Source: Bdellovibrio sp. (lineage in GTDB: Bacteria > Myxococcota > SpSt-1050). From it: a stretch of 64,000 nt of DNA. Shown in pieces: positions 1 through 64,000 of the stretch (position 1 is the stretch's first letter; the number at the start of each line of letters is the position of its first letter). Below the pieces are notes generated by a model. That model made no database searches, had not been told where the DNA came from, and worked only from the letters and a program-made list of their open reading frames with translations. A program made the translations under genes and the position numbers. The DNA is taken from contig DYEF01000046.1 of NCBI GenBank assembly GCA_020725805.1, positions 36,573-100,572 on the forward strand, written 5' to 3'.

Positions 1-187
1 TCAGCAGAACGTCGGCAATCTTACCGGATTCATAAACCTCAGACCTGACCACGTTTCCGTTGAAGAAGAAGACCCTCATTGTGAATCTTCCTGATTTTAT
101 GTGCAGTATCCCTGATTTTCCCTGCTGTGCTATAAGCTGGAATATATCGGCGAGATTGAAATCCTTCAGTGAACCGGCAAGTGCCAT
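1..187 (-). CDS. DUF4388-like domain protein, N-terminal part only (gene runs off the left edge)
   Basis: Not in the ORF track. Hand translation of the minus strand from ATG at 187-185 gives MALAGSLKDFNLADIFQLIAQQGKSGILHIKSGRFTMRVFFFNGNVVRSEVYESGKIADVLL with no stop. The G-x-L-x-x-F-x-L-x-D-I-x-Q-L...G-x-L pattern is typical of DUF4388. Starts 4 nt after the stop of the upstream gene. Confidence 0.6.
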   Translation of the reverse strand, partial: MALAGSLKDFNLADIFQLIAQQGKSGILHIKSGRFTMRVFFFNGNVVRSEVYESGKIADVLL

Positions 188-191
188 AATA

Positions 192-2372
192 TCATTCCTT
201 CCTGAAGCAGGTCCTGATATTGATTATATATGCAATAAGTCCGCCGATTAAAAACGGACTCTTGAAGACTGTCTCAAAACCGGTCGTCGAAAAGTAGGGA
301 AGCGGGTTGGGGCGATTGAAAAAGAAGAACGAGATGAACCCTGTAACGGAGAAGAAGAGTATGAGCAACCCCTTTACCGGCTGGTTTTTGTGTATGAAAA
401 CCGTTCCGGGGATTACAAACGAGAGCATCCTGACGATTATGTTGTGAACGAACTGATAATTGGAAATTTCCTTGTCCTTCAGGAATCTGTTCTTCGGGTC
501 GGCCACATCTCTTCTGGTGAATATGTGAAAACACTGGGAGCACTCATCGTCACTGTGCAGTTCAGGACTGCAGACACTGCATACGGGTTTTCCGCATCTG
601 TGACATATATGCGATGTGCGGATATACCTTGAGAGCAGTCCGACACCGACAATCGTGATAACCATAATCAGGAGCCAGAAGAGCACATCGGATGTGAGAA
701 TCCCTCCGGTAATATAGTGCTCGAACGGCAGATACATACGTTTTTCCGGAAAAAGGTCTCCTTTAAGGATTCCTGCCGGGTCGATGTTGTATGAGGGCTC
801 GATGTCATATATGAATCTGTTGATATTCGGGCTGGAGTTTTTGAGAAGTGTGGAAACAAATTCTTCATTGAATCTCTTTGCCTCCGCAAGTTCCGAATTG
901 CTCTTGTCGAGCTCCTTCTTTCTCAGAAAGAGTCTGGAGATATTGTACCTTATGATTTCTGACTGGGGTTCGAGGTTGAGTGCGCTGTTGTACTGTGCAA
1001 GGGCTTCGTCGTATCTGTCTGTAATGAGATAGAGATTCCCCAGATTGTTGTATGCGGCAACGTTCGAGGCATTTGTCTCTATGGCCTTTTTGTACATCTT
1101 TTCAGCCAGCTCAAACTCGCCTTTTCTCTTGTTTATGAGCCCGTAGGTTACAAAGTCGTCGGTTCCCGCCTGACCCGATTCGATAATTTTTGAGAGTTTC
1201 TCGATTGAAGACTTGTCCTCGAATTTCAGGGCCTTGTAGGCATGCTGGGAGTCACTCTTGAAAAGATATAGCATTCTGTTGTAAAGCGAGAAATTGTACG
1301 GAAGAGCCGATATGAATATGATGAGGACAATCAGTATTATCTTCTCTCTCTTTGTGAGATAGAGCCAGAGGATTATGCTGCTGATGAAGAAGAAATGGAA
1401 GACCGAGAGAAACCTTATAATCATTGTAAAGAAGAGCGAGAGCCAGATTATATCGGAAAGAAAGGGGGACCTGCCCGAGGGAAAGAGGTGAGAGAGGTCG
1501 TGGAGAATCCTGTTTGCATTTCTCAGAAGTAGTGAGACGATAAAGAGCAGTGCCGTAACGGATATAATGAGCGAAATCAGTGTAAGGATATTCCCGATTA
1601 CGAGCGGGCCTGTAGTAATGGGGGTAAATGTCCTCTTCAGTCCTCCCCAGACGAGTGAAAGCGGCTTTGAGATATCTGTCTTGTTTATGGTCCAGTGAAG
1701 ATATGCACTGAAGAACCAGACTTCGTATATGTCTGGAGAGATTAGCATTGCTGCATCTGCGAGTTTCTGGGCGGTTACGAAGTCCTTTGCCTTCAGGGAG
1801 TTTTTTGCCTCGAGGATGAGTGAGAGAGATACCGGAGGTATGTCGGGTATCCCGCTGTTGAGTTTCTCTTCGGTAATCTTCTTTAGTTTTTCGTCTGATA
1901 GTGCAAATTCCCTTTTCTTGAGATTTTCGAGCCTTTCAAACCAGATAGCGCTTATCTCCGGAAGTCTGCTCTGAGGTATTCTGAGTTTTGTTATATCCAT
2001 TTCAGGGGGTGTCTGCTGGGGTGCTTCTTTTTTCTTCTCTTCTTCTGCAGTTTTTGTCCCCGCATCCGGCTGGGGCTTTGTCTCTCCCCTCGTTTCTTCG
2101 CCCGCCGCCTCTTTCTTCTTGTCCTCCTTCTTCTCTTCTTTCTTCTTTGGTGCGGGCCTGTCTCCTTCATCCACATACTCAAACGAACCCGACTGTGTCT
2201 CCTCCTCCTCTTCCTCTGTATGCTTCTTTGCGGCTTTCTTCTTTTCGGCCTTTTTCGGGGTATTCCATATCTCCTCTTCGCCTGTTGATTCCTCCTCCTC
2301 TTCCTGAGCAGATACGGGGCTATACAGCGCAATAAATGCCAGAATAGTAATTAATACAATGTAAATACGCAT
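192..2372 (-). CDS. Secreted/membrane TPR-repeat protein with Glu/Lys-rich N-terminal region, several TM segments and a Cys-rich zinc-ribbon-like insert
   Basis: Signal-like N-terminus MRIYIVLITILAFIALYSPVSAQ. EEEE/KKK low-complexity region. TPR-like AYNNLGNLYLITDRYDEALAQYNSALNLEP. Cys cluster HICHRCGKPVCSVCSPELHSDDECSQCFH between hydrophobic segments. Confidence 0.6.
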   Translation of the reverse strand: MRIYIVLITILAFIALYSPVSAQEEEEESTGEEEIWNTPKKAEKKKAAKKHTEEEEEETQSGSFEYVDEGDRPAPKKKEEKKEDKKKEAAGEETRGETKPQPDAGTKTAEEEKKKEAPQQTPPEMDITKLRIPQSRLPEISAIWFERLENLKKREFALSDEKLKKITEEKLNSGIPDIPPVSLSLILEAKNSLKAKDFVTAQKLADAAMLISPDIYEVWFFSAYLHWTINKTDISKPLSLVWGGLKRTFTPITTGPLVIGNILTLISLIISVTALLFIVSLLLRNANRILHDLSHLFPSGRSPFLSDIIWLSLFFTMIIRFLSVFHFFFISSIILWLYLTKREKIILIVLIIFISALPYNFSLYNRMLYLFKSDSQHAYKALKFEDKSSIEKLSKIIESGQAGTDDFVTYGLINKRKGEFELAEKMYKKAIETNASNVAAYNNLGNLYLITDRYDEALAQYNSALNLEPQSEIIRYNISRLFLRKKELDKSNSELAEAKRFNEEFVSTLLKNSSPNINRFIYDIEPSYNIDPAGILKGDLFPEKRMYLPFEHYITGGILTSDVLFWLLIMVITIVGVGLLSRYIRTSHICHRCGKPVCSVCSPELHSDDECSQCFHIFTRRDVADPKNRFLKDKEISNYQFVHNIIVRMLSFVIPGTVFIHKNQPVKGLLILFFSVTGFISFFFFNRPNPLPYFSTTGFETVFKSPFLIGGLIAYIINIRTCFRKE

Positions 2373-2426
2373 AACCAGAAATTCCTAATAACATAATAAG
2401 GGCTTTTTGTATAGTGTAAGTTGTGT

Positions 2427-3266
2427 TCAGATTGCAAATGTCTTTACTGAAAGGTCCTTGCTTATAAGCACTATGGTCCTGTCCGGTATTATCTCTTCCC
2501 TGTCCAGAAGTCCTTCCAGTGCCCCGCCGACCAGAGTTACGGCCCTGAAGTTTTTATGCTGCTCTGCCAGAATATCCGTATCTGTCCCCTTTGTCTTCTT
2601 TGCACAGAGCGGGCAATCCGGGATCGAACTGAATCTCCCGATATATAGAGGCTCTTTAACGGCAATGCCGACCATATAGTCGCCGCAGCTGATTACGGAG
2701 GTAAAACTGCATCTGGCCGAGTTGTCTGTACCGGAGATATCCTCAACGATTTTAATTGAACGGGTAACCGCATTTACTATTGATTCGCCCTTTATTTCGG
2801 GTCTGTCAAGGTCTCCTGTTCTGAACAACTCCGAGAGTATCAGATGGAAGAATAGCTCGCTGTCCGTCTCCCCCTGTATGTTTCGCATAAGAAAATCCGG
2901 GAGTTTGAAGAAAAGCTTCGTGTCTATCTTTGAAAAGTTGTATATGGAGCCGATATGGGCAAATACAAAATTGCGGAACCTGAAGGGATGGGTATTTTCT
3001 ATCTTGAAAAGACCGGTCTCGGCAATTCTTATATGGACGATTAGTGTATCCGATTTTACATCACGGGCGATATCGAAGCAGCTTTTATCGAGCCTCTGCC
3101 TGTTGAGGGGCTTTTTGAAAATCAGAGCCCTGAAGTCGTTGAAATAACCCATTCCGTAACCATCATAGCTGACCTCCGGGTCCGGTCTGTAGATATCCTT
3201 CTTGCTGTAAAGAAAACAGCTCAATCTGTCCGGATTGTTGCACATTACACCGAGGAGTCTGCACAT
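2427..3266 (-). CDS. Class II (Ntn-type) glutamine amidotransferase, YafJ-like
   Basis: N-terminal MCRLLG with catalytic Cys2, about 280 aa, as in class II GATase domain proteins. AAGGAGAG RBS upstream on the minus strand. Confidence 0.6.
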   Translation of the reverse strand: MCRLLGVMCNNPDRLSCFLYSKKDIYRPDPEVSYDGYGMGYFNDFRALIFKKPLNRQRLDKSCFDIARDVKSDTLIVHIRIAETGLFKIENTHPFRFRNFVFAHIGSIYNFSKIDTKLFFKLPDFLMRNIQGETDSELFFHLILSELFRTGDLDRPEIKGESIVNAVTRSIKIVEDISGTDNSARCSFTSVISCGDYMVGIAVKEPLYIGRFSSIPDCPLCAKKTKGTDTDILAEQHKNFRAVTLVGGALEGLLDREEIIPDRTIVLISKDLSVKTFAI

Positions 3267-3331
3267 AAACTCTCCTTCTCTTGAGGCCTAAAGATATTAA
3301 ATCAAACAGGATTTTGTTTCAAGAAAATAAG

Positions 3332-5860
3332 TTATTTTATCTTTTCGAACAGACGCTCTGCCTCGTCATTTATAGGTTTTTCGAGTTTGTCGATAGTGGG
3401 GGCAGATACAATTTTGACGCCCAGAAGGTCCGATGTCTTTGTGTCGAAGAGCTTCATCTTTATCTGGAGGTTTCTTCCGAACCGTCCGATCTCTCCCGAA
3501 ACTATATAGTCTGCGCCTATATTCTTTCCGGTCTCTACCTCGCACTCTCCCTCACAGCTTTCGAGATTCTTTCCGGGCGGCAGCAGCTGAAGAATACTCT
3601 CCCTTGTCATAACCATAAACTGGGTTCTCGAGAGCACCTCTCTTGCGGCCATTCTGACCATGTCGGTAATTGCCTGAGCCTCATAGGTTGTAATCTTTGC
3701 GAAATTCAGGAATTCGAGAACGGCCACCTTCTTCTTCTCCTTCGGTTCTTCCTTGACCACAGCCGCCTGCTGCCCTTTTATGGCAGTTGGTGTAATTGCC
3801 TGTGCATCCGTGCAGCTGACCTGAATACCGAGTTTGCAGGCCTGCTCGAAGGCCTTCTTTGCATTTTCAAGGTCGCCTGAGGCCTTGTAGGCAAGACCTA
3901 ATCTGTCCCAGAGATTTCCGTTCGACGGGACGATCTTTGTTGCCTGAACATAGAATTCTATTGCCTTCTTGTGATTTCCGCTCATAGCGTATTCGAAACC
4001 TGCCTCTTCGAGGGCCTTTGCGTGTTTCGGGTCCTTCTCCACGGCCTTGAGGAACTGGTCAAGGGCGTCTGCATATTTTGCCTGTCCCTGATAGATCTTT
4101 CCCTGCTGGTAAAAATAGTCTGCTGTTCCGGGCGTAAAGGTATTTACAGTTGGTGTTGCCGTCTGCTTGCCGGTCTTTAGTGTCTGTGCGTCGGTGCAGG
4201 AGGCCTGAATACCGAGTTTACATGCCTCATCGAAAGCCTTTATTGCCTCTGCCGTATTCCCTGCTGCTTTCTGGGCAAGTCCCAGCCTGTCCCAGAGATT
4301 TCCGCTTTTCGGGTTGAGTTTCAGTGCCAGATTGTAGTAGGAGATGGCAGTCTTGTTATCTCCCTTCATCGCAAATTCGAAACCGGCTTCTTCTAAGGCT
4401 GCGGCATTTTTCGGGTTAAGTTCCACGGCCTTGAGAAACATATTGAGCGCCTCTTCGTACTTTGCGGCGCTCTGGAGTTTCTTCCCTTCCTGATAATACC
4501 ATTCTGATGTGTTCGGCACAGCATTATTTGCAGTAGCCGCAGGTTGTGCCGCGCTCTGTGGTGTGGCAGTCCCTGCCGAACCTTTGAGCTGGTTGGCATC
4601 TGTGCAGGAGACCTGAATACCGAGTTTGCAGGCCTGCTCGAAAGCCTTTATTGCCTCCGGAATGTTGTTCATTGATTTGTACGCAAGTCCCATCCTGTCC
4701 CATGCTGTTGAGTAGGTAGGGGCTATCTGAAGTGCCTTCGAGTAGTAGGATATGGCGTCATTGTATTTTCCCTTCATTGCCAGTTCGAATCCAGCATCTG
4801 TGAGTGCCTGATAGTGATTCGGGTTTATGCTAATTGCCTTGAGAAACATATTGAGCGCCTCTTCGTACTTTGCGGCGCTCTGGAGTTTTTTGCCTTCCTG
4901 ATAATATGTCTCTGCCTGACTGAGTCCGGTGGCGGTCTGCTGCGGTTGTGCTACGGGTTGTGTTGTGGCAATTCCTGTCGAACCCTTAAGCTGGCTGGCG
5001 TCGGTGCAGGAGGCCTGAATACCGAGTTTGCAGGCCTGCTCGAAAGCCTTTATTGCCTCCGGAATGTTGTTCATTGATTTGTACGCAAGTCCCATCCTGT
5101 CCCATGCATTCGCCGCTGACGGGTTTACCTGTATAGCTTTTTTGTAGTAATCGATACCGGTCTGCGGTTTACCTGCCATGGCGTATTCATAGCCGGCCTC
5201 TTCAAGGGCGGCGGCGTGGGACGGATTTACGGAGATGGCCTTGAGAAACATATTGAGTGCATCAGTGTATTTTCCCTGACCCTGATAGATCTTTCCCTGT
5301 TTGTAGTAGTAATCTGCCGACCCGGGGGTGTAGGGATTTACTGTGCCGGACTGGGGCTGTGTGTTCTGAACAGGCTGGGCCGGTTGTTCCTGCTGATTGC
5401 TGAATGATTTGGTCTTCAGGTCGTCACAGGAAGCCTTTACACCGAGGTCACAGGCCTTCTGGAAATACATCTTTGCCTTCTCTTCGTTTCCGAGATTCCT
5501 GTATATAACACCTGCCGTATCATTTAATCCCGGGTAATTCGGTTTTATCTTGAGGGCCTTCTCGATATACAGTACTGCATCACTGTATTTGCCCTGCAAA
5601 TTATAGATTTCCGCGAGCCGTTTGAGTGAACCTAAGTGTTTGGGGTTTTTGTTCAGAGCCTTTTTGTAATTCTCTATGGCATTTTCCTTGAAGCCTCCGG
5701 TATACTGGTCCTCTGCAAGGATATAATAATCTTCCGCAGTCATTGTCGGCTTCGGCTTTGGTTTGGTCTGTTGGGTTTCTTCTGTCTGTGCATAAAGGAT
5801 GGATGAAAAAAGGAAGAAAAGGGCTAAGCAGATAAAAAACTTTACTTTCTGATGATACAT
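3332..5860 (-). CDS. Secreted TPR-repeat protein with six ~134-aa modules and a C-terminal CsgG/LpoB/TolB-N-like domain
   Basis: Signal peptide MYHQKVKFFICLALFFLFSSILYAQ. Repeated modules each end in AIKAFEQACKLGIQ(A/V)SCTDA. The C-terminal VAVLEF...GADYIVSGEIGRFGRNLQIKMKLFD resembles periplasmic CsgG/LpoB-type alpha/beta domains; this last call is by eye only. Confidence 0.65.
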   Translation of the reverse strand: MYHQKVKFFICLALFFLFSSILYAQTEETQQTKPKPKPTMTAEDYYILAEDQYTGGFKENAIENYKKALNKNPKHLGSLKRLAEIYNLQGKYSDAVLYIEKALKIKPNYPGLNDTAGVIYRNLGNEEKAKMYFQKACDLGVKASCDDLKTKSFSNQQEQPAQPVQNTQPQSGTVNPYTPGSADYYYKQGKIYQGQGKYTDALNMFLKAISVNPSHAAALEEAGYEYAMAGKPQTGIDYYKKAIQVNPSAANAWDRMGLAYKSMNNIPEAIKAFEQACKLGIQASCTDASQLKGSTGIATTQPVAQPQQTATGLSQAETYYQEGKKLQSAAKYEEALNMFLKAISINPNHYQALTDAGFELAMKGKYNDAISYYSKALQIAPTYSTAWDRMGLAYKSMNNIPEAIKAFEQACKLGIQVSCTDANQLKGSAGTATPQSAAQPAATANNAVPNTSEWYYQEGKKLQSAAKYEEALNMFLKAVELNPKNAAALEEAGFEFAMKGDNKTAISYYNLALKLNPKSGNLWDRLGLAQKAAGNTAEAIKAFDEACKLGIQASCTDAQTLKTGKQTATPTVNTFTPGTADYFYQQGKIYQGQAKYADALDQFLKAVEKDPKHAKALEEAGFEYAMSGNHKKAIEFYVQATKIVPSNGNLWDRLGLAYKASGDLENAKKAFEQACKLGIQVSCTDAQAITPTAIKGQQAAVVKEEPKEKKKVAVLEFLNFAKITTYEAQAITDMVRMAAREVLSRTQFMVMTRESILQLLPPGKNLESCEGECEVETGKNIGADYIVSGEIGRFGRNLQIKMKLFDTKTSDLLGVKIVSAPTIDKLEKPINDEAERLFEKIK
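3800..5480 (-). repeat. Intragenic in-frame tandem repeats (~402 nt unit) inside the TPR gene
   Basis: 4612-4705 is identical to 5014-5107 (94 nt, offset 402). 4428-4480 is identical to 4836-4888 (53 nt, offset 408). More diverged copies of ctgaataccgagtttgcaggcctgctcgaa lie near 3823 and 4206, and a degenerate one near 5430. Confidence 0.85.
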
Positions 5861-6047
5861 GATTCACCTCGGGTCTTTTGGGATATAGGTTATTGGCCGT
5901 ATCACCAGCCAGTTAGCACCCGATTAGTGCAATTGCAAATTTAAAAACGAATCTTTGGGATTCGGTTACACGCATACGCCGGACCTGTTTTTTCTTTTAT
6001 TCGGAATATTTGTCTGATATAGGTTTTTGTGTTCCTGGAGGGCAGAT

Positions 6048-6629
6048 ATGCTGATTATTGCAACTATTCTTACGACGGCATTTGCGTTTCTCTTTGCCTT
6101 TCTCTGGCTGAGCCAGAAGAGAGGATACGCCGGGATACGGATAGGCAGAAGGGGGGGTTCCGTTTTTGCGGCAGAGACATCATTCGGGGGCGATTTTGAA
6201 TTTGCAGAAAGTATTATTGGTCAGATAAATGACCTGAATGATTACAGGATATATCTTGTATGTTCGGGTGTGCCGGAAAGACCGCCGAATAAAAACATAT
6301 CGGACAAGGAGTACTTTGCAGGCAGGTTGAGTCCCGAAGAGACCGGAAGTCTTAAAATATACAGGCAGTTTAAGGATATTTCGTTCTTCTTCCTGAACGA
6401 AGAAGTGGAGGATACGGAGAAGATTCTTCTTACCCACGACCTTATTGTAAATTCGGCACAGATCCCCGACAGGGAACTCCTTCTGGAATCAGGTTTTATT
6501 GTTACCATCATATCCCGCAGCGATATTGTCGCGGTTACAGGGGTAAAGGGGGAGTTCGAGAAGATTCTCTTCGGAATCTCCGATTACTCTTTCTCCAAAG
6601 GCAGAAAGGTGATTCTCTCGAAGATGTAG
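6048..6629 (+). CDS. Hypothetical protein with N-terminal TM anchor
   Basis: ATG at 6048 is preceded by GGAGGG (6038-6043); the track start at 6027 is an upstream alternative codon. N-terminus MLIIATILTTAFAFLFAFLWL is hydrophobic. No recognisable motif. Confidence 0.5.
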   Translation: MLIIATILTTAFAFLFAFLWLSQKRGYAGIRIGRRGGSVFAAETSFGGDFEFAESIIGQINDLNDYRIYLVCSGVPERPPNKNISDKEYFAGRLSPEETGSLKIYRQFKDISFFFLNEEVEDTEKILLTHDLIVNSAQIPDRELLLESGFIVTIISRSDIVAVTGVKGEFEKILFGISDYSFSKGRKVILSKM

Positions 6630-6630
6630 C

Positions 6631-7374
6631 TTATCTGAAAAAGGTGAGAAAGAGACTCCTGAGACTCAGCAGAACAATGAGTAAACCCGTTAGTAGCATG
6701 ATTTTCCGGGAGGAAATTTTTTTACACAGGTAAGCCGCAAGAGGTGCCGAGGCAACCCCTCCCAAAATAAGTGCGATTACAGTTCTCAGGTCCAGATCCT
6801 TTACGAGAACAATAAAAACCCCTCCCTGTGCGACGGTGATAAAGAATTCTGCCAGATTGACCGAGCCTATTATTTTCCTCGGTTCATAACCTCTGGCCAT
6901 AAGTGTGGAGGTTACAATCGGGCCCCAGCCTCCTCCCCCGATTGCATCGAAGAACCCTCCGGCAAGTGCCAGAAAACCAGCCTTGTATTCTGTGGAGAGT
7001 GGTCTCTTCTTTCCGAAACTTCTGTACAGAATGATAAATCCCATTGCCAGAAGATATATCGAGACGAACGGTTTCATCTTTTCTGACGGCAGATTACAGA
7101 GGATAAAGGCACCGGTTACGGCGCCCGCACTTCCCGGGATCAGCAGTCTGACAAAGAGCTTCTTGTCCACGTTTCCGAATCTTAAATGACTTATTCCGGA
7201 AGCTGCAGAGACAAATATCTCGGAGAGGTGAACCGTGGCACTCGAAAGAACAGGTGTAAGACCGATACCTATGAGCATGCTGGAGGAGATCACCCCGTAA
7301 CCCATTCCGAGTGAGCCGTCGATAAACTCGGCGGCAAAACCAATAAGGAAGAATATTATCAGTCTTAAATTCAA
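6631..7374 (-). CDS. TSUP (TauE/SafE) family anion exporter/permease
   Basis: About 247 aa, polytopic, Gly-rich. N-terminal FLIGFAAEFIDGSLGMGYGV and internal LAGGFFDAIGGGGWGPI are typical of TauE/SafE family proteins. Confidence 0.7.
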   Translation of the reverse strand: MNLRLIIFFLIGFAAEFIDGSLGMGYGVISSSMLIGIGLTPVLSSATVHLSEIFVSAASGISHLRFGNVDKKLFVRLLIPGSAGAVTGAFILCNLPSEKMKPFVSIYLLAMGFIILYRSFGKKRPLSTEYKAGFLALAGGFFDAIGGGGWGPIVTSTLMARGYEPRKIIGSVNLAEFFITVAQGGVFIVLVKDLDLRTVIALILGGVASAPLAAYLCKKISSRKIMLLTGLLIVLLSLRSLFLTFFR

Positions 7375-7383
7375 GGGATTATC

Positions 7384-8631
7384 CTATCTGATTCTCACTT
7401 TTTTAATAAAGAAAGATGCCATAATCTGTTTGATTCTGTTTATGAGATGATATTTCTTCCACAGAAAGTCTCCGACCTCATCTCTTGCGGCAAAGACTTT
7501 TGACTCAAGCGGTGTAACAATTATACTGACATTAATCCCCGGGGCAAGCCCTACCGGGATATTGTTTTTTATCATACTTACATAGGCAAATCCGAGTATT
7601 TCGCTCATCGTCCCGAAAGACGGGGGTCTCTCTGTCTCCATATCGGACCCCTCAAGCGGCCTGAAGACACAGATCGTGGGGAATGCCCCCAGACCGGTAA
7701 TTCTCTGAATGATCTTTTTTGTCTCATCCGTACTCTCTATTCCGGCAATGATCTCTCCCGAGACAGAGCCGGCAGGGAAAATCCTTGCACAGTATTCTAT
7801 GGCATTAAGATATTCTCTGTGGCCTATATCAGCATATTTTCCGGGGCATACTTTTTTGAAATATTCTTCACTTCCGAATTCGATACAGAATGACATATGG
7901 TCAGCGCCGGCATCCCTTAATCTGTCATATACGGTTAGGTCTCCGAATGGCGGAAACTGAACACCTGTAAGGAGCCCGGTATTCTTCCTGATTTTACCTA
8001 TCAGCCCGATAAATTCTTTTGGATCCCTGATGGCATTGTATCCGCTGTTGAAGTGAACGAATGTTATATCGCACTCCTTCTTTGCCTCTTCGATTACTTC
8101 CAGAATATCGGTTTCGGATTTTTCGATCTCTTCGTTCTTACCTACATTTATACCTGTTGTACAGAATCTGCACCTTCTTGAGCTGTTCCCTTTCCAGAAT
8201 TCGCAGATCCCTCCGACATATACTGATAAAAGGCTTCCCTGCATTACCCCGATTCTCGACATCTGTTTCCCCGATGAGGTCTTCTTTTCATAAAAGGCGG
8301 GAGGGGTGAAGATTTCTATGTCAAAATCCGAAAACTGATTTAGTGTCTCGTTGACTACCCTTATTCTGCCGTCCTTTTGCGTGAGTATATAGGGCGATTC
8401 CTGTGCAAACTTCTCCCTGACAGGGGCATTTACGCGGATTATTTTGTCAAAAATCAGTTCGATTCCCGAACCGAGTCCCGCTCTTGTCCTGAAGATTCTG
8501 AGGGAGCTGTTCTCCCTGAGGGAGTCGTCGATTCTGAGTCCCTTGCAGAAGATGTCGAGTTTCAAAAGTATCGGATTTTTCAATATGTCTGATTGTGTTA
8601 TGCCGGTCATATTCTGCTTCCAGAAAGACAA
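7384..8631 (-). CDS. Radical-SAM-like protein with atypical Cys motif (C-x10-C-x2-C)
   Basis: GGICEFWKGNSSRRCRFCTTG, then radical-SAM-core-like elements: VHFNSGYN, GADHMSFCIEFGSEEYFKKVCPGK, GEIIAGIESTDET. The canonical CxxxCxxC is absent. Lies 9 nt upstream of the TSUP gene. Confidence 0.45.
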   Translation of the reverse strand: MSFWKQNMTGITQSDILKNPILLKLDIFCKGLRIDDSLRENSSLRIFRTRAGLGSGIELIFDKIIRVNAPVREKFAQESPYILTQKDGRIRVVNETLNQFSDFDIEIFTPPAFYEKKTSSGKQMSRIGVMQGSLLSVYVGGICEFWKGNSSRRCRFCTTGINVGKNEEIEKSETDILEVIEEAKKECDITFVHFNSGYNAIRDPKEFIGLIGKIRKNTGLLTGVQFPPFGDLTVYDRLRDAGADHMSFCIEFGSEEYFKKVCPGKYADIGHREYLNAIEYCARIFPAGSVSGEIIAGIESTDETKKIIQRITGLGAFPTICVFRPLEGSDMETERPPSFGTMSEILGFAYVSMIKNNIPVGLAPGINVSIIVTPLESKVFAARDEVGDFLWKKYHLINRIKQIMASFFIKKVRIR

Positions 8632-8817
8632 AAGAGTTCTTTACAAAGCAAAGCCATATTAGTCAAGGATTAATAAATGGTCCTTTGGATTCCCTGTAAA
8701 TTCCTGTAAGGGAAATCAGGAACCCGGCTCTTTTTGCCAAAGGGGAAAATAATGATGAAAATAATTGAATTGCCGGAATTATTCGGATAGTAATCATCAG
8801 AAGGGCGGTTTTGCGGT

Positions 8818-9873
8818 ATGAAAGAGTCCAACGTACCCGGATTGATAGATTTAAGAGCAGTAAACAGAATGCTCCGACGATATAATGCCGGTCTTTTAAA
8901 AAGATATCTCGGACGAACGGTCTGTGACAGCGTCAGGATTGATGCGGATGTGCTGAACAAGGGGATATTTACTCCGCTCTCAGACTTTCTCGGCCGCGGG
9001 GGAAAGAGGTGGAGGGTCTCTCTTTTCGATACTGTTCTTAAGATAACAGGCGGCAGTAAGGAGAGATACAGGAAATATTCTGTCATAACCGAACTTATTC
9101 ACAACGGGACTCTTATGGCAGACGATATAGAGGATAACTCCCCGATGAGGAGAGGGCTTCCCGCACTTCATTTGATATACGGTACTGATATAGTCCTCAA
9201 CCTCTCTCAGTTTCTGTATTTCTTCCCGCTCATTGAACTTCCGGAGCTTAAAGACAAGGACCTCAGGTCGAAACTGATGAACATCTATATAGAGGAGATG
9301 ATAAAGCTCGCATCCGGACAGGCTGTTGATATTGTCTGGCACAAAGGACTGTATGATATAGGGAAAATAACAGTCAGGGACTACCTCACTATGTGCTCGA
9401 TGAAGACCGGATCTCTTGCAAGGATGTCGGTAAGGATGGCTTGTGCATTTGCCGGCACTGACAGGTCAAAGGAACGTTCTCTGGCCGGTTTCGCCACTGC
9501 GCTCGGAATCGCTTTTCAGATAAGGGATGATATCCTCGACATTACGGAATCCGGTCTTTCGGCGAAGAAGGGTGGTACAGGTAATGATATTACCGAGGGG
9601 AAGATAACGCTTGTGGTTCTGAGAACGTTGAAAGTGGCAGACCGCTCTGACAGGAAAAGACTCCTTGGCATTCTTATGGCTCATACGAGGGACCGCAGAA
9701 AGATCATAAAGGCTCTGGATATTATTCAGCGATATGACGGTATCAGCTTCTCGCTTGAGACTGCCAGATCTGTTCTAAAAAGGTCTTTTTGTGGCCTCAA
9801 AAGAGAGTTTTCCGAAAATAAGGTAAAAAAACTGAGGGAGTTTGCTGATTTCTGTCTGAACAGAGACGTATAA
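8818..9873 (+). CDS. Polyprenyl (geranylgeranyl/farnesyl-type) diphosphate synthase
   Basis: First Asp-rich motif LMADDIEDNSPMRRG and second Asp-rich motif FQIRDDILD, about 350 aa. Classic trans-isoprenyl diphosphate synthase signature. Confidence 0.85.
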   Translation: MKESNVPGLIDLRAVNRMLRRYNAGLLKRYLGRTVCDSVRIDADVLNKGIFTPLSDFLGRGGKRWRVSLFDTVLKITGGSKERYRKYSVITELIHNGTLMADDIEDNSPMRRGLPALHLIYGTDIVLNLSQFLYFFPLIELPELKDKDLRSKLMNIYIEEMIKLASGQAVDIVWHKGLYDIGKITVRDYLTMCSMKTGSLARMSVRMACAFAGTDRSKERSLAGFATALGIAFQIRDDILDITESGLSAKKGGTGNDITEGKITLVVLRTLKVADRSDRKRLLGILMAHTRDRRKIIKALDIIQRYDGISFSLETARSVLKRSFCGLKREFSENKVKKLREFADFCLNRDV

Positions 9874-9900
9874 ATATCTGAACCGGCTTTTTTTATTCCT

Positions 9901-10827
9901 CTAAAAGATATACGAGAGCATAAATCCTATCTGTAAAGTAAACATAAGATAGTACATATGGTGCCAGCTGGGATGATTTTCTGTAAGTTTTTCGAACGGG
10001 TCCTTGTCTATCATTCTGACGACGAAATGTCCCCAGACGGTACAGATGACTCCGAGGGAAACGAGCAGATACCTGTTGCCGGTGAAATAGCCTGATAATG
10101 TGAGAAGAATAATCAGCAGGAAGGGGAGTGTATAGAAGGGGTAGATAATCTTTACGGTCAGGTCCTTTCCGTACATGACCGGGAGGGTGTTGCAGCCGTT
10201 CGATTTATCCCCTTTTATATCTGCAAAGTCCTTGCTGTTTGTGGCGCCGAAGAGAAAGAGACCGAATATCAGTCCTATGAACCACGCCTCGGGGAGCAGG
10301 ATAGACTTCGTGACAGACCATCCGGCGACCTTCAGAAGGATGCCCCGCGGTATTGCGATTGTCAGATTCGCAACCCATCCGTTCTTCTTGAATCTGAAAG
10401 GAGGTGCGCTGTAGAGGATTGTGGCAACCGCTGCCGCAAGAAACATCAGAAAGCATCCGGTGTTGATAAGCAGGGTTGAAAATACAGAGACAATATATAG
10501 TATCAGGGAGAATAATTTTGCCTCTTTTATGCTCATATCTCCTCTGACCAGGACGCGTCCGGGCTTGTTGATACGGTCGATTTCGATATCATATATCTGA
10601 TTGAGTACGTTCGATGCCGCATTCAGAAGGGATGCCATAACAGATGCTAAAGCGATTTTGATTATCCACAGTTCGGTTGTTTCCGAGTTGTGGGTAAATT
10701 TCGGACTTGCCCCGTAGGCAGTAATGGCTCCGCTTATTATCCCGAGGGCAGGGGCAATGAGGGTAAAGGGACGCATAATTTCTACGTATATTCCAACCGG
10801 ACTTTTTGAAGTCTTTCTATCTGTCAT
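9901..10827 (-). CDS. UbiA-superfamily membrane prenyltransferase
   Basis: NVLNQIYDIEIDRINKPGR (NxxxDxxxD motif) and KDFADIKGDKSNGCNTLPV (second Asp-rich motif), about 8-9 TM segments. Start overlaps the stop of the upstream radical SAM gene by 11 nt. Confidence 0.85.
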   Translation of the reverse strand: MTDRKTSKSPVGIYVEIMRPFTLIAPALGIISGAITAYGASPKFTHNSETTELWIIKIALASVMASLLNAASNVLNQIYDIEIDRINKPGRVLVRGDMSIKEAKLFSLILYIVSVFSTLLINTGCFLMFLAAAVATILYSAPPFRFKKNGWVANLTIAIPRGILLKVAGWSVTKSILLPEAWFIGLIFGLFLFGATNSKDFADIKGDKSNGCNTLPVMYGKDLTVKIIYPFYTLPFLLIILLTLSGYFTGNRYLLVSLGVICTVWGHFVVRMIDKDPFEKLTENHPSWHHMYYLMFTLQIGFMLSYIF

Positions 10828-12343
10828 ACCATTTTGGCTTGTAGAGGAGGTGGTAGTTCTTCGGGTCGAGCGGATTGAGTCTCATGTAGAGATTTCTAAG
10901 ACCTACCTTTGAAGCCACAAGGAGCCACCAGATATACATATTTCTCTTGTATCTGTATTTTGAGGTAAGCCCTTTTACTATCCAGTCAAGCTGCAGGTAT
11001 TCGGATGTTATTTCAGCCGTTATGTCGAGTATCTCCTCTCTTGTAAGATACTCTGAATCCATAACGGGTGTACTCCAGTCGAATTCGTCGAAGGATATCT
11101 CTTTTAGCCAGCCGTTGGTAATAGCCTCGTCGTACATAACTGTCCCGGGCACAGGTGTCAGAGGATGGAATGCCGGAAAGTCGAGTCCGAGCCCCTTTGC
11201 ATATTCTCCGAGTTTTTTCAGAGACTCCCGGCTCTCTTTTCGGTGCCCCACAATGAAAGTGCCCTGCAGGAAGACCTGAGGGTATTTCCGTCTGAAAATA
11301 CTGATTACCTCTTCGGTCACGGACGGTTTGTAGAATTTCTTGTTGAAAGAGTCCAGTACGTCCTTTTCGACCCGCTCAATCCCGATACATATATGGACGA
11401 GACCGGACCTTACCATCTTCTCGAGTATCCCGTTTTTCTCGTCCCTCAGAAGGCAGTCCGCGCGCATAAAGGCAAACCACCAGACGGGGAGATTCTTTTT
11501 AAGAAGGAGTCCGGCGAATCTCTCATTCCATTCAGGGAGCAGATTGAACGAATCATCTACGAAGATCATCATTCTTTTGTTGTGAACCCTGTAGAGGTAT
11601 TCTATCTCTTCGACCGTATATTCCGGACTTTTGGTCCTGAACCGGGGAATCAGCTTTATCTTCCCGTTTTCGATTCTGCGCTCGGCGTTATTGACCCAGA
11701 AGGCACAGAACGAGCATTTTCCTGTGCAGCCCCTCGAGTGATGGATTGTGGTCCCGCCGGGGGAGAAGAGATAGTCGGACTTTCCGTAGAGATGCATCGG
11801 AAGCATATCGTATGCGGGCAGAGGGAGTGAATCCAGATTCTCAATAAGAGGTCTGGGCTCCGTCATAATAATTCCGGAATCCCGTCTGAAGGCAATCCCC
11901 TTTACCTTCTCCACGTCGCCGGGTTTGTCTCTCAGATAACTGACAAGTTCCAGAAGAGTCTCTTCCCCCTCGCCAATAACAATATAATCGACGACATTTG
12001 AGGAGAGGGTCCACTCAACGGTATTTGCAAAATGGGTCCCGCCGGTAATCGTGATGATATCTTTATCTATTCCCTTTGCGAGTTTGAGTACCCTGAGTGC
12101 CTCGGATGCATACATCGAGTGATTCTCCCCGACTGCAACAATGTCGGGCCGGTAGTCTATTATCTCTTTTGCAAGGGATTTATAGCCGATATGGAGCGGA
12201 AGGCAGTCGAGTATTTTCGTCTCAATCCCCGCTCTTCTGAGATAAGCCGCAAGGCAGATTAGGTTCTGCGGGACGAGATAATTATCCTGCTCGTGAATAA
12301 AAGGCCAGAAGGCCCTCGGGCCATGTATGAACATTACCTTCAT
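10817..12343 (-). CDS. B12-binding-domain radical SAM protein (paralog A)
   Basis: N-terminal Rossmann-like B12 domain (ITGGTHFA, VIGEGEETLLEL), then HHSRGCTGKCSFCAF (CxxxCxxC). ATGA overlap with the upstream paralog B. Confidence 0.9.
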   Translation of the reverse strand: MKVMFIHGPRAFWPFIHEQDNYLVPQNLICLAAYLRRAGIETKILDCLPLHIGYKSLAKEIIDYRPDIVAVGENHSMYASEALRVLKLAKGIDKDIITITGGTHFANTVEWTLSSNVVDYIVIGEGEETLLELVSYLRDKPGDVEKVKGIAFRRDSGIIMTEPRPLIENLDSLPLPAYDMLPMHLYGKSDYLFSPGGTTIHHSRGCTGKCSFCAFWVNNAERRIENGKIKLIPRFRTKSPEYTVEEIEYLYRVHNKRMMIFVDDSFNLLPEWNERFAGLLLKKNLPVWWFAFMRADCLLRDEKNGILEKMVRSGLVHICIGIERVEKDVLDSFNKKFYKPSVTEEVISIFRRKYPQVFLQGTFIVGHRKESRESLKKLGEYAKGLGLDFPAFHPLTPVPGTVMYDEAITNGWLKEISFDEFDWSTPVMDSEYLTREEILDITAEITSEYLQLDWIVKGLTSKYRYKRNMYIWWLLVASKVGLRNLYMRLNPLDPKNYHLLYKPKWYDR

Positions 12344-13746
12344 TTCAGCATCGCATAGATTCCGTAAAGCAGATTTTTCGGAGTAATGGTCCTGATGACG
12401 AAGAGGTGTCTGAAGACCATTTTGAGCCTCAGATAAAATCTCCTTGTTGCTATTTTCTGAAGATACAATAGTCTCTCGGCGGAGATTCTGTCCGTTGCCA
12501 GTGCCATCTTTGAGGGGTCGGGGTTGAAGGTTGTGAAATTCTCCCAGTCCTTTCTGTTCAGTTTTCCGCCCGATGAGAGCATATCGTATAACTGAGAGCC
12601 CGGAAAAGGGACGGTTACTGCAAACTTTGCAAAATCCACATCCGAATCGATAGCAAATCTGATAGTCTCTTCTATCTCCTCTTCCGACTCGTCCGGGAGT
12701 CCTATCATAAAGAGTCCGACAATATGAATCTTCTCCTCGTGCGCTGTCCGGATTATTTCTCTGGTAAGCTGGAGGTCGAGCCTCTTGTTTATGGAGTTGA
12801 GAACCCTCTGACTACCGGATTCTATTCCGAAGAGCAGTCTTCTGGCGCCGGCACGGTACATCAGGTTCAGAAGTTTTTTATTGAGTCTGTCGGGCCGTGT
12901 CTCTGATATCCATACGACCTTTTTATTTATCCCCCTTCTGATTAGTTCCTCGCAGAAGAGGGTTGTATGTTCTTCCTCGAACGGAAATATCGGGTCGATA
13001 AAACCGACCTGCCTTACATTGAATCTTTTATGCAGATATTCGAATTCATCTGCGATCGATTCCGGTGACCGCTTTCTGTAGATCTTTCCCATATAGTCAA
13101 GGGAACAGTATGTGCATCTGTACGGACATCCCCTCGAGCCGGAGACTGAGAGCGTAGGTTTTGCGATATCGGCAAAGGGGAGCATTCCGTATGATTTATA
13201 GGGAAAGAGTTCCCACGACGGAAACGGAAACGAGTCCAGATTTCTCGGAGGTTCCCTGTCGCCGGTATTAACTGTAGTACTTCCTTCCCTGAAAGCAATC
13301 CCCTTTATCTCCCTCAGAGGTTTTTTGCCTGTTATTGCGCTGATTATCTCAACAATGCTCTCTTCCGCCTCGCCGTGTGCAATTATATCGGCAAGTCCGC
13401 TTCCGAGAAAATCCTCATAAAAGAGACTTGCGTGGATTCCTCCGAGAATAATTTTTGTGTCTTTATTCTGTTCCCTGATTATTTTGCACATATTTTCGAC
13501 AACGGGTGCCGACGGTGTGAGAGTGGTAATGCCGACGATGTCGGGCTGAAAAAGAAGAAGTCTCTTTTTCAGGTCGTCATACGAGAGTTCCTGCCCGAAA
13601 TAATCCATTACCTCGACTTCAAGTCCCTCTCTTTTCAGGATAGAGGCAATGTAGGCAAGTCCTATACAGGGCATTGCCTGCAGGAGTTTGGAAAATCTTC
13701 CAAATCTGTCCTTGACTATTGGCGGATTGATCAGTAGGGCGCGCAC
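12340..13746 (-). CDS. B12-binding-domain radical SAM protein (paralog B)
   Basis: GTG start, MRALLINPP. ILGGIHAS, AHGEAEESIVEI, SGSRGCPYRCTYCSL. The C-terminus DFAKFAVTVPFPGSQLYD closely resembles paralog D. Confidence 0.9.
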   Translation of the reverse strand: MRALLINPPIVKDRFGRFSKLLQAMPCIGLAYIASILKREGLEVEVMDYFGQELSYDDLKKRLLLFQPDIVGITTLTPSAPVVENMCKIIREQNKDTKIILGGIHASLFYEDFLGSGLADIIAHGEAEESIVEIISAITGKKPLREIKGIAFREGSTTVNTGDREPPRNLDSFPFPSWELFPYKSYGMLPFADIAKPTLSVSGSRGCPYRCTYCSLDYMGKIYRKRSPESIADEFEYLHKRFNVRQVGFIDPIFPFEEEHTTLFCEELIRRGINKKVVWISETRPDRLNKKLLNLMYRAGARRLLFGIESGSQRVLNSINKRLDLQLTREIIRTAHEEKIHIVGLFMIGLPDESEEEIEETIRFAIDSDVDFAKFAVTVPFPGSQLYDMLSSGGKLNRKDWENFTTFNPDPSKMALATDRISAERLLYLQKIATRRFYLRLKMVFRHLFVIRTITPKNLLYGIYAMLK

Positions 13747-13796
13747 TATTTCTTCGGTCTGATTCCTTTGGGTCTTGGATTCGGTCTCCAGTTCAT
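13746..13796 (-). CDS. 16-codon upstream ORF (MNWRPNPRPKGIRPKK) translationally coupled to paralog B
   Basis: Hand translation: GGAGGTG (13809-13803), 6-7 nt spacer, ATG at 13796. Its TAG stop (13748-13746) shares one nucleotide with the GTG start of paralog B (TAGTG). The GTG itself has no SD of its own. Confidence 0.4.
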   Translation of the reverse strand: MNWRPNPRPKGIRPKK

Positions 13797-13822
13797 TAAA
13801 ACACCTCCGATTAACAAATTGT

Positions 13823-13851
13823 TATATACCAGTTGCAAATAATATTGTCAA
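13823..13851 (-). promoter_or_regulatory. Sigma70-like promoter (TTGACA-17 nt-TATATA) upstream of the uORF/paralog B operon
   Basis: On the minus strand, TTGACA is at 13851-13846, followed by a 17-nt spacer and TATATA at 13828-13823. The SD of the uORF lies about 14 nt downstream of the -10. Confidence 0.5.
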
Positions 13852-13898
13852 TTTTTGTTACTATGACTTGAGGCATTTTTGCCATAAAAAACAAAGTT

Positions 13899-15305
13899 TT
13901 ATCGCAGGATCTTTCTGAACTGGTTTGCAACAAGGTGAATACCGAATCTGACCAGAGTGGAAAGGTCTACTTTATAGAAGAGGTTTCTGATGCGCGAAGG
14001 TCTGAGATAGAATCTGATGTATCCGAGTGTCTGGAAGTATTCGAGTCTTGCACGCGGGACGGAGTCCAGTTCGAGGGTATTGCCTACGATTCTTCCGGTA
14101 GCCTCATACGATTCGCTTTTCAGTCTGAGTCCTCCGATTCCTCTCTTTGCCCACTCATATACCTCGGTGCTCGGAAACGGTGCAAGGATTGCGAGATTTA
14201 TGAAATCCGGGTCTGTTTTCATTATAAAGTCAATTGTCTGTTTTATGGTCTCCTCGTTTTCGTACGGCAGACCGAGAATGAAATTTGTATCTACCTTTAT
14301 TCCGGCCTCCTTCGTCCATCTGATCGCCTGTTCGGTCTGTTCGAGTGTAAATCCCTTTCTGATTCCGTCCAGTATCCTCTGGTTTCCGCATTCGGCACCG
14401 TATACAATCGAAAATACGTTTGCCTCTTTCATTGCCCTGAGCATCTCCTTGTTTACCCTGTCTATTCGTGTGGAGGCAATATATCTTACTTTGTTGAGAC
14501 CCCTTTTGGCTATCTCGCTGAAAAGGCTGATTGTGTATTCGGGTTCGATTGTAAGAGTATCGTCTGCAAAGAATATCTGAGTGGCTTTGTACTCCCTTAT
14601 GTCCCTTTCTATCTCGTCTGCCACCGACTGAAAGGACCTCGTTCTGACATTGTGGCCCATAGGCTGGTAACAGAAGACGCATCTGTTTGGACACCCCCTT
14701 GCGGTAATTACAGGGATTTCAATACCTCTGAAATAGTGTGGTTTGTATTTTTCAAACGGGAAGCCTGTAAAATCCGGCATCGGGAATTTGTCTATCTCTG
14801 TCTCCAGCTCTCTGGGAGGATTTACACTGATTTCGTCTCCGGTTCTGTATGCAAGACCTTTGACCTTCTCCAATTCCGCATTGTTTTTCAGCGAGTTTAT
14901 CAGTTCCAGAAGTGTATATTCACCTTCTCCGAACACAACGAAGTCAATGGATTTGTATCTCCTGAGTGTGTCTTCGGGGAGTGCGCTGGGGTGAGAGCCT
15001 CCGACAACCACTTTGATATTCTTGTTTATTTCCTTGATTCTGTCGGCGAGATAGGCTCCGTCGTCCATCTCGGATGTGCAGTGGATATTTATTCCTGCAA
15101 TATCAGGAGAAAATTCGTTTATTACATCCCTGAGAGCGCTTAATGGTTTTCTGTATGCACGGGCGTCGAATATCCTGCTCCCTATACCGCTGTTCTTCAT
15201 AAATGCGTGCAGGTATGCAATCCCCAGCGGCGGACCCTTCTGGTTCATTCCGAGTTCCTTGTCGATTCCGAAAGTGTGATATGGCACAATAAAGAGTATT
15301 TTCAT
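13899..15305 (-). CDS. B12-binding-domain radical SAM protein (paralog C)
   Basis: Preferred start is ATG at 15305 (MKILFIVPY). The track start at 15338 is a TTG adding 11 aa. VVGGSHPS, VFGEGEYTLLEL, ITARGCPNRCVFCYQ. Confidence 0.9.
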   Translation of the reverse strand: MKILFIVPYHTFGIDKELGMNQKGPPLGIAYLHAFMKNSGIGSRIFDARAYRKPLSALRDVINEFSPDIAGINIHCTSEMDDGAYLADRIKEINKNIKVVVGGSHPSALPEDTLRRYKSIDFVVFGEGEYTLLELINSLKNNAELEKVKGLAYRTGDEISVNPPRELETEIDKFPMPDFTGFPFEKYKPHYFRGIEIPVITARGCPNRCVFCYQPMGHNVRTRSFQSVADEIERDIREYKATQIFFADDTLTIEPEYTISLFSEIAKRGLNKVRYIASTRIDRVNKEMLRAMKEANVFSIVYGAECGNQRILDGIRKGFTLEQTEQAIRWTKEAGIKVDTNFILGLPYENEETIKQTIDFIMKTDPDFINLAILAPFPSTEVYEWAKRGIGGLRLKSESYEATGRIVGNTLELDSVPRARLEYFQTLGYIRFYLRPSRIRNLFYKVDLSTLVRFGIHLVANQFRKILR

Positions 15306-15534
15306 ACAATACCTTTGCTTTTCATAATATAATGTCAAACACAGACAAAAACAACATTAAATATTGAATAACATATCCTAAATTCAAATCACAGGAGTGG
15401 CAGCTTTTCTTTGTTATAACTGAGAATGCGGATGTCCGGTACCTGTGCCGAAGTCAATCCCGACGATAGAATTTGCTTTACACAAAGTGGTTTGCCATAT
15501 ATCATTTTGCTATTCTGATTAAGGAGGTTTTGCC

Positions 15535-16590
15535 GTGCCAAATCCGGAGTTTGTCAATCAGGAAGAACTCTTGAATTCCATTCTGCACATAAGCCCCCGT
15601 GTCAACTGGGATACACTGAGACTCAACGAAATCGAGGCATTCATTCTCTCGCGTGCAACAGGTGTTCTGACGATAAAGGAAATCATTGAGCAGACGAGTA
15701 TCGATGTCAGGCAGGCTGTCTCGATAATCAATGACTATCTTGCAAAAGGAATTCTTCTGATTGAGAAGAAGCAGCAGATGGGCAGTGCCGACTTTTCACT
15801 CTCCGGGCTCAAGAGGGCGGAGCAGAAGGTTACACTGAAGAAGGTGCAGGAAATCAAGTCTTTCGAGAACTTCGAGATAAAATTTCCGTTCGGAGAGATT
15901 TCGGAGTATCATTTTCCCAAGATTCTTTTATACGCCGTTTATTCGAAACTGACCGGGAAGATAGAGGTCGAGAGCGGACAGAAGATGAGAATCATAGGAT
16001 TCGACAACGGAATGGTCTGTGAGGTCAGAAGTATTCCGATTATCCTCGAGGAGTGTCTCGGAAGAATAATGCTTACGAGGGGAGAGATAACATACGAACA
16101 GTATCAGGAGAGTCTGAAACTTATGGCAAGGTCCCACAAGCGGCAGGGCGAGATTCTCGTGCAGATGAAGGCTGCCACAGAAAAGGGTATCGAGAATGCC
16201 TTAAGACTTCAGTCCGAGATAAAGATTACAGACCTTTTTGGCTGGGAGACCGGCGAATACAGGATAAAGCCGGGTGTAAAAATCAACAGGGCGTTTACCG
16301 GCGGGATTGACCTTGTTGCGGTGGTATTTTCGGGTGTGAAGGAGAAGAGTTCACTCGAAAGAATCAGAAAAGAGATCAAGAGTGTGCAGCTTCTGGGTTA
16401 TGAGTTTTCGAATGCCACGCTCTGTGAACACCTGAAAAAGATTGTCAAGGGTCCGGATGCCGGTGTCATCGCTCAGGTCGAAAAGAACAAGAGCGGTCAG
16501 GTCAACGACCTTCTGTCAGATAAATCGGCAGGGGCATATATGATGGTTTATATCTGCCTTCTTCTGGGAATAATCAGAATAAAGAGATAG
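15535..16590 (+). CDS. Hypothetical protein with DUF4388-like central domain
   Basis: AAGGAGG at 15521-15527, then a GTG start. The segment HFPKILLYAVYSKLTGKIEVESGQKMRIIGFDNGMVCEVRS resembles DUF4388. Hydrophobic C-terminal tail. Confidence 0.4.
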   Translation: MPNPEFVNQEELLNSILHISPRVNWDTLRLNEIEAFILSRATGVLTIKEIIEQTSIDVRQAVSIINDYLAKGILLIEKKQQMGSADFSLSGLKRAEQKVTLKKVQEIKSFENFEIKFPFGEISEYHFPKILLYAVYSKLTGKIEVESGQKMRIIGFDNGMVCEVRSIPIILEECLGRIMLTRGEITYEQYQESLKLMARSHKRQGEILVQMKAATEKGIENALRLQSEIKITDLFGWETGEYRIKPGVKINRAFTGGIDLVAVVFSGVKEKSSLERIRKEIKSVQLLGYEFSNATLCEHLKKIVKGPDAGVIAQVEKNKSGQVNDLLSDKSAGAYMMVYICLLLGIIRIKR

Positions 16591-16596
16591 ATACTG

Positions 16597-18078
16597 ATGT
16601 CCGACAGAAAAAAGACCATTCTGATAATTGCAGCAGCAGTTGTCCTTCTGCCTCTCTTTCTCAAGATCGCAGACTTTACGAGATTTGTGGTTTTTACCAC
16701 CCGTATTCACGAACTCTTTGCCGGAATTCTGAAATATCTCCTGAAAAATTATCTGATTCCTGTTCTGGTCATACTTGTTTCTGCAGTAAGTATTGCTGCC
16801 TGTCTTGTTTACAAAATATCGAAACGTAGATTATACAGGGATTTCTGGTTTATGTCCGGACTTCTCATATTTCTCTTCCAGATCTTTCCTCTGGCACTGC
16901 TTAAATCCGTAAAACCCGAATTGCTATATGTTTATCTGGTCTGTTTCGTATGTCTCTTTATCTTTCTTCTTTTGAGAAGCGTCCCGTTTGATTTTTTAAG
17001 GTCGTTTTCATTTTCGGTAATCTTTCTCTTCCCGGTCTTTGCACTCTTTTTAATGATCGGTTTTAATGCAAGTGCGGCAAGACCCCAAAAGACGATATTA
17101 AACGGGGGTCCCGGGCACAACCTTCTGGATGAGAGGTGCGACAGAAAGAGATTGCTCTCGCAGAAGGAGATAAAACCTGTCTGGCTTGAGGATGCCTGGT
17201 TATACGGAGGTGTTGCAACAAGGGACGGAAGGTTTATCTACTTTTCCGACAACGGATACGGGATTGTGGGTTTTGAAATCCGGGAGGACGGCACCTATGA
17301 AAAACTGCCTTTTGTGAGATATCCCGAAGGTTTTAATGCAGCCCTTTACAGCCACAGGCTCTATCTCACACCGGATGAAAAATATCTGTATTATTACGGG
17401 GCAAGGAGTGCGGAGTTCGTATTCATAGACAGGGAAAAACTCGAAGTCTCCTATGTCATTCCTACAAAAAACGGACTGGACGGATTCTCTGCCGCTATGG
17501 ATACAAAGAGAAATCTTATTTACGGATTCCCCTTTATCGGCAAAGAAGTCCCTGTACTTTCCTATGAGAACGGCGTTCCGAGACTGATAAAGTGGATTGA
17601 TTTCTCGCAGATATCGGGGTGGCTTATTCAGGGGGTATATGATGAAAAAAGGGATTATTTTATTATCTCAACCAGCCAGTGGCTTGTGGTTTATAACGCG
17701 TCTTCAATGGGTCTATTAAAATATTTATCCTTGGGCCCTATGGCCAATAGATTATTTATGATAGATAAAGATAACCTGCTTTTAACATATTATCACTCCG
17801 GATATTTTCAGGTTATCGATTTAAATACATTTAGTTTAAGCACAACTGATGCGCCAAAGGGAAAAACAGAAGCAGGATATGATAAAACAAACAATATATT
17901 AATGTTTGCCGATCTGGTATTTCCTTATTTATATATTTATAGCCGCGATAAATTCCTTTGGAAATCTTTATATACGGGTCCGAAGACAAGAGGGGTTGTA
18001 CAGACAGGTAAACTTGTCTTTGTTTCCTCCGCCTGCGGTATAGTTAGATTGGAACTGAAGGATGTTTTTGCAGACTAA
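16597..18078 (+). CDS. Polytopic membrane protein with C-terminal beta-propeller-like domain (paralog 1)
   Basis: About 160 aa of N-terminal TM helices, then about 330 aa rich in beta-strand/YxxD-like repeats. The C-terminus GPKTRGVVQTGKLVFVSSACGIVRLEL matches GPRPRGIGKDPVTGKIIVVSGCGVFEIK of the 23112-24575 product. Confidence 0.55.
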   Translation: MSDRKKTILIIAAAVVLLPLFLKIADFTRFVVFTTRIHELFAGILKYLLKNYLIPVLVILVSAVSIAACLVYKISKRRLYRDFWFMSGLLIFLFQIFPLALLKSVKPELLYVYLVCFVCLFIFLLLRSVPFDFLRSFSFSVIFLFPVFALFLMIGFNASAARPQKTILNGGPGHNLLDERCDRKRLLSQKEIKPVWLEDAWLYGGVATRDGRFIYFSDNGYGIVGFEIREDGTYEKLPFVRYPEGFNAALYSHRLYLTPDEKYLYYYGARSAEFVFIDREKLEVSYVIPTKNGLDGFSAAMDTKRNLIYGFPFIGKEVPVLSYENGVPRLIKWIDFSQISGWLIQGVYDEKRDYFIISTSQWLVVYNASSMGLLKYLSLGPMANRLFMIDKDNLLLTYYHSGYFQVIDLNTFSLSTTDAPKGKTEAGYDKTNNILMFADLVFPYLYIYSRDKFLWKSLYTGPKTRGVVQTGKLVFVSSACGIVRLELKDVFAD

Positions 18079-18147
18079 TTTGTCAATCATTAACGGAATT
18101 TTATTAATGTTCATTTTGCAATATCGGGATGTTTGGAACTAACAATT

Positions 18148-19527
18148 TCAGTTGTTTTTAAAGAGTAGTGAAAAAAGAACCTTTTTTATCTGCCTTGGTC
18201 TGAGGTAAAACTTTAAATGGGCCAGAAACAAATTCCTGACGAGTTCTTTACTGCTCTGAAATCTGTTAATATTAACAAGTCCGTCCGGATGTGTAGTGAA
18301 AGTAAGATAATTGTTCCAGTCGGGTCGTTTGAGTCTTCCGCTTTTGTAATATTCATCGAAGAGAGGAGAGCCTGGCAACGGAACCGTGATCGCAAACTTT
18401 GCAAAGTCAAGATTGAGTTCGCAGGCATATTTTATGGTTTTCACAGTGTCCTCTTTTGTCTCATTAGGCAATCCGATCATAAAAAGCCCCGCTGCTTCTA
18501 TGCCCTCGTCTTTGATAATCCTGCATGCCTCCTTGCCCTTATTCACAGACGTGTTTTTATTGATATCGTTTAGTAATTTGTCTACTCCTGATTCAAAACC
18601 AAGGTATATTCTTGCACATCCGGCTTTTTTTACCAGTCTTATCAGGTCTTTTTCAACATAATCTGTTCTCATTCCGCAGACCCATTTTATTTTTTTATGA
18701 ATGTTACGGCTTATGAATTTTTCCAGTAGTTCTATAGTGTATTTCTTGTTTATTCCGAAGTTTGGCTCCAGAAACCATATATGGTCTATTCCAAAGTCTT
18801 TTATGAGATATTCAATTTCTTCAATAATGTTTTCTGGCGATCTGTAACGAGGTATTCGTGCGTATTTGTCAAAGGAACAGAAGCTGCATTTATAGGGGCA
18901 GCCTCTGGCATTGAACATCGGCACGCCTCTTGCGCCCAGTTTCACAAGGGCATTCATATCGTATTTTAATGGATTAATCAGAGACCAGTCCGTAAATGGA
19001 AGTGCGTCGAGGTCCATTGGCGGAATTCCTCTCCGAGTACTTATACACTTCCCCTTTTCGAAATATGAAATGGAAAAAAGGGATGCCGGGTTTGATTTGC
19101 TTCCGGTTATGTCGATTAATCTAATTATTGTCTCTTCACCTTCTCCGTGTACAACATAGTCACATAGTCCTTCACATATCCATTTTTCAGCCATAAAGCT
19201 CGAATGAAGGTTTCCGGTAATAATTATTGTATTTTTAGATACCTGCCTCGTTCCGATACATATTTGTTCTGCGATCCGGGCGGCTGGGGTCAAGACGCCG
19301 ATTGCCAGAAAATCTGGTTGTCTTTTTTTTATTATTTGAATTACCTGATTTACGTTTAATTTCTGATATTCCATATCTATTAACTCAACATTGTGCCCCT
19401 TATTCTTTACAGCAGAAGCAACATGCAAAAGGCTTATTGGGTGAAAAGGTTTATAAAAGTATTTAAAAATACCGTATTTTTCTATATCTATTGACGGGTT
19501 GATAAAAAGAAAATTACAGCCTGCCAT
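18148..19527 (-). CDS. B12-binding-domain radical SAM protein (paralog D)
   Basis: ITGNLHSS, VHGEGEETIIRL, FNARGCPYKCSFCSF. C-terminus DFAKFAITVPLPGSPLFD is like paralog B. Lies in an AT-rich segment. Confidence 0.9.
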   Translation of the reverse strand: MAGCNFLFINPSIDIEKYGIFKYFYKPFHPISLLHVASAVKNKGHNVELIDMEYQKLNVNQVIQIIKKRQPDFLAIGVLTPAARIAEQICIGTRQVSKNTIIITGNLHSSFMAEKWICEGLCDYVVHGEGEETIIRLIDITGSKSNPASLFSISYFEKGKCISTRRGIPPMDLDALPFTDWSLINPLKYDMNALVKLGARGVPMFNARGCPYKCSFCSFDKYARIPRYRSPENIIEEIEYLIKDFGIDHIWFLEPNFGINKKYTIELLEKFISRNIHKKIKWVCGMRTDYVEKDLIRLVKKAGCARIYLGFESGVDKLLNDINKNTSVNKGKEACRIIKDEGIEAAGLFMIGLPNETKEDTVKTIKYACELNLDFAKFAITVPLPGSPLFDEYYKSGRLKRPDWNNYLTFTTHPDGLVNINRFQSSKELVRNLFLAHLKFYLRPRQIKKVLFSLLFKNN

Positions 19528-19530
19528 CGT

Positions 19531-20928
19531 TTATTCTCGTGCTCTTCCAAGTGCTATTTGTGAAATCAGTTTTCCGCCCTGCAGAAGTCCTCGTGCCGGT
19601 GTGTCTCTCAATATTCTATATATTTGTCTTGGCCTCAGATAATATACAGGACCGGTAAACCGCTGAAGTACGTTCAGAATGCTGTCCGGTATGTTACTTA
19701 AATTTACATCAATATTGTGGTAATGGAGATCACTTTTAAGAGATGTCATAATTATTCTTTTCTGTTCATCTGAGAGTATTTCAAACAATTCGGAACCTAT
19801 GTGAGGTACAACCCTTAAAAAACTAGCATAGGTAATCGGAAGTCCGAAAGCAAATCTGATAGATTTTATCAATTCGTTTAGTGTCTCTGTCGGAAGTCCG
19901 AAAAGAAATGTTGTGATAATAGGGATATTATATCTTGACAGATATCTGATATTATTTTCGGCTTTTTCAAGGTTGATATTCTTTTTTAAAAGATTCTGCA
20001 ATCTTTGGGAGGCTGTTTCAATAGCTACGGAGAGAAATCTTGTATTGTTACAACCTATAAAATCCATAAATTTTTCAGACATAATATCTACACGAAAGCC
20101 GTTGGGATAGGAAAATTTAATATCTCTGTTTATTCTTCGGATTCCTGATATAATTTTCATTGCTCTTTCTTCGTCAATATTGAATATGTCATCTGAAAAA
20201 TCAATCCACTCAAAATTGTATTTTCTTTGAAACTTCTCGAAAGACGAAAGTATTTTTTCTATTGGTATAAACCTGACCTTTCTTCCAAACAAGTGATGGC
20301 AATATATACAACTGTAGGGACAGCCCCTTGTGGTTATGGCATAATAGGTCTTTCTTGGTCCCAGCATCACATGAGAAAATCTTTTGAAATATTCAGGAAG
20401 TCTCAGAAAATCGAAATCGGGTATTTGTATTTCTTCTTCATGAACGACCTGGGGTTCGTTTATCCTTATCTCATCTTTGCTTCTAAAGATTAGAGAGGGG
20501 ACATCGCTGGGACTTCCTCCCCGGGAAACATATTCTAAAAGTTTAAGAAAACCGATTTCACCATCTTTATATATTACATAATCAACGGAATCGTTTTCAA
20601 GAACCATATCCATAAGAGACGAAGGGCCGGCCCCTCCCATAACTATCGGGACTCCGGGCAGGATCTGTTTTAATCTTTTAGCAATTTCGATTGCAAGATA
20701 AAAATGCCGCAGCAAGGTTGAAATTCCTATTAAAATCGGCTTTATGCCGGAATATTTTGTTTTAATAAACTCATCCAGATTATTATCGAGACAGTAATCA
20801 AAAAGATCAAAATCAAATTCTGTGCTTCTCTCTTTGACATATTCTACCAGTGAACCTATGCCAAGCGGAGGAAATACCGTCAGGGCGTTTTTATGATATA
20901 CTCTTATCAATAATACTTTTTTTGTCAT
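19531..20928 (-). CDS. B12-binding-domain radical SAM protein (paralog E)
   Basis: ITTRGCPYSCIYCHHLFGRKVRF and SYPNGFRVD motifs are shared with paralogs G, J and K. AT-rich segment. Confidence 0.9.
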   Translation of the reverse strand: MTKKVLLIRVYHKNALTVFPPLGIGSLVEYVKERSTEFDFDLFDYCLDNNLDEFIKTKYSGIKPILIGISTLLRHFYLAIEIAKRLKQILPGVPIVMGGAGPSSLMDMVLENDSVDYVIYKDGEIGFLKLLEYVSRGGSPSDVPSLIFRSKDEIRINEPQVVHEEEIQIPDFDFLRLPEYFKRFSHVMLGPRKTYYAITTRGCPYSCIYCHHLFGRKVRFIPIEKILSSFEKFQRKYNFEWIDFSDDIFNIDEERAMKIISGIRRINRDIKFSYPNGFRVDIMSEKFMDFIGCNNTRFLSVAIETASQRLQNLLKKNINLEKAENNIRYLSRYNIPIITTFLFGLPTETLNELIKSIRFAFGLPITYASFLRVVPHIGSELFEILSDEQKRIIMTSLKSDLHYHNIDVNLSNIPDSILNVLQRFTGPVYYLRPRQIYRILRDTPARGLLQGGKLISQIALGRARE

Positions 20929-21059
20929 GGGGAGACTGTCTTAAAAAATAAATACATATCAAAAAATATAAAATCCGATTAACGCAATGTCATATTTTAT
21001 ATTAAACGATAAATGAATTTTATGCAATAATTTCATTAAAATTTTTTGTTTTCTTTGGG

Positions 21060-21575
21060 TTAGCCTGTTGAGGTTATGCAAAAATTTACAGATAGTTCTT
21101 CCGTAACCAGGTAAACCCTCTTTTCCGATAATTGCTTGCACGGTTTTAACGATGGTATTTCCCCTTCTCCGTCAATTACAAAATCGATAAAGTGAAATAT
21201 TGACAAAATCTCTTTTTTGAAAACCGATGCTGTTATACCACCAAGCACCACAACGGAATCGGGATAACCCTCTTTTATGGTTTTTGCCAGCTCAATTACA
21301 TCGCAGATCTGGTAATGCCCCATAAGGGATAATCCATATATCCTTGCCCTGCAGTCTCTGAGAATTTCTTTGTTTTCAATACCTGTGTTTTTAAGTCTCA
21401 TTAAACCCGTATGGAGTATCTTTGTCCTGAACCCGTTCTTTGTAAGTATGTCTGCAATTGAAAATAGTCCCGTTGGTATGATGTTGATAAATTCCGTTTT
21501 ACCAAGAGGATGGAAGTAATGATTAAGTTTGGGCGTATGAATCAGAACACAATCATATGTCCATTTGTTATCCAT
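21060..21575 (-). pseudogene. Remnant of a B12-binding radical SAM gene (B12 domain only, radical SAM core deleted)
   Basis: The 171-aa ORF has the B12-domain landmarks (VVLGGITASVF, VIDGEGEIPSLK) but ends about 25 aa later with no CxxxCxxC. Only about 130 nt remain before the next gene. Flanked by AT-rich non-coding DNA (20929-21059 and 21576-21655). Confidence 0.6.
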
Positions 21576-21655
21576 ATAGTCAAAATTTAATATACCAATT
21601 TTATGTTAAATTTATCTTTTGTACAATACAGTATTAATTTTTTATTAAGAGATGC

Positions 21656-23065
21656 TCAGTAGGGAACATTTCTGAAGGCAGAGAGACGAAGAACGTTGAC
21701 TGCATTTCTGAAAAGGGAGATATAATTCGGTACATCTCTCAGGTTCATCAGAATTCTTGAAGGCTTCAGGTAGAATCTCCTTATTGCAGTCTTTTTCAGG
21801 TCCATTAGCTTTTTCTCCGATACTTCACACAGACTTATCGGCTCGCTGTAAAATGTGTCGTACTTAAAGAGTCTGTCGAATATTATATCTCTCTCATACT
21901 TTTCTGTTGCCACCCCGAAAAACTCTGTATCGGGATAGGGTGTTACAAAAGATACGCTTGCAGTGTGAAGCGGAAGGGAATCCATAAGTCCGATTGTTTC
22001 CGATATATCTGCCTCTGTCTCGGTCGGAAAACCGAACATAAAGAACCCGCCTATTAGTCGGGATATCTCCTTTATTTTATATGTATTTTCCGTGGTTTTT
22101 CCTATATCCATATTTTTTCCTGTGATATCGAGTATTCTCTGAACAGCACTCTCAAAGGCAATATTTATTCGGAAGAATCGGAGTTCCTTCATCAAAAGGA
22201 GCAGTTCATCGGAAAAGAGGTCTCCCCTTACACCGGACGGTATTGCAAAGATTATCTCCCCTTTAAAACCCTGAAGTTTCTGAAATAACTCGGATGCCTT
22301 TCTGTTGTCTGCATTTATTGTATCATCTAAAAAGTCAATCTCTCTTATGCCGAAATTCTTCCTGACGTACCTGATCTCTTCGATGATCCTTTCTGGGCTG
22401 AAATATCGAATCCTCTTCCCGAAGATATTGTGGCAGAATTTACAGCCGAATGGACACCCCCTTGAATACATAAGAGGGTATGTTCTGTCTGTCGCTGTCA
22501 CAAGATTAAAGGCGGTTCCGAAATATCTGAAATACTCTTCTATCTTTATGAGCGAAAAATCCGGCACAGGCAGTGTGTCAAGATTCTCTATGAGTTCCGG
22601 CTGTCCCGTTTCGATAATCTCCTCCCCTTTTCTGTAGATTATTCCCCTGACACCCGACGGCTCGGCATTTTCATCAATATGTCTTATAAGTTCCGGTGTG
22701 CTCTTCTCTCCCTCGCCGACGACGCCGTAATCGATGTAAGGATTCTGTTCGAATTCTATTCTTTTGAATGATGATATATGAGGTCCTCCGAGTATTATTC
22801 TTTTCTCCGGATACGACATTTTTATCTTCTTTGTAAGGGAGCGCATATACATAGTCTCGCTCGTCATATTTGTAATACCGACGATATCCGGATTGAACTC
22901 CGCAATAAGGCTCATCAGTCTCTTTTCACCGGTTCTGTTTATATGGGCGTCGATTACAGATACATTGTGTCCGTTCTTCTTCAGTATTGTTCCGATATAC
23001 AGTAATCCGATCGGCAACGGGGCGATCGGTGTGTTGGTAAAAGGCTTTACAAGTAAAATTCTCAT
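21656..23065 (-). CDS. B12-binding-domain radical SAM protein (paralog G)
   Basis: MRILLVKPF, ILGGPHIS, VVGEGEKSTPEL, MYSRGCPFGCKFCHNIFGKRIRY, AIPSGVRGD. Confidence 0.9.
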   Translation of the reverse strand: MRILLVKPFTNTPIAPLPIGLLYIGTILKKNGHNVSVIDAHINRTGEKRLMSLIAEFNPDIVGITNMTSETMYMRSLTKKIKMSYPEKRIILGGPHISSFKRIEFEQNPYIDYGVVGEGEKSTPELIRHIDENAEPSGVRGIIYRKGEEIIETGQPELIENLDTLPVPDFSLIKIEEYFRYFGTAFNLVTATDRTYPLMYSRGCPFGCKFCHNIFGKRIRYFSPERIIEEIRYVRKNFGIREIDFLDDTINADNRKASELFQKLQGFKGEIIFAIPSGVRGDLFSDELLLLMKELRFFRINIAFESAVQRILDITGKNMDIGKTTENTYKIKEISRLIGGFFMFGFPTETEADISETIGLMDSLPLHTASVSFVTPYPDTEFFGVATEKYERDIIFDRLFKYDTFYSEPISLCEVSEKKLMDLKKTAIRRFYLKPSRILMNLRDVPNYISLFRNAVNVLRLSAFRNVPY

Positions 23066-23111
23066 TTAACAGACATTAATACATTGCAGAGATTATATCA
23101 AATAATAAATC

Positions 23112-24575
23112 CTATTCTTCCCATTTTGCCTTCATACATTCGTCTGTCGGCTTTATCTCGAATACTCCGCATCCTGAAACAACGATTATTTTTCCGGTAA
23201 CAGGGTCTTTGCCGATTCCTCGGGGTCTGGGACCTACCATGATATGTTTCAGGATAATATTTCTTTTTGTGTCGATTATCGTTACATTCCTTTCCGAATA
23301 ATTGGATACATATAGCAGAGAGGCGGTATCGTCATAGATGAGCCACCTCGGCCCTTTGCCGGAATAAAAAGATGTAATCCTGAAAGGGTCATCAAAACCG
23401 ATACGTTCGACGCGGTTTAGCAGAAAATTAGAAAAGAATATCTGTCTGCTCTCTGTTGATGAATATATTTCATGAAAGAATGACGGGTAGAATTTTTTAT
23501 CTGCGACTGTATAATAGTCTTCCCTGCCATTTCTGGCCAGTTTGTAAATGCCGAGTTCAGTAAGCAGAACAAGTGAGTCTTTACCGGTTCTGTGCCAGCG
23601 TAAATACGCACCTGTAATCTTATCGTAATCAATGTTGAGATAACCTTTGTATCTGTAATCCCGGGTATCGTATCTTACGATCCTTTTACCGTGTCCGGCA
23701 CCAAGCCAGTATTCGTTTATGTCGTATTCAGTAGTTACGAATCCGTCATCAAAGTCGAATATATCTTTCCACGGGAGTGAGGATTTATGGATTATCTGCA
23801 TATCCGAGGCCCTCATTACAAACATCTCTTCGTAGTGATTTGCAAATACTATTTCATCCTTGAGGGTGTTGTATGTGATATTGGCGGTAAAGCTGTATTC
23901 AGCCGGCAGTCCGGATTCGGTAATATCCCCGTTCCCGTTTATGGAGTAGATTCCGTTCATCCTGTCGAAAACCACGACATCGGAATTTTTACTGACTGCG
24001 AAATTATATGGCCGGCCGATTCGGAATTTTACAGGATTTATACACCTGTTTTCCGATATGTTTCTTATATCCTCGTTTGAGCACATATCTGTCAGGGCAT
24101 ATTTTATCCTGAAGTACTTTTCTCCGGGGTTGTAGTGGTCCATCCCGAAGATATAGCTCGATGCAGAAAAGGAGATGAAGGATATGATAAGCATTGAGAG
24201 AAATACGGCAAGTCTTTGTCCCCTGCTTTGCCGCAGGAATATATATGCTGAGAATATCAAGATGAGAAACTGAATTACGGTAAAGAAAAGGTTTACCGAA
24301 TATGTGATCACGGCATTTACTATGGAAATGGATACAATGTTTATTGCGGTAAGAAAAGCAGATAAATACCTCTTTTCTGTGACAAAGTAATCCAGAATGA
24401 AGGTCAGAATCGGGGATACCGCTATTATATTGAGAACGACAAAGAGCGTTGTGCTGAGATATCCTCTGAATTCGTACAGATATAGGAATTTGTAATAGAC
24501 AAAATTTACAAGGAATATATATCCGAGCAGGGTGTGGAATAAGGATATAATCAGTGAATAAATCTTACTTTTCAT
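23112..24575 (-). CDS. Polytopic membrane protein with C-terminal beta-propeller-like domain (paralog 2)
   Basis: Same architecture and C-terminal motif as the 16597-18078 product. Start overlaps the upstream GT-C gene by 11 nt. Confidence 0.55.
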   Translation of the reverse strand: MKSKIYSLIISLFHTLLGYIFLVNFVYYKFLYLYEFRGYLSTTLFVVLNIIAVSPILTFILDYFVTEKRYLSAFLTAINIVSISIVNAVITYSVNLFFTVIQFLILIFSAYIFLRQSRGQRLAVFLSMLIISFISFSASSYIFGMDHYNPGEKYFRIKYALTDMCSNEDIRNISENRCINPVKFRIGRPYNFAVSKNSDVVVFDRMNGIYSINGNGDITESGLPAEYSFTANITYNTLKDEIVFANHYEEMFVMRASDMQIIHKSSLPWKDIFDFDDGFVTTEYDINEYWLGAGHGKRIVRYDTRDYRYKGYLNIDYDKITGAYLRWHRTGKDSLVLLTELGIYKLARNGREDYYTVADKKFYPSFFHEIYSSTESRQIFFSNFLLNRVERIGFDDPFRITSFYSGKGPRWLIYDDTASLLYVSNYSERNVTIIDTKRNIILKHIMVGPRPRGIGKDPVTGKIIVVSGCGVFEIKPTDECMKAKWEE

Positions 24576-26076
24576 ATCTGATAATCTCGTACTGCGAATC
24601 CTGATAAAGGTATTCGTTTTTATTGTAAAAGCTTTCGAAGAATCTGTATATCATCTTTTCCCGGTCGACCATCAGTTCCGACAGGGGTTTATTGTTCAGA
24701 AAAAGTATTCTTTCATACTTATTTGATAGTCTGGATATGAATTCGAGACAGGTCCCGTCCGGATTAACGAATGACGAACAGGTTGAGCCCTGTGTGTTGG
24801 ATACATCTGCACAGACCGAGTAAAAATCATCAAGTCCGTAAGTTTTAATGAGATATGCAAGTATTGGAGGATGAATTACTATAGCCGTATTGGCGTCCTT
24901 CTTCTCTCTCAGAATATCCGTAACCGGGTTCATATCCTTTGACTTTACCGGATGTCTGTTTGCAACTATTGCAGACGAGGATAAGATCATCAGTACAAAA
25001 ACAGTCAGAGTCAGGGCCTTTCCTGCCTTAGTATGGATGATTCTTTCTGTCCCGCAGGATAAGAGTATCAGAAACGGAATCATCGATGAGATGAACATTC
25101 TGGGATAATATATGTATCCGTCGCCTTTTAGGCTTAGTATAAGTGAAAGGATAAACGGTCCGGTACCGGTTATCAGAAGGAATGTGCAGAATCTGTCCGG
25201 TCTCTCTTTCAGTATTTTATAGATACTGAAGAGTATCATAGGTGTGCTTATTGCGGCAAGCAGGAAGAGAATGGTTTTGGGCCAGAAGAACCAGTTTCCG
25301 TTGCAGACGAAGAATAGTATGTCCTGAACAGTTCCCAAAAGACTGAACTTGAAAATATTACTGACATTTGGTGCCCAGCATCTTTTTATCTGATGGAACT
25401 GATACAGAAATGTAAAGAGCCACGGCAGGAGCACAAGCAATGTAGTAGCAGAAGCGGCAGATACTCTGAATAAATATCTTTTTAAGTTATTTCTTTCATA
25501 CAGTACGAAGGCAAGACCCGTGAAAGCCAGCAGGATAAAATAGACGGTGTGATATGACCAGTAGAATAACAGAGCATTGAGTAATCCGAATAGTATCAGA
25601 TGGTAATCCCTGTATTCATTTATTATTCTCAGAACCACCACTACTATAAGAGAGACAATAAAGAATTCGAAGATATACGGTTTGGCAAAGCGTGAATAAA
25701 AGAAGAGAAGGGGGTTGATTGCAATAAGCAGCAGTAATAATCTGTATGTTCCGTTGGTCAAATATTTTTTTACAGAAAAGATAACCACGAGGAAAGCAGC
25801 GATAAAGGCAAAAAGAGAGAAATATCTCATTGAATAGAGAACGTTCAGGTTGAGCTTCTTGAATATGTTTGCAGCATAAAAAGAGACAGGTGGGTCGGGG
25901 GTCACTCTTACGACCTGGTCGAGAAGGTATTTCGGATGTGCCATACTAAGCTGGACGAAGAGGGCTTCGTCTACATCGGGACTTGTCTGCCGTATGTTGT
26001 ACACTCTCAGTATAAGAAACAGAAAAATGAGTGAAAAAAGGAAATATTTTATTGTCTTTTCCCTGAAAGATTCCAT
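24565..26076 (-). CDS. GT-C fold membrane glycosyltransferase (ArnT/PMT, GT39/GT83-like)
   Basis: 503 aa with more than 10 TM segments. The first periplasmic loop carries PDVDEALFVQLS (the DE motif typical of ArnT/PMT-type enzymes). Immediately downstream of a polyprenyl-phosphate GT2. Confidence 0.6.
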   Translation of the reverse strand: MESFREKTIKYFLFSLIFLFLILRVYNIRQTSPDVDEALFVQLSMAHPKYLLDQVVRVTPDPPVSFYAANIFKKLNLNVLYSMRYFSLFAFIAAFLVVIFSVKKYLTNGTYRLLLLLIAINPLLFFYSRFAKPYIFEFFIVSLIVVVVLRIINEYRDYHLILFGLLNALLFYWSYHTVYFILLAFTGLAFVLYERNNLKRYLFRVSAASATTLLVLLPWLFTFLYQFHQIKRCWAPNVSNIFKFSLLGTVQDILFFVCNGNWFFWPKTILFLLAAISTPMILFSIYKILKERPDRFCTFLLITGTGPFILSLILSLKGDGYIYYPRMFISSMIPFLILLSCGTERIIHTKAGKALTLTVFVLMILSSSAIVANRHPVKSKDMNPVTDILREKKDANTAIVIHPPILAYLIKTYGLDDFYSVCADVSNTQGSTCSSFVNPDGTCLEFISRLSNKYERILFLNNKPLSELMVDREKMIYRFFESFYNKNEYLYQDSQYEIIRYEK

Positions 26077-26756
26077 CTTAGTTTTATGATATCACATATA
26101 ATTCTGAATATGTGTAAAATATTAAATGTCCGGGAATGTTCGAATACCCTTTTCCTGTGTACGATATCTGTCTGTCTTATCCTGATTCCGCTTTTGTGTG
26201 CCCTTATAACCTGCTCTGCCGATGAGAAGCCGCTGTCGCAGAGAGGAATTGTATCTTTAATCACGTCGTGTCTTATCAGTCTGAAGGCGCAGCCGAAATC
26301 GTAGGAGGGTATACCAAAGAGTATTCTGAGAAGCAGATTGTAGGTTCTGGTGACGACCTTCCTGATAAGACCATCTCTGTCCTTTCTTATGCCGGTATAG
26401 AAGTGTACCGATTCCTCGTAGATTGTGAGAAGATTGTCGATATTGGATATCGGATACTGCCCGTCTCCGTCGGTGTACAGAATCCAGTCACGGTCACAGG
26501 AGAGTAGTGCCGAACGGTGTGCCGCACCATAGCCGAGGTTTCTTTCGTGGGTAACGATTCTTATTGTATCGGGGTATTTTGTCTTCAGCTCTGTCAGTAC
26601 GTTTTTTGTGAATTCGTCAGAGCCGTCGTCAACTATGATTATGTCAAAGTCTTTGAAGTCGTATCGTCTGGCAACGGCAAAAATCTCCTCCGTCAGGGTT
26701 TTGATTATATATCCCTCATTATAACACAGCAGGGCAAAGGTTATATTATTTATCAT
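26049..26756 (-). CDS. Family 2 glycosyltransferase, polyprenyl-phosphate sugar synthase type (DPM1/ArnC/GtrB-like)
   Basis: ITFALLCYNEG, IIIVDDGSDEFT, LYTDGDGQY (DxD) motifs, about 235 aa. Confidence 0.8.
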   Translation of the reverse strand: MINNITFALLCYNEGYIIKTLTEEIFAVARRYDFKDFDIIIVDDGSDEFTKNVLTELKTKYPDTIRIVTHERNLGYGAAHRSALLSCDRDWILYTDGDGQYPISNIDNLLTIYEESVHFYTGIRKDRDGLIRKVVTRTYNLLLRILFGIPSYDFGCAFRLIRHDVIKDTIPLCDSGFSSAEQVIRAHKSGIRIRQTDIVHRKRVFEHSRTFNILHIFRIICDIIKLRWNLSGKRQ

Positions 26757-28231
26757 AATCCGAAATCTTTTATCGTCTTTTCCTTGAATTGTCTCACTGT
26801 TTCACTGACAATGTCGTTTTTGTTTTTTTGAAGCTTGTGTATAAACTCGACAAATGAATAAAAGTTCCAGTGTTTCATCGTATCGTAATATCCGTAGAGC
26901 ATATTTGCCAGATGGTCAGACGAATCCTTCCTGAAAATGTGCGGGTCGAGGGTAACGAGAAAATATGTCATGGATTTGACAAGGTCGAATTTTCTCTGGT
27001 CGGTAAACCTCAGCCAGTAGAAGTTTTCGGGAGAATTGTATTTGTCACTCATACGGGTAAATTTGCGGGGTTTCCAGTCGGAATAAAGAAGGATATCGGC
27101 AACCTTCTTTCTGGGAAGACGGATTCTCTCCTGAAAGGGGAAACCCGTAAGATAGAATCCATAGACATATATCCCGAGGTTATGGAGTGTCTGATATATC
27201 TCCGGGTATCTTTCGACATATTCGCTTCCAATGTGTTTTCCCATTTTGTCTATGTCTTCCGGATTGTCGGATTCGAGACCCACAAAGACCTTCCGCAGTC
27301 CCGCCTTTGCTGCCATTTTTATCAGTTCAGGGTATCTGATGACGTGGTCAGCCCTCAGGAAGGAACCAAACAGAATGTCATTGAAGCCGTTTTTCACGAG
27401 ATACTCGAAGATTCCGAAATCCCTTTCGGGTGATGCAAAAAAATTATCGTCTATTATTCCTATCTGTCTTATACCGAGCCTGTAAAGGTATTTTATCTCT
27501 TCTATGACTCTTTCAGATGATTTGATTCTCTGTCTGTTGCCCCAGTAGACGGGTATTGTGCAGAAGCTGCAGTTGTGTACACATCCGCGGGAAGTCTCTA
27601 TGGATGCAGTATAGCCTTTGTGGAATCTTGATAGATTATAATACCGGTAATCGGTCAGTTCGAACATCGGGAATGGCGTCTCATCCAGATTTTCAATGTT
27701 CTTTGTGCGGTCAACGAATTTGTTTTTATCCGCTGTCCTTTTAGACATCACACCGTCTATGTCGGTATCGGTTTCGTTGTTTACAAGATTTCTTATCAGC
27801 TTGGGAAAGCTCTTCTCTCCTTCTCGCAGAACTATGAAGTCGGCACCTCTTTTCAGCCAGTCTTCGGCAAAAAATGTAGCGTGATGTCCTCCGAGTATAA
27901 TGACAGATCTGGGGTTTATTCTTTTTATCAGTTCGATATTTACTTCGATATTCAGGGCAATGACATCAGCCATTGCATTTATACAGAAGATGTCGGAATT
28001 ACGGATGAGTTCCCTGTATTTTTCGTTGGTAATTTCTTCGAAGAGAAAATCCCTGATCTCTACTTCAATATCCGGTATGTCTCTTATTGATGCGGCCAGT
28101 AACGGATAGGTAACGTTGGGAATTCTTATAAAATACCGCGTAAAATCATCCGGCACCGGCCATGGTCTGTAGAGTACCTTTGGATTTAAGAACAGAATCC
28201 TTCTGATTTTTTTATTTGCAGTATTCTTCAA
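26753..28231 (-). CDS. B12-binding-domain radical SAM protein (paralog H)
   Basis: ILGGHHAT, VLREGEKSFPKL, IETSRGCVHNCSFCTI. ATGA overlap with the downstream GT2. Confidence 0.9.
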   Translation of the reverse strand: MKNTANKKIRRILFLNPKVLYRPWPVPDDFTRYFIRIPNVTYPLLAASIRDIPDIEVEIRDFLFEEITNEKYRELIRNSDIFCINAMADVIALNIEVNIELIKRINPRSVIILGGHHATFFAEDWLKRGADFIVLREGEKSFPKLIRNLVNNETDTDIDGVMSKRTADKNKFVDRTKNIENLDETPFPMFELTDYRYYNLSRFHKGYTASIETSRGCVHNCSFCTIPVYWGNRQRIKSSERVIEEIKYLYRLGIRQIGIIDDNFFASPERDFGIFEYLVKNGFNDILFGSFLRADHVIRYPELIKMAAKAGLRKVFVGLESDNPEDIDKMGKHIGSEYVERYPEIYQTLHNLGIYVYGFYLTGFPFQERIRLPRKKVADILLYSDWKPRKFTRMSDKYNSPENFYWLRFTDQRKFDLVKSMTYFLVTLDPHIFRKDSSDHLANMLYGYYDTMKHWNFYSFVEFIHKLQKNKNDIVSETVRQFKEKTIKDFGL

Positions 28232-28835
28232 TTGATTTTGCCGGTGAAATATCTTCGGCTATACAGCTCGAGATATTCGAACATTCGTTTGATCTGGCAA
28301 AACAGGCAAGGGTTCTGGAAACCCTGTCGTTCATAAGGAACATATCCATACACCCTTTGAGGCAGTTTGCCATATTTGAACCCATCTGCTTGGGTATATT
28401 ACCATTGTTGCATCTGGCGGCGTCCTTGCAGGCTATATCACAGAGATACCTGTTCGTGTTGCATCTTACAAAGTTGCAGTCCTTTGATTTTGAGATTGCG
28501 GATTTGATTGTATCGGGCATAGAGCCGCAGCGGGTTACACAGTCTTCCTTTGACCTGAAGACTCTGGATGCAGCAAAGTCTTTTACACAGTCCGTGATTC
28601 TGCCGCAGATCGAGTTACAGTCTTCGCCGACCTGAGGGGTATCGTTTTGTCCTACGAAGACCTCTTTCTTGACAAGGTCATTACCTATGGCAACGCTCAG
28701 TGCCTCCCTCTTTGGCTCCGCAGGAGATTCAACCTGTTTTACAGGAGGGGGAAGCGGTGCCGGGGCCTCTTCTTTTGTGCAGCCGGTTATTGCGAGAACT
28801 GACAGAAAAACGAAAATAAGTAAAAATCTGTACAT
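28212..28835 (-). CDS. Cys-rich secreted lipoprotein (type 1)
   Basis: Preferred start is ATG at 28835, preceded by GGAGG (the track start at 28847 lies inside the RBS). Signal peptide plus lipobox LAITGC. 19 Cys in the mature part, with spacing similar to the 38613-39377 product. Confidence 0.65.
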   Translation of the reverse strand: MYRFLLIFVFLSVLAITGCTKEEAPAPLPPPVKQVESPAEPKREALSVAIGNDLVKKEVFVGQNDTPQVGEDCNSICGRITDCVKDFAASRVFRSKEDCVTRCGSMPDTIKSAISKSKDCNFVRCNTNRYLCDIACKDAARCNNGNIPKQMGSNMANCLKGCMDMFLMNDRVSRTLACFARSNECSNISSCIAEDISPAKSIEEYCK

Positions 28836-28967
28836 TTTGACCTCCATCTTAAGCAGAACGCATTAATAATTACATTACATATAGTAAAAAAGCAAATCAT
28901 TTTTAACAGACTGTAAAAAGCCGTATTCGGGAAACAAGTCGGTCCGGCAATTATTCGTTCCGGTTTC

Positions 28968-28996
28968 TTGACACATATATTGACAATTGATATGAT
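28968..28996 (+). promoter_or_regulatory. Sigma70-like promoter (TTGACA-17 nt-TATGAT) in front of the plus-strand radical SAM operon
   Basis: TTGACA at 28968-28973 and TATGAT at 28991-28996. The ATG of paralog I at 29006 is only 9 nt after the -10. A second TTGACA lies at 28980-28985. Confidence 0.45.
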
Positions 28997-29005
28997 TCGA
29001 AGGAT

Positions 29006-30499
29006 ATGGCACTAAAGGTCCTTTTTATTTATCCTGATTATGAATCGATGGGGGTGGAGTTTGTTATGCAGAAGGTCCTCGATGAGGGACATTCGGTTGC
29101 CCTGCTGCTCTATAATTCGAAAGACGATTATACTTCGCAAAACAGGAAGGCAGATACAGGCAGGATTGCAAGAAAAGCCGCCGGAATGGAGCCGGATGTG
29201 ATTGCATTCTCCTGCGTAACGAATATATACAGAGAGCAGCTTGCCATTGCAGATGAGATAAAGAAGGTCAGACCTTCGGTAGTCAATGTCTTCGGTGGTG
29301 TCCACCCTACTATTGTTCCCGAACGTGTGATAGCAGAAAAGCCGGTAGATGCAATAGTCGTCGGGGAAGGTGAGACTCCTTTTGCTGAATACCTCCAGAA
29401 TGTTGAGTCGGGGAGGAGGTCGGAGATAGACGGGGTGGTTGCAAAATACGGTCAGGAGATAACCGGTAATCCGAAGAGATTTCAGCTGACCGACCTGTCG
29501 GTGAGGTCCGCACCTTTTAAGGAGGCTTTTTATCAGCTGAATCCGTTTCAGAAGGCGATTTACAGGACTGTGGCATCGAGGGGTTGTCCATATAACTGTT
29601 CCTATTGTGCAAACAGTGCCCTGAGGAAGCTCTACGGCGGCAGACACTTCAGGTACCGTCCTGTCGAAAATGTTATAGATGAGATAACTCTGGCACGAAA
29701 GAAGTATGACTTGGAATATGTATATTTCGGAGATGATTCCTTTGGTTATGACAAAAGATGGCTCTCGGAGTTTTCAGATGCTTACGAAAGAAATATCGGT
29801 CTGCCGTACAGCTCTATAGCCAATCCTTTGGACCTCGATGCAGATAAAATTGATATGCTTAAAAAATCCGGATGTGTGCATATTCAGCTGGGAATACAGT
29901 CACTCAATCAGCCGGTATGCAGAAAGATTCTCAACAGGCACATCGATACCGGGCATCTGGCAAAGGTTATAAGGATGCTCAAAGATGCCCGTATTTTCAT
30001 TCAGGCTGACCACATTATCGGAATACCGGAAGAGGACCTCTCTTCGCTTGATGAGGCAATAAGTTTCTATCTGGAGAACAGGCCGGATGTCATATCTGTC
30101 TTCTGGCTTACATATTTTCCGTCTGTAGCAATATTGGATTATGCCAGAGAGAACGGTTTGTTGTCGGATAAGGAGATCGAGGATATACTTAGCGGAGAAG
30201 GGGCCGGCAGTATCAAGATGGGTGGTTCGGTCAAGGATTACGATATATACGGAAGACATTTTCTCCTGATGAATTATCTCACACTTCTGCCCGGGTCTGT
30301 ATTCAGGCGGCTTTACAGGAGCCGTATACCGGATTTTCTTACAAAATCCTATGTCTTAGCAACCGGTCTTCCCCGCTTTGTCAAGGCATTTGCGGACAGA
30401 AGGAACTTTCTGGATAAGGAGCACTTAAAAAGGCTGATATACAACACATTTCACAAATCCGTAAGGGCGACAGGTTATTATGAAAAGAGAAGCGATTAA
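29006..30499 (+). CDS. B12-binding-domain radical SAM protein (paralog I)
   Basis: VFGGVHPT, VVGEGETPFAEY, VASRGCPYNCSYCAN. The N-terminus (FIYPDYESMGVEF) resembles paralog N. Confidence 0.9.
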   Translation: MALKVLFIYPDYESMGVEFVMQKVLDEGHSVALLLYNSKDDYTSQNRKADTGRIARKAAGMEPDVIAFSCVTNIYREQLAIADEIKKVRPSVVNVFGGVHPTIVPERVIAEKPVDAIVVGEGETPFAEYLQNVESGRRSEIDGVVAKYGQEITGNPKRFQLTDLSVRSAPFKEAFYQLNPFQKAIYRTVASRGCPYNCSYCANSALRKLYGGRHFRYRPVENVIDEITLARKKYDLEYVYFGDDSFGYDKRWLSEFSDAYERNIGLPYSSIANPLDLDADKIDMLKKSGCVHIQLGIQSLNQPVCRKILNRHIDTGHLAKVIRMLKDARIFIQADHIIGIPEEDLSSLDEAISFYLENRPDVISVFWLTYFPSVAILDYARENGLLSDKEIEDILSGEGAGSIKMGGSVKDYDIYGRHFLLMNYLTLLPGSVFRRLYRSRIPDFLTKSYVLATGLPRFVKAFADRRNFLDKEHLKRLIYNTFHKSVRATGYYEKRSD

Positions 30500-31523
30500 G
30501 GCAGCCGGACTGCTGAACAGGATTCTTTTCAGAAAATTCTTTAAGCTGAATTATTTCGTAACCTACAGGTGCAACAGCCGGTGCAGAATCTGTAACATCT
30601 GGAAGGGTTGTAATAAGACAGGGGAGAAGGAACTCGGTATTCAGGAGATAAGAAGTCTTTTTCAGTCTTTAAGGGGCAGAATATTCTGGATTAATCTTAC
30701 AGGAGGGGAGCCGTTTTTGAGGGATGATATCTCCGAAATTGTGACCGAGGCAATCAGGATTGTAAATCCGCTCATTCTGAATATCCCGACAAACGGATTA
30801 TTGCCCGGGAAAGTCCGGGATTTTGTTGACGGACTTAAAAGGAACGGCAAGTGGACGGGCGGGACGAAAATTATTATGTCCGTAAGCGTTGATGAACTTG
30901 GTGAGAAAGATGATGAACTGAGGGGCGTTAGAGGCGCTTTCGAAAAAGCTCTCGAGACACATAGAATATTATCGTCATCCGGTCTTGTTCTGGTCTATTT
31001 TCAGGTAAATATATCCGGATACAACATATCTGATATAGAACGGATACTGGATAGCATCCCGGAATATGGCAGGTATGTGATTACATTTGCACACAGGGCT
31101 GATCTTTACAGGAATGATGAGAGCAGGATGACAGCGGATTTTCACAGGGATGAGATAATCAGATTTATCGATAATTTTCTGAAAACGCTGAAGACGAGAG
31201 ATTTGCACTCGGCAGTAACAAAACTGTATTTTAAGGGTATGAGGGATTTTCTGCTGAACGGTAAGGCTCCTGTCAGATGTGCCGCCCTCAGGTCAACAAT
31301 GACTATTGACCCGTATGGAAATCTCCTTCCCTGTCCGTATAAAACCGGGGCGGCTGGTAATATCAGGAATTATGATATGGATCCTTTCAGACTTGTTTTG
31401 ACAGAAGAGAAGATATCTGATATCAGGTCCCAGAACGAGAATTGCAATATGTGCTGGCAGAACTGTGAGGCTATTCCGTCATTAATGAACGAACCTTTTT
31501 ATACTCTTAAATGTGTCTTATGA
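30480..31523 (+). CDS. Radical SAM protein with C-terminal SPASM-type auxiliary Fe-S domain
   Basis: YFVTYRCNSRCRICNIW (CxxxCxxC). C-terminal Cys set CAALRSTMTIDPYGNLLPCPY ... CNMCWQNCE is typical of SPASM/twitch domains. Overlaps the upstream gene by 20 nt. Confidence 0.8.
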   Translation: MKREAIKAAGLLNRILFRKFFKLNYFVTYRCNSRCRICNIWKGCNKTGEKELGIQEIRSLFQSLRGRIFWINLTGGEPFLRDDISEIVTEAIRIVNPLILNIPTNGLLPGKVRDFVDGLKRNGKWTGGTKIIMSVSVDELGEKDDELRGVRGAFEKALETHRILSSSGLVLVYFQVNISGYNISDIERILDSIPEYGRYVITFAHRADLYRNDESRMTADFHRDEIIRFIDNFLKTLKTRDLHSAVTKLYFKGMRDFLLNGKAPVRCAALRSTMTIDPYGNLLPCPYKTGAAGNIRNYDMDPFRLVLTEEKISDIRSQNENCNMCWQNCEAIPSLMNEPFYTLKCVL

Positions 31524-32989
31524 AAAAGATATTACTGATCAAGGCTTCATATACGGGACGGATGATAAAATCTATTACACAGCCTCTCGGGATTATGTAC
31601 ATCTCTTCGTTCATTAAGAAGATGGGTGGAGATTATGAAATCAGACTCTTTGACAACAGATTTTATTCTGACAACAGAAAGGTTGAAAATATCATCAGAG
31701 AGTATGCTGCGGATATTGTGGGTATCAGCTCGATTACACAGGAAGCTCAGAATATGCATGATATAGCGGATATTGTGAAAAGATACAACAGGAATGCCGT
31801 CGTCATTGCAGGCGGACCGCACCCTACCCAGTTTTTTGAAGACGTGCTGAATGACGTAAATATTGATTTTGTTGTCCGCGGTGAAGGTGAGGAGGTCTTT
31901 TTTGAACTTGCGGAGAAGATTAAGAAAGGCGAGGATATCGGCTTGTTGAAAGGCGTAGCATACAGGCGGGGAGAGGAGATAATCGACGGAGGTAAAGCCA
32001 TTTTGAGGATGGATGTAAATGAACTGCCGCTACCCGACTATGAGGCCGTCGATATGGAGGATTATTTCAGACACTTCTCTATGTCCACGATAGGTAAGAG
32101 AAGGTATGCCGCGATAAGTACAAGCAGAGGCTGTCCGTACGAATGTATATATTGTCATAATCTCTTCGGGAGAAGATTCAGGTATATGAGTCCCGGGCGG
32201 GTGATTGCGGAGATAGACTATCTGGTCAGAAAATACAGAATAACGGATATCGAGTTCGTGGAGGATATCTTCAACCTCAACAGAGAACGTGCTGAGAAGA
32301 TTCTGGATATGCTGATTAAGAGAGATTATAAACTCAATCTTGCTTTCCCGAATGGTCTTCGTTCGGATATGCTGGACAGGGAGCTTCTCGAAAAATTCAG
32401 AAAGGCAGGGACGATATTTATCAGTTTCGCAATAGAGACGGGTTCGTCCGAACAGCAGAAGAGAATCAAGAAGAGACTCGACCTCGAAAAGGCCAGAGAG
32501 GCAATCGATATGGCATCTGATATGGGAATTTTGTGTAACGGCTTTTTTATGCTCGGCTTTCCGGGTGAGACGAGGGAGGAGATCAAGAAGACTATCGATT
32601 TTGCACTGAACAGCAGACTTCACACGGCATATTTTTTTATTGTAAATCCCTTTAAGGGGACCGAATTGTATGATATGAACAGGGATATGATTGACGGTAT
32701 GTCTGTCAGCAACAGGTACGATGAATATTCCTATTTTCTGGGAAGATTTAATCTGAGCAGGCTCTCTACTCCGGAACTGCTGAAAATACAGAGGGATGCT
32801 TATCTGAAATTTTATCTGAGACCCGGCAGGTCATTCAGGATATTCCGTATGTATGTGAATCTGCCGGACGGTATCAGGTTTCTGACATACTATACACTTA
32901 AGACGCTTTACCTGATAGGAGACAGGGCTATAAAGGGCATTTTTCATTATGAAGGTTCTTCTGATAAAACCGATGATGCATCCCGATAA
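31520..32989 (+). CDS. B12-binding-domain radical SAM protein (paralog J)
   Basis: Preferred start is ATG at 31520 (MKKILLIKA), in an ATGA overlap with the SPASM gene stop; the track start is 31511. IAGGPHPT, VRGEGEEVFFEL, STSRGCPYECIYCHNLFGRRFRY, AFPNGLRSD. Confidence 0.9.
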   Translation: MKKILLIKASYTGRMIKSITQPLGIMYISSFIKKMGGDYEIRLFDNRFYSDNRKVENIIREYAADIVGISSITQEAQNMHDIADIVKRYNRNAVVIAGGPHPTQFFEDVLNDVNIDFVVRGEGEEVFFELAEKIKKGEDIGLLKGVAYRRGEEIIDGGKAILRMDVNELPLPDYEAVDMEDYFRHFSMSTIGKRRYAAISTSRGCPYECIYCHNLFGRRFRYMSPGRVIAEIDYLVRKYRITDIEFVEDIFNLNRERAEKILDMLIKRDYKLNLAFPNGLRSDMLDRELLEKFRKAGTIFISFAIETGSSEQQKRIKKRLDLEKAREAIDMASDMGILCNGFFMLGFPGETREEIKKTIDFALNSRLHTAYFFIVNPFKGTELYDMNRDMIDGMSVSNRYDEYSYFLGRFNLSRLSTPELLKIQRDAYLKFYLRPGRSFRIFRMYVNLPDGIRFLTYYTLKTLYLIGDRAIKGIFHYEGSSDKTDDASR

Positions 32990-34310
32990 TGTCCAGCCTC
33001 CCTTGGGCCTCGGATATCTGGCATCTGTTATAAAATCAGGGGGTTTCGACGTAAGGATTCTGGACCTCGAGCTTCTGAAAAAGGGTGCAGACAGCACAGA
33101 AAGGATTTTAATTCAGAACAGACCCGATGTGGTGGCAATCCAGTGTTATACCTATGGTATCGGTATCGTCAGGGAGTATCTGAAAAAAGTAAAGGAATTC
33201 GATAGCGGCATTATTACAATTCTCGGAGGACCACAGGTTACAGGTTCTCCCGAAGAGACACTTGAATATATGTCTCCTTTTGCTGATTATCTGATTGCGG
33301 GAGAGGCCGAATTTGAGATGGTAAAGCTTTTGAAAGCACTCAAAGAGGGCGTGGTGCCGGAAAGCAATGTAATTAAAGCAGGGCTTATCGAGAATCTGGA
33401 TGATATACCGTTCCCCTGCTGGGAATTGATTGACCCTTCCTCTTATCCTCCGGCCCCTCACGGTGCATTTTACAGGGAGTTTCCCGTGGCTCCGGTTATA
33501 GCCTCCCGTGGCTGTCCGTATAATTGTTATTTCTGTGAGGCTACGGTGCTCTCCGGAAGCAGGGTGAGATACAGGTCGGTCGAAAACCTTACCGAAGAGA
33601 TTCTCTTTCTGAATAAGAGATTTGGTGTAAGGGAGATACACTTTGTCGACGATAATTTTACATTCAGAAGAGATTATGTCCTTAAATTCTGTGAACGTAT
33701 ATTGTCAAAAGGGCTCAGACTCTCGTTTGCCTGTCCGAACGGTGTCAGAATCGATTCAATCGACAGGGAATTGCTCTCTGTTATGAAGAGGGCCGGCTTC
33801 TATTCGCTCTCTTTGGGGATCGAGTCGGGTTCCCAGAGGGTTCTGGACCGGATTAACAAGAAGATTAATCTTGAAGATGTAAAAAAGGCCGTGAAACTGC
33901 TGAATGAAGCAGGGATATGTGCGGTAGGGTTTTTTATTATAGGATTTCCGTTCGAGAGCAGGGAGGATATTGAAAGGACAATAGAGTTTGCAAAGAGTCT
34001 TGACCTGACACTTGCAAATTTTATGCTCTATCACCCTCTGCCCAAAACCGTGCTCTATGAAGAGATGAAGGAGAGTAATCTTCTCGGGGATATCGACCTG
34101 AACGCTGTCTCGTTTTCCCACTCTGCTTATTCGCACGGCAGTATTTCGAAGAGGGATCTGAAATATCTGCAGATAAAGGCTTTTCTGAGTTTTTACGGAA
34201 GACCGGAGAAATTCTTTTCGACGGTGAAAAACATCAGGTCCCCCGAACACTTTATGTATGTATTTAAGAGAATCAGAAGATGGCTTATAGGTTCCTGGTT
34301 TAACCGATGA
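32949..34310 (+). CDS. B12-binding-domain radical SAM protein (paralog K)
   Basis: MKVLLIKPM, ILGGPQVT, IAGEAEFEMVKL, IASRGCPYNCYFCEA, ACPNGVRID. 41-nt overlap with paralog J. Confidence 0.9.
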   Translation: MKVLLIKPMMHPDNVQPPLGLGYLASVIKSGGFDVRILDLELLKKGADSTERILIQNRPDVVAIQCYTYGIGIVREYLKKVKEFDSGIITILGGPQVTGSPEETLEYMSPFADYLIAGEAEFEMVKLLKALKEGVVPESNVIKAGLIENLDDIPFPCWELIDPSSYPPAPHGAFYREFPVAPVIASRGCPYNCYFCEATVLSGSRVRYRSVENLTEEILFLNKRFGVREIHFVDDNFTFRRDYVLKFCERILSKGLRLSFACPNGVRIDSIDRELLSVMKRAGFYSLSLGIESGSQRVLDRINKKINLEDVKKAVKLLNEAGICAVGFFIIGFPFESREDIERTIEFAKSLDLTLANFMLYHPLPKTVLYEEMKESNLLGDIDLNAVSFSHSAYSHGSISKRDLKYLQIKAFLSFYGRPEKFFSTVKNIRSPEHFMYVFKRIRRWLIGSWFNR

Positions 34311-35578
34311 GAGTACTGCTATTAAATCCCCCCGGCCAGAAGAGATATCTCAGAGACTGCTACTGTTCTACTATATCAAAGGGTGCATATCTCTGGCAAC
34401 CGGCAGATCTGTTGTCTGCCTCCGCTATTCTGGGAGAAAAGAATGAACTATCCGTCCTTGACTGTATAGCCCGGGGATTCTCCCCGAAAAAGGCATCAGG
34501 AATGATAAAAGAGATTTCTCCCGAACTTATATATATGCTGATATCATCGCTTTCGCTGAATGAAGATATCGAATTTGCCCGTCTTTTGAAGAGGGAGATA
34601 AGAGGTGTCAGGATTATATGTTCCGGTGAACCGGTTTTATCGGATGAGTTTGCTGAAAAAAATGATGTCTTCGATATTCTTGTGAGGAATTATACAAGTC
34701 CTGATCTGGGAAATCCCGAAGAACTCCTGAAAATGGGTGGCGGCAGGGTGATTGCGGCAGGAGACAAAAGAAGGAGCTCATACTTCAGTATCGGTCAGCC
34801 GTATCATGAGTTGTTTGATAGTGACAGATACTGGATTCCGTTCGCGAGATTACCTTTTGCCACTCTTATAACGGATTTCGGCTGTCCCTTTGGCTGCCGG
34901 TTCTGCAACAGCAATTTTCATTATGCAAAAAGGGATGATGCAGAGGTAATGGAGGATATTCGCAGAATCGCCGTTCTGGGTTTTAAGCATATCTTCATCA
35001 AAGATATGACATTTCTGATAGACAGGGAACGTTCTCTGAGATTTGCCGAAGAGATTGCCAGACACAAAATGACATTCAACTGTTACAGCAGGATTGACCT
35101 TGTGGATAATGATATTCTTGACCAGCTGAAGAGGCTCGGACTCAGACTTATTCAGTTCGGGGTTGAGGATTACGACGAATCAGTACTCGAATCAGAGGGA
35201 AAAAAATTATCGTACGAAAAGACCATATCTGTATTCAGGCATCTGAGGGAGACGGGTGTTTTTACAGGCGCGCATTTCATAGTCGGGCTCCCTTCCCGCA
35301 ATGGTCAGTATGAATATGACAGACTTTTCAGACTTATAAGGGACTTGAGACCGAGTTATATCTCGGTTAATATATTTACTCCGAGAACAGGTTCGTATTA
35401 TTCGGAAAATACAGACGTAAAAAGACCAGCTGACTCTGAAAGACACAAATCAGCCGGTCTGCTTTTCCGGTCGGTCCTCTCAACGTCCTATCTGATAACA
35501 GACCCTATAAAGGATATCAGCAGGGATACCTTTTTATGGTATTTAAAAGCTGTATTCGGTATGATAAAAGGTAACTGA
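34307..35578 (+). CDS. Radical SAM protein with degenerate B12-like N-terminal domain (paralog L)
   Basis: MRVLLLNPPG, LITDFGCPFGCRFCNS. It is the shortest paralog (423 aa) and lacks the GEGE landmark. ATGA overlap with paralog K. Confidence 0.8.
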   Translation: MRVLLLNPPGQKRYLRDCYCSTISKGAYLWQPADLLSASAILGEKNELSVLDCIARGFSPKKASGMIKEISPELIYMLISSLSLNEDIEFARLLKREIRGVRIICSGEPVLSDEFAEKNDVFDILVRNYTSPDLGNPEELLKMGGGRVIAAGDKRRSSYFSIGQPYHELFDSDRYWIPFARLPFATLITDFGCPFGCRFCNSNFHYAKRDDAEVMEDIRRIAVLGFKHIFIKDMTFLIDRERSLRFAEEIARHKMTFNCYSRIDLVDNDILDQLKRLGLRLIQFGVEDYDESVLESEGKKLSYEKTISVFRHLRETGVFTGAHFIVGLPSRNGQYEYDRLFRLIRDLRPSYISVNIFTPRTGSYYSENTDVKRPADSERHKSAGLLFRSVLSTSYLITDPIKDISRDTFLWYLKAVFGMIKGN

Positions 35579-37029
35579 TGGCTGATATACTCTTTATAAT
35601 GCCCCGTATTGGATATATGGATTCGAGACGGAGTCATCCGGCGGTTCCTCTCAGTATCCTGAGCGCTGCAAATCTTGTCTCAAGGGAATTCGGTGTAAAG
35701 ATACTCGATATGCGAATCAGCAACTCTTTTGAGGAAGAACTGAAGACGGAACTGCTGAAAAAGCCGCTTCTGGTAGCCTCAACCTGCTGGACAGGTCCTA
35801 TGATAAGAGATGTAGTCAGGGTAGCGAGGTTTGTAAAGAGATATGGGGATATCCCTGTGGTTCTGGGCGGTGTCCATCCTACCCTGCTCCCTGAGCAGAC
35901 CGTACTCTCCCCTTTTGTTGATTTTGTGATTACTGGCGAAGGAGAAGAATCCCTTCTGAAACTTGCAAGGGTATTGAAAAACGGGGGGAGCATCGGCGAC
36001 GTTCCGAATCTCTGTTACAAAAAGGACGGGAAAGCGGTATCTACATTCAGGTCGGATTTCCTGAAACTGGATGAGCTCCCGGAACTGCCTTACCATCTTA
36101 TAGAAGTTACGAAATATCTTCCGCTCTATCAGGGGAGAAGGAGTATATCAATCGAGAGCTCGAGGGGATGTCCGTTCAGATGCAGATACTGCTATCAGGG
36201 ACCTTTCAACAGACAGCAGATAAGGTTTGTCTCGGCAGATAAGGTTGTAAAGTCGGTAATAAATCTGAGGGACAGATACGGTGTGGAGGATTTTTATTTT
36301 ATCGATGACAATTTCTATATCGATATGGAACGTGGCAAAGAGATTGCGCTGGGGCTTCAGGGCAGGGGAGTAACATACCAGATTCAGGGTGTGGATATTC
36401 TCTCTCTGTCGAAGATGAGCGACGAGTATTTCTCTCTTCTGGAGAGAAGCGGTCTCAGACGTCTGACAATAGGGATTGAGACCGGTTCCCCGAGACTCAG
36501 GGAGTATCTCGGTAAAAAGGGTGATGTTGAGACTATCATAGAAGTTGTGAAGAGACTCTCTAAACACAATATCATCATATATTGCAGTTTCTTCGGAGGA
36601 TATCCGGAGGAGACAGTCGAGGATGTAAGGATGAGTATTGACCTTATGCTCAGGCTCATCGGCTTAAATCCCAATTTCAGAACCTCTCCTTACTATATAT
36701 ATATTCCTTTTCCCGGGACCCGGATGTATGAAGAGATAGTAAAAGCCGGCAGATTCAGGGAGCCCAAAACGTTCGAAGAGTGGGGTGATTTTTCGTGGGA
36801 AGACAATCCATATATCAGGACTCTCGGGAGAGAGAAGGCAGAGCTTTACAGGCGGCTATATCTGCTCACTCTTTTTGCAGATGACAAGTACAGGGAGTAT
36901 GAGTATTCATCCCTCAGAAAGGCAGCGGCATCGCTTTATCACAGAATTGCATATCTGAGGTTAAAGCACTTCTGGCTCAGATATATGCCGGAAATGTTAT
37001 TGTATAAAAATTTGTTTGGTGCTGAGTAA
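35578..37029 (+). CDS. B12-binding-domain radical SAM protein (paralog M)
   Basis: VLGGVHPT, ITGEGEESLLKL, ESSRGCPFRCRYCYQ. TGATG 1-nt overlap with paralog L. Confidence 0.9.
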   Translation: MADILFIMPRIGYMDSRRSHPAVPLSILSAANLVSREFGVKILDMRISNSFEEELKTELLKKPLLVASTCWTGPMIRDVVRVARFVKRYGDIPVVLGGVHPTLLPEQTVLSPFVDFVITGEGEESLLKLARVLKNGGSIGDVPNLCYKKDGKAVSTFRSDFLKLDELPELPYHLIEVTKYLPLYQGRRSISIESSRGCPFRCRYCYQGPFNRQQIRFVSADKVVKSVINLRDRYGVEDFYFIDDNFYIDMERGKEIALGLQGRGVTYQIQGVDILSLSKMSDEYFSLLERSGLRRLTIGIETGSPRLREYLGKKGDVETIIEVVKRLSKHNIIIYCSFFGGYPEETVEDVRMSIDLMLRLIGLNPNFRTSPYYIYIPFPGTRMYEEIVKAGRFREPKTFEEWGDFSWEDNPYIRTLGREKAELYRRLYLLTLFADDKYREYEYSSLRKAAASLYHRIAYLRLKHFWLRYMPEMLLYKNLFGAE

Positions 37030-37030
37030 T

Positions 37031-38533
37031 ATGGAGACAGAAAGAGTGTATGATGTGATCGTTGTAGGCGGAGGTATCGGAGGACTTTCTGCGGGCGCAA
37101 TACTGTCGAAGAAGGGATATTCGGTGCTCCTGCTTGAAAAGAATAGTCTGCCGGGAGGGAACTGTAATTATTTCGAATATTCCGGTATCAGGTTCGAGTT
37201 TGCTGTCCACCAGATAACAACCATTGGTTCAGATACGGGCATGGGCTGGTTTTTGAGAGAACTGGGAATCAGGACTGAGTTTATCAGAATAAACGACCTG
37301 CTCGACATATATTATCCGGAGAGAAGTTTCAGGATTTCGGGTAGTTTCGATAGTTACCTCGATGCCCTGAACCGGTTCAGAAGCTGTAAGCAGAACAGGG
37401 AGTATATCGCATTCCTGAGGGATGTAAGTTGTCTGGTAGAACACTATGACTGGCTTTTCAGTGGTAAAATATTAAGTCCGCCGGAGATGAATCTTCCGTT
37501 TTGTGTGAGAGGTCCGTTCTCTCTCTTCAGGTTTCTTAAGAGTGCAGATATGACCTCGGAGCAGTTTATGAAGAGATTTTTTCCGGCGATAGCGGATAAC
37601 GAAATGGCTTATTTTCTTGCCCCGTATATAGGTCTGCCGCCCGACAGAAGTGCGGCTATTATGAATATCTGTGCAAACTCCTCTTATCTCTCAAAGGGTT
37701 CGTATTATCCTGCCGGAGGAAGCAGGGCTCTTTCGGAGGCGTTTTGTGATGTTATAAAAAATAATGGCGGGAGTGTTTTATTGAACAGCGAGGTAACTGA
37801 GGTCAGAAAGAGAGAAGGTAAATTCAGGGTATCAACCCGGGGTGGCGGTATTTACAGCTCAAGGGCTCTCGTTCTCAACGCCCCCGTGAAGTATGCTCTT
37901 GATAGAATTATCGCCGGAGGTGAAGAGCCTGACGAATACAAAAGGAAGATAGAAAAACTCGCTTGCTCTCTTTCTCCTCTGAGAATCTTCTGCATTTACG
38001 AGGGAGATACATCTGTCTTTGATAAGATGGGTTATGAGAGTTTTATGTATGAGTCTTCTTCTCTCAGGCAGTATTTTGCAGATATTATGGATGGCAAATA
38101 TTCCGGATTTTCGGTTCTTCTGCCGTTTAAGATAGACCCTGAAAACCGGCAGGGCAACAGGGTTCCTGTTATTATAACAACCCTTACCAAATACCTTACG
38201 GATGAGGAGTTCGAGGTGCGGAAGGAATCTGTTCTTGACAGGATTTTCGGAATACTCGATAAATATGCAAAGGGCATTTCGTCCGGGATTCAGATTGCAT
38301 CGATACTGACCCCGGAGGGCCTGAAAAAAAGGACAAATGTGGACAGCGGGGCTATGTATGGATGGGAATGTTCACCCGGACAGGCTCTTTTCAACCGCTT
38401 GAAGCAGGAGACGAATATCGAAGGAATGTTCTTGAGCGGCCACTGGACGAGACCTGTAAACGGAATATCCGGAGTGATCAGGTCCGGAACCGCCTGTGCA
38501 AAACTGGTGAGCAGGTATCTGAAAAGGCATTAA
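37031..38533 (+). CDS. FAD/NAD(P)-dependent oxidoreductase, phytoene desaturase (CrtI)-like family
   Basis: ATG at 37031, 1 nt after the stop of paralog M (the track start at 37016 is a TTG). Dinucleotide-binding motif YDVIVVGGGIGGLSAGAILSKKGYSVLLLEKNSLPGG. About 500 aa, with a C-terminal GHWTRPVNGISGV typical of CrtI/amine-oxidase-fold enzymes. Confidence 0.75.
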   Translation: METERVYDVIVVGGGIGGLSAGAILSKKGYSVLLLEKNSLPGGNCNYFEYSGIRFEFAVHQITTIGSDTGMGWFLRELGIRTEFIRINDLLDIYYPERSFRISGSFDSYLDALNRFRSCKQNREYIAFLRDVSCLVEHYDWLFSGKILSPPEMNLPFCVRGPFSLFRFLKSADMTSEQFMKRFFPAIADNEMAYFLAPYIGLPPDRSAAIMNICANSSYLSKGSYYPAGGSRALSEAFCDVIKNNGGSVLLNSEVTEVRKREGKFRVSTRGGGIYSSRALVLNAPVKYALDRIIAGGEEPDEYKRKIEKLACSLSPLRIFCIYEGDTSVFDKMGYESFMYESSSLRQYFADIMDGKYSGFSVLLPFKIDPENRQGNRVPVIITTLTKYLTDEEFEVRKESVLDRIFGILDKYAKGISSGIQIASILTPEGLKKRTNVDSGAMYGWECSPGQALFNRLKQETNIEGMFLSGHWTRPVNGISGVIRSGTACAKLVSRYLKRH

Positions 38534-38565
38534 TCCGGGGAACCGGGAAGTAACCAGAATATTAT

Positions 38566-38593
38566 TTGACAATTGCTTATTATAAATTATAAT
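38566..38593 (+). promoter_or_regulatory. Consensus sigma70-like promoter (TTGACA-16 nt-TATAAT) upstream of the Cys-rich lipoprotein/GT module
   Basis: TTGACA at 38566-38571 and TATAAT at 38588-38593. AAGGAGG at 38601-38607 and ATG at 38613 follow. Confidence 0.5.
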
Positions 38594-38612
38594 TTTGTGC
38601 AAGGAGGTATTT

Positions 38613-39377
38613 ATGAAGAGAAATAGTACAAATATTATTCTGGTTATTATTGCAATTATATCGGTATTAGGCCTGCTTAAGTGCAGTTCTTCCTCGGATG
38701 GCGACGGAGACGGTACAACAGACACACAGGTCGACCCTGTTTCAAAGGTCTGTTCAAATATTCCGAAATGTTTCGGAGGTTCATATCCGGCATTTTTCGG
38801 CAAATCCAAAAAGGAGTGTATGACGAAGGTCGGTGAGAATCTGAGCGATGACGAGGTTGACACGTTGATCGAGGCCGGAACAAAATGCGACGAGATTACT
38901 CCGGTTATCAAGGCGTACGAAGGAAAGAAGACCTGTGAGATACTCAAGGGATGTATGGGAGATGCCGAATTTGCGAATCTGTTCGGGACAATAGACGGTT
39001 GCGTATCATACGGAAACAATAAAGGAATCAAGGAAGAAGATTTTAAGTGTGTGGACCAGAACAGTTCGAACTGTGAAGTTATTGCCAACTACTGCCTCGC
39101 CAAGTATAATCCTGACGCAGGTGTTGAAGATGCCGGCGAGGATGCAGGTGAGGACGCCGGAGAGGAGAAGGCCTGTGTTACAGATACAAAAAGCTATTAC
39201 TGTGTTGATGTGTGTGATAAATTCTATACCTGTACCGGACAGTATTGCCCGCAGGGAGGCTGTACCAAGGAGAGTTGTATACACGGCTGCAATACAGAGT
39301 CGGTCTTTACGGTCGAACTGATGTGTTGCATAATGGAAAAGTCCTGCAGCGAGATCAACACCTGTCTTCCCAAGTAA
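38613..39377 (+). CDS. Cys-rich secreted lipoprotein (type 2)
   Basis: ATG at 38613 after AAGGAGG (the track start at 38595 is a TTG). Signal peptide plus lipobox LGLLKC. Acidic DAGEDAGEDAGE linker. The C-terminal Cys pattern parallels the 28212-28835 product. Confidence 0.65.
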   Translation: MKRNSTNIILVIIAIISVLGLLKCSSSSDGDGDGTTDTQVDPVSKVCSNIPKCFGGSYPAFFGKSKKECMTKVGENLSDDEVDTLIEAGTKCDEITPVIKAYEGKKTCEILKGCMGDAEFANLFGTIDGCVSYGNNKGIKEEDFKCVDQNSSNCEVIANYCLAKYNPDAGVEDAGEDAGEDAGEEKACVTDTKSYYCVDVCDKFYTCTGQYCPQGGCTKESCIHGCNTESVFTVELMCCIMEKSCSEINTCLPK

Positions 39378-39392
39378 AGACACTGATGGTAA

Positions 39393-41879
39393 ATGAAAAT
39401 ATCTCTTGTCATCCCCTGTTTTAATGAAGCGGATATCATATCCAGTGTTATCGGAGATTTAGAAAATTCGCTGAAGAAATACGGTTTTGAGGAGACTGAG
39501 ATTATCTTTGTTGATGACGGGAGTAAGGATAATACGGCTGATATTATCCGCTCTTCTTCGGTCCCGAATCTCAGACTAATTCCGACCGGGCATCTGGGAC
39601 TTTCCCACGCCCTTTTTACAGGCATAAAGGAGGCGACGGGAGATATTATCGTAACTATCGATGCAGACGGACAGTTCTCATTTGATGATGTCCCGCGTTT
39701 TATAGAGACACTTATAAAAAACGACGCCGATATTGTCACAGGTTACAGAATAAAAAGAAACGATAATCCAGTCAGGGTAATAAGCTCGAAGTTTGCGAAT
39801 TTTGTCAAGAGGGTGATTCTTAAAGACGATATCTATGATTCTACCTGCACGCTTAAGGCATTCAGAAGAGAGGTCAGGGAGAGGATTCTGTACGGATTCG
39901 ACGGATTTCACAGGTTCATTCCGTCTTTTGCCCTGATGAATAACCTGAAACTCATTCAGATTCCTGTTGAACACAGGGACAGGCGCGGAGGTAAGGCAAA
40001 GTTCGGAATTATTAACCGTCTTCCGGATGTGATACCCGATGTTCTGGGAGTAAGATGGCTGCAATACAAACGTTTTTCGACTGATGCAGACGAGAGGAGA
40101 TACTCCTTCTATCCAGACCTGCTCTTTCTTCTGCTCTTTCTTTATGTCGCATCAGGATTGTTTGGCGGATACTTCAGGGTTGTGGACGATTTCTGGCTTT
40201 ACGGCTCTCTCAACCGCTTCATCGGGTATGATTACTCAAAGAGTTACGGATGGGAGAACTTCGTCTTCAACGAGATTGTTCCTCCCTTAATCAGGCTCTT
40301 CTATGCAGTCGTTATGAACCTTGGCAGACTGCTCGGAGTAAAATATCCCCTTGAGTGGGCAAATAAGGTTATCGGTATTTCAGTTACATTTTCGTCGTAC
40401 TTTCTCTTTGGCAGATTCTTTAATCTCTTTTTCAGAAGAAATTACGCAAAGTGGATTTCCCTGCTTATTGTATTCTGGGGTATTTCGTCTTCGGAAATCT
40501 ACTCGGGGCTTGCAAGGTCATTCTCCTATATACTCATTCCGTTCCTGCTTATATTCTCACGGAATTTGTCAGTAATAGGACTTTCTGTAATTTCCTTTCT
40601 GACGGCCCTTATCTATCCCGTGCTACTCCCTCTCTTTTTCCTGACGATTCTCCTGACGTATCTGTTCGGCAATATAAAAAGCATTTATAAATCGGCAGTT
40701 CCTGTAATATCCGGACTGGCAGGGCTTTTGCCTATGGTATACAAAATAAATCTGATGTCTTTTAGTCCGGCAACAGAGGGAGACACCTTTCTGGGCAAGA
40801 ATAATATCTTCAATCTGCATATTTCATCTGATTTCGGTCTTCTCTTCGGATTTACAAAGGACATAGGTTTTATAGAGTGGATAAATTTCAATTTTCTCCA
40901 CCAGTGGATACTTAATGATGAACTGACTGCTATTATAAGATTATCACTGATTGTTTTTCTTTTGTCTGGAATTTTCAGAAGGCTAAGCGGCAACAGTAAG
41001 AGCCATGTGGATATTTTCGTTTTTCTGTTTACTGTTCTCTTTTTTCTGCTCGCACTCCACAGGAGGGAATATGTCGATTTATCGTACCTTTTCAAGTGGG
41101 GTCTGCTCTTGTCGGCCGTTTATACCGTTGCAGGTATTGTAAAAACTGATGATTTGAGAAGATATAAGACAGTATTCGTTTTTGCTCTCTCGTCGCTGGT
41201 GGCCTTCTTTATAACACATGTCCTGTCAAGAAAGTTTGGTTTCGGGGTTCACGAGCCCGGAAGACAGCTCCAGAGGGCTTTTGCAGTAATCTTTCCCTTT
41301 GCAGCATCGGTCTTTTATTTCAATGTGTATAAGAGTACGGGCGGATACAAAAGAGCGCTTGTTATTGTGCTTATATGTCTGACAGGAATCCTCTTCTTCC
41401 CGAAGCTGAAACTTGTCTCGCCCAATGACAAATATGTAATCGAGAGGTTACAGGGACTTCCGAAGGGTAGTCTTGTCCTTTCTCACCCTCTTACTGCCAA
41501 CTGGGTGGTCAGTCATACAGACAAGTATTCAACGATTATTGACGAGCAGATTCGTGCCACGAAGAAAAATCCTATAAGAGGGTCTGAGGAGAGGATTATG
41601 CCGACAGAGATGACGGCAATCGTTCTAGAAATCTATTACGGAAAGAATCTCGAGAAGGTCTATGACTGGTGCAGCAGTAATCAGAACGGCTATATTCTGG
41701 TTGAGGAATACTATTATTCTGACCAGTTTTTTAATACAAGAAGGGAACCGTATATAAGTTTTGTCGAGAGACAGAATCCTGAAAGGAGTTTTCCTCTTTT
41801 GGGTATTCCGCTGAGTCTCAGGCATCCGGTAACTCCCGAAACATTTCTTCTTTCCTGTAAAGAGTTGACCATCAGATGA
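39393..41879 (+). CDS. Fusion protein: polyprenyl-phosphate GT2 (DPM1/ArnC-like) N-terminal domain plus ~550-aa polytopic membrane domain
   Basis: KISLVIPCFNEA, IIFVDDGSKDNT, VTIDADGQF motifs in the first ~230 aa, followed by many TM segments and a soluble C-terminal ~150 aa. Confidence 0.75.
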   Translation: MKISLVIPCFNEADIISSVIGDLENSLKKYGFEETEIIFVDDGSKDNTADIIRSSSVPNLRLIPTGHLGLSHALFTGIKEATGDIIVTIDADGQFSFDDVPRFIETLIKNDADIVTGYRIKRNDNPVRVISSKFANFVKRVILKDDIYDSTCTLKAFRREVRERILYGFDGFHRFIPSFALMNNLKLIQIPVEHRDRRGGKAKFGIINRLPDVIPDVLGVRWLQYKRFSTDADERRYSFYPDLLFLLLFLYVASGLFGGYFRVVDDFWLYGSLNRFIGYDYSKSYGWENFVFNEIVPPLIRLFYAVVMNLGRLLGVKYPLEWANKVIGISVTFSSYFLFGRFFNLFFRRNYAKWISLLIVFWGISSSEIYSGLARSFSYILIPFLLIFSRNLSVIGLSVISFLTALIYPVLLPLFFLTILLTYLFGNIKSIYKSAVPVISGLAGLLPMVYKINLMSFSPATEGDTFLGKNNIFNLHISSDFGLLFGFTKDIGFIEWINFNFLHQWILNDELTAIIRLSLIVFLLSGIFRRLSGNSKSHVDIFVFLFTVLFFLLALHRREYVDLSYLFKWGLLLSAVYTVAGIVKTDDLRRYKTVFVFALSSLVAFFITHVLSRKFGFGVHEPGRQLQRAFAVIFPFAASVFYFNVYKSTGGYKRALVIVLICLTGILFFPKLKLVSPNDKYVIERLQGLPKGSLVLSHPLTANWVVSHTDKYSTIIDEQIRATKKNPIRGSEERIMPTEMTAIVLEIYYGKNLEKVYDWCSSNQNGYILVEEYYYSDQFFNTRREPYISFVERQNPERSFPLLGIPLSLRHPVTPETFLLSCKELTIR

Positions 41880-43213
41880 TTGACAGAAACGATATCTTCC
41901 CGCTGATAATTATTCTGGCTATTTCTGTAATCCTCTTTGCTCTCTTTCTGCACAAGAGACCGTTTACGGACGAAGGTTCTTTCTGCACCATTGCACAGGC
42001 AGTATCAAAGGGAGCAGTGTTGTACAAAGATATTTATAATGAAAAGGCCCCGCTTCCTTATCTGATTGCATCGGTTTTTGTTGGCCTCGGAGAGAATCCG
42101 CTGATCGTGTTACGGGTCGTAGCCTTTGTGTTCTTTCTCGCTTCTGTCTTTTTGCTATATCTGCTCGGAAAGATAAATCTCTTGCAGCCTCTCGAAAATA
42201 CTGTGGTGTCATGCTTTTATATTATTACAGCGCCGCTCTTTCAGTCGTTTAATTTCACATCCGAGATTCTTGCGCTCCCTTTAATTCTTTTTATTGTATG
42301 GCAGGTAAAGAGGGACGATGACGGCAGGATAAATATTCTGACCGGATTCTTTACCGGTATGCTCATATTCATCAAGCAGCCTTTTATCTTTTTTATCCTT
42401 CTTACTCTTCTCTTTGCCCTTCTATCGAAGAATATGAGGAAGAATTTTCTTGCCGGTCTGATATTGTCGCTGCTGTTTCTCGTTCTTTTGCTGAAATATA
42501 AAGGAATATTAGGACCGTTTATTGAAAACACCATATTTACCCTCAAGAGATACGACATAAAATCATATATGAGACTCCCGTATCCGAATGAGTATTATCA
42601 GTTTGCCCTGCTGGGATTTGTGTTTCTGGCATCGGTGTATTCGTTTGTAAGAAGGTCGACCGGTCTTTATGAGTTTTTGGCAGTATTAAGCCTGCTCATA
42701 ATGGGAATTGTGAGAATGGATGCCTTCAAGATGCTCCCGTTCTTTGCGGTTATGTTTTATGTAATTCTGAGAAAAGAGATAGCCGGCAGTATTAAAAATA
42801 CAACATTCGTTATGGTAATGCTGTCCCTGATGTCGTTATGGCATTACAGGGAGATTCTCGAGCAGCGCTTCGACCAGATTAAGGCCATCAGTTATACGAT
42901 AGAGGCAAAGACCGGTCCTCAGGAGAGTATCTGGGTAGGTCCGCACGAGGCCAATATATACTGCCTTTCGAAGAGGAGACCTTCTTCGAAATACTTCTTC
43001 CTTCTGCCGTGGATAAACAAGCCTGAGGTTCTGCTGACCCTTGGAGAGGACCTGACAAGAAGAGACCCTCCTGCGTGTATCGTGGATGTCTCTGCCTTCA
43101 ATAAAGCCACAGAATATCATCTGAGCAGTATGCTTCCGGAGCTCGGTATAATAGTAAAGGATTACATGGAGGTTCACGAGATAAGCGGGGCGATTATTTA
43201 TTGTAAAAAATAA
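41876..43213 (+). CDS. GT-C fold membrane glycosyltransferase (ArnT/PMT-like)
   Basis: 445 aa, polytopic. The first loop, KRPFTDEGSFCTIAQAV...YNEKAPLPYL, is typical of the ArnT/PMT family. ATGA overlap with the upstream GT2 fusion. Confidence 0.6.
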   Translation: MIDRNDIFPLIIILAISVILFALFLHKRPFTDEGSFCTIAQAVSKGAVLYKDIYNEKAPLPYLIASVFVGLGENPLIVLRVVAFVFFLASVFLLYLLGKINLLQPLENTVVSCFYIITAPLFQSFNFTSEILALPLILFIVWQVKRDDDGRINILTGFFTGMLIFIKQPFIFFILLTLLFALLSKNMRKNFLAGLILSLLFLVLLLKYKGILGPFIENTIFTLKRYDIKSYMRLPYPNEYYQFALLGFVFLASVYSFVRRSTGLYEFLAVLSLLIMGIVRMDAFKMLPFFAVMFYVILRKEIAGSIKNTTFVMVMLSLMSLWHYREILEQRFDQIKAISYTIEAKTGPQESIWVGPHEANIYCLSKRRPSSKYFFLLPWINKPEVLLTLGEDLTRRDPPACIVDVSAFNKATEYHLSSMLPELGIIVKDYMEVHEISGAIIYCKK

Positions 43214-43225
43214 CGGAGTATTGAT

Positions 43226-43504
43226 ATGGAACTGAAAAACCTTGATTTCTGGCTTGTCTTCGGATTTCTGGGACAGGCATTTTTCTTTATGAGATTCTTT
43301 GTTCAGTGGATTGTGAGTGAAATAAAAAAGAAGAGCACTATACCTAATGCATTCTGGTTTCTGAGTCTTCTCGGAGGAATAACTCTATTGATATACGCTA
43401 TTCACAGACAGGACCCTGTATTTATTATCGGTCAGGCGGGCGGACTTATTATCTATTTCAGAAATATTATGCTGCTCAAAAGAGAGGCAAAACCGGCAAA
43501 ATGA
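43226..43504 (+). CDS. Lipid-A-disaccharide-synthase N-terminal (LAB_N) domain small membrane protein
   Basis: 92 aa, 3 TM. WLVFGFLGQAFFFMRFFVQW ... WFLSLLGGITLLIYAIHRQDPVFIIGQ matches the LAB_N domain pattern as I recall it. Confidence 0.6.
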   Translation: MELKNLDFWLVFGFLGQAFFFMRFFVQWIVSEIKKKSTIPNAFWFLSLLGGITLLIYAIHRQDPVFIIGQAGGLIIYFRNIMLLKREAKPAK

Positions 43505-44943
43505 ATTTTCTCTTTATACAGGATACGATAGACTCCGAATCCATAGGCCTTGCATATATTTCGGCAGTTCTCAAAAAGGCAGGACACCGCACAGAGTTGT
43601 TCATTGCATCCCTTGAAGACAGACTCTTTGAGAAGATCCGTGATTTTTCACCGGACGCGGTTCTCTTTTCGGTTATTATAACGAAACAGGATTACTATGA
43701 CAAACTGGGCAGGGAACTGAAGAGACGTTTTCCCGGCATAAGAATAATAGCAGGCGGGCCTTATGTTACACTCAAGACGTCTTTTGCGGAAAACGATTGG
43801 ATGGATTTCGGAGTAATCGGTGAGGGAGAGGAGGCCACCGTCGAACTGGCTCAGGCTCTTGAAAAAGGACTTGATATCAGAGGCATTAGGAACATTATAT
43901 ACAGGGAAGATGGCAGAACCGTTGTCAACGAACTGCGTGAACTGAACGAAGATCTGGATGCTCTTCCGCTTCCTGACAGGTCCCTCTATCTGAAATATAA
44001 CTCATTCAGAAATCTGACTGTCAAACGTTTCATCAGCGGCAGGGGGTGTCCTTATTCCTGTACCTTCTGTTTTACGAGAAAACTCAGGGATATGTACAGC
44101 GGAAGGGGAAGGTATATCCGCAAGCATTCAGTCGAAAGGGTGTGTGAAGAGATTAATCTTATGAGAAGGGAATCAGTTGTAAAGACAGTCCATTTCTCTG
44201 ATGATATATTCCTGACAGACTCGAAATGGCTGACGGAGTTTTACAATGTATATCCCGGAAAGGCCGGAGTACCGTTTCAGTGCAATCTGACAGCCAATAT
44301 TATCAGCGAGGAGACGATAAGGCTTCTTAGCGAGTGCGGACTGAGGGGTGTCGGAATCGGGCTCGAATCCGGAGTCGAGAGAATCAGAAACAGTGTTTTG
44401 GGGAAGAGATTCTCGAACGAAGAAATAATCAGGGTTTCGGAAATTCTTCATAAATACAATGTCGAAATCTATACCTACAATATGATAGCGCTTCCCGGTG
44501 AAAAGATAGATGATGCAATCGAAACGCTGAATCTGAATATCAGGATGGGCGTTAAGATTACGCAGTGTAATATCGCAATTCCCTTTGAGGGTCTGCCCCT
44601 TACGGATATGGCCGTTGAACAGTCTTTGCTGAGCGATAATTCTGTTGTGTCGCAGATGAAGAGGAGGCCCGAATCACCGATCATAAAGGTCGAAAACCCC
44701 GAACAGTATGAGCGGCTGTTTTTACTCTTTCCCTTCCTCGCAAGGATAAGGGCAGGTAATAAATTGATAAAGACACTTGTCAGACTCCCGCTGAATTTTG
44801 TTTACAGATTGCTTCACAGGATTAGTTATTTTTTGAATATGAAGAAGTATTATGATATCTCTCTCTTTTCGGGACTGAGGATTTTTCTGGATATCAGGAA
44901 AGGGGAGCGGTATCTCAGGAAAGTGTTTAGGCAATGGCTCTGA
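43501..44943 (+). CDS. B12-binding-domain radical SAM protein (paralog N)
   Basis: IAGGPYVT, VIGEGEEATVEL, ISGRGCPYSCTFCFT. ATGA overlap with the LAB_N gene. Confidence 0.9.
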   Translation: MNFLFIQDTIDSESIGLAYISAVLKKAGHRTELFIASLEDRLFEKIRDFSPDAVLFSVIITKQDYYDKLGRELKRRFPGIRIIAGGPYVTLKTSFAENDWMDFGVIGEGEEATVELAQALEKGLDIRGIRNIIYREDGRTVVNELRELNEDLDALPLPDRSLYLKYNSFRNLTVKRFISGRGCPYSCTFCFTRKLRDMYSGRGRYIRKHSVERVCEEINLMRRESVVKTVHFSDDIFLTDSKWLTEFYNVYPGKAGVPFQCNLTANIISEETIRLLSECGLRGVGIGLESGVERIRNSVLGKRFSNEEIIRVSEILHKYNVEIYTYNMIALPGEKIDDAIETLNLNIRMGVKITQCNIAIPFEGLPLTDMAVEQSLLSDNSVVSQMKRRPESPIIKVENPEQYERLFLLFPFLARIRAGNKLIKTLVRLPLNFVYRLLHRISYFLNMKKYYDISLFSGLRIFLDIRKGERYLRKVFRQWL

Positions 44944-45536
44944 CGTTGTTTCTCTTTTTTTATTTTGCTGTAAATCAGCAGAATTTTCCTCTCGGATGTA
45001 TCGAGGACGAAAACAGGATTCGCCCCGACTATCCGTTTTTTACTATACCTGCCGGCAGGAAGGTTGAGACGGAAGAGGTCTGCAACTATATCCCTTCGCT
45101 TCAGAGTGATTTTATAGAAAAAATCAGGCCCCTCAATAATGCAGGGATTTTCAAAAAAGACGGTGCCGTTTCAGTGAAGAAGGGAAAGACAAAGGTCAGA
45201 AAATTCTATACAACGGAAAACCTGAGTCTCTATCCCGGCATTATTCTCGGTGATAACGAAATAAACGATAGTAACAGTCTCGTTCTTTATCTGAAGGCAA
45301 AGAGCGGTAACGGACTCTTTCTGCTCGTTCTGAGAAGTAATGACAGAATCTTCGCAAGGCAGATTATCATTGAAAAGAATACAAACTGCCCCTTGAAGGT
45401 GATTTTACCAATCGGTGATTTTTTCGAGATACCATATAAAAAAGGTGATTTTCCCCGGGATAGTTATCAGATGGAATTGTATATGCTGAATTATAATCCG
45501 GTGGAATGGATTCTTTTGGGGTTTGAGGTGAAATGA
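44934..45536 (+). CDS. Hypothetical exported protein (possible lipoprotein)
   Basis: Hydrophobic N-terminus MALTLFLFFYFAV followed by FPLGC (lipobox-like). Mostly beta-type sequence. No recognisable catalytic motif. Confidence 0.45.
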   Translation: MALTLFLFFYFAVNQQNFPLGCIEDENRIRPDYPFFTIPAGRKVETEEVCNYIPSLQSDFIEKIRPLNNAGIFKKDGAVSVKKGKTKVRKFYTTENLSLYPGIILGDNEINDSNSLVLYLKAKSGNGLFLLVLRSNDRIFARQIIIEKNTNCPLKVILPIGDFFEIPYKKGDFPRDSYQMELYMLNYNPVEWILLGFEVK

Positions 45537-46468
45537 AAAAGGGTATCTTTCTGCTTTTATATATTGTTGTTCTGCTTTTGCTCATTGAAGCGGCCTGCAG
45601 GCTTTTTATGAGCCCTGTTTATATAGGCATTGAGGACCTGAAGAATTTCAGAAAGCCCGTTAATCTTGGTGAAAACAGAGCCGGCATAAAAATAGCAATG
45701 CTTGGTGACTCCTTTACATATGGTTCGAAGGTCAACGATGAGGAGACCAGCTCTTTCTATCTTGCTGAAATATTAAGAGAGAGACTCGGAAGGGAAGATA
45801 TATATGTGGAGAATTTCGGTATATCCGGTACCTCTACGGTAGAGCAGTATTACATATTCGAAAGGTATATTAAATCCTCTGATTATGACTTTGTGGTACT
45901 GAACTTCTTTATTGATGATTTCACACCGTATTATTACAACAACTCTGTTCTCAACCCGTATATTTTCTGCAGAGAGTATGAAGAAGGAGCTGAAAGACTC
46001 TTATATTATCTGAACAGACTGAGGTTCGTTGAGATGTCAATAGTTTATACAGATTTGTTTATTACTTATATGCACGCAGGAGTTTCTTTGACACCGGTTT
46101 CTTATATGATACAGAAGATGATGGAGAAGGATTCTCTGAGATACAGATGTGCCAGGGAACTGCTGATTAAGATGGGAAAAGAGATAATACAAAGTAATAA
46201 AAAGGGTATCTTTGTCTTGATTCCATCGCTCACTTTATATGATTTTCAGAATCCCTATCCCGAAGAGATTGCCGGATACGAGACAATGGCAATGCTGACT
46301 GCAAAGAGAAGCGGTTTTGAGATAATCGATACTCTCACTGAGCTTAGAGATGTACTCGACCAGAGACTGATAATTCAGAACGATATACATTACAATGCAA
46401 GAGGATATGAACTGATTGCGAAACTGATCGCAGACAGAATTCTCGAGATGATGAAGAAACAGATATGA
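45533..46468 (+). CDS. SGNH/GDSL-family hydrolase (esterase/acyltransferase) with N-terminal TM anchor
   Basis: Block I IAMLGDSFTYGS, and block V NDIHYNARGYELIA (DxxH). ATGA overlaps on both sides. Confidence 0.7.
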   Translation: MKKGIFLLLYIVVLLLLIEAACRLFMSPVYIGIEDLKNFRKPVNLGENRAGIKIAMLGDSFTYGSKVNDEETSSFYLAEILRERLGREDIYVENFGISGTSTVEQYYIFERYIKSSDYDFVVLNFFIDDFTPYYYNNSVLNPYIFCREYEEGAERLLYYLNRLRFVEMSIVYTDLFITYMHAGVSLTPVSYMIQKMMEKDSLRYRCARELLIKMGKEIIQSNKKGIFVLIPSLTLYDFQNPYPEEIAGYETMAMLTAKRSGFEIIDTLTELRDVLDQRLIIQNDIHYNARGYELIAKLIADRILEMMKKQI

Positions 46469-47814
46469 AAAGCATACTGATTGACAAAGTAGAGACAGAC
46501 CCGCTTATTCATTACGGAGGCATCTTTAATGATATCGGGACAATACTCGTTCTGCATCTGCTCTCGTTTCTGGTCTTCATTCCTTTTGTAAAAGGAAAAA
46601 GATACTGCAATTTCCTCTTCTTTATTTCCTCTCTGATGCCGGTACTGAATATATATTACAGAAACCATCATCAGTTTGTAGGCGGAGTCTTTCTGGGACA
46701 TCTGCTGCTTATACTCGGCACTCTGTTAGTGGTCTTTCTTGCATATTGTGGCTTCGAGACTGCTGATACAAAATGGCGCATCTTCCGGGAAAAGAAGATT
46801 TTGCTCCCCTTAATCCTGATTTTCTTTCTTATCAGGGCTGTCTTTGTCTTTGGCTCAAGACCAACTGATTCCGGTATATTTTCGGGTGTTGGCGGAATTC
46901 TATATCTAAACGGCAGCTCTATGTTTAGAGACTACTGGGGCGTGGTTTCAATCGGTTCGAGATACGGACCAATGCTATACCTTGCATATCTTCCATTTGT
47001 CCCCATTGCATATATTACAAAACATCTGTTATGGGGAGATGCTCTAACACATTGGAACTCTGTCTCAGACGTCCCGCTTGCAGTTGCGACCTCATTTACC
47101 GGTGCACTTTTCTACGAGGGGCTTATACTCTTCATACTTATTAAATCGTTCAGAAAATTTGGTTACTATGTAGCACTTTTATATCTTCTGAATCCATTAA
47201 ACTCCCTCGTTCTGTCCGTAAATGCCAACGAACTGCCGCAGACCGCACTTTTTATAACGGGGATATATTTGTTGAGAAGCCCATTAAAATCGTCTCTCTT
47301 CTTCGTCCTCTCTTCTCTTATGAAGATATATCCGGTTCTCTCCGCTCTGCCGTTTGTATTTGCTTATGATTCGAATAAGAGGAAGAGATTTTTCTTCTTT
47401 CTGGTTCTCTTTTTTGCAGCAGGTTTTGGTTACTGGCTCTTTGAGGCCACACTCTCGCCACCTGAACTGAGGACCAACCCGGTAAGGGATATACTCTTCT
47501 ATCAGTCCGACCCCGGGCGTTACCATTCACTATGGTATTTTTCGGATATACTGCTCGGGAAGATTCTGACCTTATTTGTGATAACTGCAACGTCAATGCT
47601 AATCTTTATGGCCGGTTTTATGGTTTACAGAAAGAAGGGCAGATTTGCTCCGCTCAGACTCTCTGTAATAGTTGTCGCTTTATTGATAATAACCAACCGC
47701 TCCCCGCACCCGGGATATTATTACTTTATGCAGACCCTGCTTTTTTATCTCTTTTTCACATTTCAGGAGGAGCTAGGCGGGCCGGACCCAAAGGATGTCG
47801 GCGGTATTCCCTGA
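46465..47814 (+). CDS. Polytopic membrane protein, GT-C/DUF2029-like putative glycosyltransferase
   Basis: 449 aa with more than 10 TM segments. GSRYGPMLYLAYLPFVP-type loop. Last gene of the coupled plus-strand operon. Confidence 0.45.
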   Translation: MKSILIDKVETDPLIHYGGIFNDIGTILVLHLLSFLVFIPFVKGKRYCNFLFFISSLMPVLNIYYRNHHQFVGGVFLGHLLLILGTLLVVFLAYCGFETADTKWRIFREKKILLPLILIFFLIRAVFVFGSRPTDSGIFSGVGGILYLNGSSMFRDYWGVVSIGSRYGPMLYLAYLPFVPIAYITKHLLWGDALTHWNSVSDVPLAVATSFTGALFYEGLILFILIKSFRKFGYYVALLYLLNPLNSLVLSVNANELPQTALFITGIYLLRSPLKSSLFFVLSSLMKIYPVLSALPFVFAYDSNKRKRFFFFLVLFFAAGFGYWLFEATLSPPELRTNPVRDILFYQSDPGRYHSLWYFSDILLGKILTLFVITATSMLIFMAGFMVYRKKGRFAPLRLSVIVVALLIITNRSPHPGYYYFMQTLLFYLFFTFQEELGGPDPKDVGGIP

Positions 47815-47973
47815 TAGTTTTTCTGAACTTATAAACAGATCTGTATTGCCGGATACCGGTTTGCAGTCGGTTTGTATCGCAGAAAGCATAAGGATTCGTG
47901 AAATTCGGGAGTCAATTTTGCTTGTATTTGCTGATTTGATAATATATTTTTCTGCTGTTTAAGGAGGTTATCT

Positions 47974-48963
47974 ATGCAGGAATTAAAATCCGGTACAAGA
48001 GAGCTGATGCAGTTTTATGACTGCGATGAGATGAGAGATTATTTCAGGAAGAAGGACAAATCACTCAGGAGCAAACTTACAACTGTTTCGGATGCCGTCA
48101 AAAATCTTATCTCCGATGGAGAATACATCGCTGTCGGGGGATTCGGGGGTGTCAGAATTCCTACCGCTGTCCTGCACGAGATAGTCAGGCAGAGAAAGAA
48201 GAATCTTGGTCTCTCCGGCCATACGGCTACCCACGACTTTCAGATTCTCGTGGCCGGCGAGTGCATCAACAGGTGTGATATTGCATACATAATCGGGCTC
48301 GAGGCAAGGGGACTTTCCTCGAATGCCAGAAAGGCAGTGGAGACAGGGAAGGTAAAAGTGGTCGAATGGACAAACGCCGCGCTCGCATGGAGATACAAGG
48401 CGGCAGCAATGGGAGTACCTTTTTTGCCTGCGAGAAATATGATGGGGACGGATGTCTTCAGGTATTCTGCCGCAAAGGAGATCGAATGCCCGTTTACAGG
48501 GAAGAAGCTTGTGGCGTATCCGGCACTTCATCCGGATGTGGGGATTATCCACGTTCACAGGTCAGATATCTATGGTAACTGTCAGATAGACGGAATTCAG
48601 ATTGCAGATTACGAGATGGCGAGGGCTGCAAAGAAACTCATTATTACAACCGAACAGATAGTTCCTACCGAGTCTATCAGAAACGACCCGACAAGGACTA
48701 TAATTCCGTATTATCTCGTAGATGCCGTAATCGAGGTTCCTTTTGGTTCTTACCCGGGTAATATGCCTTATATGTACTATTCCGATGAAGAGCACCTGAA
48801 GGAGTGGCTCGAGGCCGAAAAAGACCCGCAGAGGTTTAAGGAATTTCTCGATAAGAACATTTACAATGTGAAGGATTTTTATGAATACGTCGAGATAAAC
48901 GGTGGTCTCAAAAAACTTCACAAGCTGATGCAGATCGAGAAACTCACTAAAGAAGGGAGGTAA
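47974..48963 (+). CDS. CoA-transferase subunit A (glutaconate CoA-transferase GctA-like, family I)
   Basis: AAGGAGG at 47961-47967. DGEYIAVGGFGGVRIPTAVLHEI motif. Paired with a B subunit 2 nt downstream. Confidence 0.75.
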   Translation: MQELKSGTRELMQFYDCDEMRDYFRKKDKSLRSKLTTVSDAVKNLISDGEYIAVGGFGGVRIPTAVLHEIVRQRKKNLGLSGHTATHDFQILVAGECINRCDIAYIIGLEARGLSSNARKAVETGKVKVVEWTNAALAWRYKAAAMGVPFLPARNMMGTDVFRYSAAKEIECPFTGKKLVAYPALHPDVGIIHVHRSDIYGNCQIDGIQIADYEMARAAKKLIITTEQIVPTESIRNDPTRTIIPYYLVDAVIEVPFGSYPGNMPYMYYSDEEHLKEWLEAEKDPQRFKEFLDKNIYNVKDFYEYVEINGGLKKLHKLMQIEKLTKEGR

Positions 48964-48965
48964 TT

Positions 48966-49739
48966 ATGGCAGATTATAATTCAATGGAACTGATGATATG
49001 TGTTGCATCGAGATTTCTTGAAAACGGTGCGACCGTTGTGGTCGGGACCGGAGCCCCCTGTGCAGCGGCGATGCTCGCCCAGAAGATGCACGCACCTAAT
49101 CTGATGGCCTTTTTTGAGGCCGGTGCCTTTGCTCCCATTCTGCCTACAATGCCGATATCGGTCGGTGATTCAAGGACCTTCCACAAGGCGCTTATGGCAT
49201 CCGGAATGCTCGAGACGATGGAGGCCTGTCAGAAGGGTATGGTCGATTACTGCTTCCTCGGCGGTGCCCAGATCGATATGTACGGAAACCTGAACAGTTC
49301 AATGATAGGGATCGACTATGAGCATCCGAAGGTAAGATTTCCGGGCTCGGGCGGGGCAAATGACCTGGCATCCCTCACATGGAGGACAATGGTCATTACT
49401 CCGCAGGATTCGAGAAGGTTTGTCGAGAAGGTGGATTTTATAACCTCACCGGGATATCTTACAGGGAAGGGAGCAAGGGAGAAGGCAGGTCTTCCTAAAG
49501 GGAGCGGTCCTTATAAGGTCGTTACGAATATAGGTGTTCTGGGGTATGATGAAGAGACCTGCAGAATGAGAATCGAATCAGTTCACCCGGGATATTCCGT
49601 GGAGGATATAAAGAAGAATACGGGTTTTGAACTCCTGCTTGCAAAGAAGATTACGGAGACGGCAAAGCCGACCGAGGAGGAGCTGAGAGTCCTGAGGGAG
49701 CAGGTTGACCCGTACAAGTATATAATAGGCAGAGGTTAA
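48966..49739 (+). CDS. CoA-transferase subunit B (GctB-like)
   Basis: VVGTGAPCAAAMLAQKMHAPNLMAFFEAGAF (candidate catalytic Glu region), GGAQIDMYGNLNS, FPGSGGANDLA. Confidence 0.75.
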   Translation: MADYNSMELMICVASRFLENGATVVVGTGAPCAAAMLAQKMHAPNLMAFFEAGAFAPILPTMPISVGDSRTFHKALMASGMLETMEACQKGMVDYCFLGGAQIDMYGNLNSSMIGIDYEHPKVRFPGSGGANDLASLTWRTMVITPQDSRRFVEKVDFITSPGYLTGKGAREKAGLPKGSGPYKVVTNIGVLGYDEETCRMRIESVHPGYSVEDIKKNTGFELLLAKKITETAKPTEEELRVLREQVDPYKYIIGRG

Positions 49740-49742
49740 ATA

Positions 49743-49771
49743 TTGATTTTTACTAAAGCAGGATATATCAT
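49743..49771 (+). promoter_or_regulatory. Sigma70-like promoter candidate (TTGATT-17 nt-TATCAT)
   Basis: TTGATT at 49743-49748 and TATCAT at 49766-49771, followed by AAGGAGG at 49783-49789 and ATG at 49795. Confidence 0.35.
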
Positions 49772-49794
49772 TTAGTCCATCCAAGGAGGAATTG

Positions 49795-50283
49795 ATGTCC
49801 AGAAAACATACGCACAAGACGAGTCTTAAGGAGTATCTCTCAACCTACAATTTTACAAAGACGAGCAATATCAGGAAAGAGAAGGGAAAACTCTATCTCC
49901 CGAACGTCTATTGTCACAACGGACACAGGCTTATTACATCTGAGGAATTGTTTGACGGATTTAAGGCTATAAAGATTCTCGCAATTCAGGAGACCGGCGG
50001 CAGGTATATTTACTATGTGTCTCCGATTATTAACGACCCGAGACTGATAGGTCCGGACCTTCCGGATAAAACCCCACTCAAACTCTGCTGTCCGACCTGT
50101 CACGAGGAGCTGCAGCCACTTATTCCCTGTACCTGCAGACCCGGTGCGATGAGAAGGGCCCTCTTCCTGACTCCGAAGGGGAAGAAGAGTTCTGCCGTCG
50201 GTGTCTGTGATACCTATGGTTGTCCGCACTCATTTGTGATCGATGAAGGCGAGATAGTTTACGAAGTAGTGGAAGAAAAGTAA
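49795..50283 (+). CDS. Hypothetical Cys/His-rich (zinc-ribbon-like) protein
   Basis: CHNGH ... CCPTCHEELQPLIPCTC ... CDTYGCPH. No family recognised. Confidence 0.45.
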   Translation: MSRKHTHKTSLKEYLSTYNFTKTSNIRKEKGKLYLPNVYCHNGHRLITSEELFDGFKAIKILAIQETGGRYIYYVSPIINDPRLIGPDLPDKTPLKLCCPTCHEELQPLIPCTCRPGAMRRALFLTPKGKKSSAVGVCDTYGCPHSFVIDEGEIVYEVVEEK

Positions 50284-50309
50284 AAAACCAGAAAAGGGAA
50301 ATAAAATAT

Positions 50310-50633
50310 ATGCATCAGGACAGAAGAACATCTCCCCGCGTCCCTGTCGATGTGGGTGTCAAGAGAAAAGGCAGTCGTTTCTTTGTGAAGTATAACGGTG
50401 ATGTCAGCACGAACGGTGTCTTTCTTAATACTGCGATTCCGCTTCCCAAAGGTGAGAAGGTAGAGATCGAACTTACCATCGGCGGAGAACATCTTCATCT
50501 TGGCGGCGAAGTCCTTGCCCAGCGGCCGGAGGAGGCCGGACTCGGTGTAAGTGTGATCTTCTCAAATCTGAAGGAAGAGGAGAGAAAAAGGATCGAGGAA
50601 TATATCAGTTCTGTTTGTGTAGTAAAGAAATGA
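50310..50633 (+). CDS. PilZ domain protein (putative c-di-GMP receptor)
   Basis: RRTSPR (RxxxR) and DVSTNGVFL (DxSxxG) motifs, 107 aa. Confidence 0.75.
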   Translation: MHQDRRTSPRVPVDVGVKRKGSRFFVKYNGDVSTNGVFLNTAIPLPKGEKVEIELTIGGEHLHLGGEVLAQRPEEAGLGVSVIFSNLKEEERKRIEEYISSVCVVKK

Positions 50634-51178
50634 CTTCCCGGAAAATCAGAACCGGATTCTTTGTTCTCTTTGTGGTATCACTTTTCCTTTTGTTTGCGGT
50701 AAAACATATAACGGACAAGGCCAACGAAGAACTTGCGAGGGCTTCGGCATACTTCCCCGTATATCTGAATACACCGATGCCGGAGATTAGTCTGACAGAT
50801 ATAGAGGGCAGAAATATTACAGAGGAAGATCTAACCGGCAAAGTTGTGCTGCTCCATTTCTGGGCAACGTGGTGCAAATCCTGTGAGCAGGAGTTGTTTG
50901 GTATCTCGAAAATACAGACAGTAGAGGGTGTGAGAATCTTTTGTGTCTCCGTTGATGAAAAACCGGAGGATGCAGTAAATTTTCTGAAAGAGAGAAATCT
51001 TGGCCTGACACTTCTGTTTGACATAGAAGGTAAGGCTGCGAAGAAGCTCGGTAGCAGCAAATTTCCCGAGACCTACGTTGTAAGCAACAAAAAGATTCTT
51101 CTCAAGTTCGAAGGCCCGCGTAACTGGGAGGACAAAAATTTTACCGACTTTATTAAGAAAACCATCGAATCCCATTGA
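50630..51178 (+). CDS. TlpA/ResA-like periplasmic thiol:disulfide oxidoreductase (redoxin)
   Basis: ATG at 50630 in an ATGA overlap with the PilZ stop. TM anchor. VVLLHFWATWCKSCEQE (WCxxC). Confidence 0.8.
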   Translation: MTSRKIRTGFFVLFVVSLFLLFAVKHITDKANEELARASAYFPVYLNTPMPEISLTDIEGRNITEEDLTGKVVLLHFWATWCKSCEQELFGISKIQTVEGVRIFCVSVDEKPEDAVNFLKERNLGLTLLFDIEGKAAKKLGSSKFPETYVVSNKKILLKFEGPRNWEDKNFTDFIKKTIESH

Positions 51179-51217
51179 GGTCTTACCTTATAAGGTTTTT
51201 CCGTTTTGTGCGGATTT

Positions 51218-51246
51218 GACAAAATAAATAATTTTTAATATGTTGT
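51218..51246 (+). promoter_or_regulatory. Sigma70-like promoter candidate (TTGACA-17 nt-TATGTT) upstream of the sensor kinase operon
   Basis: TTGACA at 51218-51223 and TATGTT at 51241-51246, about 110 nt upstream of the kinase start. Confidence 0.4.
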
Positions 51247-51357
51247 AATTTTCCGGCAGGGTTTATTAATCCTTTTAAGATTATAATCACTGTATCGGGA
51301 GAGAAATATTTGTTTCAGCCATCTTTTTGAGAATATTCTGAATTTACAAGTTTGGAA

Positions 51358-53169
51358 ATGCTTTTAGGCAGACAACATTCCTTAATCCTTTTTTTCTTTC
51401 TGTTTTCTTATAATATTTGTTTTGGTGAAAGCAGGATTACTATTTCAGGAGAACATAAATTCTCGGCCGGAGATAATCTGGATTGGGCACTCCCGTCGTA
51501 TGATGATACCGGATGGCAGAAAATAAAAATACCCGGAAGCTGGCAGTCTCAGGGAATAAAATCCGATAACGGTATGGGATGGTACAGAATCCGTTTTGAT
51601 GCAAGGTCCCTTGCCGGACAGAGAGATTTAGGGGTTTTTCTGGGGAAGATAGGAGACGCCGATGAGGTCTTCTTTAACGGTGTAAAGATAGGCGGCGAAG
51701 GGGTTATAGATAAAGGCTTTGTGGAGGCTACCTATAAACAGAGACTTTACAGGATTCCGCAAAATCTGATTATGTATGGTCAGGAAAATCTTCTGGCTGT
51801 GAGAGTACTCAATACTTATCTCGGAGGTGGAATCAATGAAAGTAATATAGTGATGGGAAATTATAATGATCTGCTTGCCGATAAGATGATTTATGAGCAG
51901 AGAAGAAGTGATATCAATACGGCATTTCTGACTTTCTATACAGTCTTTTTTATCTTCTGTGTGCTAATGTATCTGTCGGGGGTGCGTGACAGCGGATATC
52001 AGGCATTTACACTGGTTGCTCTTATATATCTTTTGGGGTATTTGCTCAGTATGGATTTTTTCTGTGAGTTGAGAAGTGTGATTATTCAAAAGATGATATT
52101 TGTTCTGACCTCACTCCTGCCGGCGAGTTTTATGTTTTTTCTGAAAAAAGCTTTTAGGGAGAAATTCTCGCTTTATGATAAGGTTGTTTTGACCCTGATA
52201 ATACTTCTGTCTCTGATAATAGTCTTCCCGTTGAGTCTGAAAATGCACAGGTTTATTGTTTTTTTGTGGTCAATATTCACATTACAGGTGGTCTTTTTGT
52301 CGTTATACTATCTGGTAAAAGCGATTGTCCGCAGGCATCCGGAGGCATATATCTATCTAATAGGAGTTGTTTTTTTATCTCTTGGTGTAATTTATTGGAT
52401 AGCAGAGAATTTTGCAGTGATTAGCCCGTATGATATATATGGTTTTTCCTTTGCTGATTTTACTATGCCTGTAGCAATGTTGTGCTTTGTTTATGCAGTA
52501 GACCGGAGATTTGCAGCAACTGTCAGGACTCTCAAGGTCTTTGCAGACAAAATTCTCGTCTCGCAGGAGGAGGAACGTAAGCGGATTTCAATGGACCTCC
52601 ACGACGGGATAGGACAATCACTGATGTCTATCAAACTCAGACTGCAGATGTATGATGCAACAATTCCCGCAGAAAATACAGAGGGTCGGGAGGCGGTGAA
52701 GAATATTATACAGAATGTCTCTTCTACGATTCAGGAACTGAGGGATATTTCTATGAATATAAGACCATCGTTTATAGAAAATATGAGTTTATCCGAGATA
52801 ATTAACTGGTACGGGGAGCAGTTTGCAAGAAAGACAGGAATAGCGGTAAAGACAGATGTTGGGAGTATGACTGGTCAGATACCGGATAAGACAAAGGAAG
52901 GATTATTCAGGATATTTCAGGAGGCTCTTGGAAATGTAATGAAGCACTCGGGTGCAAGTCTTGTAAAGATTTCCCTGTCTCAGGGGAGCGGATTTCTCCT
53001 TCTTTCGGTTGAGGATAACGGAAAGGGGTTTGACTTATCGGAGATGAACAGGAAGACGGGGCTTGGGCTTTATACTATGAAGGAAAGGGCAGAGCTGCTG
53101 GGTGGTTTTCTTGAAATTGATGGTATACCTGAAAAGGGGACTGTAATAAAAGTGAGGATACCGGTATGA
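51358..53169 (+). CDS. Sensor histidine kinase, 7TMR-DISM type with HisKA_3/HATPase_c (NarL-partner class)
   Basis: Signal peptide plus an extracellular beta-sandwich-like domain (DDTGWQKIKIPGSWQ...GWYRIRFD), a 7-TM block, H-box MDLHDGIGQSL, N-box EALGNVMKHSGA, and G-boxes DNGKGF and GLGLYTMKERAELLGG. Confidence 0.85.
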   Translation: MLLGRQHSLILFFFLFSYNICFGESRITISGEHKFSAGDNLDWALPSYDDTGWQKIKIPGSWQSQGIKSDNGMGWYRIRFDARSLAGQRDLGVFLGKIGDADEVFFNGVKIGGEGVIDKGFVEATYKQRLYRIPQNLIMYGQENLLAVRVLNTYLGGGINESNIVMGNYNDLLADKMIYEQRRSDINTAFLTFYTVFFIFCVLMYLSGVRDSGYQAFTLVALIYLLGYLLSMDFFCELRSVIIQKMIFVLTSLLPASFMFFLKKAFREKFSLYDKVVLTLIILLSLIIVFPLSLKMHRFIVFLWSIFTLQVVFLSLYYLVKAIVRRHPEAYIYLIGVVFLSLGVIYWIAENFAVISPYDIYGFSFADFTMPVAMLCFVYAVDRRFAATVRTLKVFADKILVSQEEERKRISMDLHDGIGQSLMSIKLRLQMYDATIPAENTEGREAVKNIIQNVSSTIQELRDISMNIRPSFIENMSLSEIINWYGEQFARKTGIAVKTDVGSMTGQIPDKTKEGLFRIFQEALGNVMKHSGASLVKISLSQGSGFLLLSVEDNGKGFDLSEMNRKTGLGLYTMKERAELLGGFLEIDGIPEKGTVIKVRIPV

Positions 53170-53792
53170 AAATAAGAGTTGTAATAGCAGATGACCATAC
53201 TATTTTCAGGGAAGGGCTTTGCAAACTGCTTTCGAGCGAGAAAGAGATTGAGGTCTGCGGCTATGCGTCGGGCGGCAAGGAGGCTGCAGAGATTATCCGT
53301 AGAGAGAGACCAGATGTGGCTATACTTGATGTGTCAATGCCGGACAGGAACGGTCTCGAGTTGGCAAGGGAATTACTGAGAGAAAATACCTCAACAAAGA
53401 TAATTCTTCTTACAATGCACAGAGATTCCCTTACAGCCCGTAGTGCCATCAGCTGCGGCGTCTCCGCCTATGTGCTGAAAGATAATGCATTCGACGACCT
53501 GCTCTATGCAATAAAGACTGTATTTTCGGGAGGGGTCTTTCTCAGTCCTTCAATCGCAGCATTGCTTGTGGATGAGAATATCAGGGAGAAGGGGAAACAG
53601 ATTGGCCTTTCTGACAGAGAGAAAGAGGTCCTTATACTTATAGCCTCGGGGTTGAGCAATAAGGAGATTTCAAAAAAGCTCTTCATAAGCATAAAGACAG
53701 TTGAGACCCATCGTGCAAGGATAATGGAGAAGCTCGGTGCCCACAGCACTGCCGACCTTGTGAGATATGCCGTAAAATCCGGCCTTGTGTGA
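53166..53792 (+). CDS. NarL/LuxR-family response regulator
   Basis: Receiver domain (VVIADDH ... VAILDVSMPDRNG) plus a LuxR HTH (LSDREKEVLILIASGLSNKEISKKLFISIKTVETHRARIMEKLG). ATGA overlap with the kinase. Confidence 0.9.
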   Translation: MKIRVVIADDHTIFREGLCKLLSSEKEIEVCGYASGGKEAAEIIRRERPDVAILDVSMPDRNGLELARELLRENTSTKIILLTMHRDSLTARSAISCGVSAYVLKDNAFDDLLYAIKTVFSGGVFLSPSIAALLVDENIREKGKQIGLSDREKEVLILIASGLSNKEISKKLFISIKTVETHRARIMEKLGAHSTADLVRYAVKSGLV

Positions 53793-53875
53793 GACTGAAT
53801 CTCCGGAACCGACAGCCCTCTCTGTCAGGTTTTTACCCGACAAAAAATACAGGATTCCACGGATTCACAGGATTA

Positions 53876-54274
53876 ATGTATTTTAATAATCTACTGAATG
53901 TGGATAGTGTAAAAAAAATCCTGATAGCCGATGACCATAATATCTTCAGAAATGCATTAAAAGAATATCTGCATATGTGTTTTGACGTGGAGGTGGTTGG
54001 TGAGGCGGAAAACGGACAGGACGCAGTTGTAAATACTACAAAATTGCATCCGGATATCGTTCTTATGGACATCTGTATGCCTCAGATGAACGGCATCGAG
54101 GCCTGTCATATAATAAAGAGCAAAATGCCCGAAGTGAAGGTATTCCTTTACAGTTTTGACACAGAACTTGTTAAGGTTTGTGCAGGAAGGGAAAATGCCG
54201 ATGATATTTTTCCAAAAGATGAAATTTTTCAGAAATTAAAGGGGAATAATTTTATCAATTACAGAAAGGAGTAG
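53876..54274 (+). CDS. Stand-alone receiver-domain response regulator
   Basis: KKILIADDHNIFRNAL ... DIVLMDICMPQMNG. Start is uncertain: ATG at 53876 is preferred over the track start at 53789. Confidence 0.7.
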   Translation: MYFNNLLNVDSVKKILIADDHNIFRNALKEYLHMCFDVEVVGEAENGQDAVVNTTKLHPDIVLMDICMPQMNGIEACHIIKSKMPEVKVFLYSFDTELVKVCAGRENADDIFPKDEIFQKLKGNNFINYRKE

Positions 54275-54277
54275 GTT

Positions 54278-56731
54278 ATGGGTAATAAGACCGGAATTAT
54301 CGTTCTTTTTGTTGTTTTTATGGTTGTATCATTACCTCTTCAGGCAAATACAATAAATCTTCCGAAAACGGGTGCGAGGTATTGTCATACTACATACGGG
54401 GAGATGATACCCTGTGATGGAACGGGTCAGGACGGAGATATTCAGGCAGGCCTCGAATGGGTAAAACCAAGGTTTACAGACAACAAGAACGGAACTATTA
54501 CAGATAACCTTACCGGACTGGTATGGTTAAAGGATATAAAATGTGGAAAGCTTGATGTAAAAATTATAGAAGCTTTCCAGAAAATAGGTGAATTAAATAC
54601 TACGGGTAGTATTAATGGAGTTGATTGCGGGGATACCAGCAATAACGGTTCTCATCAGACAGACTGGCGCCTCCCTACTATTAATGAGCTTGAAAGCATT
54701 TTAAATACACAGTATGGAGATTATATGTGTGGTTCCGCAATATGTGAAACTCCTCAGGACTGGCTCAGGTATAATGGGTTTTTGAATTATGAACAAAGTG
54801 TTTATTATTGGTCATCTACGAAAAGTAAGTTTAGTTTACCACAATACTGGGTAGTGTTGTTTGGATATGTTATGGAGTATTATTCATCTTTACTTGCTTA
54901 TATAATCCCTGTACGTGGAGGAACAAACGGCACACCAGACCCTAAATACCCGGCAAACGTTCCAAAGGTCGGACCGGATTCGGAACAGCCGGAAGGTTTT
55001 GGGGTAAGCTGGCCGGAGCCGAGATTTACAGATAATAATAACGGAACGGTTACAGATAATCTGACCGGGCTTATTTGGCTTAAAAATGCAGATTGTAATG
55101 AATCTATTTTACTATGGGAAGAAGCGTTTAAAAAAATTAATGAGCTGAATACCAGCGGTACAATTAACGGGAAAAACTGCGGAGATACAAGTAATAACGG
55201 CTCACATCAGAAAGACTGGAGGATGCCAAACCGTAAAGAATTAAGGAGTCTTATTGATTTTACCAGATATGAACCTGCTCTGCCCAATAATCATCCTTTC
55301 GTAAATGTCAGAATAAATAATAGTTACTGGACATCTTCACAATCTGCATCAAACAAATTCAAAGATGTGTGGAATGTTGCATTTTCAAATGGTTCAACAA
55401 GCAGGTTTACAAAAGATACGAGGCTTTACCTGTGGCCAGTGAGAGGAGGACAGATAAGCCCCAAATATGAACTTAAAGTTGTTTTGGCGGGAGAAAACAG
55501 AATAGGTCAGATCGACAGTAAACCTGCTGGAATAAAATGCGGAGGAGATTGTACTGAAAGATTCGCATCGGGCACCGAGGTTATCCTTACGGCATTTCCA
55601 TTGAGCACTTATGACTTCAAGGAATGGAAAGGAGATTGCAGTCATTGCGGGACTAATGAAACATGTATTATATCTATGGATACAAACAAAGAGTGCGAGC
55701 CGGTGTTTGACATACCAACATACAAGCTTACAGTGTATACTGCCGGAACCGGAAGCGGAAAGGTATCTGCTTCGGGTTGTTCTATCGTCTGGTCAAACGG
55801 TCAGGGGATATGTGAGGTGTCTTATGCAACAACTCTGAGAATTACCGGTCAGCCCGACCCCGGTTCAAGGTTCGAAAAGTGGTCAGATGGTACTGGTTCA
55901 GCGTCTGTCTGTAAAGGAATCGGTTTTTGTGAGTTTGTCATTAATGAAGACTCTACGGTCACGGCAAATTTCATTCTCGAAAAGTACGATATTACAGTAA
56001 ACAGTTCAGGGAACGGGAGCGGTAGTGTGAGTTCAGCCCCGTCAGGGATAGATTACAAATATCCTGCAGAGAATACAGGTAGTATGCAGGTTGATTACGG
56101 GACTAAGGTAATACTGAGTGCCACAGCGGATTCCGGTTCGAGAGCTGTGTGGACAGATTGCAGCGGTGTTATGGCAGGGAACGGGACAGAGAATGCGAGC
56201 TGTACATACGAGAAGGTAGACGGGACGAAGAAGACAGAGGTGGTGTTTACAAATAATGAATATGTGCTTGAAGTGATAAAGACAGGGAGCGGGAGCGGGA
56301 ATGTAAAATCGGAGCCGTCAGGGATAGATTGCGGTGAGGACTGTACGGATGTTTTTGGTACGGATGTTGATGTGAAGCTCAATGCTGTGGCAGAGAATAA
56401 CTCTGTTTTTGACGGCTGGGGAGAGGATTGCAGCGATTGCGGGAATAGTACGGAGTGTATAGTAAAGATGACAACGGACAAGAGGTGTGAGGCGGCATTT
56501 ATCAAAAGCGAACCAGAGCCGGATGCCGGCAGCGATATAACTGAGATAACAGATACAACAGATGTAACGGTGATTCAGGATGTTAAGGATGCAGGTGAGG
56601 TTGCTGATATATCAGATGTTCGTTACGATACCGGATTAGATGTCGCAACAGATACTTTTACTGAAGATGTCAGGACAGTGGTAAAGGATAAGGACGAGGA
56701 TAAGGGATGTTCCTGCAGTCTGATTGAGTGA
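54278..56731 (+). CDS. Secreted protein with two DUF1566 (Lcl C-terminal-like) domains and ~5 divergent InlB-B-repeat-like modules
   Basis: Signal peptide. Found twice: PRFTDN(K/N)NGT(I/V)TDNLTGL(V/I)WLK ... DWR(L/M)P. Repeated modules of the form SKPAGIKCGGDCTE...G(T/V)xVxLxA. Acidic C-terminal tail ending GCSCSLIE. Confidence 0.7.
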   Translation: MGNKTGIIVLFVVFMVVSLPLQANTINLPKTGARYCHTTYGEMIPCDGTGQDGDIQAGLEWVKPRFTDNKNGTITDNLTGLVWLKDIKCGKLDVKIIEAFQKIGELNTTGSINGVDCGDTSNNGSHQTDWRLPTINELESILNTQYGDYMCGSAICETPQDWLRYNGFLNYEQSVYYWSSTKSKFSLPQYWVVLFGYVMEYYSSLLAYIIPVRGGTNGTPDPKYPANVPKVGPDSEQPEGFGVSWPEPRFTDNNNGTVTDNLTGLIWLKNADCNESILLWEEAFKKINELNTSGTINGKNCGDTSNNGSHQKDWRMPNRKELRSLIDFTRYEPALPNNHPFVNVRINNSYWTSSQSASNKFKDVWNVAFSNGSTSRFTKDTRLYLWPVRGGQISPKYELKVVLAGENRIGQIDSKPAGIKCGGDCTERFASGTEVILTAFPLSTYDFKEWKGDCSHCGTNETCIISMDTNKECEPVFDIPTYKLTVYTAGTGSGKVSASGCSIVWSNGQGICEVSYATTLRITGQPDPGSRFEKWSDGTGSASVCKGIGFCEFVINEDSTVTANFILEKYDITVNSSGNGSGSVSSAPSGIDYKYPAENTGSMQVDYGTKVILSATADSGSRAVWTDCSGVMAGNGTENASCTYEKVDGTKKTEVVFTNNEYVLEVIKTGSGSGNVKSEPSGIDCGEDCTDVFGTDVDVKLNAVAENNSVFDGWGEDCSDCGNSTECIVKMTTDKRCEAAFIKSEPEPDAGSDITEITDTTDVTVIQDVKDAGEVADISDVRYDTGLDVATDTFTEDVRTVVKDKDEDKGCSCSLIE

Positions 56732-56925
56732 CAGGTATCTTTTTTGCGGAGCTGGGGACAGGAATTTTATCATTTAACATACCCGTATACCGGACAAGGT
56801 AATCTGCTTTTTCTCCGGATACTCCTGACATATTGTTGTCTGCCTTATTTATGTTTTACTTTTGTGTATTTTATGCTATACATATCTGCACTTTTACCAT
56901 TATACCTTCGCACGGAGGCAGACGA

Positions 56926-59148
56926 ATGAAAGGATTCAGATTTCTTTATATTGCATCGGTATTGTTAGTTTTATCTTTAGTACTCTCCTGTTCGGGGTCC
57001 AAGAGGAGCGTGGAGGGTCTGCCGGCAGGTTCAGCCTGCAAGAGCAGTTCGGACTGCGCGGATAAACTTGTATGTATATATACGACGGCAGAGGGAGACC
57101 AGGCGGTCAATTTGTTTCCGGGAGGTTATTGTTCGAGATACTGTCTCAGTGACAAAGACTGTCCTGAAGGAAGTAAGTGCATCGGAAGTATATGTATTGC
57201 AGACTGCTCCAACTGTTCTTCCCGGTCGAATGAGGGTTATGTGTGCTACGACGATAAATATTGTCTTCCGGATATGAAGGTCGGGGAGTCCTGTGCGAAT
57301 GATTCCGAATGTCCTACAAAAAAGTGTGTAACATACGGAGATAAATTTAAGAACGGATACTGCTCGATGGGGTGTGAGGAAGGCTCCGAATGTCCTCTCT
57401 CATCAGGCGGGCTCTGTGTAAACTTTGAGGGAAAGGAAGACAGTACCGGTGCCTGTGCGAAACGATGCACCTATGATTCGGATTGCAGGACGTCGGATAA
57501 ATATGCCTGCAAACTTGTATATGCCGACTCTGCAGAATCCGGTGGAATATATACTACGGTCTGTTCCGGCACAGACAATCTGGGGGCGACCTGTAAGGAT
57601 GACAATGAATGTTCGCAGGGACTGAAATGCATAAGCAAATCCGATATTGTAAAGAACAGGACAGTAAAGGGAGGAGATTTTTCGGAGTCTGTATGTTCGA
57701 AGGAATGTACGACCGACAAAGATTGTCCTCACATCTCCGACTGCAAACCGGATGACCAGACCTGTCTTAAGACCGCAAGATGTATCGACGGATATTGTCT
57801 CAGGGGCTGTGACAATGACAGTCATTGTGCCAAACCGAAGTATGCCTGCCGCGGATATGAATACGAGAAGGATAAATTTAAATATTTCTGCAATTCAGTT
57901 GCAAGCGTGGGAGCTGCCTGTACAAAGGACGAGGAGTGTACGTCCGGACTTACCTGTCTGACAGGTTTTTCGGAGTATTCGGGAGGTTTCTGTACGAAGA
58001 ACTGTGCAAAGAACGAGGACTGCCCTGCTGAAGTAGGTGTCGAGAGGATATGTATAGAGGGTAGATGCCAGAGGTCGTGCACAACCGATGCCGACTGTGG
58101 CAGGACAGGTTATCTCTGTGTAGAGAAGGAAGGGAAGAATATCTGCAGGTCAAAGAAAAATTACGGGGCTGCCTGTCAGACTGATGCAGATTGTTCGGAA
58201 GGACTCACCTGTTACAAGGGATATGCCTTCCCCGACGGTTACTGTACGAAGAAAGGCGAGACGAGCGACCAGTGTGAAGACGGAGGGGTTCCGGGAAATA
58301 TGGACCTCTGTATGAGACAGTGCTCCAAGGATTCGGACTGCAAGAGAGACGGATATTTCTGCTTTGACAGTGGCTCCGAGAAATACTGCTCAACCGGCTT
58401 CAATGTGGGATTCCCCTGCTCCGAACACGAAGAGGAGAATATCGTCGACTGCGGTGAAGGACTTAGGTGTGCAAAAGATAAGGAGTTTGAGTTCGGATAC
58501 TGCACGCTCGACTGTGAAAAGGCGGATGACCTCTGTCCAACCGGTTCAAAGTGTATAACCACGAAGAAGATGTGTATGAGAGAGTGCGCACGGGATGACC
58601 AGTGTCTGATAAGTGACTATACCTGCAGAAAGGAAGACAATCTCTATGTATGTGTCGGCGGCAAGAATGTCGGCGCATCCTGTTCTGCCGACAGCGATTG
58701 TTCAACGGATATTATCTGTGACACAAAACAGAACAATGGTTACTGCACGGTATCCTGTAAAGATACTGATTGTCCTGATGATTCCGTATGTGTCGGGGAT
58801 GTCTGCAAGAGGACCTGCAAACTTGACAGGGATTGCGGCAGGAAGCAGTATTTCTGCCTCACCTCCAAGGGAATCTCCTACTGTGTCGGCACAAAGAATT
58901 TCGGCGCCGAGTGTGAAGATGATGAAGACTGTGTAAGCCCTCTGAAATGTTATAAACCTGTTGCGGACAAGACCGGTTTCTGCTCGAATGACGGGACTCA
59001 GCTCTGCCAGAGTGATACTGACTGCGGTGAGTCATACGCCATCTGCAACAAGGACGGAGATAAGCATTGTTACAGAAAATGCAGCTCTGATTCCGACTGC
59101 GGCAGAGAGGATATGAAGTGCAAAGACCAGATGTGTGTCTATAAATAA
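56926..59148 (+). CDS. Large Cys-rich repeat lipoprotein (~8-9 modules of ~80-90 aa)
   Basis: ATG at 56926 after GGAGG (56914-56918). Signal peptide plus lipobox LVLSCSG. Recurring pattern G-x-x-C-x-x-D-x-(D/E)-C-x-x-G-L-x-C ... GYC(T/S)-x-x-C-x-x-x-x-DCP ... C-x-R-x-C-x-x-D-x-DC-x-R-x-(G/Q)Y-x-C. Confidence 0.7.
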   Translation: MKGFRFLYIASVLLVLSLVLSCSGSKRSVEGLPAGSACKSSSDCADKLVCIYTTAEGDQAVNLFPGGYCSRYCLSDKDCPEGSKCIGSICIADCSNCSSRSNEGYVCYDDKYCLPDMKVGESCANDSECPTKKCVTYGDKFKNGYCSMGCEEGSECPLSSGGLCVNFEGKEDSTGACAKRCTYDSDCRTSDKYACKLVYADSAESGGIYTTVCSGTDNLGATCKDDNECSQGLKCISKSDIVKNRTVKGGDFSESVCSKECTTDKDCPHISDCKPDDQTCLKTARCIDGYCLRGCDNDSHCAKPKYACRGYEYEKDKFKYFCNSVASVGAACTKDEECTSGLTCLTGFSEYSGGFCTKNCAKNEDCPAEVGVERICIEGRCQRSCTTDADCGRTGYLCVEKEGKNICRSKKNYGAACQTDADCSEGLTCYKGYAFPDGYCTKKGETSDQCEDGGVPGNMDLCMRQCSKDSDCKRDGYFCFDSGSEKYCSTGFNVGFPCSEHEEENIVDCGEGLRCAKDKEFEFGYCTLDCEKADDLCPTGSKCITTKKMCMRECARDDQCLISDYTCRKEDNLYVCVGGKNVGASCSADSDCSTDIICDTKQNNGYCTVSCKDTDCPDDSVCVGDVCKRTCKLDRDCGRKQYFCLTSKGISYCVGTKNFGAECEDDEDCVSPLKCYKPVADKTGFCSNDGTQLCQSDTDCGESYAICNKDGDKHCYRKCSSDSDCGREDMKCKDQMCVYK

Positions 59149-59166
59149 AAGGGAAAATGCGGCATT

Positions 59167-59481
59167 ATGAGGTGTCCGTCCTGCGGTAATACCGAAAAAG
59201 TTCACAGGTCTCACAGCATCTATTTCTGGGAGAGATTTGTAAAACTTTTCAGCTCGTACAGATTATACAGATGTCATAACTGTGGCTGGCGGGGATGGCT
59301 TCATCAGCAGACCGGCAATCAGTTGAAGAAAATATCGTTAAGACAGATTCTGCTCTTTTTTATCCTCGGTTTTCTGCTGGGGGTCCTGATTACACTCTGG
59401 CAGCAGAACCGCACTAAACCCGAATGCCCGCAGATTCCGATAAACTGTGAGAGCAATTCCAGAAAAGATTTCAAGTGGTAG
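59167..59481 (+). CDS. Small zinc-ribbon protein with one TM helix
   Basis: CPSCGN ... CHNCGW pair, then ILLFFILGFLLGVLITLW. Confidence 0.45.
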   Translation: MRCPSCGNTEKVHRSHSIYFWERFVKLFSSYRLYRCHNCGWRGWLHQQTGNQLKKISLRQILLFFILGFLLGVLITLWQQNRTKPECPQIPINCESNSRKDFKW

Positions 59482-61702
59482 TTTTCTCTTTCAGAACAGA
59501 AGGCCTGTAAAAATTTATACTAAGAGATATAAGGGTTACTGACAGAGATGAAAATATCATAGCGAGGGCAGACAGCTCAGGCCTGAAAACAACTCCAAAC
59601 AACAGACGGGACAGGCCCATTGCAAATGGAATAAGTGTTATGTTGTATATGGTTGCCCAGAAGAGATTGAGTTTTATTCTCAGCATAACCTTTTTCGCAA
59701 TCTCAATGAACACGCAGATTAGTCTGATATCGTCCTTTATTATTATTACATCTCCTGATTCAACTGCGATATCTGTTCCTCTGCCTATTGCCACACCGAT
59801 ATCTGCCGCGAGCAGTGCCGGTGCATCGTTTGTGCCGTCTCCTGCAAAAAGGACAGAGTCACCTGCATTTTTCATCTCGAAAATCTTCTCTGCCTTTGAC
59901 CGGGGAGTCATCTGATAGTAATACATATCGGCACCGGTTTTTTGTGCTACACCCTTTACAGACTCTTTTCTGTCTCCCGACAGTATTACGAGATTATATC
60001 CGTTTTTTCTGAGCCATTCTGACAATTCGTATGCATTTGAGTCGGGAGTATCCTCCAGTATTATATATCCCAGAAATTTATTCTCTCTGGCAATACAGAC
60101 TGAGGTCAGATTATCTTCCGGAAAATCCGGTGATTCGATACCGTTTTCCCTGAGAAAATCAGGGCTTCCGAAGAAATACATTTCTTTGCCGATGATGCCT
60201 TTAAGTCCCTTTCCGTGAATTACTCTTAAGCCGGAAATATCATAAAACTCCTTTTTCTGTGCAGAAAAAGTCTTTGTTATTCCTTCCGACAGAGGGTGTT
60301 TCGAGAGTCTTGCAAATGAATGGGCTATCCGGATAAATTCTTCCGGCCCGATACTTTCATTGTGGTAGATAGTCTTAACGGACAAGTCTCCCCGTGTAAG
60401 TGTTCCTGTCTTGTCCATGGCTATAGTTCTGATCTTTCCAATCTTTTCGAAGACAGCAGGGTCCTTTATCAGTAAGCCCAGCTTTGAGGATTTCAGAATT
60501 CCGGAAGATACGGCCGCGGGAGTGGCCAGCCCGAGGGCACAGGGACAGGATATTACTATAGTGGATATGAAAACAGACAGGGCAGATGCGAGATTTTTGT
60601 CCAGATAAAAGTACCAGAAAAGCGATGCTCCGGTTGAAAGCAGTATGACCACCGGAAGAAAATATCTGATTACAGCATCAGCGAATCTTTCGATATTTGT
60701 CCTTCTGGCAGATGCCTCAAGGGCAATCTTTATGATTTTCGATATGACTGTTTCTTCACCGGATGCCGTGGCTTTTATTCTGATTACTCCGTCGGTATTG
60801 ATTGTCCCGCCTATTACTCTGTCGCCTTCCTGTGCGAAGACCGGTATTCTCTCGCCGGTTATGAGAGAAGTGTCTATGTGGGCACTACCCCCGAGAATTA
60901 CTCCGTCAGATGGAATCTGCTCTGACGCCCTGACAAGTAATATATCTCCGTCTTTGAGTTCAGACGAGTCGATCTCGGTTATCTCTTCCTTTCCGTCTTT
61001 CTGCAGTATCTTATTGGCTTTTCGTGGTTTTAAAAGAAGCAGTTTTTCAATGGATAGATTTGCCTTTGACCTTGAAACCCTCTCCAGAAATCTGCCCAGA
61101 AGCAGAAAAGAGCCAAGCATAACAGGTGTATCCGGCATGATGAATTCTTCAGACAGAAATCCGAGATATCCGCCTGTGGTCGACAAGGATGCAGTAATAA
61201 TTCCGAGCGCATACATAACATCCATAGAGAGATTAAAATTCTTAATATTATTTAACGCAGAGACGAATATCGGAAATGAAATAAAAACCATAACAGGGAG
61301 AGAGGCCAATCCGAGCAGATATCCGTATGTGGTAAAATATATACCTGTTCCTCCTGTATGAACAATCAGCATCACTGTTATGCTGAAGATAAAACCCAGA
61401 GCAAAGCGGATAATATCTGTTCTGTTTTCTGTGTTTTCAGGAATATAATCAAGAGATGCCTTGTACCCAAGTCGATTGACCTTTTCTATAATCTCATTTT
61501 CATTAAGGTCCGGCTCTTTTTCGATTATTGCCTCTCTCAGATTGTAGTTAACCCTTACGCTTTTTATCCCTTTTGTGTTTTTCAGGGCAAGCTCAATGGA
61601 TCTGGCGCACATAATACAGTGCATTCCCTGAATACTGAGACGAATTATGCTACTACCCGCCGGCATTGCTGTCAGACCTCCGCATAACACTAATATATAC
61701 AT
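59471..61702 (-). CDS. Heavy-metal (Cu/Ag or Zn/Cd-type) translocating P1B-type ATPase
   Basis: HMA domain GMHCIMC, SCPCALGLATP (CPC), DKTGTLT, GDGTNDAPAL. The start may instead be the internal Met at 61666 (MPAGSS...). Confidence 0.9.
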   Translation of the reverse strand: MYILVLCGGLTAMPAGSSIIRLSIQGMHCIMCARSIELALKNTKGIKSVRVNYNLREAIIEKEPDLNENEIIEKVNRLGYKASLDYIPENTENRTDIIRFALGFIFSITVMLIVHTGGTGIYFTTYGYLLGLASLPVMVFISFPIFVSALNNIKNFNLSMDVMYALGIITASLSTTGGYLGFLSEEFIMPDTPVMLGSFLLLGRFLERVSRSKANLSIEKLLLLKPRKANKILQKDGKEEITEIDSSELKDGDILLVRASEQIPSDGVILGGSAHIDTSLITGERIPVFAQEGDRVIGGTINTDGVIRIKATASGEETVISKIIKIALEASARRTNIERFADAVIRYFLPVVILLSTGASLFWYFYLDKNLASALSVFISTIVISCPCALGLATPAAVSSGILKSSKLGLLIKDPAVFEKIGKIRTIAMDKTGTLTRGDLSVKTIYHNESIGPEEFIRIAHSFARLSKHPLSEGITKTFSAQKKEFYDISGLRVIHGKGLKGIIGKEMYFFGSPDFLRENGIESPDFPEDNLTSVCIARENKFLGYIILEDTPDSNAYELSEWLRKNGYNLVILSGDRKESVKGVAQKTGADMYYYQMTPRSKAEKIFEMKNAGDSVLFAGDGTNDAPALLAADIGVAIGRGTDIAVESGDVIIIKDDIRLICVFIEIAKKVMLRIKLNLFWATIYNITLIPFAMGLSRLLFGVVFRPELSALAMIFSSLSVTLISLSINFYRPSVLKEKTTT

Positions 61703-61732
61703 CTTTTATGGTTTTAGCCATATCCCGGCAGG

Positions 61733-61744
61733 ATGATTAATCAT
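61733..61744. promoter_or_regulatory. Perfect 12-bp palindrome ATGATTAATCAT upstream of the P-type ATPase (candidate metalloregulator operator)
   Basis: Read directly. It lies 31 nt upstream of the 61702 start, in the 104-nt divergent intergenic region. AT-rich and Fur/Zur-box-like in composition. Confidence 0.35.
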
Positions 61745-61806
61745 TATACATAATTTCCCTTTACTTTTCTTAAATCATTGTTATAAAAACACCCCAATAG
61801 GATGAA

Positions 61807-62358
61807 ATGAAAAAGGTAACATTGATACAGATCAACACTGCAATAAAAAGGGCGAGGGAATTATATCTCCAAACAAAGAACACTCTTCTTAAAAAGAAGA
61901 TACAGAATCTTTTATCGTTAAGAAGAAGGTATTCAAGTCTGCTTCGCAATTATTATAAAATATGCAAGACAAAGAGAGAGAGAGTAATTAAGGCGGCAGA
62001 TTTCATTTCTGAAATGTTACTGAAGATAGAGGTCGGAATGCTGAGGAGCGGGGCAGTCTTTATTAATTGTATGGGTAATGTTCCGGTGTCCGAAGAAAAG
62101 TTTGTTATTTATTTTCAGAATGTCATTGAGAAGTTTGAGCAGAAGCAAGTTGCATCTGTTGCTTGTTATATAGAGCAGCTGAAAACCTACTATAATCAGT
62201 TTATGCAGGAAATCGACCGGGAGAAGAGTGATTTTGATAATCTTTGTAAGGAGTGTGCCAGGCTGTCGAAGGAGATCGAGGATAATATAGCGGCTATTGA
62301 ACAGTTTCTGAATCCGGAAAAGTTTACCGTTGTGAATGTAAGAGACAGATTCGACTGA
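61807..62358 (+). CDS. Hypothetical coiled-coil protein
   Basis: 183 aa, Lys/Glu/Gln-rich heptad-like sequence. No motif recognised. Confidence 0.4.
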   Translation: MKKVTLIQINTAIKRARELYLQTKNTLLKKKIQNLLSLRRRYSSLLRNYYKICKTKRERVIKAADFISEMLLKIEVGMLRSGAVFINCMGNVPVSEEKFVIYFQNVIEKFEQKQVASVACYIEQLKTYYNQFMQEIDREKSDFDNLCKECARLSKEIEDNIAAIEQFLNPEKFTVVNVRDRFD

Positions 62359-62359
62359 T

Positions 62360-63079
62360 TCAGTCCTTTACCTGTGTGAGGTCGATACCGGTAAGTTTTG
62401 TCAGATTTTCCTCTCTGCCGACTATGAGCAGGATGTCTCCCTTTTCGAAGATATAGGAAGCATCGGGGACAAGTTCGAAGGTCGAATCGGATTTTTCGGC
62501 ACCTATATCCTGCGGGATATTCCTCCTGATTCCTACCACGTTTACCCCGTAATCCGCCCTGAACCTGCAATTGGCTAGGGATTTTCCTATGAATCTGTCC
62601 GAGACCTCCCATTGCAGTATTGAATATCCCTCTGCAAGGGCAATGTAGTCCTTTACGGTCGGTGCAAAGAGAGTTCTGGCGAGTCTCTTGGCAACCTCTT
62701 TCTCAACCTCTATTACCTGAGTGGCACCTACGATCGAAAGAATTCTTGCCTCCCTGTCGTTCTTTGCCCTGACTATGATGGTCTTGATTCCGAGTTCTTT
62801 GAGGACTGCGACAGTCAGTACGCAGGATTCGAAGTTTTCACCGATTGTTACTATTGCTATATCGACGGTCTCTGCGCCAATCTCCCTTAATGCCGAGATA
62901 TCTGTAGAATCGAGCTGTGCCGCATAACTGACGATGTCCTTTACCTCATTTACGAGACCGAGATTCTGGTCGACAGCGATTATCTCTGTTTCGGTCTTTG
63001 AGAGAGAGTCAATCAGTTCCCTTCCGAATTTTCCGAGTCCGATTACAAGAATCTTTCTCATAACATCCTCCTCGCTCAT
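62360..63079 (-). CDS. TrkA/KtrA-family potassium uptake protein (NAD-binding regulatory subunit)
   Basis: KILVIGLGKFGRELIDSL Rossmann motif (TrkA-N) plus a C-terminal TrkA-C-like domain. The alternative start ATG at 63061 is preceded by GAGGAGGA. The 63079 start forms an ATGA overlap with trkH. Confidence 0.85.
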   Translation of the reverse strand: MSEEDVMRKILVIGLGKFGRELIDSLSKTETEIIAVDQNLGLVNEVKDIVSYAAQLDSTDISALREIGAETVDIAIVTIGENFESCVLTVAVLKELGIKTIIVRAKNDREARILSIVGATQVIEVEKEVAKRLARTLFAPTVKDYIALAEGYSILQWEVSDRFIGKSLANCRFRADYGVNVVGIRRNIPQDIGAEKSDSTFELVPDASYIFEKGDILLIVGREENLTKLTGIDLTQVKD

Positions 63080-64000
63080 CCTATGATAATATGGTCTTCG
63101 GGATATTTATACGAACCCGCGACCTTCTTTCTTGTAAAAATGATTGCAACAGTAAGCGGTCCTATCCTTCCTATTAACATAGTCAGAATAATGATAATCT
63201 TGCCCATTGACGTCAGCTGAGGGGTAATCCCGAGGCTTAGTCCTACCGTGCCAAACGCCGAAAAGACCTCGAATATTATTTTGATAAGGTCTTTGTCTTT
63301 CTCTGTAAGGCTGAGAAAGAATATGGATATGCATATTATCGCAAATGAAATAAATGCCACATTCAGGGCTTTGTATATCGAACTGATCGGTATCGTTCGC
63401 CTGAAGGCCTCTATATCTTCCTTATTGCGTATAAGGGCTCTTATTGAAAAGAGCATAGTTGCAAATGTGGTGGTCTTTATGCCGCCACCTGTGGAGGAAG
63501 GGGATGCGCCGATAAACATAAGCACAATGATAATTAAAATTGTCGCCGAACCTATCCCGTCAAGTCGGATTGTATTGAACCCTGCAGTTCGCGGAGTGAC
63601 CGCCATAAAGAGCGAATTTATCAGTTTCGAGCCGGACTCCTGTTGGCCAAGGGTATTATTCCATTCGAGCATAAGAAAGAGGATAGTGCCGGCCAGAATG
63701 AGACCGGTGGTTGTGGTAAGTACGATTTTCGAGTGGAAGGAGAGATTGGACTTTTTTCTGAGAAAGAGTCTCTCCTTTATAAAATTGAACAGATTATTTG
63801 TTACCGGAAAGCCAATACCTCCTAAAATTATAAGAATCATTATCGTCGAAATATAACTGTAGTTTAAGGCATAGCCCTCTAAGTTGTTGGAGAAGATGGA
63901 AAATCCGGCGTTGCAGAATGCGGAGACAGAGTGAAAAACGGCAGAGAACAACCTCAGTGTTGTATCCTCTATGCTCTCCTCTGCAAAGAAGAGCGCAACA
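63076..64000 (-). CDS. TrkH/KtrB-family potassium transporter, C-terminal part (gene continues beyond the right edge)
   Basis: FHSVSAFCNAGFS and GASPSSTGGGIKTTT selectivity-filter-like motifs. The frame stays open from 63951 to 64000 by hand translation (VALFFAEESIEDTTLRL...). Confidence 0.85.
   Translation of the reverse strand, partial: VALFFAEESIEDTTLRLFSAVFHSVSAFCNAGFSIFSNNLEGYALNYSYISTIMILIILGGIGFPVTNNLFNFIKERLFLRKKSNLSFHSKIVLTTTTGLILAGTILFLMLEWNNTLGQQESGSKLINSLFMAVTPRTAGFNTIRLDGIGSATILIIIVLMFIGASPSSTGGGIKTTTFATMLFSIRALIRNKEDIEAFRRTIPISSIYKALNVAFISFAIICISIFFLSLTEKDKDLIKIIFEVFSAFGTVGLSLGITPQLTSMGKIIIILTMLIGRIGPLTVAIIFTRKKVAGSYKYPEDHIIIG

Follow-up and report, generated by a model that had tools for sequence, protein, structure and literature searches.

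Class B radical SAM (rSAM) enzymes that act on sugars are well established, with GenK and Fom3 as examples. For lipids, a candidate ladderane cluster pairs a PDH-like enzyme with a B12-dependent rSAM enzyme (PMC13459092), and the hbs-hgm-grs clusters combine SPASM and B12-rSAM enzymes (bioRxiv 10.1101/2023.10.20.563219). There is also a precedent for three-component glycosylation (PMC11127046). Here we analyzed a window of 64,000 nucleotides (the whole stretch of DNA under study) from an uncultivated, anaerobe-type bacterium. Within it, a 40-kb stretch carrying 13 different cobalamin-type rSAM enzymes together with lipid-carrier glycosylation genes is a real, evolutionarily conserved cluster, whose product is probably a novel, heavily tailored membrane glycolipid or envelope glycoconjugate.

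Thirteen class B radical SAM paralogs

A sequence-only reading of this DNA had listed 13 full-length ORFs, each with a GCxxxCxxC motif and an N-terminal B12-like domain. We found every quoted motif string, in ORFs of 423-508 aa. The B12-binding (PF02310) and Radical_SAM (PF04055) domains both exceeded the Pfam gathering score in 12 of them: A (10817-12343), B (12340-13746), C (13899-15338), D (18148-19527), E (19531-20928), G (21656-23065) and H (26753-28231) on the minus strand, and I (29006-30499), J (31511-32989), K (32949-34310), M (35578-37029) and N (43501-44943) on the plus strand. The remaining paralog, L (34307-35578, plus), matched Radical_SAM only in Pfam, but hhalign matches its first 185 residues to the N-terminal domains of the rest of the set (97.9% probability, E 3.9e-13), indicating a divergent but homologous domain. 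GGxH and exact GEGE, put forward as features of this domain, each occur in 8/13 paralogs, so they are common rather than universal landmarks. With pairwise identities of 20-35%, the paralogs are ancient and mutually distant. Across the cluster, overlapping genes form tight operons.

The subfamilies proposed by eye were partly recovered by neighbor-joining. B/D (96% bootstrap) and I/N (74%) held, E+J (43%) and E/G/J (26%) were weak, and C/M was unsupported in this tree. None of the 13 paralogs reached the curated NCBIfam cutoffs for BchE, HpnJ/R, the ladderane type, RiPP methylases or Tes, which places all of them outside every characterised family model. No reaction can be assigned to any of the 13, which counts against the lipid or glycolipid tailoring proposed below.

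Three further rSAM-related genes had been reported, and all are real. The first (21060-21575, minus) encodes a B12-binding domain alone (PF02310, 37 bits) and shares 57% identity with the N-terminal part of F, a full-length paralog (493 aa) in the related locus L003. In another relative, L010, the gene beside D (cut by the contig end) groups with L003 F at 100% NJ bootstrap. We read the remnant as a truncated ortholog of this fourteenth paralog. The second is a SPASM/twitch rSAM enzyme (30480-31523, plus), confirmed by Pfam and modelled by AF2 with a pLDDT of 91.9; its structural neighbors include BlsE, DesII, SkfB, anSME and SuiB. The third, the atypical rSAM-like gene (7384-8631, minus), belongs to NF045502 'variant_rSAM' (166 bits, cutoff 125) and carries CX10CX2C in place of CX3CX2C.

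A polyprenyl-phosphate-linked glycosylation component

The two DPM1/ArnC-type GT2s, the LAB_N protein and the SGNH hydrolase of the earlier reading were all detected with Pfam/NCBIfam models. The small GT2 (26049-26756, minus) matches PF00535 at 67.5 bits and ArnC at 60.7 bits, and the GT2 domain of an 828-aa protein (39393-41879, plus), fused to a 590-aa polytopic membrane domain, scores 104.6 bits for GT2 and 95.5 bits for ArnC; the ArnC cutoff is 529. The best matches of both are all polyprenyl-phosphate sugar synthases (ArnC, PgfS, PpgS, DPM-type). The small membrane protein LAB_N (43226-43504, plus; 112 bits) also gives a weak MtN3/SWEET match.

Three to four GT-C-like proteins had been suggested, and two candidates stand. 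Both have weak PMT_2 matches and align to PMT_2 proteins of a related locus: 24565-26076 (minus; E 0.005, hhalign 96.5%) and 41876-43213 (plus; E 7e-5, hhalign 94%). Neither Pfam nor hhalign supported a GT-C identity for the 590-aa C-terminal part of the 828-aa GT2 or for the 449-aa polytopic membrane protein (46465-47814, plus), whose single-sequence AF2 model (pLDDT 43.8) was too low for use. Two mutually homologous proteins (hhalign 90.8%), 16597-18078 (plus) and 23112-24575 (minus), were rejected as GT-C enzymes: in both, TM helices at the N-terminus are followed by a large soluble domain, possibly beta-propeller-like. Beta-propeller Pfam matches occurred in 16597-18078 only, far under threshold (E 0.04-0.2), and 23112-24575 matched no Pfam family. 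The locus therefore has a polyprenyl-phosphate-linked glycosylation component (GT2, LAB_N and GT-C). The flippase role of LAB_N and the GT-C acceptor are putative, which also counts against the lipid proposal.

The cluster also encodes two Cys-rich lipoproteins that are kept inside it across relatives, one with a lipobox (28212-28847, minus) and a second recognized from its sequence (38595-39377, plus). Their conservation raises a RiPP-like explanation, in which the substrate methylated or cross-linked by the rSAM enzymes would be a ribosomal peptide or the secreted lipoproteins themselves, comparable to PoyB/PoyC or the sactisynthases. Cys-containing peptides are frequent substrates of SPASM enzymes, the structural neighbors here include SkfB, anSME and SuiB, and the sub-threshold matches include the ApyD and rSAM_ocin_1 models. 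We nevertheless regard this explanation as very unlikely. A search of the intergenic gaps for small, precursor-like ORFs gave LAB_N alone, and protease, cyclodehydratase and exporter genes are absent. The CX3CX2C of the SPASM enzyme begins at residue 31, so there is no space for an N-terminal RRE domain. The RiPP class B models were missed by far (best 119 bits against a cutoff of 282, and 160 against 750), and the lipoproteins have signal peptides, which are atypical of rSAM substrates. More broadly, every ORF scanned agreed with the reported absence of RiPP precursor/protease/cyclodehydratase, fab/PKS, nucleotide-sugar synthesis and Wzx/Wzy/ABC exporter genes.

A CrtI-like enzyme marks a cross-phylum core

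The CrtI-like flavoenzyme noted previously (37016-38533, plus) is indeed a CrtI-family FAD oxidoreductase by PF01593, though it scores 103 bits for TIGR02734, under the cutoff of 238, a shortfall that weighs against a lipid reading. Its gene overlaps M by 14 nt, its best PDB matches are CrtI 4dgk and 4rep, and the phytoene desaturase alignment spans the C-terminal half. This family is rare, with 36 homologs at E < 1e-20. In Elusimicrobiales and Omnitrophota, the homologs are surrounded by B12-rSAM genes and have a small GT2 close by, and orthologs of M, H and a J-like enzyme lie beside the CrtI-like enzyme and small GT2 in Elusimicrobiales and/or Omnitrophota MAGs; the Omnitrophota locus additionally has a PMT_2 GT-C. 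The M subfamily has 150 or more members scoring above 240 bits, and its clade spans phyla at 100% bootstrap. The H clade takes in the Omnitrophota ortholog, also at 100%. The cross-phylum J clade (62%) is less secure. From these sequence relationships, M, H and, less securely, J look like forming, with the CrtI-like enzyme and small GT2, a recurrent and undescribed cluster type.

More distant SPASM homologs (32-37% identity) come from an Omnitrophica MAG, a possibly archaeal contig and an ENA/JGI lineage. The loci around them contain class-B-like rSAMs and NAD-dependent epimerase/dehydratases and lack isoprenoid genes. Two pairs of loci, L004/L005 and L008/L009, have several PMT_2 GT-C genes alongside a 235-aa GT2, and the first pair an ArnD-like deacetylase as well. 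The epimerases and deacetylase point to sugar chemistry, against the lipid proposal.

These neighborhoods bear on another explanation, a sugar-tailoring glycosylation system. Here the rSAMs, and possibly the flavoenzyme, would act on nucleotide sugars or on the sugar of polyprenyl-phosphate-sugars, with C-methylation, epimerisation, deoxygenation or ring contraction as the chemistry, and IDS and UbiA (described below) would be unrelated neighbors. GT-C enzymes would pass the sugars, outside the membrane, to a glycan, a lipid A-like molecule or a protein, possibly the two Cys-rich lipoproteins. Besides the distant SPASM loci, this explanation draws on the NTP_transferase of the Elusimicrobiales locus, the full GT2, LAB_N and GT-C set in the window, the precedent of sugar-acting class B rSAMs, the presence of BlsE and DesII among the SPASM structural neighbors, and the separability of the UbiA module. 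In contrast, the cluster in the window lacks nucleotide-sugar synthesis and epimerase genes, the cross-phylum partner of M, H and J belongs to the CrtI family, whose characterised members act on hydrocarbon chains, and A is translationally coupled to UbiA. Moreover, 13 different radical enzymes are very many for sugars from just two GT2s. We consider this explanation possible, if somewhat unlikely.

A conserved cluster with a separable edge module

Three further metagenomic lineages or samples share the gene order, with protein identities to the window of about 80% in L002 and L010 and 42-65% in L003 and L175. On the left, A, B and C are 83-87% identical and syntenic in L010, where a DUF4388/PATAN protein (15535-16590, plus; PF14332, 45 bits) and 16597-18078 are also conserved. 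The D-E segment is variable and low in GC3 (D 0.39, E 0.315), and L010 lacks an ortholog of E and has F adjoining D. G is 63% identical to its L003 ortholog, and 23112-24575 is kept in L002 (85%) and L003 (51%). H with its neighboring lipoprotein, and the order of the operon I-SPASM-J-K-L-M, recur in L002, L003 and L175, although the latter two lack I. The second lipoprotein is 82% identical in L002 and 33% in L003/L175. The 828-aa GT2, the 41876-43213 GT-C candidate and LAB_N are all syntenic in L175, as are N, a 200-aa protein of no assigned family (44934-45536, plus), the TM-anchored SGNH/GDSL hydrolase (45533-46468, plus) and the 449-aa membrane protein, these four at 46-65% identity.

At the left edge lie the predicted trans-isoprenyl diphosphate synthase (IDS; 8818-9873, plus) and UbiA-family prenyltransferase (9901-10827, minus), both borne out by Pfam (PF00348, 184 bits; PF01040, 143 bits). 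The top NCBIfam match of IDS is IdsA_Meth (155 bits, under the cutoff of 468); its first Asp-rich motif reads DDIED and is preceded by small residues at -4 and -5. The top PDB match of UbiA is DGGGP synthase 6m31 (73 bits), followed by chlorophyll synthase (62 bits); DPPR synthase was not among the PDB matches. UbiA is the final gene of a C-B-A-UbiA operon and overlaps A by 11 nt.

The variant rSAM is next to UbiA homologs in three loci (L014, L055 and L077) and separated from UbiA by a few kb in L073, while IDS is paired with UbiA in L010, L013, L014 and L073. In a genome scan, 571 of 599 pattern-matched stretches encoded UbiA homologs. Within 10 kb on either side of the best 80 of these 571 loci (45-61% identity), class B rSAMs were absent except for weak matches (44-45 bits) in L013; the close relative L010, fetched separately from the scan, also has class B rSAMs near UbiA. 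As a control, 80 neighborhoods of generic ArnC-like GT2 genes were all free of class B rSAMs. Since both backgrounds are nearly devoid of class B rSAMs, the co-localization is not due to chance, and the synteny in L002, L003, L010 and L175 likewise speaks for a conserved cluster rather than a pile-up of paralogs. The trio of IDS, UbiA and variant rSAM is a separable module, widespread without class B rSAMs. The trio and class B rSAMs occur together only in this lineage and a 78-87%-identical relative, and the sole tie between them there is operon structure, namely the A/UbiA overlap. That the link is confined to this lineage is a further point against the lipid or glycolipid proposal.

The locus might be a composite of at least two unrelated, abutting systems: the trio, to which A, B and C might also belong, and the core from H to the 449-aa membrane protein, with D, E and the F remnant as a variable, recently remodelled segment between them. 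The UbiA module occurs alone in other scanned loci, the 24.5-47.8 kb core is syntenic in L003 and L175, and no orthologs of A, B, C or UbiA were seen on the analyzed parts of the L003/L175 contigs. In addition, the region at 16.6-21.6 kb is low in GC3 and holds the truncated paralog and E, which is absent from the close relative. However, the analyzed parts of the L003 and L002 contigs exclude the left ends, where UbiA could lie; class B rSAM genes run throughout all parts; G, F and the TM-anchored protein tie the left side to the core in L003; and the left-hand order is the same in L010. We judge a composite origin unlikely.

Discussion

Our preferred explanation, held tentatively and at somewhat less than even odds, is that the locus is a conserved biosynthetic cluster for oxygen-independent, multi-step radical tailoring of a membrane-anchored lipid or glycolipid. 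The CrtI-like enzyme would desaturate or saturate a hydrocarbon chain, most likely an isoprenoid. The class B rSAMs would follow with C-methylation, cyclisation or C-C coupling at specific unactivated carbons in the chain, in its sugar head group, or in both. The GT2s would put sugars on polyprenyl phosphate, LAB_N may assist carrier flipping, and the GT-C enzymes would pass the sugars on outside the cytoplasmic membrane, following a 'three-component' logic. A tentative addition for this lineage is that the C-B-A-UbiA operon and adjacent IDS may supply or prenylate the lipid.

The sequence-only reading had proposed tailoring of an isoprenoid or polyprenyl-phosphate-linked product. Its glycosylation part stands, with the GT2, LAB_N and GT-C component present, but the isoprenoid link is weaker than supposed, as the trio is separable. 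Because the rSAM neighbors include both the CrtI-like enzyme with GT2 and the distant epimerase loci, tailoring of a sugar or glycolipid head group is about as plausible as that of an isoprenoid chain. No gene in the window defines the lipid scaffold, which also counts against the lipid proposal; a Pfam scan of the window found no squalene or phytoene synthase, cyclase, GGGP synthase, Tes/Mss, fab or PKS gene.

As the earlier reading had surmised, our literature search found no description of this cluster, and no described pathway corresponds to its gene content. In known lipid pathways, HpnP/HpnR/HpnJ, GrsA/B, Hgm and calditol synthase perform the type of carbon chemistry proposed here for the class B rSAMs.

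The radical SAM paralogs fall outside characterised families

The 13 open reading frames of 423–508 aa and the GCxxxCxxC strings that the sequence-only reading had quoted for them were recovered by ORF listing and motif search (10817-44943). The CX3CX2C core was found in 13/13 paralogs, with Pfam Radical_SAM (PF04055) scores of 60-104 bits, and 12 of them matched both B12-binding (PF02310) and Radical_SAM above the gathering thresholds. Paralog L (34307-35578) had Radical_SAM as its sole Pfam match, and hhalign showed its first 185 residues to be related to the N-domains of the other paralogs (97.9%, E 3.9e-13). The B12 landmarks once ascribed to all 13 proved less general: GGxH occurs in eight of the 13 paralogs, as does exact GEGE, each counted separately. 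Judged by their domain content, the 13 paralogs are predicted class B (cobalamin-dependent) radical SAM (rSAM) enzymes.

Pairwise identity among the paralogs is only 20-35%, suggesting that they are ancient and distinct, with no recent duplicates. In a bootstrapped neighbour-joining (NJ) tree that took in the paralogs and their orthologs from other loci, two of the subfamilies proposed by eye were recovered, B/D (96%) and I/N (74%), whereas E/G/J was weak and C/M was unsupported. Antisense to paralog C lies a 402-aa ORF (13935-15143, + strand), which is almost certainly spurious since C has strong family matches and conserved orthologs.

No paralog reached the curated cutoff of any equivalog in the NCBIfam model search. 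The best scores were 243 bits against a cutoff of 481 for BchE (TIGR02026, paralog B), 201 against 578 for HpnJ (TIGR03471, the top NCBIfam match for C, L and N), 120 against 650 for HpnR (TIGR04367), 142.5 against 360 for the ladderane-type lipid B12-rSAM (TIGR04072, paralog K), 119 against 282 for the RiPP methylase model TIGR03975, 160 against 750 for ApyD (NF050148) and at most 93 against 500 for TIGR04190. With every curated cutoff missed, the paralogs do not fall inside characterised families.

Gene order is conserved around a remodelled segment

Homologs of the SPASM/twitch rSAM enzyme (30480-31523) led to two related loci, L002 on a Logan contig (70-88% identity) and L003 on a JGI contig (41-63%), both with the cluster genes in the same order as in the window. 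Another locus from the lineage of L003, L175, was reached via a homolog of the CrtI-like enzyme (37016-38533). In L175 the entire right half is syntenic with the window, running GT2, H and a lipoprotein, then the SPASM enzyme, J, K, L, M, the CrtI-like gene, a second lipoprotein, the GT2 fusion, GT-C, LAB_N, N, a 200-aa protein, the SGNH hydrolase and a 449-aa membrane protein. For the left half, a UbiA homolog at 78% identity in MAG GCA_026416255.1 (labelled 'Deltaproteobacteria bacterium') gave locus L010, where F, D, a TM-anchored protein, a DUF4388 gene, C, B, A, UbiA and the isoprenyl diphosphate synthase (IDS) gene follow in the same order. The co-localisation is not peculiar to one genome: relatives keep the order in all four loci. 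A side finding came from sample JGI 3300001095, where a 2.5-kb contig (L001) encodes a SPASM protein identical to that of the window, with I and J on either side, which places this organism, or a strain almost identical to it, in that sample.

Gene content varies slightly. Paralog I is absent from L003 and L175, E is specific to the window genome, and F, a 14th paralog, is truncated in the window, its stump being the 171-aa B12-only gene (21060-21575). F is full length in L003 (493 aa), and the L010 gene beside D, which runs off the end of its contig, joins it in the tree with 100% bootstrap. In L010 F directly adjoins D, while in the window E lies between them. E has the lowest GC3 of the region (0.315) and no ortholog in L010, and GC3 across 16597-21575 is 0.32-0.43 versus about 0.47-0.59 elsewhere. 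Identity to L010 is 58% for D and 60% for the TM-anchored protein, and 83-87% for A, B and C. The truncated F, together with a low-GC3 E that has no L010 ortholog, suggests that the segment at 16.6-21.6 kb was recently remodelled, and E appears, from these sequence comparisons, to have been inserted at the site of the F truncation.

The isoprenoid genes form a separable module

The isoprenoid module comprises the variant rSAM (7384-8631; NF045502 match, CX10CX2C motif), IDS (8818-9873) and UbiA (9901-10827). In a PDB search at E <= 0.01, UbiA matched only DGGGP synthase (6m31, the best at 73 bits), chlorophyll synthase, which came next, and AfUbiA; against the models for the first two it scored 100 and 119 bits (cutoffs 296 and 313). 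A role as a DPPR-synthase-like sugar loader was rejected at the sequence level, there being no match to Rv3806c (8j8j). In one Myxococcota genome the UbiA homolog (P0124) carries the NCBI annotation 'chlorophyll synthase ChlG', probably an over-annotation.

The UbiA family is widespread: a genome scan found relatives encoded in 571 of 599 pattern-matched stretches, with hosts among Acidobacteriota, Eisenbacteria, Krumholzibacteriota, Planctomycetota and delta-proteobacterial MAGs. Among the best 80 of these 571 loci, class B rSAMs lay within 10 kb on either side of UbiA in L013 only, as weak matches of 44-45 bits; they also do so in L010, the close relative fetched separately. UbiA and the variant rSAM, sometimes with IDS, recur alone in L014, L055, L073 and L077. 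Because it recurs without class B rSAMs, we regard IDS-UbiA-variant rSAM as a separable module, whose only tie to the rSAM battery is the C-B-A-UbiA operon, with A and UbiA overlapping by 11 nt and the order kept in L010. Thus, the isoprenoid emphasis of the sequence-only reading should be softened: the operon link between A and UbiA holds, but the module is found alone elsewhere. A separable module on one side and an operon kept in L010 on the other bear on the reading of the locus as a composite of unrelated pathways, which we consider unlikely.

Other UbiA neighbourhoods were varied. An Eisenbacteria homolog lies ~2.5 kb from an ArnC/ArnA/ArnB-like trio, which may be a weak hint of an envelope-glycan context for the family. 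In one Eisenbacteria MAG (L015) the trio is a GT2, an NAD-dependent epimerase/dehydratase and a DegT aminotransferase; in a second (L026) confirmation extended only to the GT2 and the DegT aminotransferase. In both, genes for a SurA-like PPIase and a C25 peptidase also lie downstream of UbiA, at ~2.5-6 kb. A recurring NAD-dependent epimerase neighbour is a weak signal from UbiA loci in high-GC genomes, where clustering was noisy from spurious ORFs. A different rSAM-rich neighbourhood surrounds the 61%-identical UbiA of L011/L013 (MAG MFD02416.bin.1.415, contig_75228). Its genes encode IDS, a fatty-acid desaturase, a 342-aa rSAM, two B12-rSAMs and a 705-aa rSAM-PhyH fusion, and upstream of them lies an HxsD-type system.

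Glycosylation and membrane genes

Profile searches bore out the accessory genes named earlier: IDS, UbiA, the CrtI-like enzyme, two ArnC/DPM1-type GT2s, the SGNH hydrolase and the SPASM rSAM. One GT2 is small (26049-26756) and the other, of 828 aa (39393-41879), is fused to a 590-aa membrane domain. Their best matches were all of the polyprenyl-phosphate-sugar-synthase type (ArnC at 60.7 bits for the small GT2 and 95.5 for the fusion, PgfS, PpgS and DPM-type), all under the equivalog cutoffs. Two of the proposed GT-C genes remain as candidates (24565-26076 and 41876-43213), with PMT_2 matches that were weak in Pfam (E 0.005 and 7e-5 respectively, below the gathering score) and hhalign probabilities of 96.5% and 94% against PMT_2 proteins. 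Neither Pfam nor hhalign supported a GT-C identity for 46465-47814, whose single-sequence AF2 model has a pLDDT of 43.8, or for the C-terminal domain of the 828-aa GT2. In two mutually related proteins (16597-18078 and 23112-24575), TM helices at the N-terminus precede a large, soluble C-terminal domain; beta-propeller Pfam matches, far under threshold, were seen in the former alone.

The LAB_N protein (43226-43504) has 92 aa, a score of 112 bits and a weak SWEET-like match. Every related locus also retains, within the cluster, two Cys-rich lipoproteins (28212-28847 and 38595-39377) that have lipoboxes and lack a Pfam family; a role as acceptors, chaperones or structural partners is conceivable. 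No SHC, squalene synthase or SQS_PSY gene was found by Pfam among the window ORFs, and no riboswitch or other RNA family by an Rfam scan. Predicted promoter and terminator sites 3' of the last gene were no more numerous than in shuffled sequence.

Elsewhere in the window, a 726-aa TPR protein (192-2372) has several predicted TM segments (residues ~250-365 and 553-687) that flank its TPR repeats (residues 410-499). It is reminiscent of GT-C-TPR fusions in an Omnitrophota locus (L174); its Pfam match is to the TPR repeats only. At 54278-59148, downstream of a two-component system, lie large secreted proteins, one an Lcl_C/InlB-B-repeat protein of 817 aa, the other containing 99 cysteines in its 771 aa along with Dickkopf_N-like repeats.

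The SPASM enzyme and the peptide reading

Pfam identified the SPASM/twitch rSAM, whose CX3CX2C motif begins at residue 31. It scored 39 bits against the Tes model (NF045702, cutoff 450) and 43 against HpnH (cutoff 225), and its 347 aa compare with 339 positions in the model of AhbD (heme b synthase). Foldseek neighbours of its good AF2 model were SkfB, MoaA, BlsE, anSME, viperin, SuiB and GDGT-MAS, at TM about 0.6; since these span diverse enzymes, the fold does not discriminate between possible substrates of the SPASM enzyme. A genome scan with the SPASM protein as query found no relative.

RiPP-like peptide modification is highly improbable. An intergenic ORF search found no precursor-like ORF in the cluster, the SPASM motif at residue 31 leaves no room for an RRE domain, and RiPP family models were missed by wide margins. 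On these grounds the RiPP reading was largely rejected.

A core shared across phyla

The CrtI-like family is rare (36 proteins at E < 1e-20). The enzyme scored 103 bits against TIGR02734 (cutoff 238) and aligns to the CrtI structure 4dgk over residues 225-498. Relatives at 27-29% identity are surrounded by B12-rSAM genes and a small GT2. An Elusimicrobiales MAG (L173) has three B12-rSAMs, five other rSAMs, three CrtI-like genes, a GT2 and an NTP_transferase, and probably encodes a sister pathway; this 20-kb cluster (GCA_031082205.1, JAVHLJ010000004.1 14017-35567) also contains an aminotransferase and an M20 peptidase. The Omnitrophota MAG locus L174 has five B12-rSAMs, a CrtI-like gene, a PMT_2-TPR protein and a GT2. 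In the NJ tree, M orthologs from both loci were recovered at 100% bootstrap, as was an Omnitrophota ortholog of H, which a further Elusimicrobiales member joins at 66%; a J-like gene in Elusimicrobiales was placed at 62%. Best-match scores and the tree agree, indicating that both loci hold true orthologs. A full HMMER scan placed at least 150 50%-identity representatives of the M subfamily above 240 bits.

As a control, a metagenome scan with the 828-aa fusion supplied unrelated GT2s (at most 42% identity, generic GT2 motifs), and class B rSAMs occurred in 0/80 of these generic ArnC-like GT2 neighbourhoods. More distant SPASM homologs (32-37%) have class-B-like rSAMs and NAD-dependent sugar epimerases as neighbours; four such loci (L004/L005 and L008/L009) also have a 235-aa GT2 and several PMT_2 genes, with an ArnD-like deacetylase in L004/L005. 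Sugar genes of this kind bear on a reading as pure sugar tailoring, for a glycan or for protein glycosylation, which is possible if doubtful.

Proposed tailoring of a membrane-anchored lipid or glycolipid

The GT2s, LAB_N, GT-C candidates, membrane-anchored SGNH hydrolase, lipoproteins and TM-anchored proteins all point to the cytoplasmic membrane, suggesting that the chemistry takes place there. The first interpretation, a multi-step tailoring pathway for an isoprenoid or polyprenyl-linked envelope product, is thus partly supported, the conserved cluster speaking for it and the separable module against its isoprenoid emphasis. Our tentative preference is for a pathway that tailors a membrane-anchored lipid or glycolipid; sugar tailoring ranks next, then a composite, then peptide modification. 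In the favoured lipid or glycolipid pathway, the polyprenyl-phosphate-sugar-type GT2s, LAB_N as candidate flippase and the GT-Cs would act by three-component logic (PMC11127046), and the rSAMs would most likely functionalise unactivated carbons independently of oxygen. Class B rSAMs have precedents on lipids (HpnP/R, GrsA/B, Hgm) and on glycolipid head groups (HpnJ, Cds) (PMC13459092; bioRxiv 10.1101/2023.10.20.563219).

It is a realistic prospect that the product represents a new class of compound. A bolder and quite unlikely proposal is that this cluster and its Elusimicrobiota and Omnitrophota relatives make an unseen class of heavily C-methylated, cyclised or cross-linked lipid or glycolipid in strict anaerobes, with each of at least 13 cobalamin rSAMs performing one regiospecific step. 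If true, it could supply missing enzymology or source organisms for orphan sedimentary biomarkers of anoxic settings, such as highly methylated ('overly branched') tetraether-type or irregular isoprenoid lipids, for which neither producers nor methylases have yet been identified (PMC11868695).

The observation is real and deserves experimental follow-up. Class B rSAMs are among the least characterised large enzyme groups, and 13 deeply diverged, co-functional members in one conserved pathway offer a ready set for reaction discovery. The core of M, H and J with the CrtI-like enzyme and GT2, spread over three phyla of uncultivated anaerobes, suggests a widespread and chemically unobserved envelope lipid or glycoconjugate. 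A lipid product could furnish new biomarkers or account for orphan ones known from anoxic sediments; a glycan would extend three-component glycosylation to radically tailored sugars.

Comparison with known systems

The hopanoid (hpn) cluster likewise combines a CrtI-family enzyme (HpnE), a GT2 (HpnI), a non-B12 rSAM (HpnH) and class B rSAMs, of which HpnP and HpnR methylate the lipid and HpnJ rearranges the sugar head group (PMC13459092). In contrast, the window has no squalene synthase or squalene-hopene cyclase, its GT2s are of the polyprenyl-phosphate-sugar type, and it widely misses all hpn models: the HpnJ, HpnR and HpnH scores are those given above, and HpnE reached 53 bits of 283. The 13 paralogs, GT-C, LAB_N and UbiA are in turn absent from the hpn cluster.

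Tetraether clusters (Tes, GrsA/B, Hbs/Gms, Hgm/Gmm, Cds) also place a SPASM/twitch rSAM next to B12-binding rSAMs. Their rSAMs cyclise, bridge or methylate inert chains, Cds remodels a glycolipid sugar, Hbs is an 'extended AhbD homolog' with a COG4001 domain, and anaerobic candidate phyla, Omnitrophota among them, are reported to carry homologs (bioRxiv 10.1101/2023.10.20.563219; PMC13459092). Judged by length alone, which is comparable to that of the AhbD model, the SPASM enzyme of the window (347 aa) probably lacks the extension that defines Hbs. The window has no ether-lipid or tetraether genes, whereas the tetraether clusters have no GT-C, GT2 or CrtI-like genes.

Three-component glycosylation systems (GtrB/GtrA/Gtr*, ArnC/ArnEF/ArnT, CsbB/GtcA/YfhO; PMC11127046) have counterparts to the putative polyprenyl-phosphate-sugar-synthase GT2s of the window, to its small membrane protein, which could flip the carrier, and to its PMT_2-like GT-C candidates. 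However, the would-be flippase of the window is LAB_N, in place of a GtrA or SMR protein, and no known system of this type sits amid 13 class B rSAMs and a CrtI-like enzyme. The candidate ladderane clusters of anammox bacteria pair a phytoene-desaturase-like enzyme with a B12-dependent rSAM, a pair proposed to functionalise a hydrocarbon chain anaerobically (PMC13459092; PMC2649909) by a mechanism that is itself unproven. Those clusters are built on ACP, FabF and FabZ fatty-acid genes, which the window does not have.

We found no description of this neighbourhood in the literature, and no resembling gene content there, including in a 2026 review of lipid-modifying rSAMs. Each of the enzyme families is known, but not their combination or scale, with 13 class B rSAMs joined to a CrtI-like enzyme and a GT2/GT-C set.

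What the first reader, a model, noticed from the sequence alone, without database searches (positions are those of the whole stretch)
29006..38533. Seven-gene translationally coupled operon: five B12-rSAMs, one SPASM rSAM and one degenerate rSAM ending in a CrtI-like flavoenzyme
**Seen directly**
- Gene junctions are overlaps or near-zero gaps.
- I/SPASM overlap by 20 nt (30480-30499).
- SPASM/J share an ATGA at 31520-31523.
- J/K overlap by 41 nt (32949-32989).
- K/L share an ATGA at 34307-34310.
- L/M share a TGATG at 35576-35580.
- The M stop (37027-37029) is followed by the flavoenzyme ATG at 37031.

**Inference**
- Such tight coupling implies stoichiometric co-production and probably a multi-enzyme assembly acting on one substrate.
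- In established cases, CrtI/amine-oxidase-fold enzymes desaturate, saturate or isomerise polyene or isoprenoid chains. This fits a hydrophobic isoprenoid substrate better than a peptide or sugar.
Basis: partly seen in the sequence, partly recalled or inferred. Interest (0 to 1): 0.7.

Follow-up and report, generated by a model that had tools for sequence, protein, structure and literature searches.

The report
Orphan radical-SAM lipid-tailoring operon
A real, conserved seven-gene operon of six radical-SAM enzymes and a carotenoid-desaturase-like flavoenzyme lies inside a rare ~39 kb cluster carrying 13 B12-type radical-SAM genes and prenyl- and sugar-transfer genes, and it probably tailors an unknown isoprenoid or lipid-linked envelope molecule.

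Summary
The seven ORFs are real genes under purifying selection (dN/dS 0.07-0.18). SPASM-J-K-L-M-flavoenzyme is kept in that order, with tight junctions, in five further loci from four distinct lineages (42-85% identity).

The gene count in the title is off. There are four clear B12-rSAMs (I, J, K, M). L has an intact CxxxCxxC motif but a degenerate B12 domain. The other two genes are one SPASM rSAM and one flavoenzyme.

The flavoenzyme belongs to the CrtI family by sequence and by predicted structure (best fold match 4REP, TM 0.81). It is not an amine oxidase or a protoporphyrinogen oxidase. It reaches no curated subfamily cut-off.

The operon is one unit of a supercluster (8818-47814). This holds a polyprenyl synthase, a UbiA prenyltransferase closest to DGGGP and chlorophyll synthases, 13 divergent B12-type rSAMs, two polyprenyl-phosphate-sugar-synthase plus GT-C modules, and two Cys-rich putative lipoproteins.

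An isoprenoid lipid substrate is plausible but not shown. A physical multi-enzyme complex is not supported by anything here. No characterised homologue exists and the product is unknown. I rate it a new variant of the radical-SAM lipid-tailoring clusters.

The parts
28968..28996 (+). Sigma-70-like promoter (TTGACA-17-TATGAT with TG) 10 nt upstream of gene I
   Evidence: Scores 11 of 12. The sequence is conserved in L002. This is a consensus match only.
29006..30499 (+). Gene I, a B12-binding radical SAM enzyme of 497 aa
   Evidence: PF02310 70 bits and PF04055 80 bits. CPYNCSYC motif at residue 194. 79% identical to the L002 orthologue and absent from L003 and L012. dN/dS 0.12.
30480..31523 (+). 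Radical SAM enzyme with a C-terminal SPASM domain, 347 aa
   Evidence: PF04055 and PF13186. CNSRCRIC motif at residue 31, so there is no room for an N-terminal peptide-recognition domain. Cx12Gx4C followed by CxxCxxxC near the C-terminus. The best NCBIfam hit is the PTO1314 family at 70 bits against a cut-off of 306.
31520..32989 (+). Gene J, a B12-binding radical SAM enzyme (489 aa, or 492 aa from the ATG at 31511)
   Evidence: Orthologues at 58-82% identity in five loci. A 36% orthologue in the Elusimicrobiales locus L004.
32949..34310 (+). Gene K, a B12-binding radical SAM enzyme of 453 aa
   Evidence: The N-terminus is conserved from residue 1 in all orthologues, so the 38-41 nt overlap with J is real.
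34307..35578 (+). Gene L, a radical SAM enzyme with a decayed B12-type N-terminal domain, 423 aa
   Evidence: PF04055 only. CPFGCRFC motif intact. The N-terminal domain aligns colinearly with the B12 domains of the paralogues (hhalign probability 99.95), but GGxHxT has become SGEPVL and there is a conserved YLRDCYCSTISKG motif. The best solved relative is AprD4, 6FD2. The best NCBIfam hit is HpnJ at 87 bits against a cut-off of 578. dN/dS 0.14.
35578..37029 (+). Gene M, a B12-binding radical SAM enzyme of 483 aa and the most conserved gene of the operon
   Evidence: dN/dS 0.07. Clear orthologues lie next to flavoenzyme homologues in Elusimicrobiales L004 (282 bits, next paralogue 110) and Omnitrophota L010 (240 bits against 149). 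The best solved relative is TokK.
37031..38533 (+). CrtI-family FAD flavoenzyme of 500 aa
   Evidence: PF01593 70 bits and a GGGIGG dinucleotide-binding motif. crtI_fam 103 bits, below its cut-off of 238. AlphaFold2 model with pLDDT 91.6. Foldseek top hit 4REP with TM 0.81. Only two other full-length 50%-identity clusters above 40% identity among 1.84 billion representatives.
38566..38593 (+). Perfect sigma-70-like promoter (TTGACA-16-TATAAT) in the 79-nt spacer after the flavoenzyme gene
   Evidence: Scores 12 of 12. Identical hexamers in L002. An AT-rich spacer sits at this position in all the orthologous loci checked: L001, L002, L003 and L008.
38613..39377 (+). Cys-rich secreted putative lipoprotein, and the only gene here with a strong Shine-Dalgarno sequence
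   Evidence: Signal peptide followed by Cys and a Ser-rich linker, conserved in L002, L003, L008 and L012. SD pairing energy -12.7 kcal/mol.
39393..41879 (+). Polyprenyl-phosphate glycosyltransferase (GT2) fused to a polytopic membrane domain, 828 aa
   Evidence: PF00535 105 bits. The best solved relatives are ArnC (E 3e-30) and Pyrococcus Dol-P-Man synthase. Seven TM-like segments.
41876..43213 (+). Polytopic protein resembling a GT-C glycosyltransferase (weak PMT_2 match)
   Evidence: PF13231 23.5 bits, below the gathering score of 26.1. Seven TM-like segments. The assignment is tentative.
43226..43504 (+). Small membrane protein with a LAB_N domain
   Evidence: PF07578 112 bits.
43501..44943 (+). 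Gene N, a B12-binding radical SAM enzyme embedded in the glycosylation unit
44934..47814 (+). Three genes: a 200-aa protein of unknown function, a GDSL hydrolase or acyltransferase, and a polytopic protein with eight TM-like segments
   Evidence: All three are conserved in L002, L003 and L012. Profile searches against solved structures found no relative.
23112..28847 (-). Divergent unit: Cys-rich lipoprotein (28212-28847), B12-rSAM H (26753-28231), GT2 (26049-26756), GT-C-like protein (24565-26076), and a TM plus beta-propeller protein (23112-24575)
   Evidence: Junctions overlap by 4-28 nt. Partly conserved in L002, L003 and L012.
18148..23065 (-). B12-rSAMs F, E and D, plus a B12-domain-only ORF at 21060-21575
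   Evidence: This stretch has low GC (0.36-0.38) and is the least conserved part against L005.
9901..15338 (-). B12-rSAMs C, B and A, followed by a UbiA prenyltransferase (9901-10827) that overlaps A by 11 nt
   Evidence: Both Asp-rich UbiA motifs are present. The closest solved relatives are DGGGP synthase 6M31 (73 bits) and chlorophyll a synthase (62 bits). The same layout occurs in L005 at 78-87% identity.
8818..9873 (+). trans-Polyprenyl diphosphate synthase, convergent with UbiA
   Evidence: PF00348 184 bits. DDIED and DDILD motifs. The best NCBIfam hits are short-chain IdsA (155 bits) and GGPP synthase (131 bits), both below their cut-offs. It occupies the same position in L005.

Best explanation
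Shown:
- 29006-38533 is a conserved, co-oriented, tightly packed unit of six radical-SAM genes followed by a CrtI-family flavoenzyme gene.
- It is bracketed by promoter-like sites and all seven genes are under purifying selection.
- It lies inside a ~39 kb supercluster (8818-47814).

Inferred:
- The unit is the cytoplasmic tailoring line for a hydrophobic, lipid-linked substrate. The most likely substrate is an O-prenylated C20-type isoprenoid lipid, made by the cluster's short-chain polyprenyl synthase and its DGGGP-synthase/chlorophyll-synthase-like UbiA.
- The four B12-rSAMs I, J, K and M would each functionalise one unactivated carbon. This could be methylcobalamin-dependent C-methylation, as in HpnP, HpnR and Gmm, or C-C ring closure, as in GrsA and GrsB.
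- L has lost the B12 signature and is nearest to AprD4 and HpnJ. The SPASM enzyme carries auxiliary Fe-S clusters. These two would carry out non-methylating radical steps such as dehydration, rearrangement or cross-linking.
- The flavoenzyme would saturate, isomerise, hydrate or desaturate a C=C bond of the chain, as CrtISO, RetSat, Has and CrtD do. M and the flavoenzyme form the evolutionarily stable pair.
- The two neighbouring units, each with a polyprenyl-phosphate-sugar synthase and a GT-C-like transferase, would then glycosylate the product or its acceptor on the periplasmic side.

Translational coupling is likely. A physical enzyme complex is untested.
For: - Junctions and genes.
- Core order conserved in five further loci from four distinct lineages (L003 and L012 are near-identical).
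- dN/dS 0.07-0.18.
- Flanking promoter-like sites conserved in L002, weak internal SDs and a strong SD on the next gene.
- Flavoenzyme in the CrtI family by HMM, by sequence against solved structures, and by fold.
- UbiA overlaps rSAM gene A by 11 nt, keeps both Asp-rich motifs, and is closest to DGGGP synthase and chlorophyll synthase. These are O-prenylating enzymes that use C20 donors..
- The polyprenyl synthase is closest to short-chain and GGPP synthases.
- The UbiA-A-B-C layout and the synthase recur in L005.
- Flavoenzyme homologues in Elusimicrobiales and Omnitrophota again lie beside M, H or J orthologues, other B12-rSAMs, a GT2 and a GT-C.
- The SPASM enzyme has no room for an N-terminal peptide-recognition domain.
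- Precedents for rSAM and CrtI-family enzymes acting on isoprenoid lipids (Tes, Grs, Gmm, Cgm, Ted, Has, HpnH, HpnJ, HpnP, HpnR): bioRxiv 10.1101/2025.10.20.683597 and PMC13459092.
Against: - No enzyme in the cluster reaches any curated family cut-off, so every chemical assignment is by analogy.
- UbiA and the polyprenyl synthase are seen beside rSAM genes only in the window and in L005.
- UbiA orthologues at 50-63% identity are common in Myxococcota, Planctomycetes and others without rSAM neighbours. The UbiA may therefore be a housekeeping gene that happens to be adjacent.
- The window has no GGGP synthase, phytoene or squalene synthase, terpene cyclase or geranylgeranyl reductase.
- The abundance of polyprenyl-phosphate-sugar and GT-C genes, and the AprD4 and HpnJ affinities of L and J, fit a sugar substrate equally well.
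- There are no expression or chemical data.
Confidence: 0.45

Rival explanations
1. Sugar or glycan tailoring. The rSAMs and the flavoenzyme modify a sugar, either as a nucleotide sugar or already on polyprenyl phosphate. This parallels ArnD acting on Und-P-Ara4FN and HpnJ, Cds and AprD4 acting on sugar rings. The GT-C enzymes then transfer the unusual sugar to the Cys-rich lipoproteins or to another envelope acceptor, as in Ppm1/Pmt-type lipoprotein O-glycosylation.
For: - The GT2 at 39393 is closest to ArnC and Dol-P-Man synthase.
- There are two GT2 plus GT-C-like pairs, each with its own embedded B12-rSAM (H and N) and each headed by a secreted Cys-rich putative lipoprotein with a Ser/Thr- or Pro-rich linker.
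- A LAB_N protein is present.
- The closest solved relative of L and J is the aminoglycoside diol-dehydratase AprD4, and the best model for L is HpnJ.
- The Elusimicrobiales cluster L004 adds a sugar nucleotidyltransferase and an aminotransferase.
- The association of flavoenzyme with GT-C and GT2 recurs across phyla.
Against: - No CrtI-family enzyme is known, to my knowledge, to act on sugars. The fold match is to carotenoid desaturases.
- A UbiA overlapping rSAM gene A and an adjacent polyprenyl synthase are not needed for sugar tailoring.
- The PMT_2 matches in the window are below Pfam's gathering score.
- Thirteen different B12-type rSAMs is a large number for one or two sugars.
Confidence: 0.25
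2. Polyene or fatty-acyl lipid chemistry of the kind proposed for ladderanes. The CrtI-like enzyme desaturates an acyl or alkyl chain into a polyene, and B12-rSAMs cyclise or cross-link it.
For: - The proposed ladderane clusters pair a phytoene-dehydrogenase-like enzyme with a B12-rSAM (PMC13459092).
- The M plus flavoenzyme pair is conserved across phyla.
- The TIGR04072 'lipid biosynthesis B12/rSAM' model hits K at 142 bits.
Against: - That hit is far below the model's cut-off of 360.
- The Pfam scans found no ACP, FabF, FabZ or other fatty-acid synthesis gene in the window.
- No anammox taxon appears among the named flavoenzyme relatives.
Confidence: 0.1
3. Peptide or protein maturation. 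The SPASM enzyme and the B12-rSAMs modify a ribosomal product by thioether cross-links and C-methylations, with the adjacent Cys-rich proteins as substrates.
For: - Cys-rich proteins flank the operon in every lineage.
- SPASM enzymes often act on Cys-rich peptides.
- J and M hit the RiPP models ApyD and rSAM_ocin_1 at 113-156 bits.
Against: - Those scores are far below the cut-offs of 750 and 282.
- The Cys-rich proteins are 211-254 aa with Sec or lipoprotein signal peptides. They are not leader-peptide precursors.
- There is no RRE/PqqD domain, and the rSAM motif of the SPASM enzyme starts at residue 31.
- There is no leader protease or dedicated exporter.
- No conserved small ORF lies in the two spacers flanking the operon.
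- It leaves the CrtI-like enzyme, UbiA and the polyprenyl synthase unexplained.
Confidence: 0.07
4. Tetrapyrrole modification. BchE/BchQ/BchR-like rSAMs plus a chlorophyll-synthase-like UbiA tailor and esterify a porphyrinoid cofactor.
For: - BchE is the top NCBIfam model for I, J, K, A, B, D and F at 119-243 bits.
- ChlG is the top model for UbiA at 119 bits.
- Chlorophyll a synthase is the second-closest solved UbiA relative.
Against: - All these scores are far below the cut-offs (481 for BchE, 313 for ChlG).
- BchE is the generic best hit for B12-rSAMs (my own knowledge).
- The window has no chelatase, reductase or other tetrapyrrole gene.
Confidence: 0.04

Closest known systems
Archaeal isoprenoid ether-lipid pathway and its radical-SAM tailoring enzymes (GGPP synthase, DGGGP synthase, Has, Tes, GrsA/B, Gmm/Cgm, Ted)
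   Same: The same kinds of parts occur together:
- a short-chain polyprenyl synthase
- a UbiA whose closest solved relative is DGGGP synthase
- a phytoene-desaturase-family flavoenzyme, as Has is
- an rSAM with auxiliary-cluster cysteines that weakly matches Tes and GDGT-MAS
- multiple B12-rSAMs, the class that cyclises, methylates and desaturates GDGT chains
   Different: - The cluster is bacterial. It carries a LAB_N protein, lipobox proteins and a LuxR-type two-component system.
- The window has no GGGP synthase, G1P dehydrogenase, CarS or geranylgeranyl reductase.
- Tes scores 39 bits against a cut-off of 450.
- Grs, Gmm and Ted similarity was not tested directly.
- In archaea these genes are scattered, not packed into one ~39 kb cluster with 13 paralogues.
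Hopanoid (hpn) side-chain and ring tailoring cluster: HpnE, HpnH, HpnI, HpnJ, HpnP/HpnR
   Same: It has the same cast: a CrtI/amine-oxidase-fold flavoenzyme (HpnE), an rSAM with C-terminal cysteines (HpnH), a B12-like rSAM acting on a sugar head group (HpnJ, the best model for L), B12-rSAM C-methylases (HpnP, HpnR), and a GT2 (HpnI, HpnB). All act on one isoprenoid lipid (PMC13459092).
   Different: - All scores are far below the cut-offs: HpnH 43 against 225, HpnJ 87-202 against 578, HpnE 53 against 283, HpnR 94 against 650, HpnB 18 against 379.
- The window has no squalene synthase genes (hpnC, hpnD) and no squalene-hopene cyclase.
CrtI / CrtD / CrtISO / RetSat flavoenzymes
   Same: An FAD Rossmann domain plus a substrate domain. 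The top fold match is the gamma-carotenoid desaturase 4REP (TM 0.81), followed by 3KA7, CrtI 4DGK and 3NRN. The best NCBIfam models are crtI_fam, CrtD and CrtISO.
   Different: - Only 16-21% identical to solved members.
- crtI_fam scores 103 bits against a cut-off of 238, CrtISO 80 against 587, and the CrtD models 60-82 against cut-offs of 500-580.
- No phytoene synthase or other carotenoid gene is nearby.
- The orthologue group is tiny.
Arn-type periplasmic glycosylation (ArnC plus ArnT) and Ppm1/Pmt lipoprotein O-mannosylation
   Same: The neighbouring units pair an ArnC/DPMS-like polyprenyl-phosphate glycosyltransferase with polytopic GT-C-like proteins. Secreted putative lipoproteins with Ser/Thr-rich linkers sit alongside.
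   Different: - ArnC scores 95 bits against a cut-off of 529.
- The PMT_2 hits are below Pfam's gathering score.
- These genes lie outside the seven-gene operon.
- No known Arn or Pmt system contains B12-rSAMs.

Membership tests
Class B (B12-binding) radical SAM enzymes | N-terminal B12-binding Rossmann domain (PF02310) followed by a radical-SAM core with CxxxCxxC | tested here: met
   I, J, K and M each match PF02310 at 47-71 bits and PF04055 at 80-104 bits, and each has the motif. For L the rSAM core is met but PF02310 is not detected. Its N-terminal domain is homologous (hhalign probability 99.95), with GGxHxT replaced by SGEPVL. Cobalamin binding itself cannot be tested here.
SPASM-domain radical SAM enzymes | Radical-SAM core plus a C-terminal Cys-rich SPASM domain (PF13186) for auxiliary Fe-S clusters | tested here: met
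   PF04055 57.5 bits and PF13186 23.5 bits, against a gathering score of 21.5. Cx12Gx4C and CxxCxxxC are present.
CrtI / phytoene desaturase family (TIGR02734) | Whole-protein score at or above the curated cut-off of 238.1 bits | tested here: not met
   103.1 bits. Superfamily membership is met: PF01593 scores 70 bits against 19.8, and the fold match to 4REP has TM 0.81.
Carotenoid isomerase CrtISO (TIGR02730) and CrtD (NF045637, TIGR02733, NF042421) | Equivalog score cut-off (586.9 for CrtISO; 580, 549.7 and 500 for the three CrtD models) | tested here: not met
   CrtISO 79.8 bits. CrtD models 81.8, 80.3 and 59.8 bits.
   The PPO model scores 35.5 bits against 103 for crtI_fam. MAO matches only the N-terminal FAD motif. 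Foldseek gives 4REP 6e-33, against about 1e-21 for MAO and NicA2 and 1.4e-19 for PPO.
Hopanoid tailoring enzymes HpnH, HpnJ, HpnE, HpnR | NCBIfam equivalog cut-offs (225, 577.6, 283, 650), plus a squalene-hopene cyclase in the neighbourhood | tested here: not met
   SPASM enzyme against HpnH 43.4 bits. L against HpnJ 86.6 and C against HpnJ 201.5. Flavoenzyme against HpnE 53.1. J against HpnR 93.7. The Pfam scans found no cyclase or squalene synthase.
Tetraether synthase Tes (NF045702) | Equivalog cut-off of 450 bits | tested here: not met
   The SPASM enzyme scores 39 bits. 7TOL matches only the first ~100 residues, at E 4e-5.
GDGT ring synthases and methylases (GrsA/B, Gmm, Cgm, Ted) | Orthology to the characterised archaeal B12-rSAMs | not tested
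   No reference sequences or models for these were available in the tools used. None appeared among the top NCBIfam hits.
Ladderane-associated lipid B12-rSAM (TIGR04072) | Equivalog cut-off of 360 bits, plus neighbouring ACP and Fab genes | tested here: not met
   The best score is K at 142.5 bits. B, C and D score 125-141 bits. The window has no ACP or Fab genes.
RiPP B12-rSAM C-methyltransferases (TIGR03975, ApyD NF050148) | Cut-offs of 281.85 and 750 bits, plus a precursor peptide and a recognition element | tested here: not met
   J scores 112.9 and 156.2 bits. No precursor ORF, RRE, protease or exporter was found.
BchE anaerobic cyclase (TIGR02026) and chlorophyll synthase ChlG (NF005742) | Cut-offs of 481.35 and 313 bits | tested here: not met
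   The best BchE score is B at 243 bits, and within the operon J at 189 bits. UbiA scores 119 bits against ChlG.
DGGGP synthase (PRK12882, PRK12883) | Cut-offs of 296 and 353 bits, plus an accompanying GGGP synthase | tested here: not met
   100 and 81.5 bits. It is nevertheless the closest solved relative (6M31, 73 bits). The window has no GGGP synthase.
Translationally coupled operon | Same strand, overlapping or abutting stop and start codons, no internal promoter or terminator, one transcript | tested here: inconclusive
   The geometry is met and conserved. Internal SDs are weak. Internal promoter-like and terminator-like matches are at chance level: 45 found against 35.7 +/- 7.2 expected, and 24 against 17.1 +/- 4.5. 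The transcript itself cannot be tested here.

The most novel reading that the evidence does not exclude
An uncultured Myxococcota- or Deltaproteobacteria-like lineage makes an O-prenylated, archaeal-style isoprenoid lipid and then remodels its chains with more than ten different B12-type radical-SAM enzymes before glycosylating it. The remodelling would include poly-methylation, ring closure or cross-linking, plus a CrtI-like saturase, hydratase or isomerase. This would be an oxygen-independent bacterial counterpart of archaeal GDGT tailoring and a possible source of orphan methylated or cyclised isoprenoid biomarkers. The rSAM M and the flavoenzyme would form a conserved reaction pair shared with Elusimicrobiota and Omnitrophota.
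Probability: 0.2. Interest if true: 0.85.

Novelty: new variant of a known kind. Interest (0 to 1): 0.6.

Why it matters
Radical-SAM tailoring of lipids is known from only a few systems: hopanoids, archaeal tetraethers, jawsamycin and the proposed ladderane route (PMC13459092). In those systems one to three such enzymes act on a known scaffold.

This cluster packs 13 deeply divergent B12-type rSAMs (22-36% identical to each other). It adds a SPASM rSAM, a CrtI-like flavoenzyme, a prenyltransferase, a polyprenyl synthase and two lipid-linked glycosylation units. A variant rSAM lies just upstream. The cluster is conserved under purifying selection, yet it is very rare: three 50%-identity clusters of the flavoenzyme, counting the window's own, among 1.84 billion representatives.

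If the product is an isoprenoid glycolipid, the cluster would reveal new anaerobic C-H functionalisation chemistry. It would also bear on the bacterial/archaeal lipid divide and on the origin of unexplained sedimentary lipids. Even if the substrate proves to be a sugar, the cross-phylum link between B12-rSAMs, a CrtI-like enzyme and GT-C transferases is undescribed.

Tried and rejected
- **Rfam and tRNA scans** of the whole window found no riboswitch (cobalamin or SAM) and no RNA gene.
- **Precursor-peptide search.** Spacers are 79-160 nt, and only non-conserved ORFs of 37-65 aa occur upstream of gene I.
- **Source of the window.** Its own flavoenzyme is not on record in the contig index. Taxonomy therefore rests on relatives: a Deltaproteobacteria MAG (GCA_026416255) and Myxococcota MAGs.
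- **Collection scans with the flavoenzyme.** The genome scan returned one locus and the metagenome scan two, one of them a duplicate. The group really is rare.
- **Profile searches of the unknown proteins** u46465 and u44934 against solved structures gave nothing for the first and only spurious ubiquitin-repeat hits for the second.
- **Four literature searches** for a described cluster of this composition found none.
- **M homologues at about 39% identity** occur in an unrelated context (L013). The cross-phylum association is therefore not universal.
- **Rejected assignments:** hopanoid, carotenoid, ladderane, RiPP and bacteriochlorophyll. Every curated cut-off is missed by a wide margin and the hallmark scaffold genes are absent.
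- **Rejected description:** 'degenerate rSAM' for any gene in the operon. The only rSAM in the window without CxxxCxxC is the variant-rSAM gene at 7384-8631, which lies outside the operon.

Full report
**1. Observation**

- I (29006-30499) overlaps the SPASM gene (30480-31523) by 20 nt.
- The SPASM stop lies inside an ATGA at 31520-31523 that starts J. An upstream in-frame ATG at 31511 is also possible.
- J and K overlap by 41 nt.
- K and L share ATGA at 34307-34310.
- L and M share TGATG at 35576-35580.
- The M stop (37027-37029) is one base before the flavoenzyme ATG at 37031.

The N-terminus of K is conserved from residue 1 in all orthologues, so the long J/K overlap is real.

**2. Gene content**

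Pfam finds B12-binding plus Radical_SAM in I, J, K and M. L has Radical_SAM only. The second gene has Radical_SAM plus SPASM. The last gene has Amino_oxidase and NAD_binding_8.

All six rSAMs keep CxxxCxxC. The seven genes are therefore four clear B12-rSAMs, one rSAM with a decayed B12 domain, one SPASM rSAM and one flavoenzyme. The title's count of five plus one plus one plus a flavoenzyme does not add up to seven.

A profile-profile comparison shows that the N-terminal 150 residues of L are homologous to the B12 domains of the paralogues (probability 99.95). The GGxHxT signature has become SGEPVL, and a conserved YLRDCYCSTISKG-Y-WQP motif has appeared. The closest solved relative of L is AprD4. 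From my own knowledge, AprD4 has a B12-like domain but does not use cobalamin.

**3. The genes are real and form a conserved unit**

dN/dS between the window and L002 is 0.07-0.18 for all seven genes, L included.

The order SPASM-J-K-L-M-flavoenzyme, followed by an AT-rich spacer and a Cys-rich secreted protein, recurs in five further loci:
- L002 (72-85% amino-acid identity)
- L001, a Myxococcota MAG (54-69%)
- L003 and L012 (42-63%), which are near-identical to each other and count as one lineage
- L008 (42-60%)

Junctions in these loci overlap or lie at most 23 nt apart. Gene I is present only in the window and L002.

**4. Expression unit**

In 28.5-48.4 kb, the two best plus-strand sigma-70-like matches lie exactly in the two intergenic regions that flank the operon. 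One is at 28968-28996 (11 of 12, with TG). The other is at 38566-38593 (12 of 12). Both are conserved in L002.

Internal promoter-like and terminator-like matches are at chance level. Promoter-like sites number 45 against 35.7 +/- 7.2 expected, and terminator-like sites 24 against 17.1 +/- 4.5.

Internal genes have weak or no Shine-Dalgarno pairing (+0.9 to -5.9 kcal/mol). The first gene after the operon has AAGGAGG (-12.7). This fits co-transcription and translational coupling.

No terminator follows the flavoenzyme gene, so read-through into the next unit is possible.

Tight junctions are the rule throughout the supercluster: 15 of 25 overlap. They are therefore not a special property of these seven genes. 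They say nothing about stoichiometry or a physical complex.

**5. The flavoenzyme**

NCBIfam ranks crtI_fam (103 bits), CrtD (82) and CrtISO (80, full-length alignment) far above HpnE (53) and protoporphyrinogen oxidase (35). None reaches its cut-off.

By sequence, the best solved relatives are CrtI 4DGK and 4REP. Monoamine oxidases match only the FAD-binding N-terminus.

An AlphaFold2 model (pLDDT 91.6) matches the gamma-carotenoid desaturase 4REP at TM 0.81 and E 6e-33. Next come 3KA7, 4DGK and 3NRN at about 1e-23. Amine oxidases score about 1e-21.

The enzyme is CrtI-like, but it is a deep, uncharacterised branch.

An exhaustive search of 1.84 billion representatives found only two other full-length 50%-identity clusters above 40% identity. 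The score then drops sharply, from 441 to 261 bits.

**6. Surroundings**

The operon is one unit of a supercluster spanning 8818-47814.

Minus strand:
- B12-rSAMs C, B and A, then a UbiA prenyltransferase that overlaps A by 11 nt. A trans-polyprenyl synthase lies convergent to it.
- B12-rSAMs F, E and D, plus a B12-domain-only ORF.
- A unit made up of a Cys-rich lipoprotein, B12-rSAM H, a GT2, a GT-C-like protein and a TM plus beta-propeller protein.

Plus strand, after the operon:
- A Cys-rich lipoprotein and an 828-aa GT2. The catalytic domain of the GT2 is closest to ArnC and Dol-P-Man synthase (E 3e-30).
- A GT-C-like protein, a LAB_N protein, B12-rSAM N, a protein of unknown function, a GDSL enzyme and a polytopic protein with eight TM-like segments.

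The 13 B12-type rSAMs are only 22-36% identical to one another. None reaches a curated family cut-off.

UbiA keeps both Asp-rich motifs. It is closest to DGGGP synthase 6M31 (73 bits) and to chlorophyll a synthase (62 bits). From established knowledge, both are O-prenylating enzymes that use C20 donors. The synthase is closest to short-chain and GGPP synthases.

The UbiA-A-B-C-DUF4388 layout, with the synthase, recurs at 78-87% identity in L005, a Deltaproteobacteria MAG.

**7. Limits of the isoprenoid link**

UbiA has thousands of homologues. Orthologues at 50-63% identity in Myxococcota and other phyla have no rSAM neighbours.

The window has no GGGP synthase, phytoene or squalene synthase, terpene cyclase or geranylgeranyl reductase.

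**8. Wider pattern**

Flavoenzyme homologues at 27-30% identity again lie beside a PMT_2-type GT-C, a GT2 and several B12-rSAMs. This holds in Elusimicrobiales (L004), Omnitrophota (L010) and another metagenome contig (L011).

M has unambiguous orthologues in two of these loci. In L004 the match is 282 bits, against 110 for the next window paralogue. In L010 it is 240 against 149. J has an orthologue in L004 and H in L010.

M is also the most constrained gene of the operon. M plus the flavoenzyme therefore looks like the stable functional pair. An M homologue at 39% identity does occur in an unrelated context (L013).

**9. Interpretation**

The best-supported reading is a cytoplasmic radical tailoring line for a hydrophobic, lipid-linked substrate. 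The most likely substrate is an O-prenylated isoprenoid made by the cluster's own UbiA and synthase.
- B12-rSAMs would carry out regiospecific C-methylation or ring closure.
- L and the SPASM enzyme would carry out non-methylating radical steps.
- The flavoenzyme would handle a chain double bond.
- The neighbouring units would glycosylate on the periplasmic side.

Precedents are the archaeal Tes, Grs, Gmm, Cgm, Ted and Has enzymes (bioRxiv 10.1101/2025.10.20.683597) and the hopanoid enzymes HpnH, HpnJ, HpnP, HpnR and HpnE (PMC13459092).

The main rival is sugar tailoring on a polyprenyl-phosphate carrier, followed by transfer to the Cys-rich lipoproteins. The ArnC-like and GT-C genes fit it, as do the AprD4 and HpnJ affinities of L and J and the sugar genes in L004. 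Ladderane-like, RiPP and tetrapyrrole readings are weaker, for the reasons listed with each rival.

**10. Verdict**

The complex and the stoichiometry are over-read. The cluster is an orphan, rare variant of the radical-SAM lipid-tailoring systems, with exceptional rSAM density and an unknown product.

Noticed in passing
window 21060-21575 (-): A 171-aa ORF that holds only a B12-binding domain (PF02310, 37 bits) with no radical-SAM half. Its homologue in L005 is a full-length 516-aa B12-rSAM. It is either a remnant or a stand-alone cobalamin-binding protein.
   Followed up: partly
window 18000-22000: The stretch carrying rSAMs D and E and the B12-only ORF has GC 0.36-0.38, against 0.42-0.48 around it. 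It is also the least conserved part against L005 (D 58% identical, E with no orthologue). It looks like a variable or replaced slot in the cluster.
   Followed up: partly
window 7384-8631 (-): A 'variant radical SAM' protein (NF045502, 166 bits, above its cut-off of 125) that lacks CxxxCxxC. It lies next to a TauE/SafE exporter (6631-7374) and is divergent from the polyprenyl synthase. This is the only truly non-canonical rSAM in the window.
   Followed up: partly
window 28212-28847 (-) and 38613-39377 (+): Two unrelated secreted proteins, each with about 20 cysteines. Each has a signal peptide ending in Cys, followed by a Pro/Ala-rich or Ser/Thr/Asp-Gly-rich linker. Each heads a GT2 plus GT-C unit, and both are conserved in all the lineages whose loci cover them. 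They could be glycosylation acceptors or periplasmic lipid handlers.
   Followed up: partly
window 16597-18078 (+) and 23112-24575 (-): Two proteins without Pfam families. Each has 5-6 N-terminal transmembrane segments and a C-terminal region with weak beta-propeller or lactonase-like matches.
   Followed up: no
window 28991-29008: The -10 element of the promoter-like site ends 9 nt before the ATG of gene I, and L002 has the same spacing. Gene I may therefore be translated from a leaderless or very short-leader mRNA.
   Followed up: no
L004 (Elusimicrobiales GCA_031082205), L010 (Omnitrophota GCA_043826565), L011: Distant flavoenzyme homologues recur beside PMT_2(+TPR) GT-C proteins, a GT2 and up to five B12-rSAMs. 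L004 has two tandem flavoenzyme paralogues plus aminotransferase, M20 peptidase and nucleotidyltransferase genes.
   Followed up: partly
window 54278-59148 (+): Two large proteins (817 and 771 aa) with Lcl_C, InlB B-repeat-like and Dickkopf_N-like Cys-rich domains. They lie downstream of a 7TMR-DISM histidine kinase and LuxR-type response regulators.
   Followed up: no
window 43226-43504 (+): The LAB_N protein also gives a weak MtN3/SWEET-like match (E 0.007). This hints at a SemiSWEET-like small transporter that might flip the polyprenyl-phosphate sugar.
   Followed up: no
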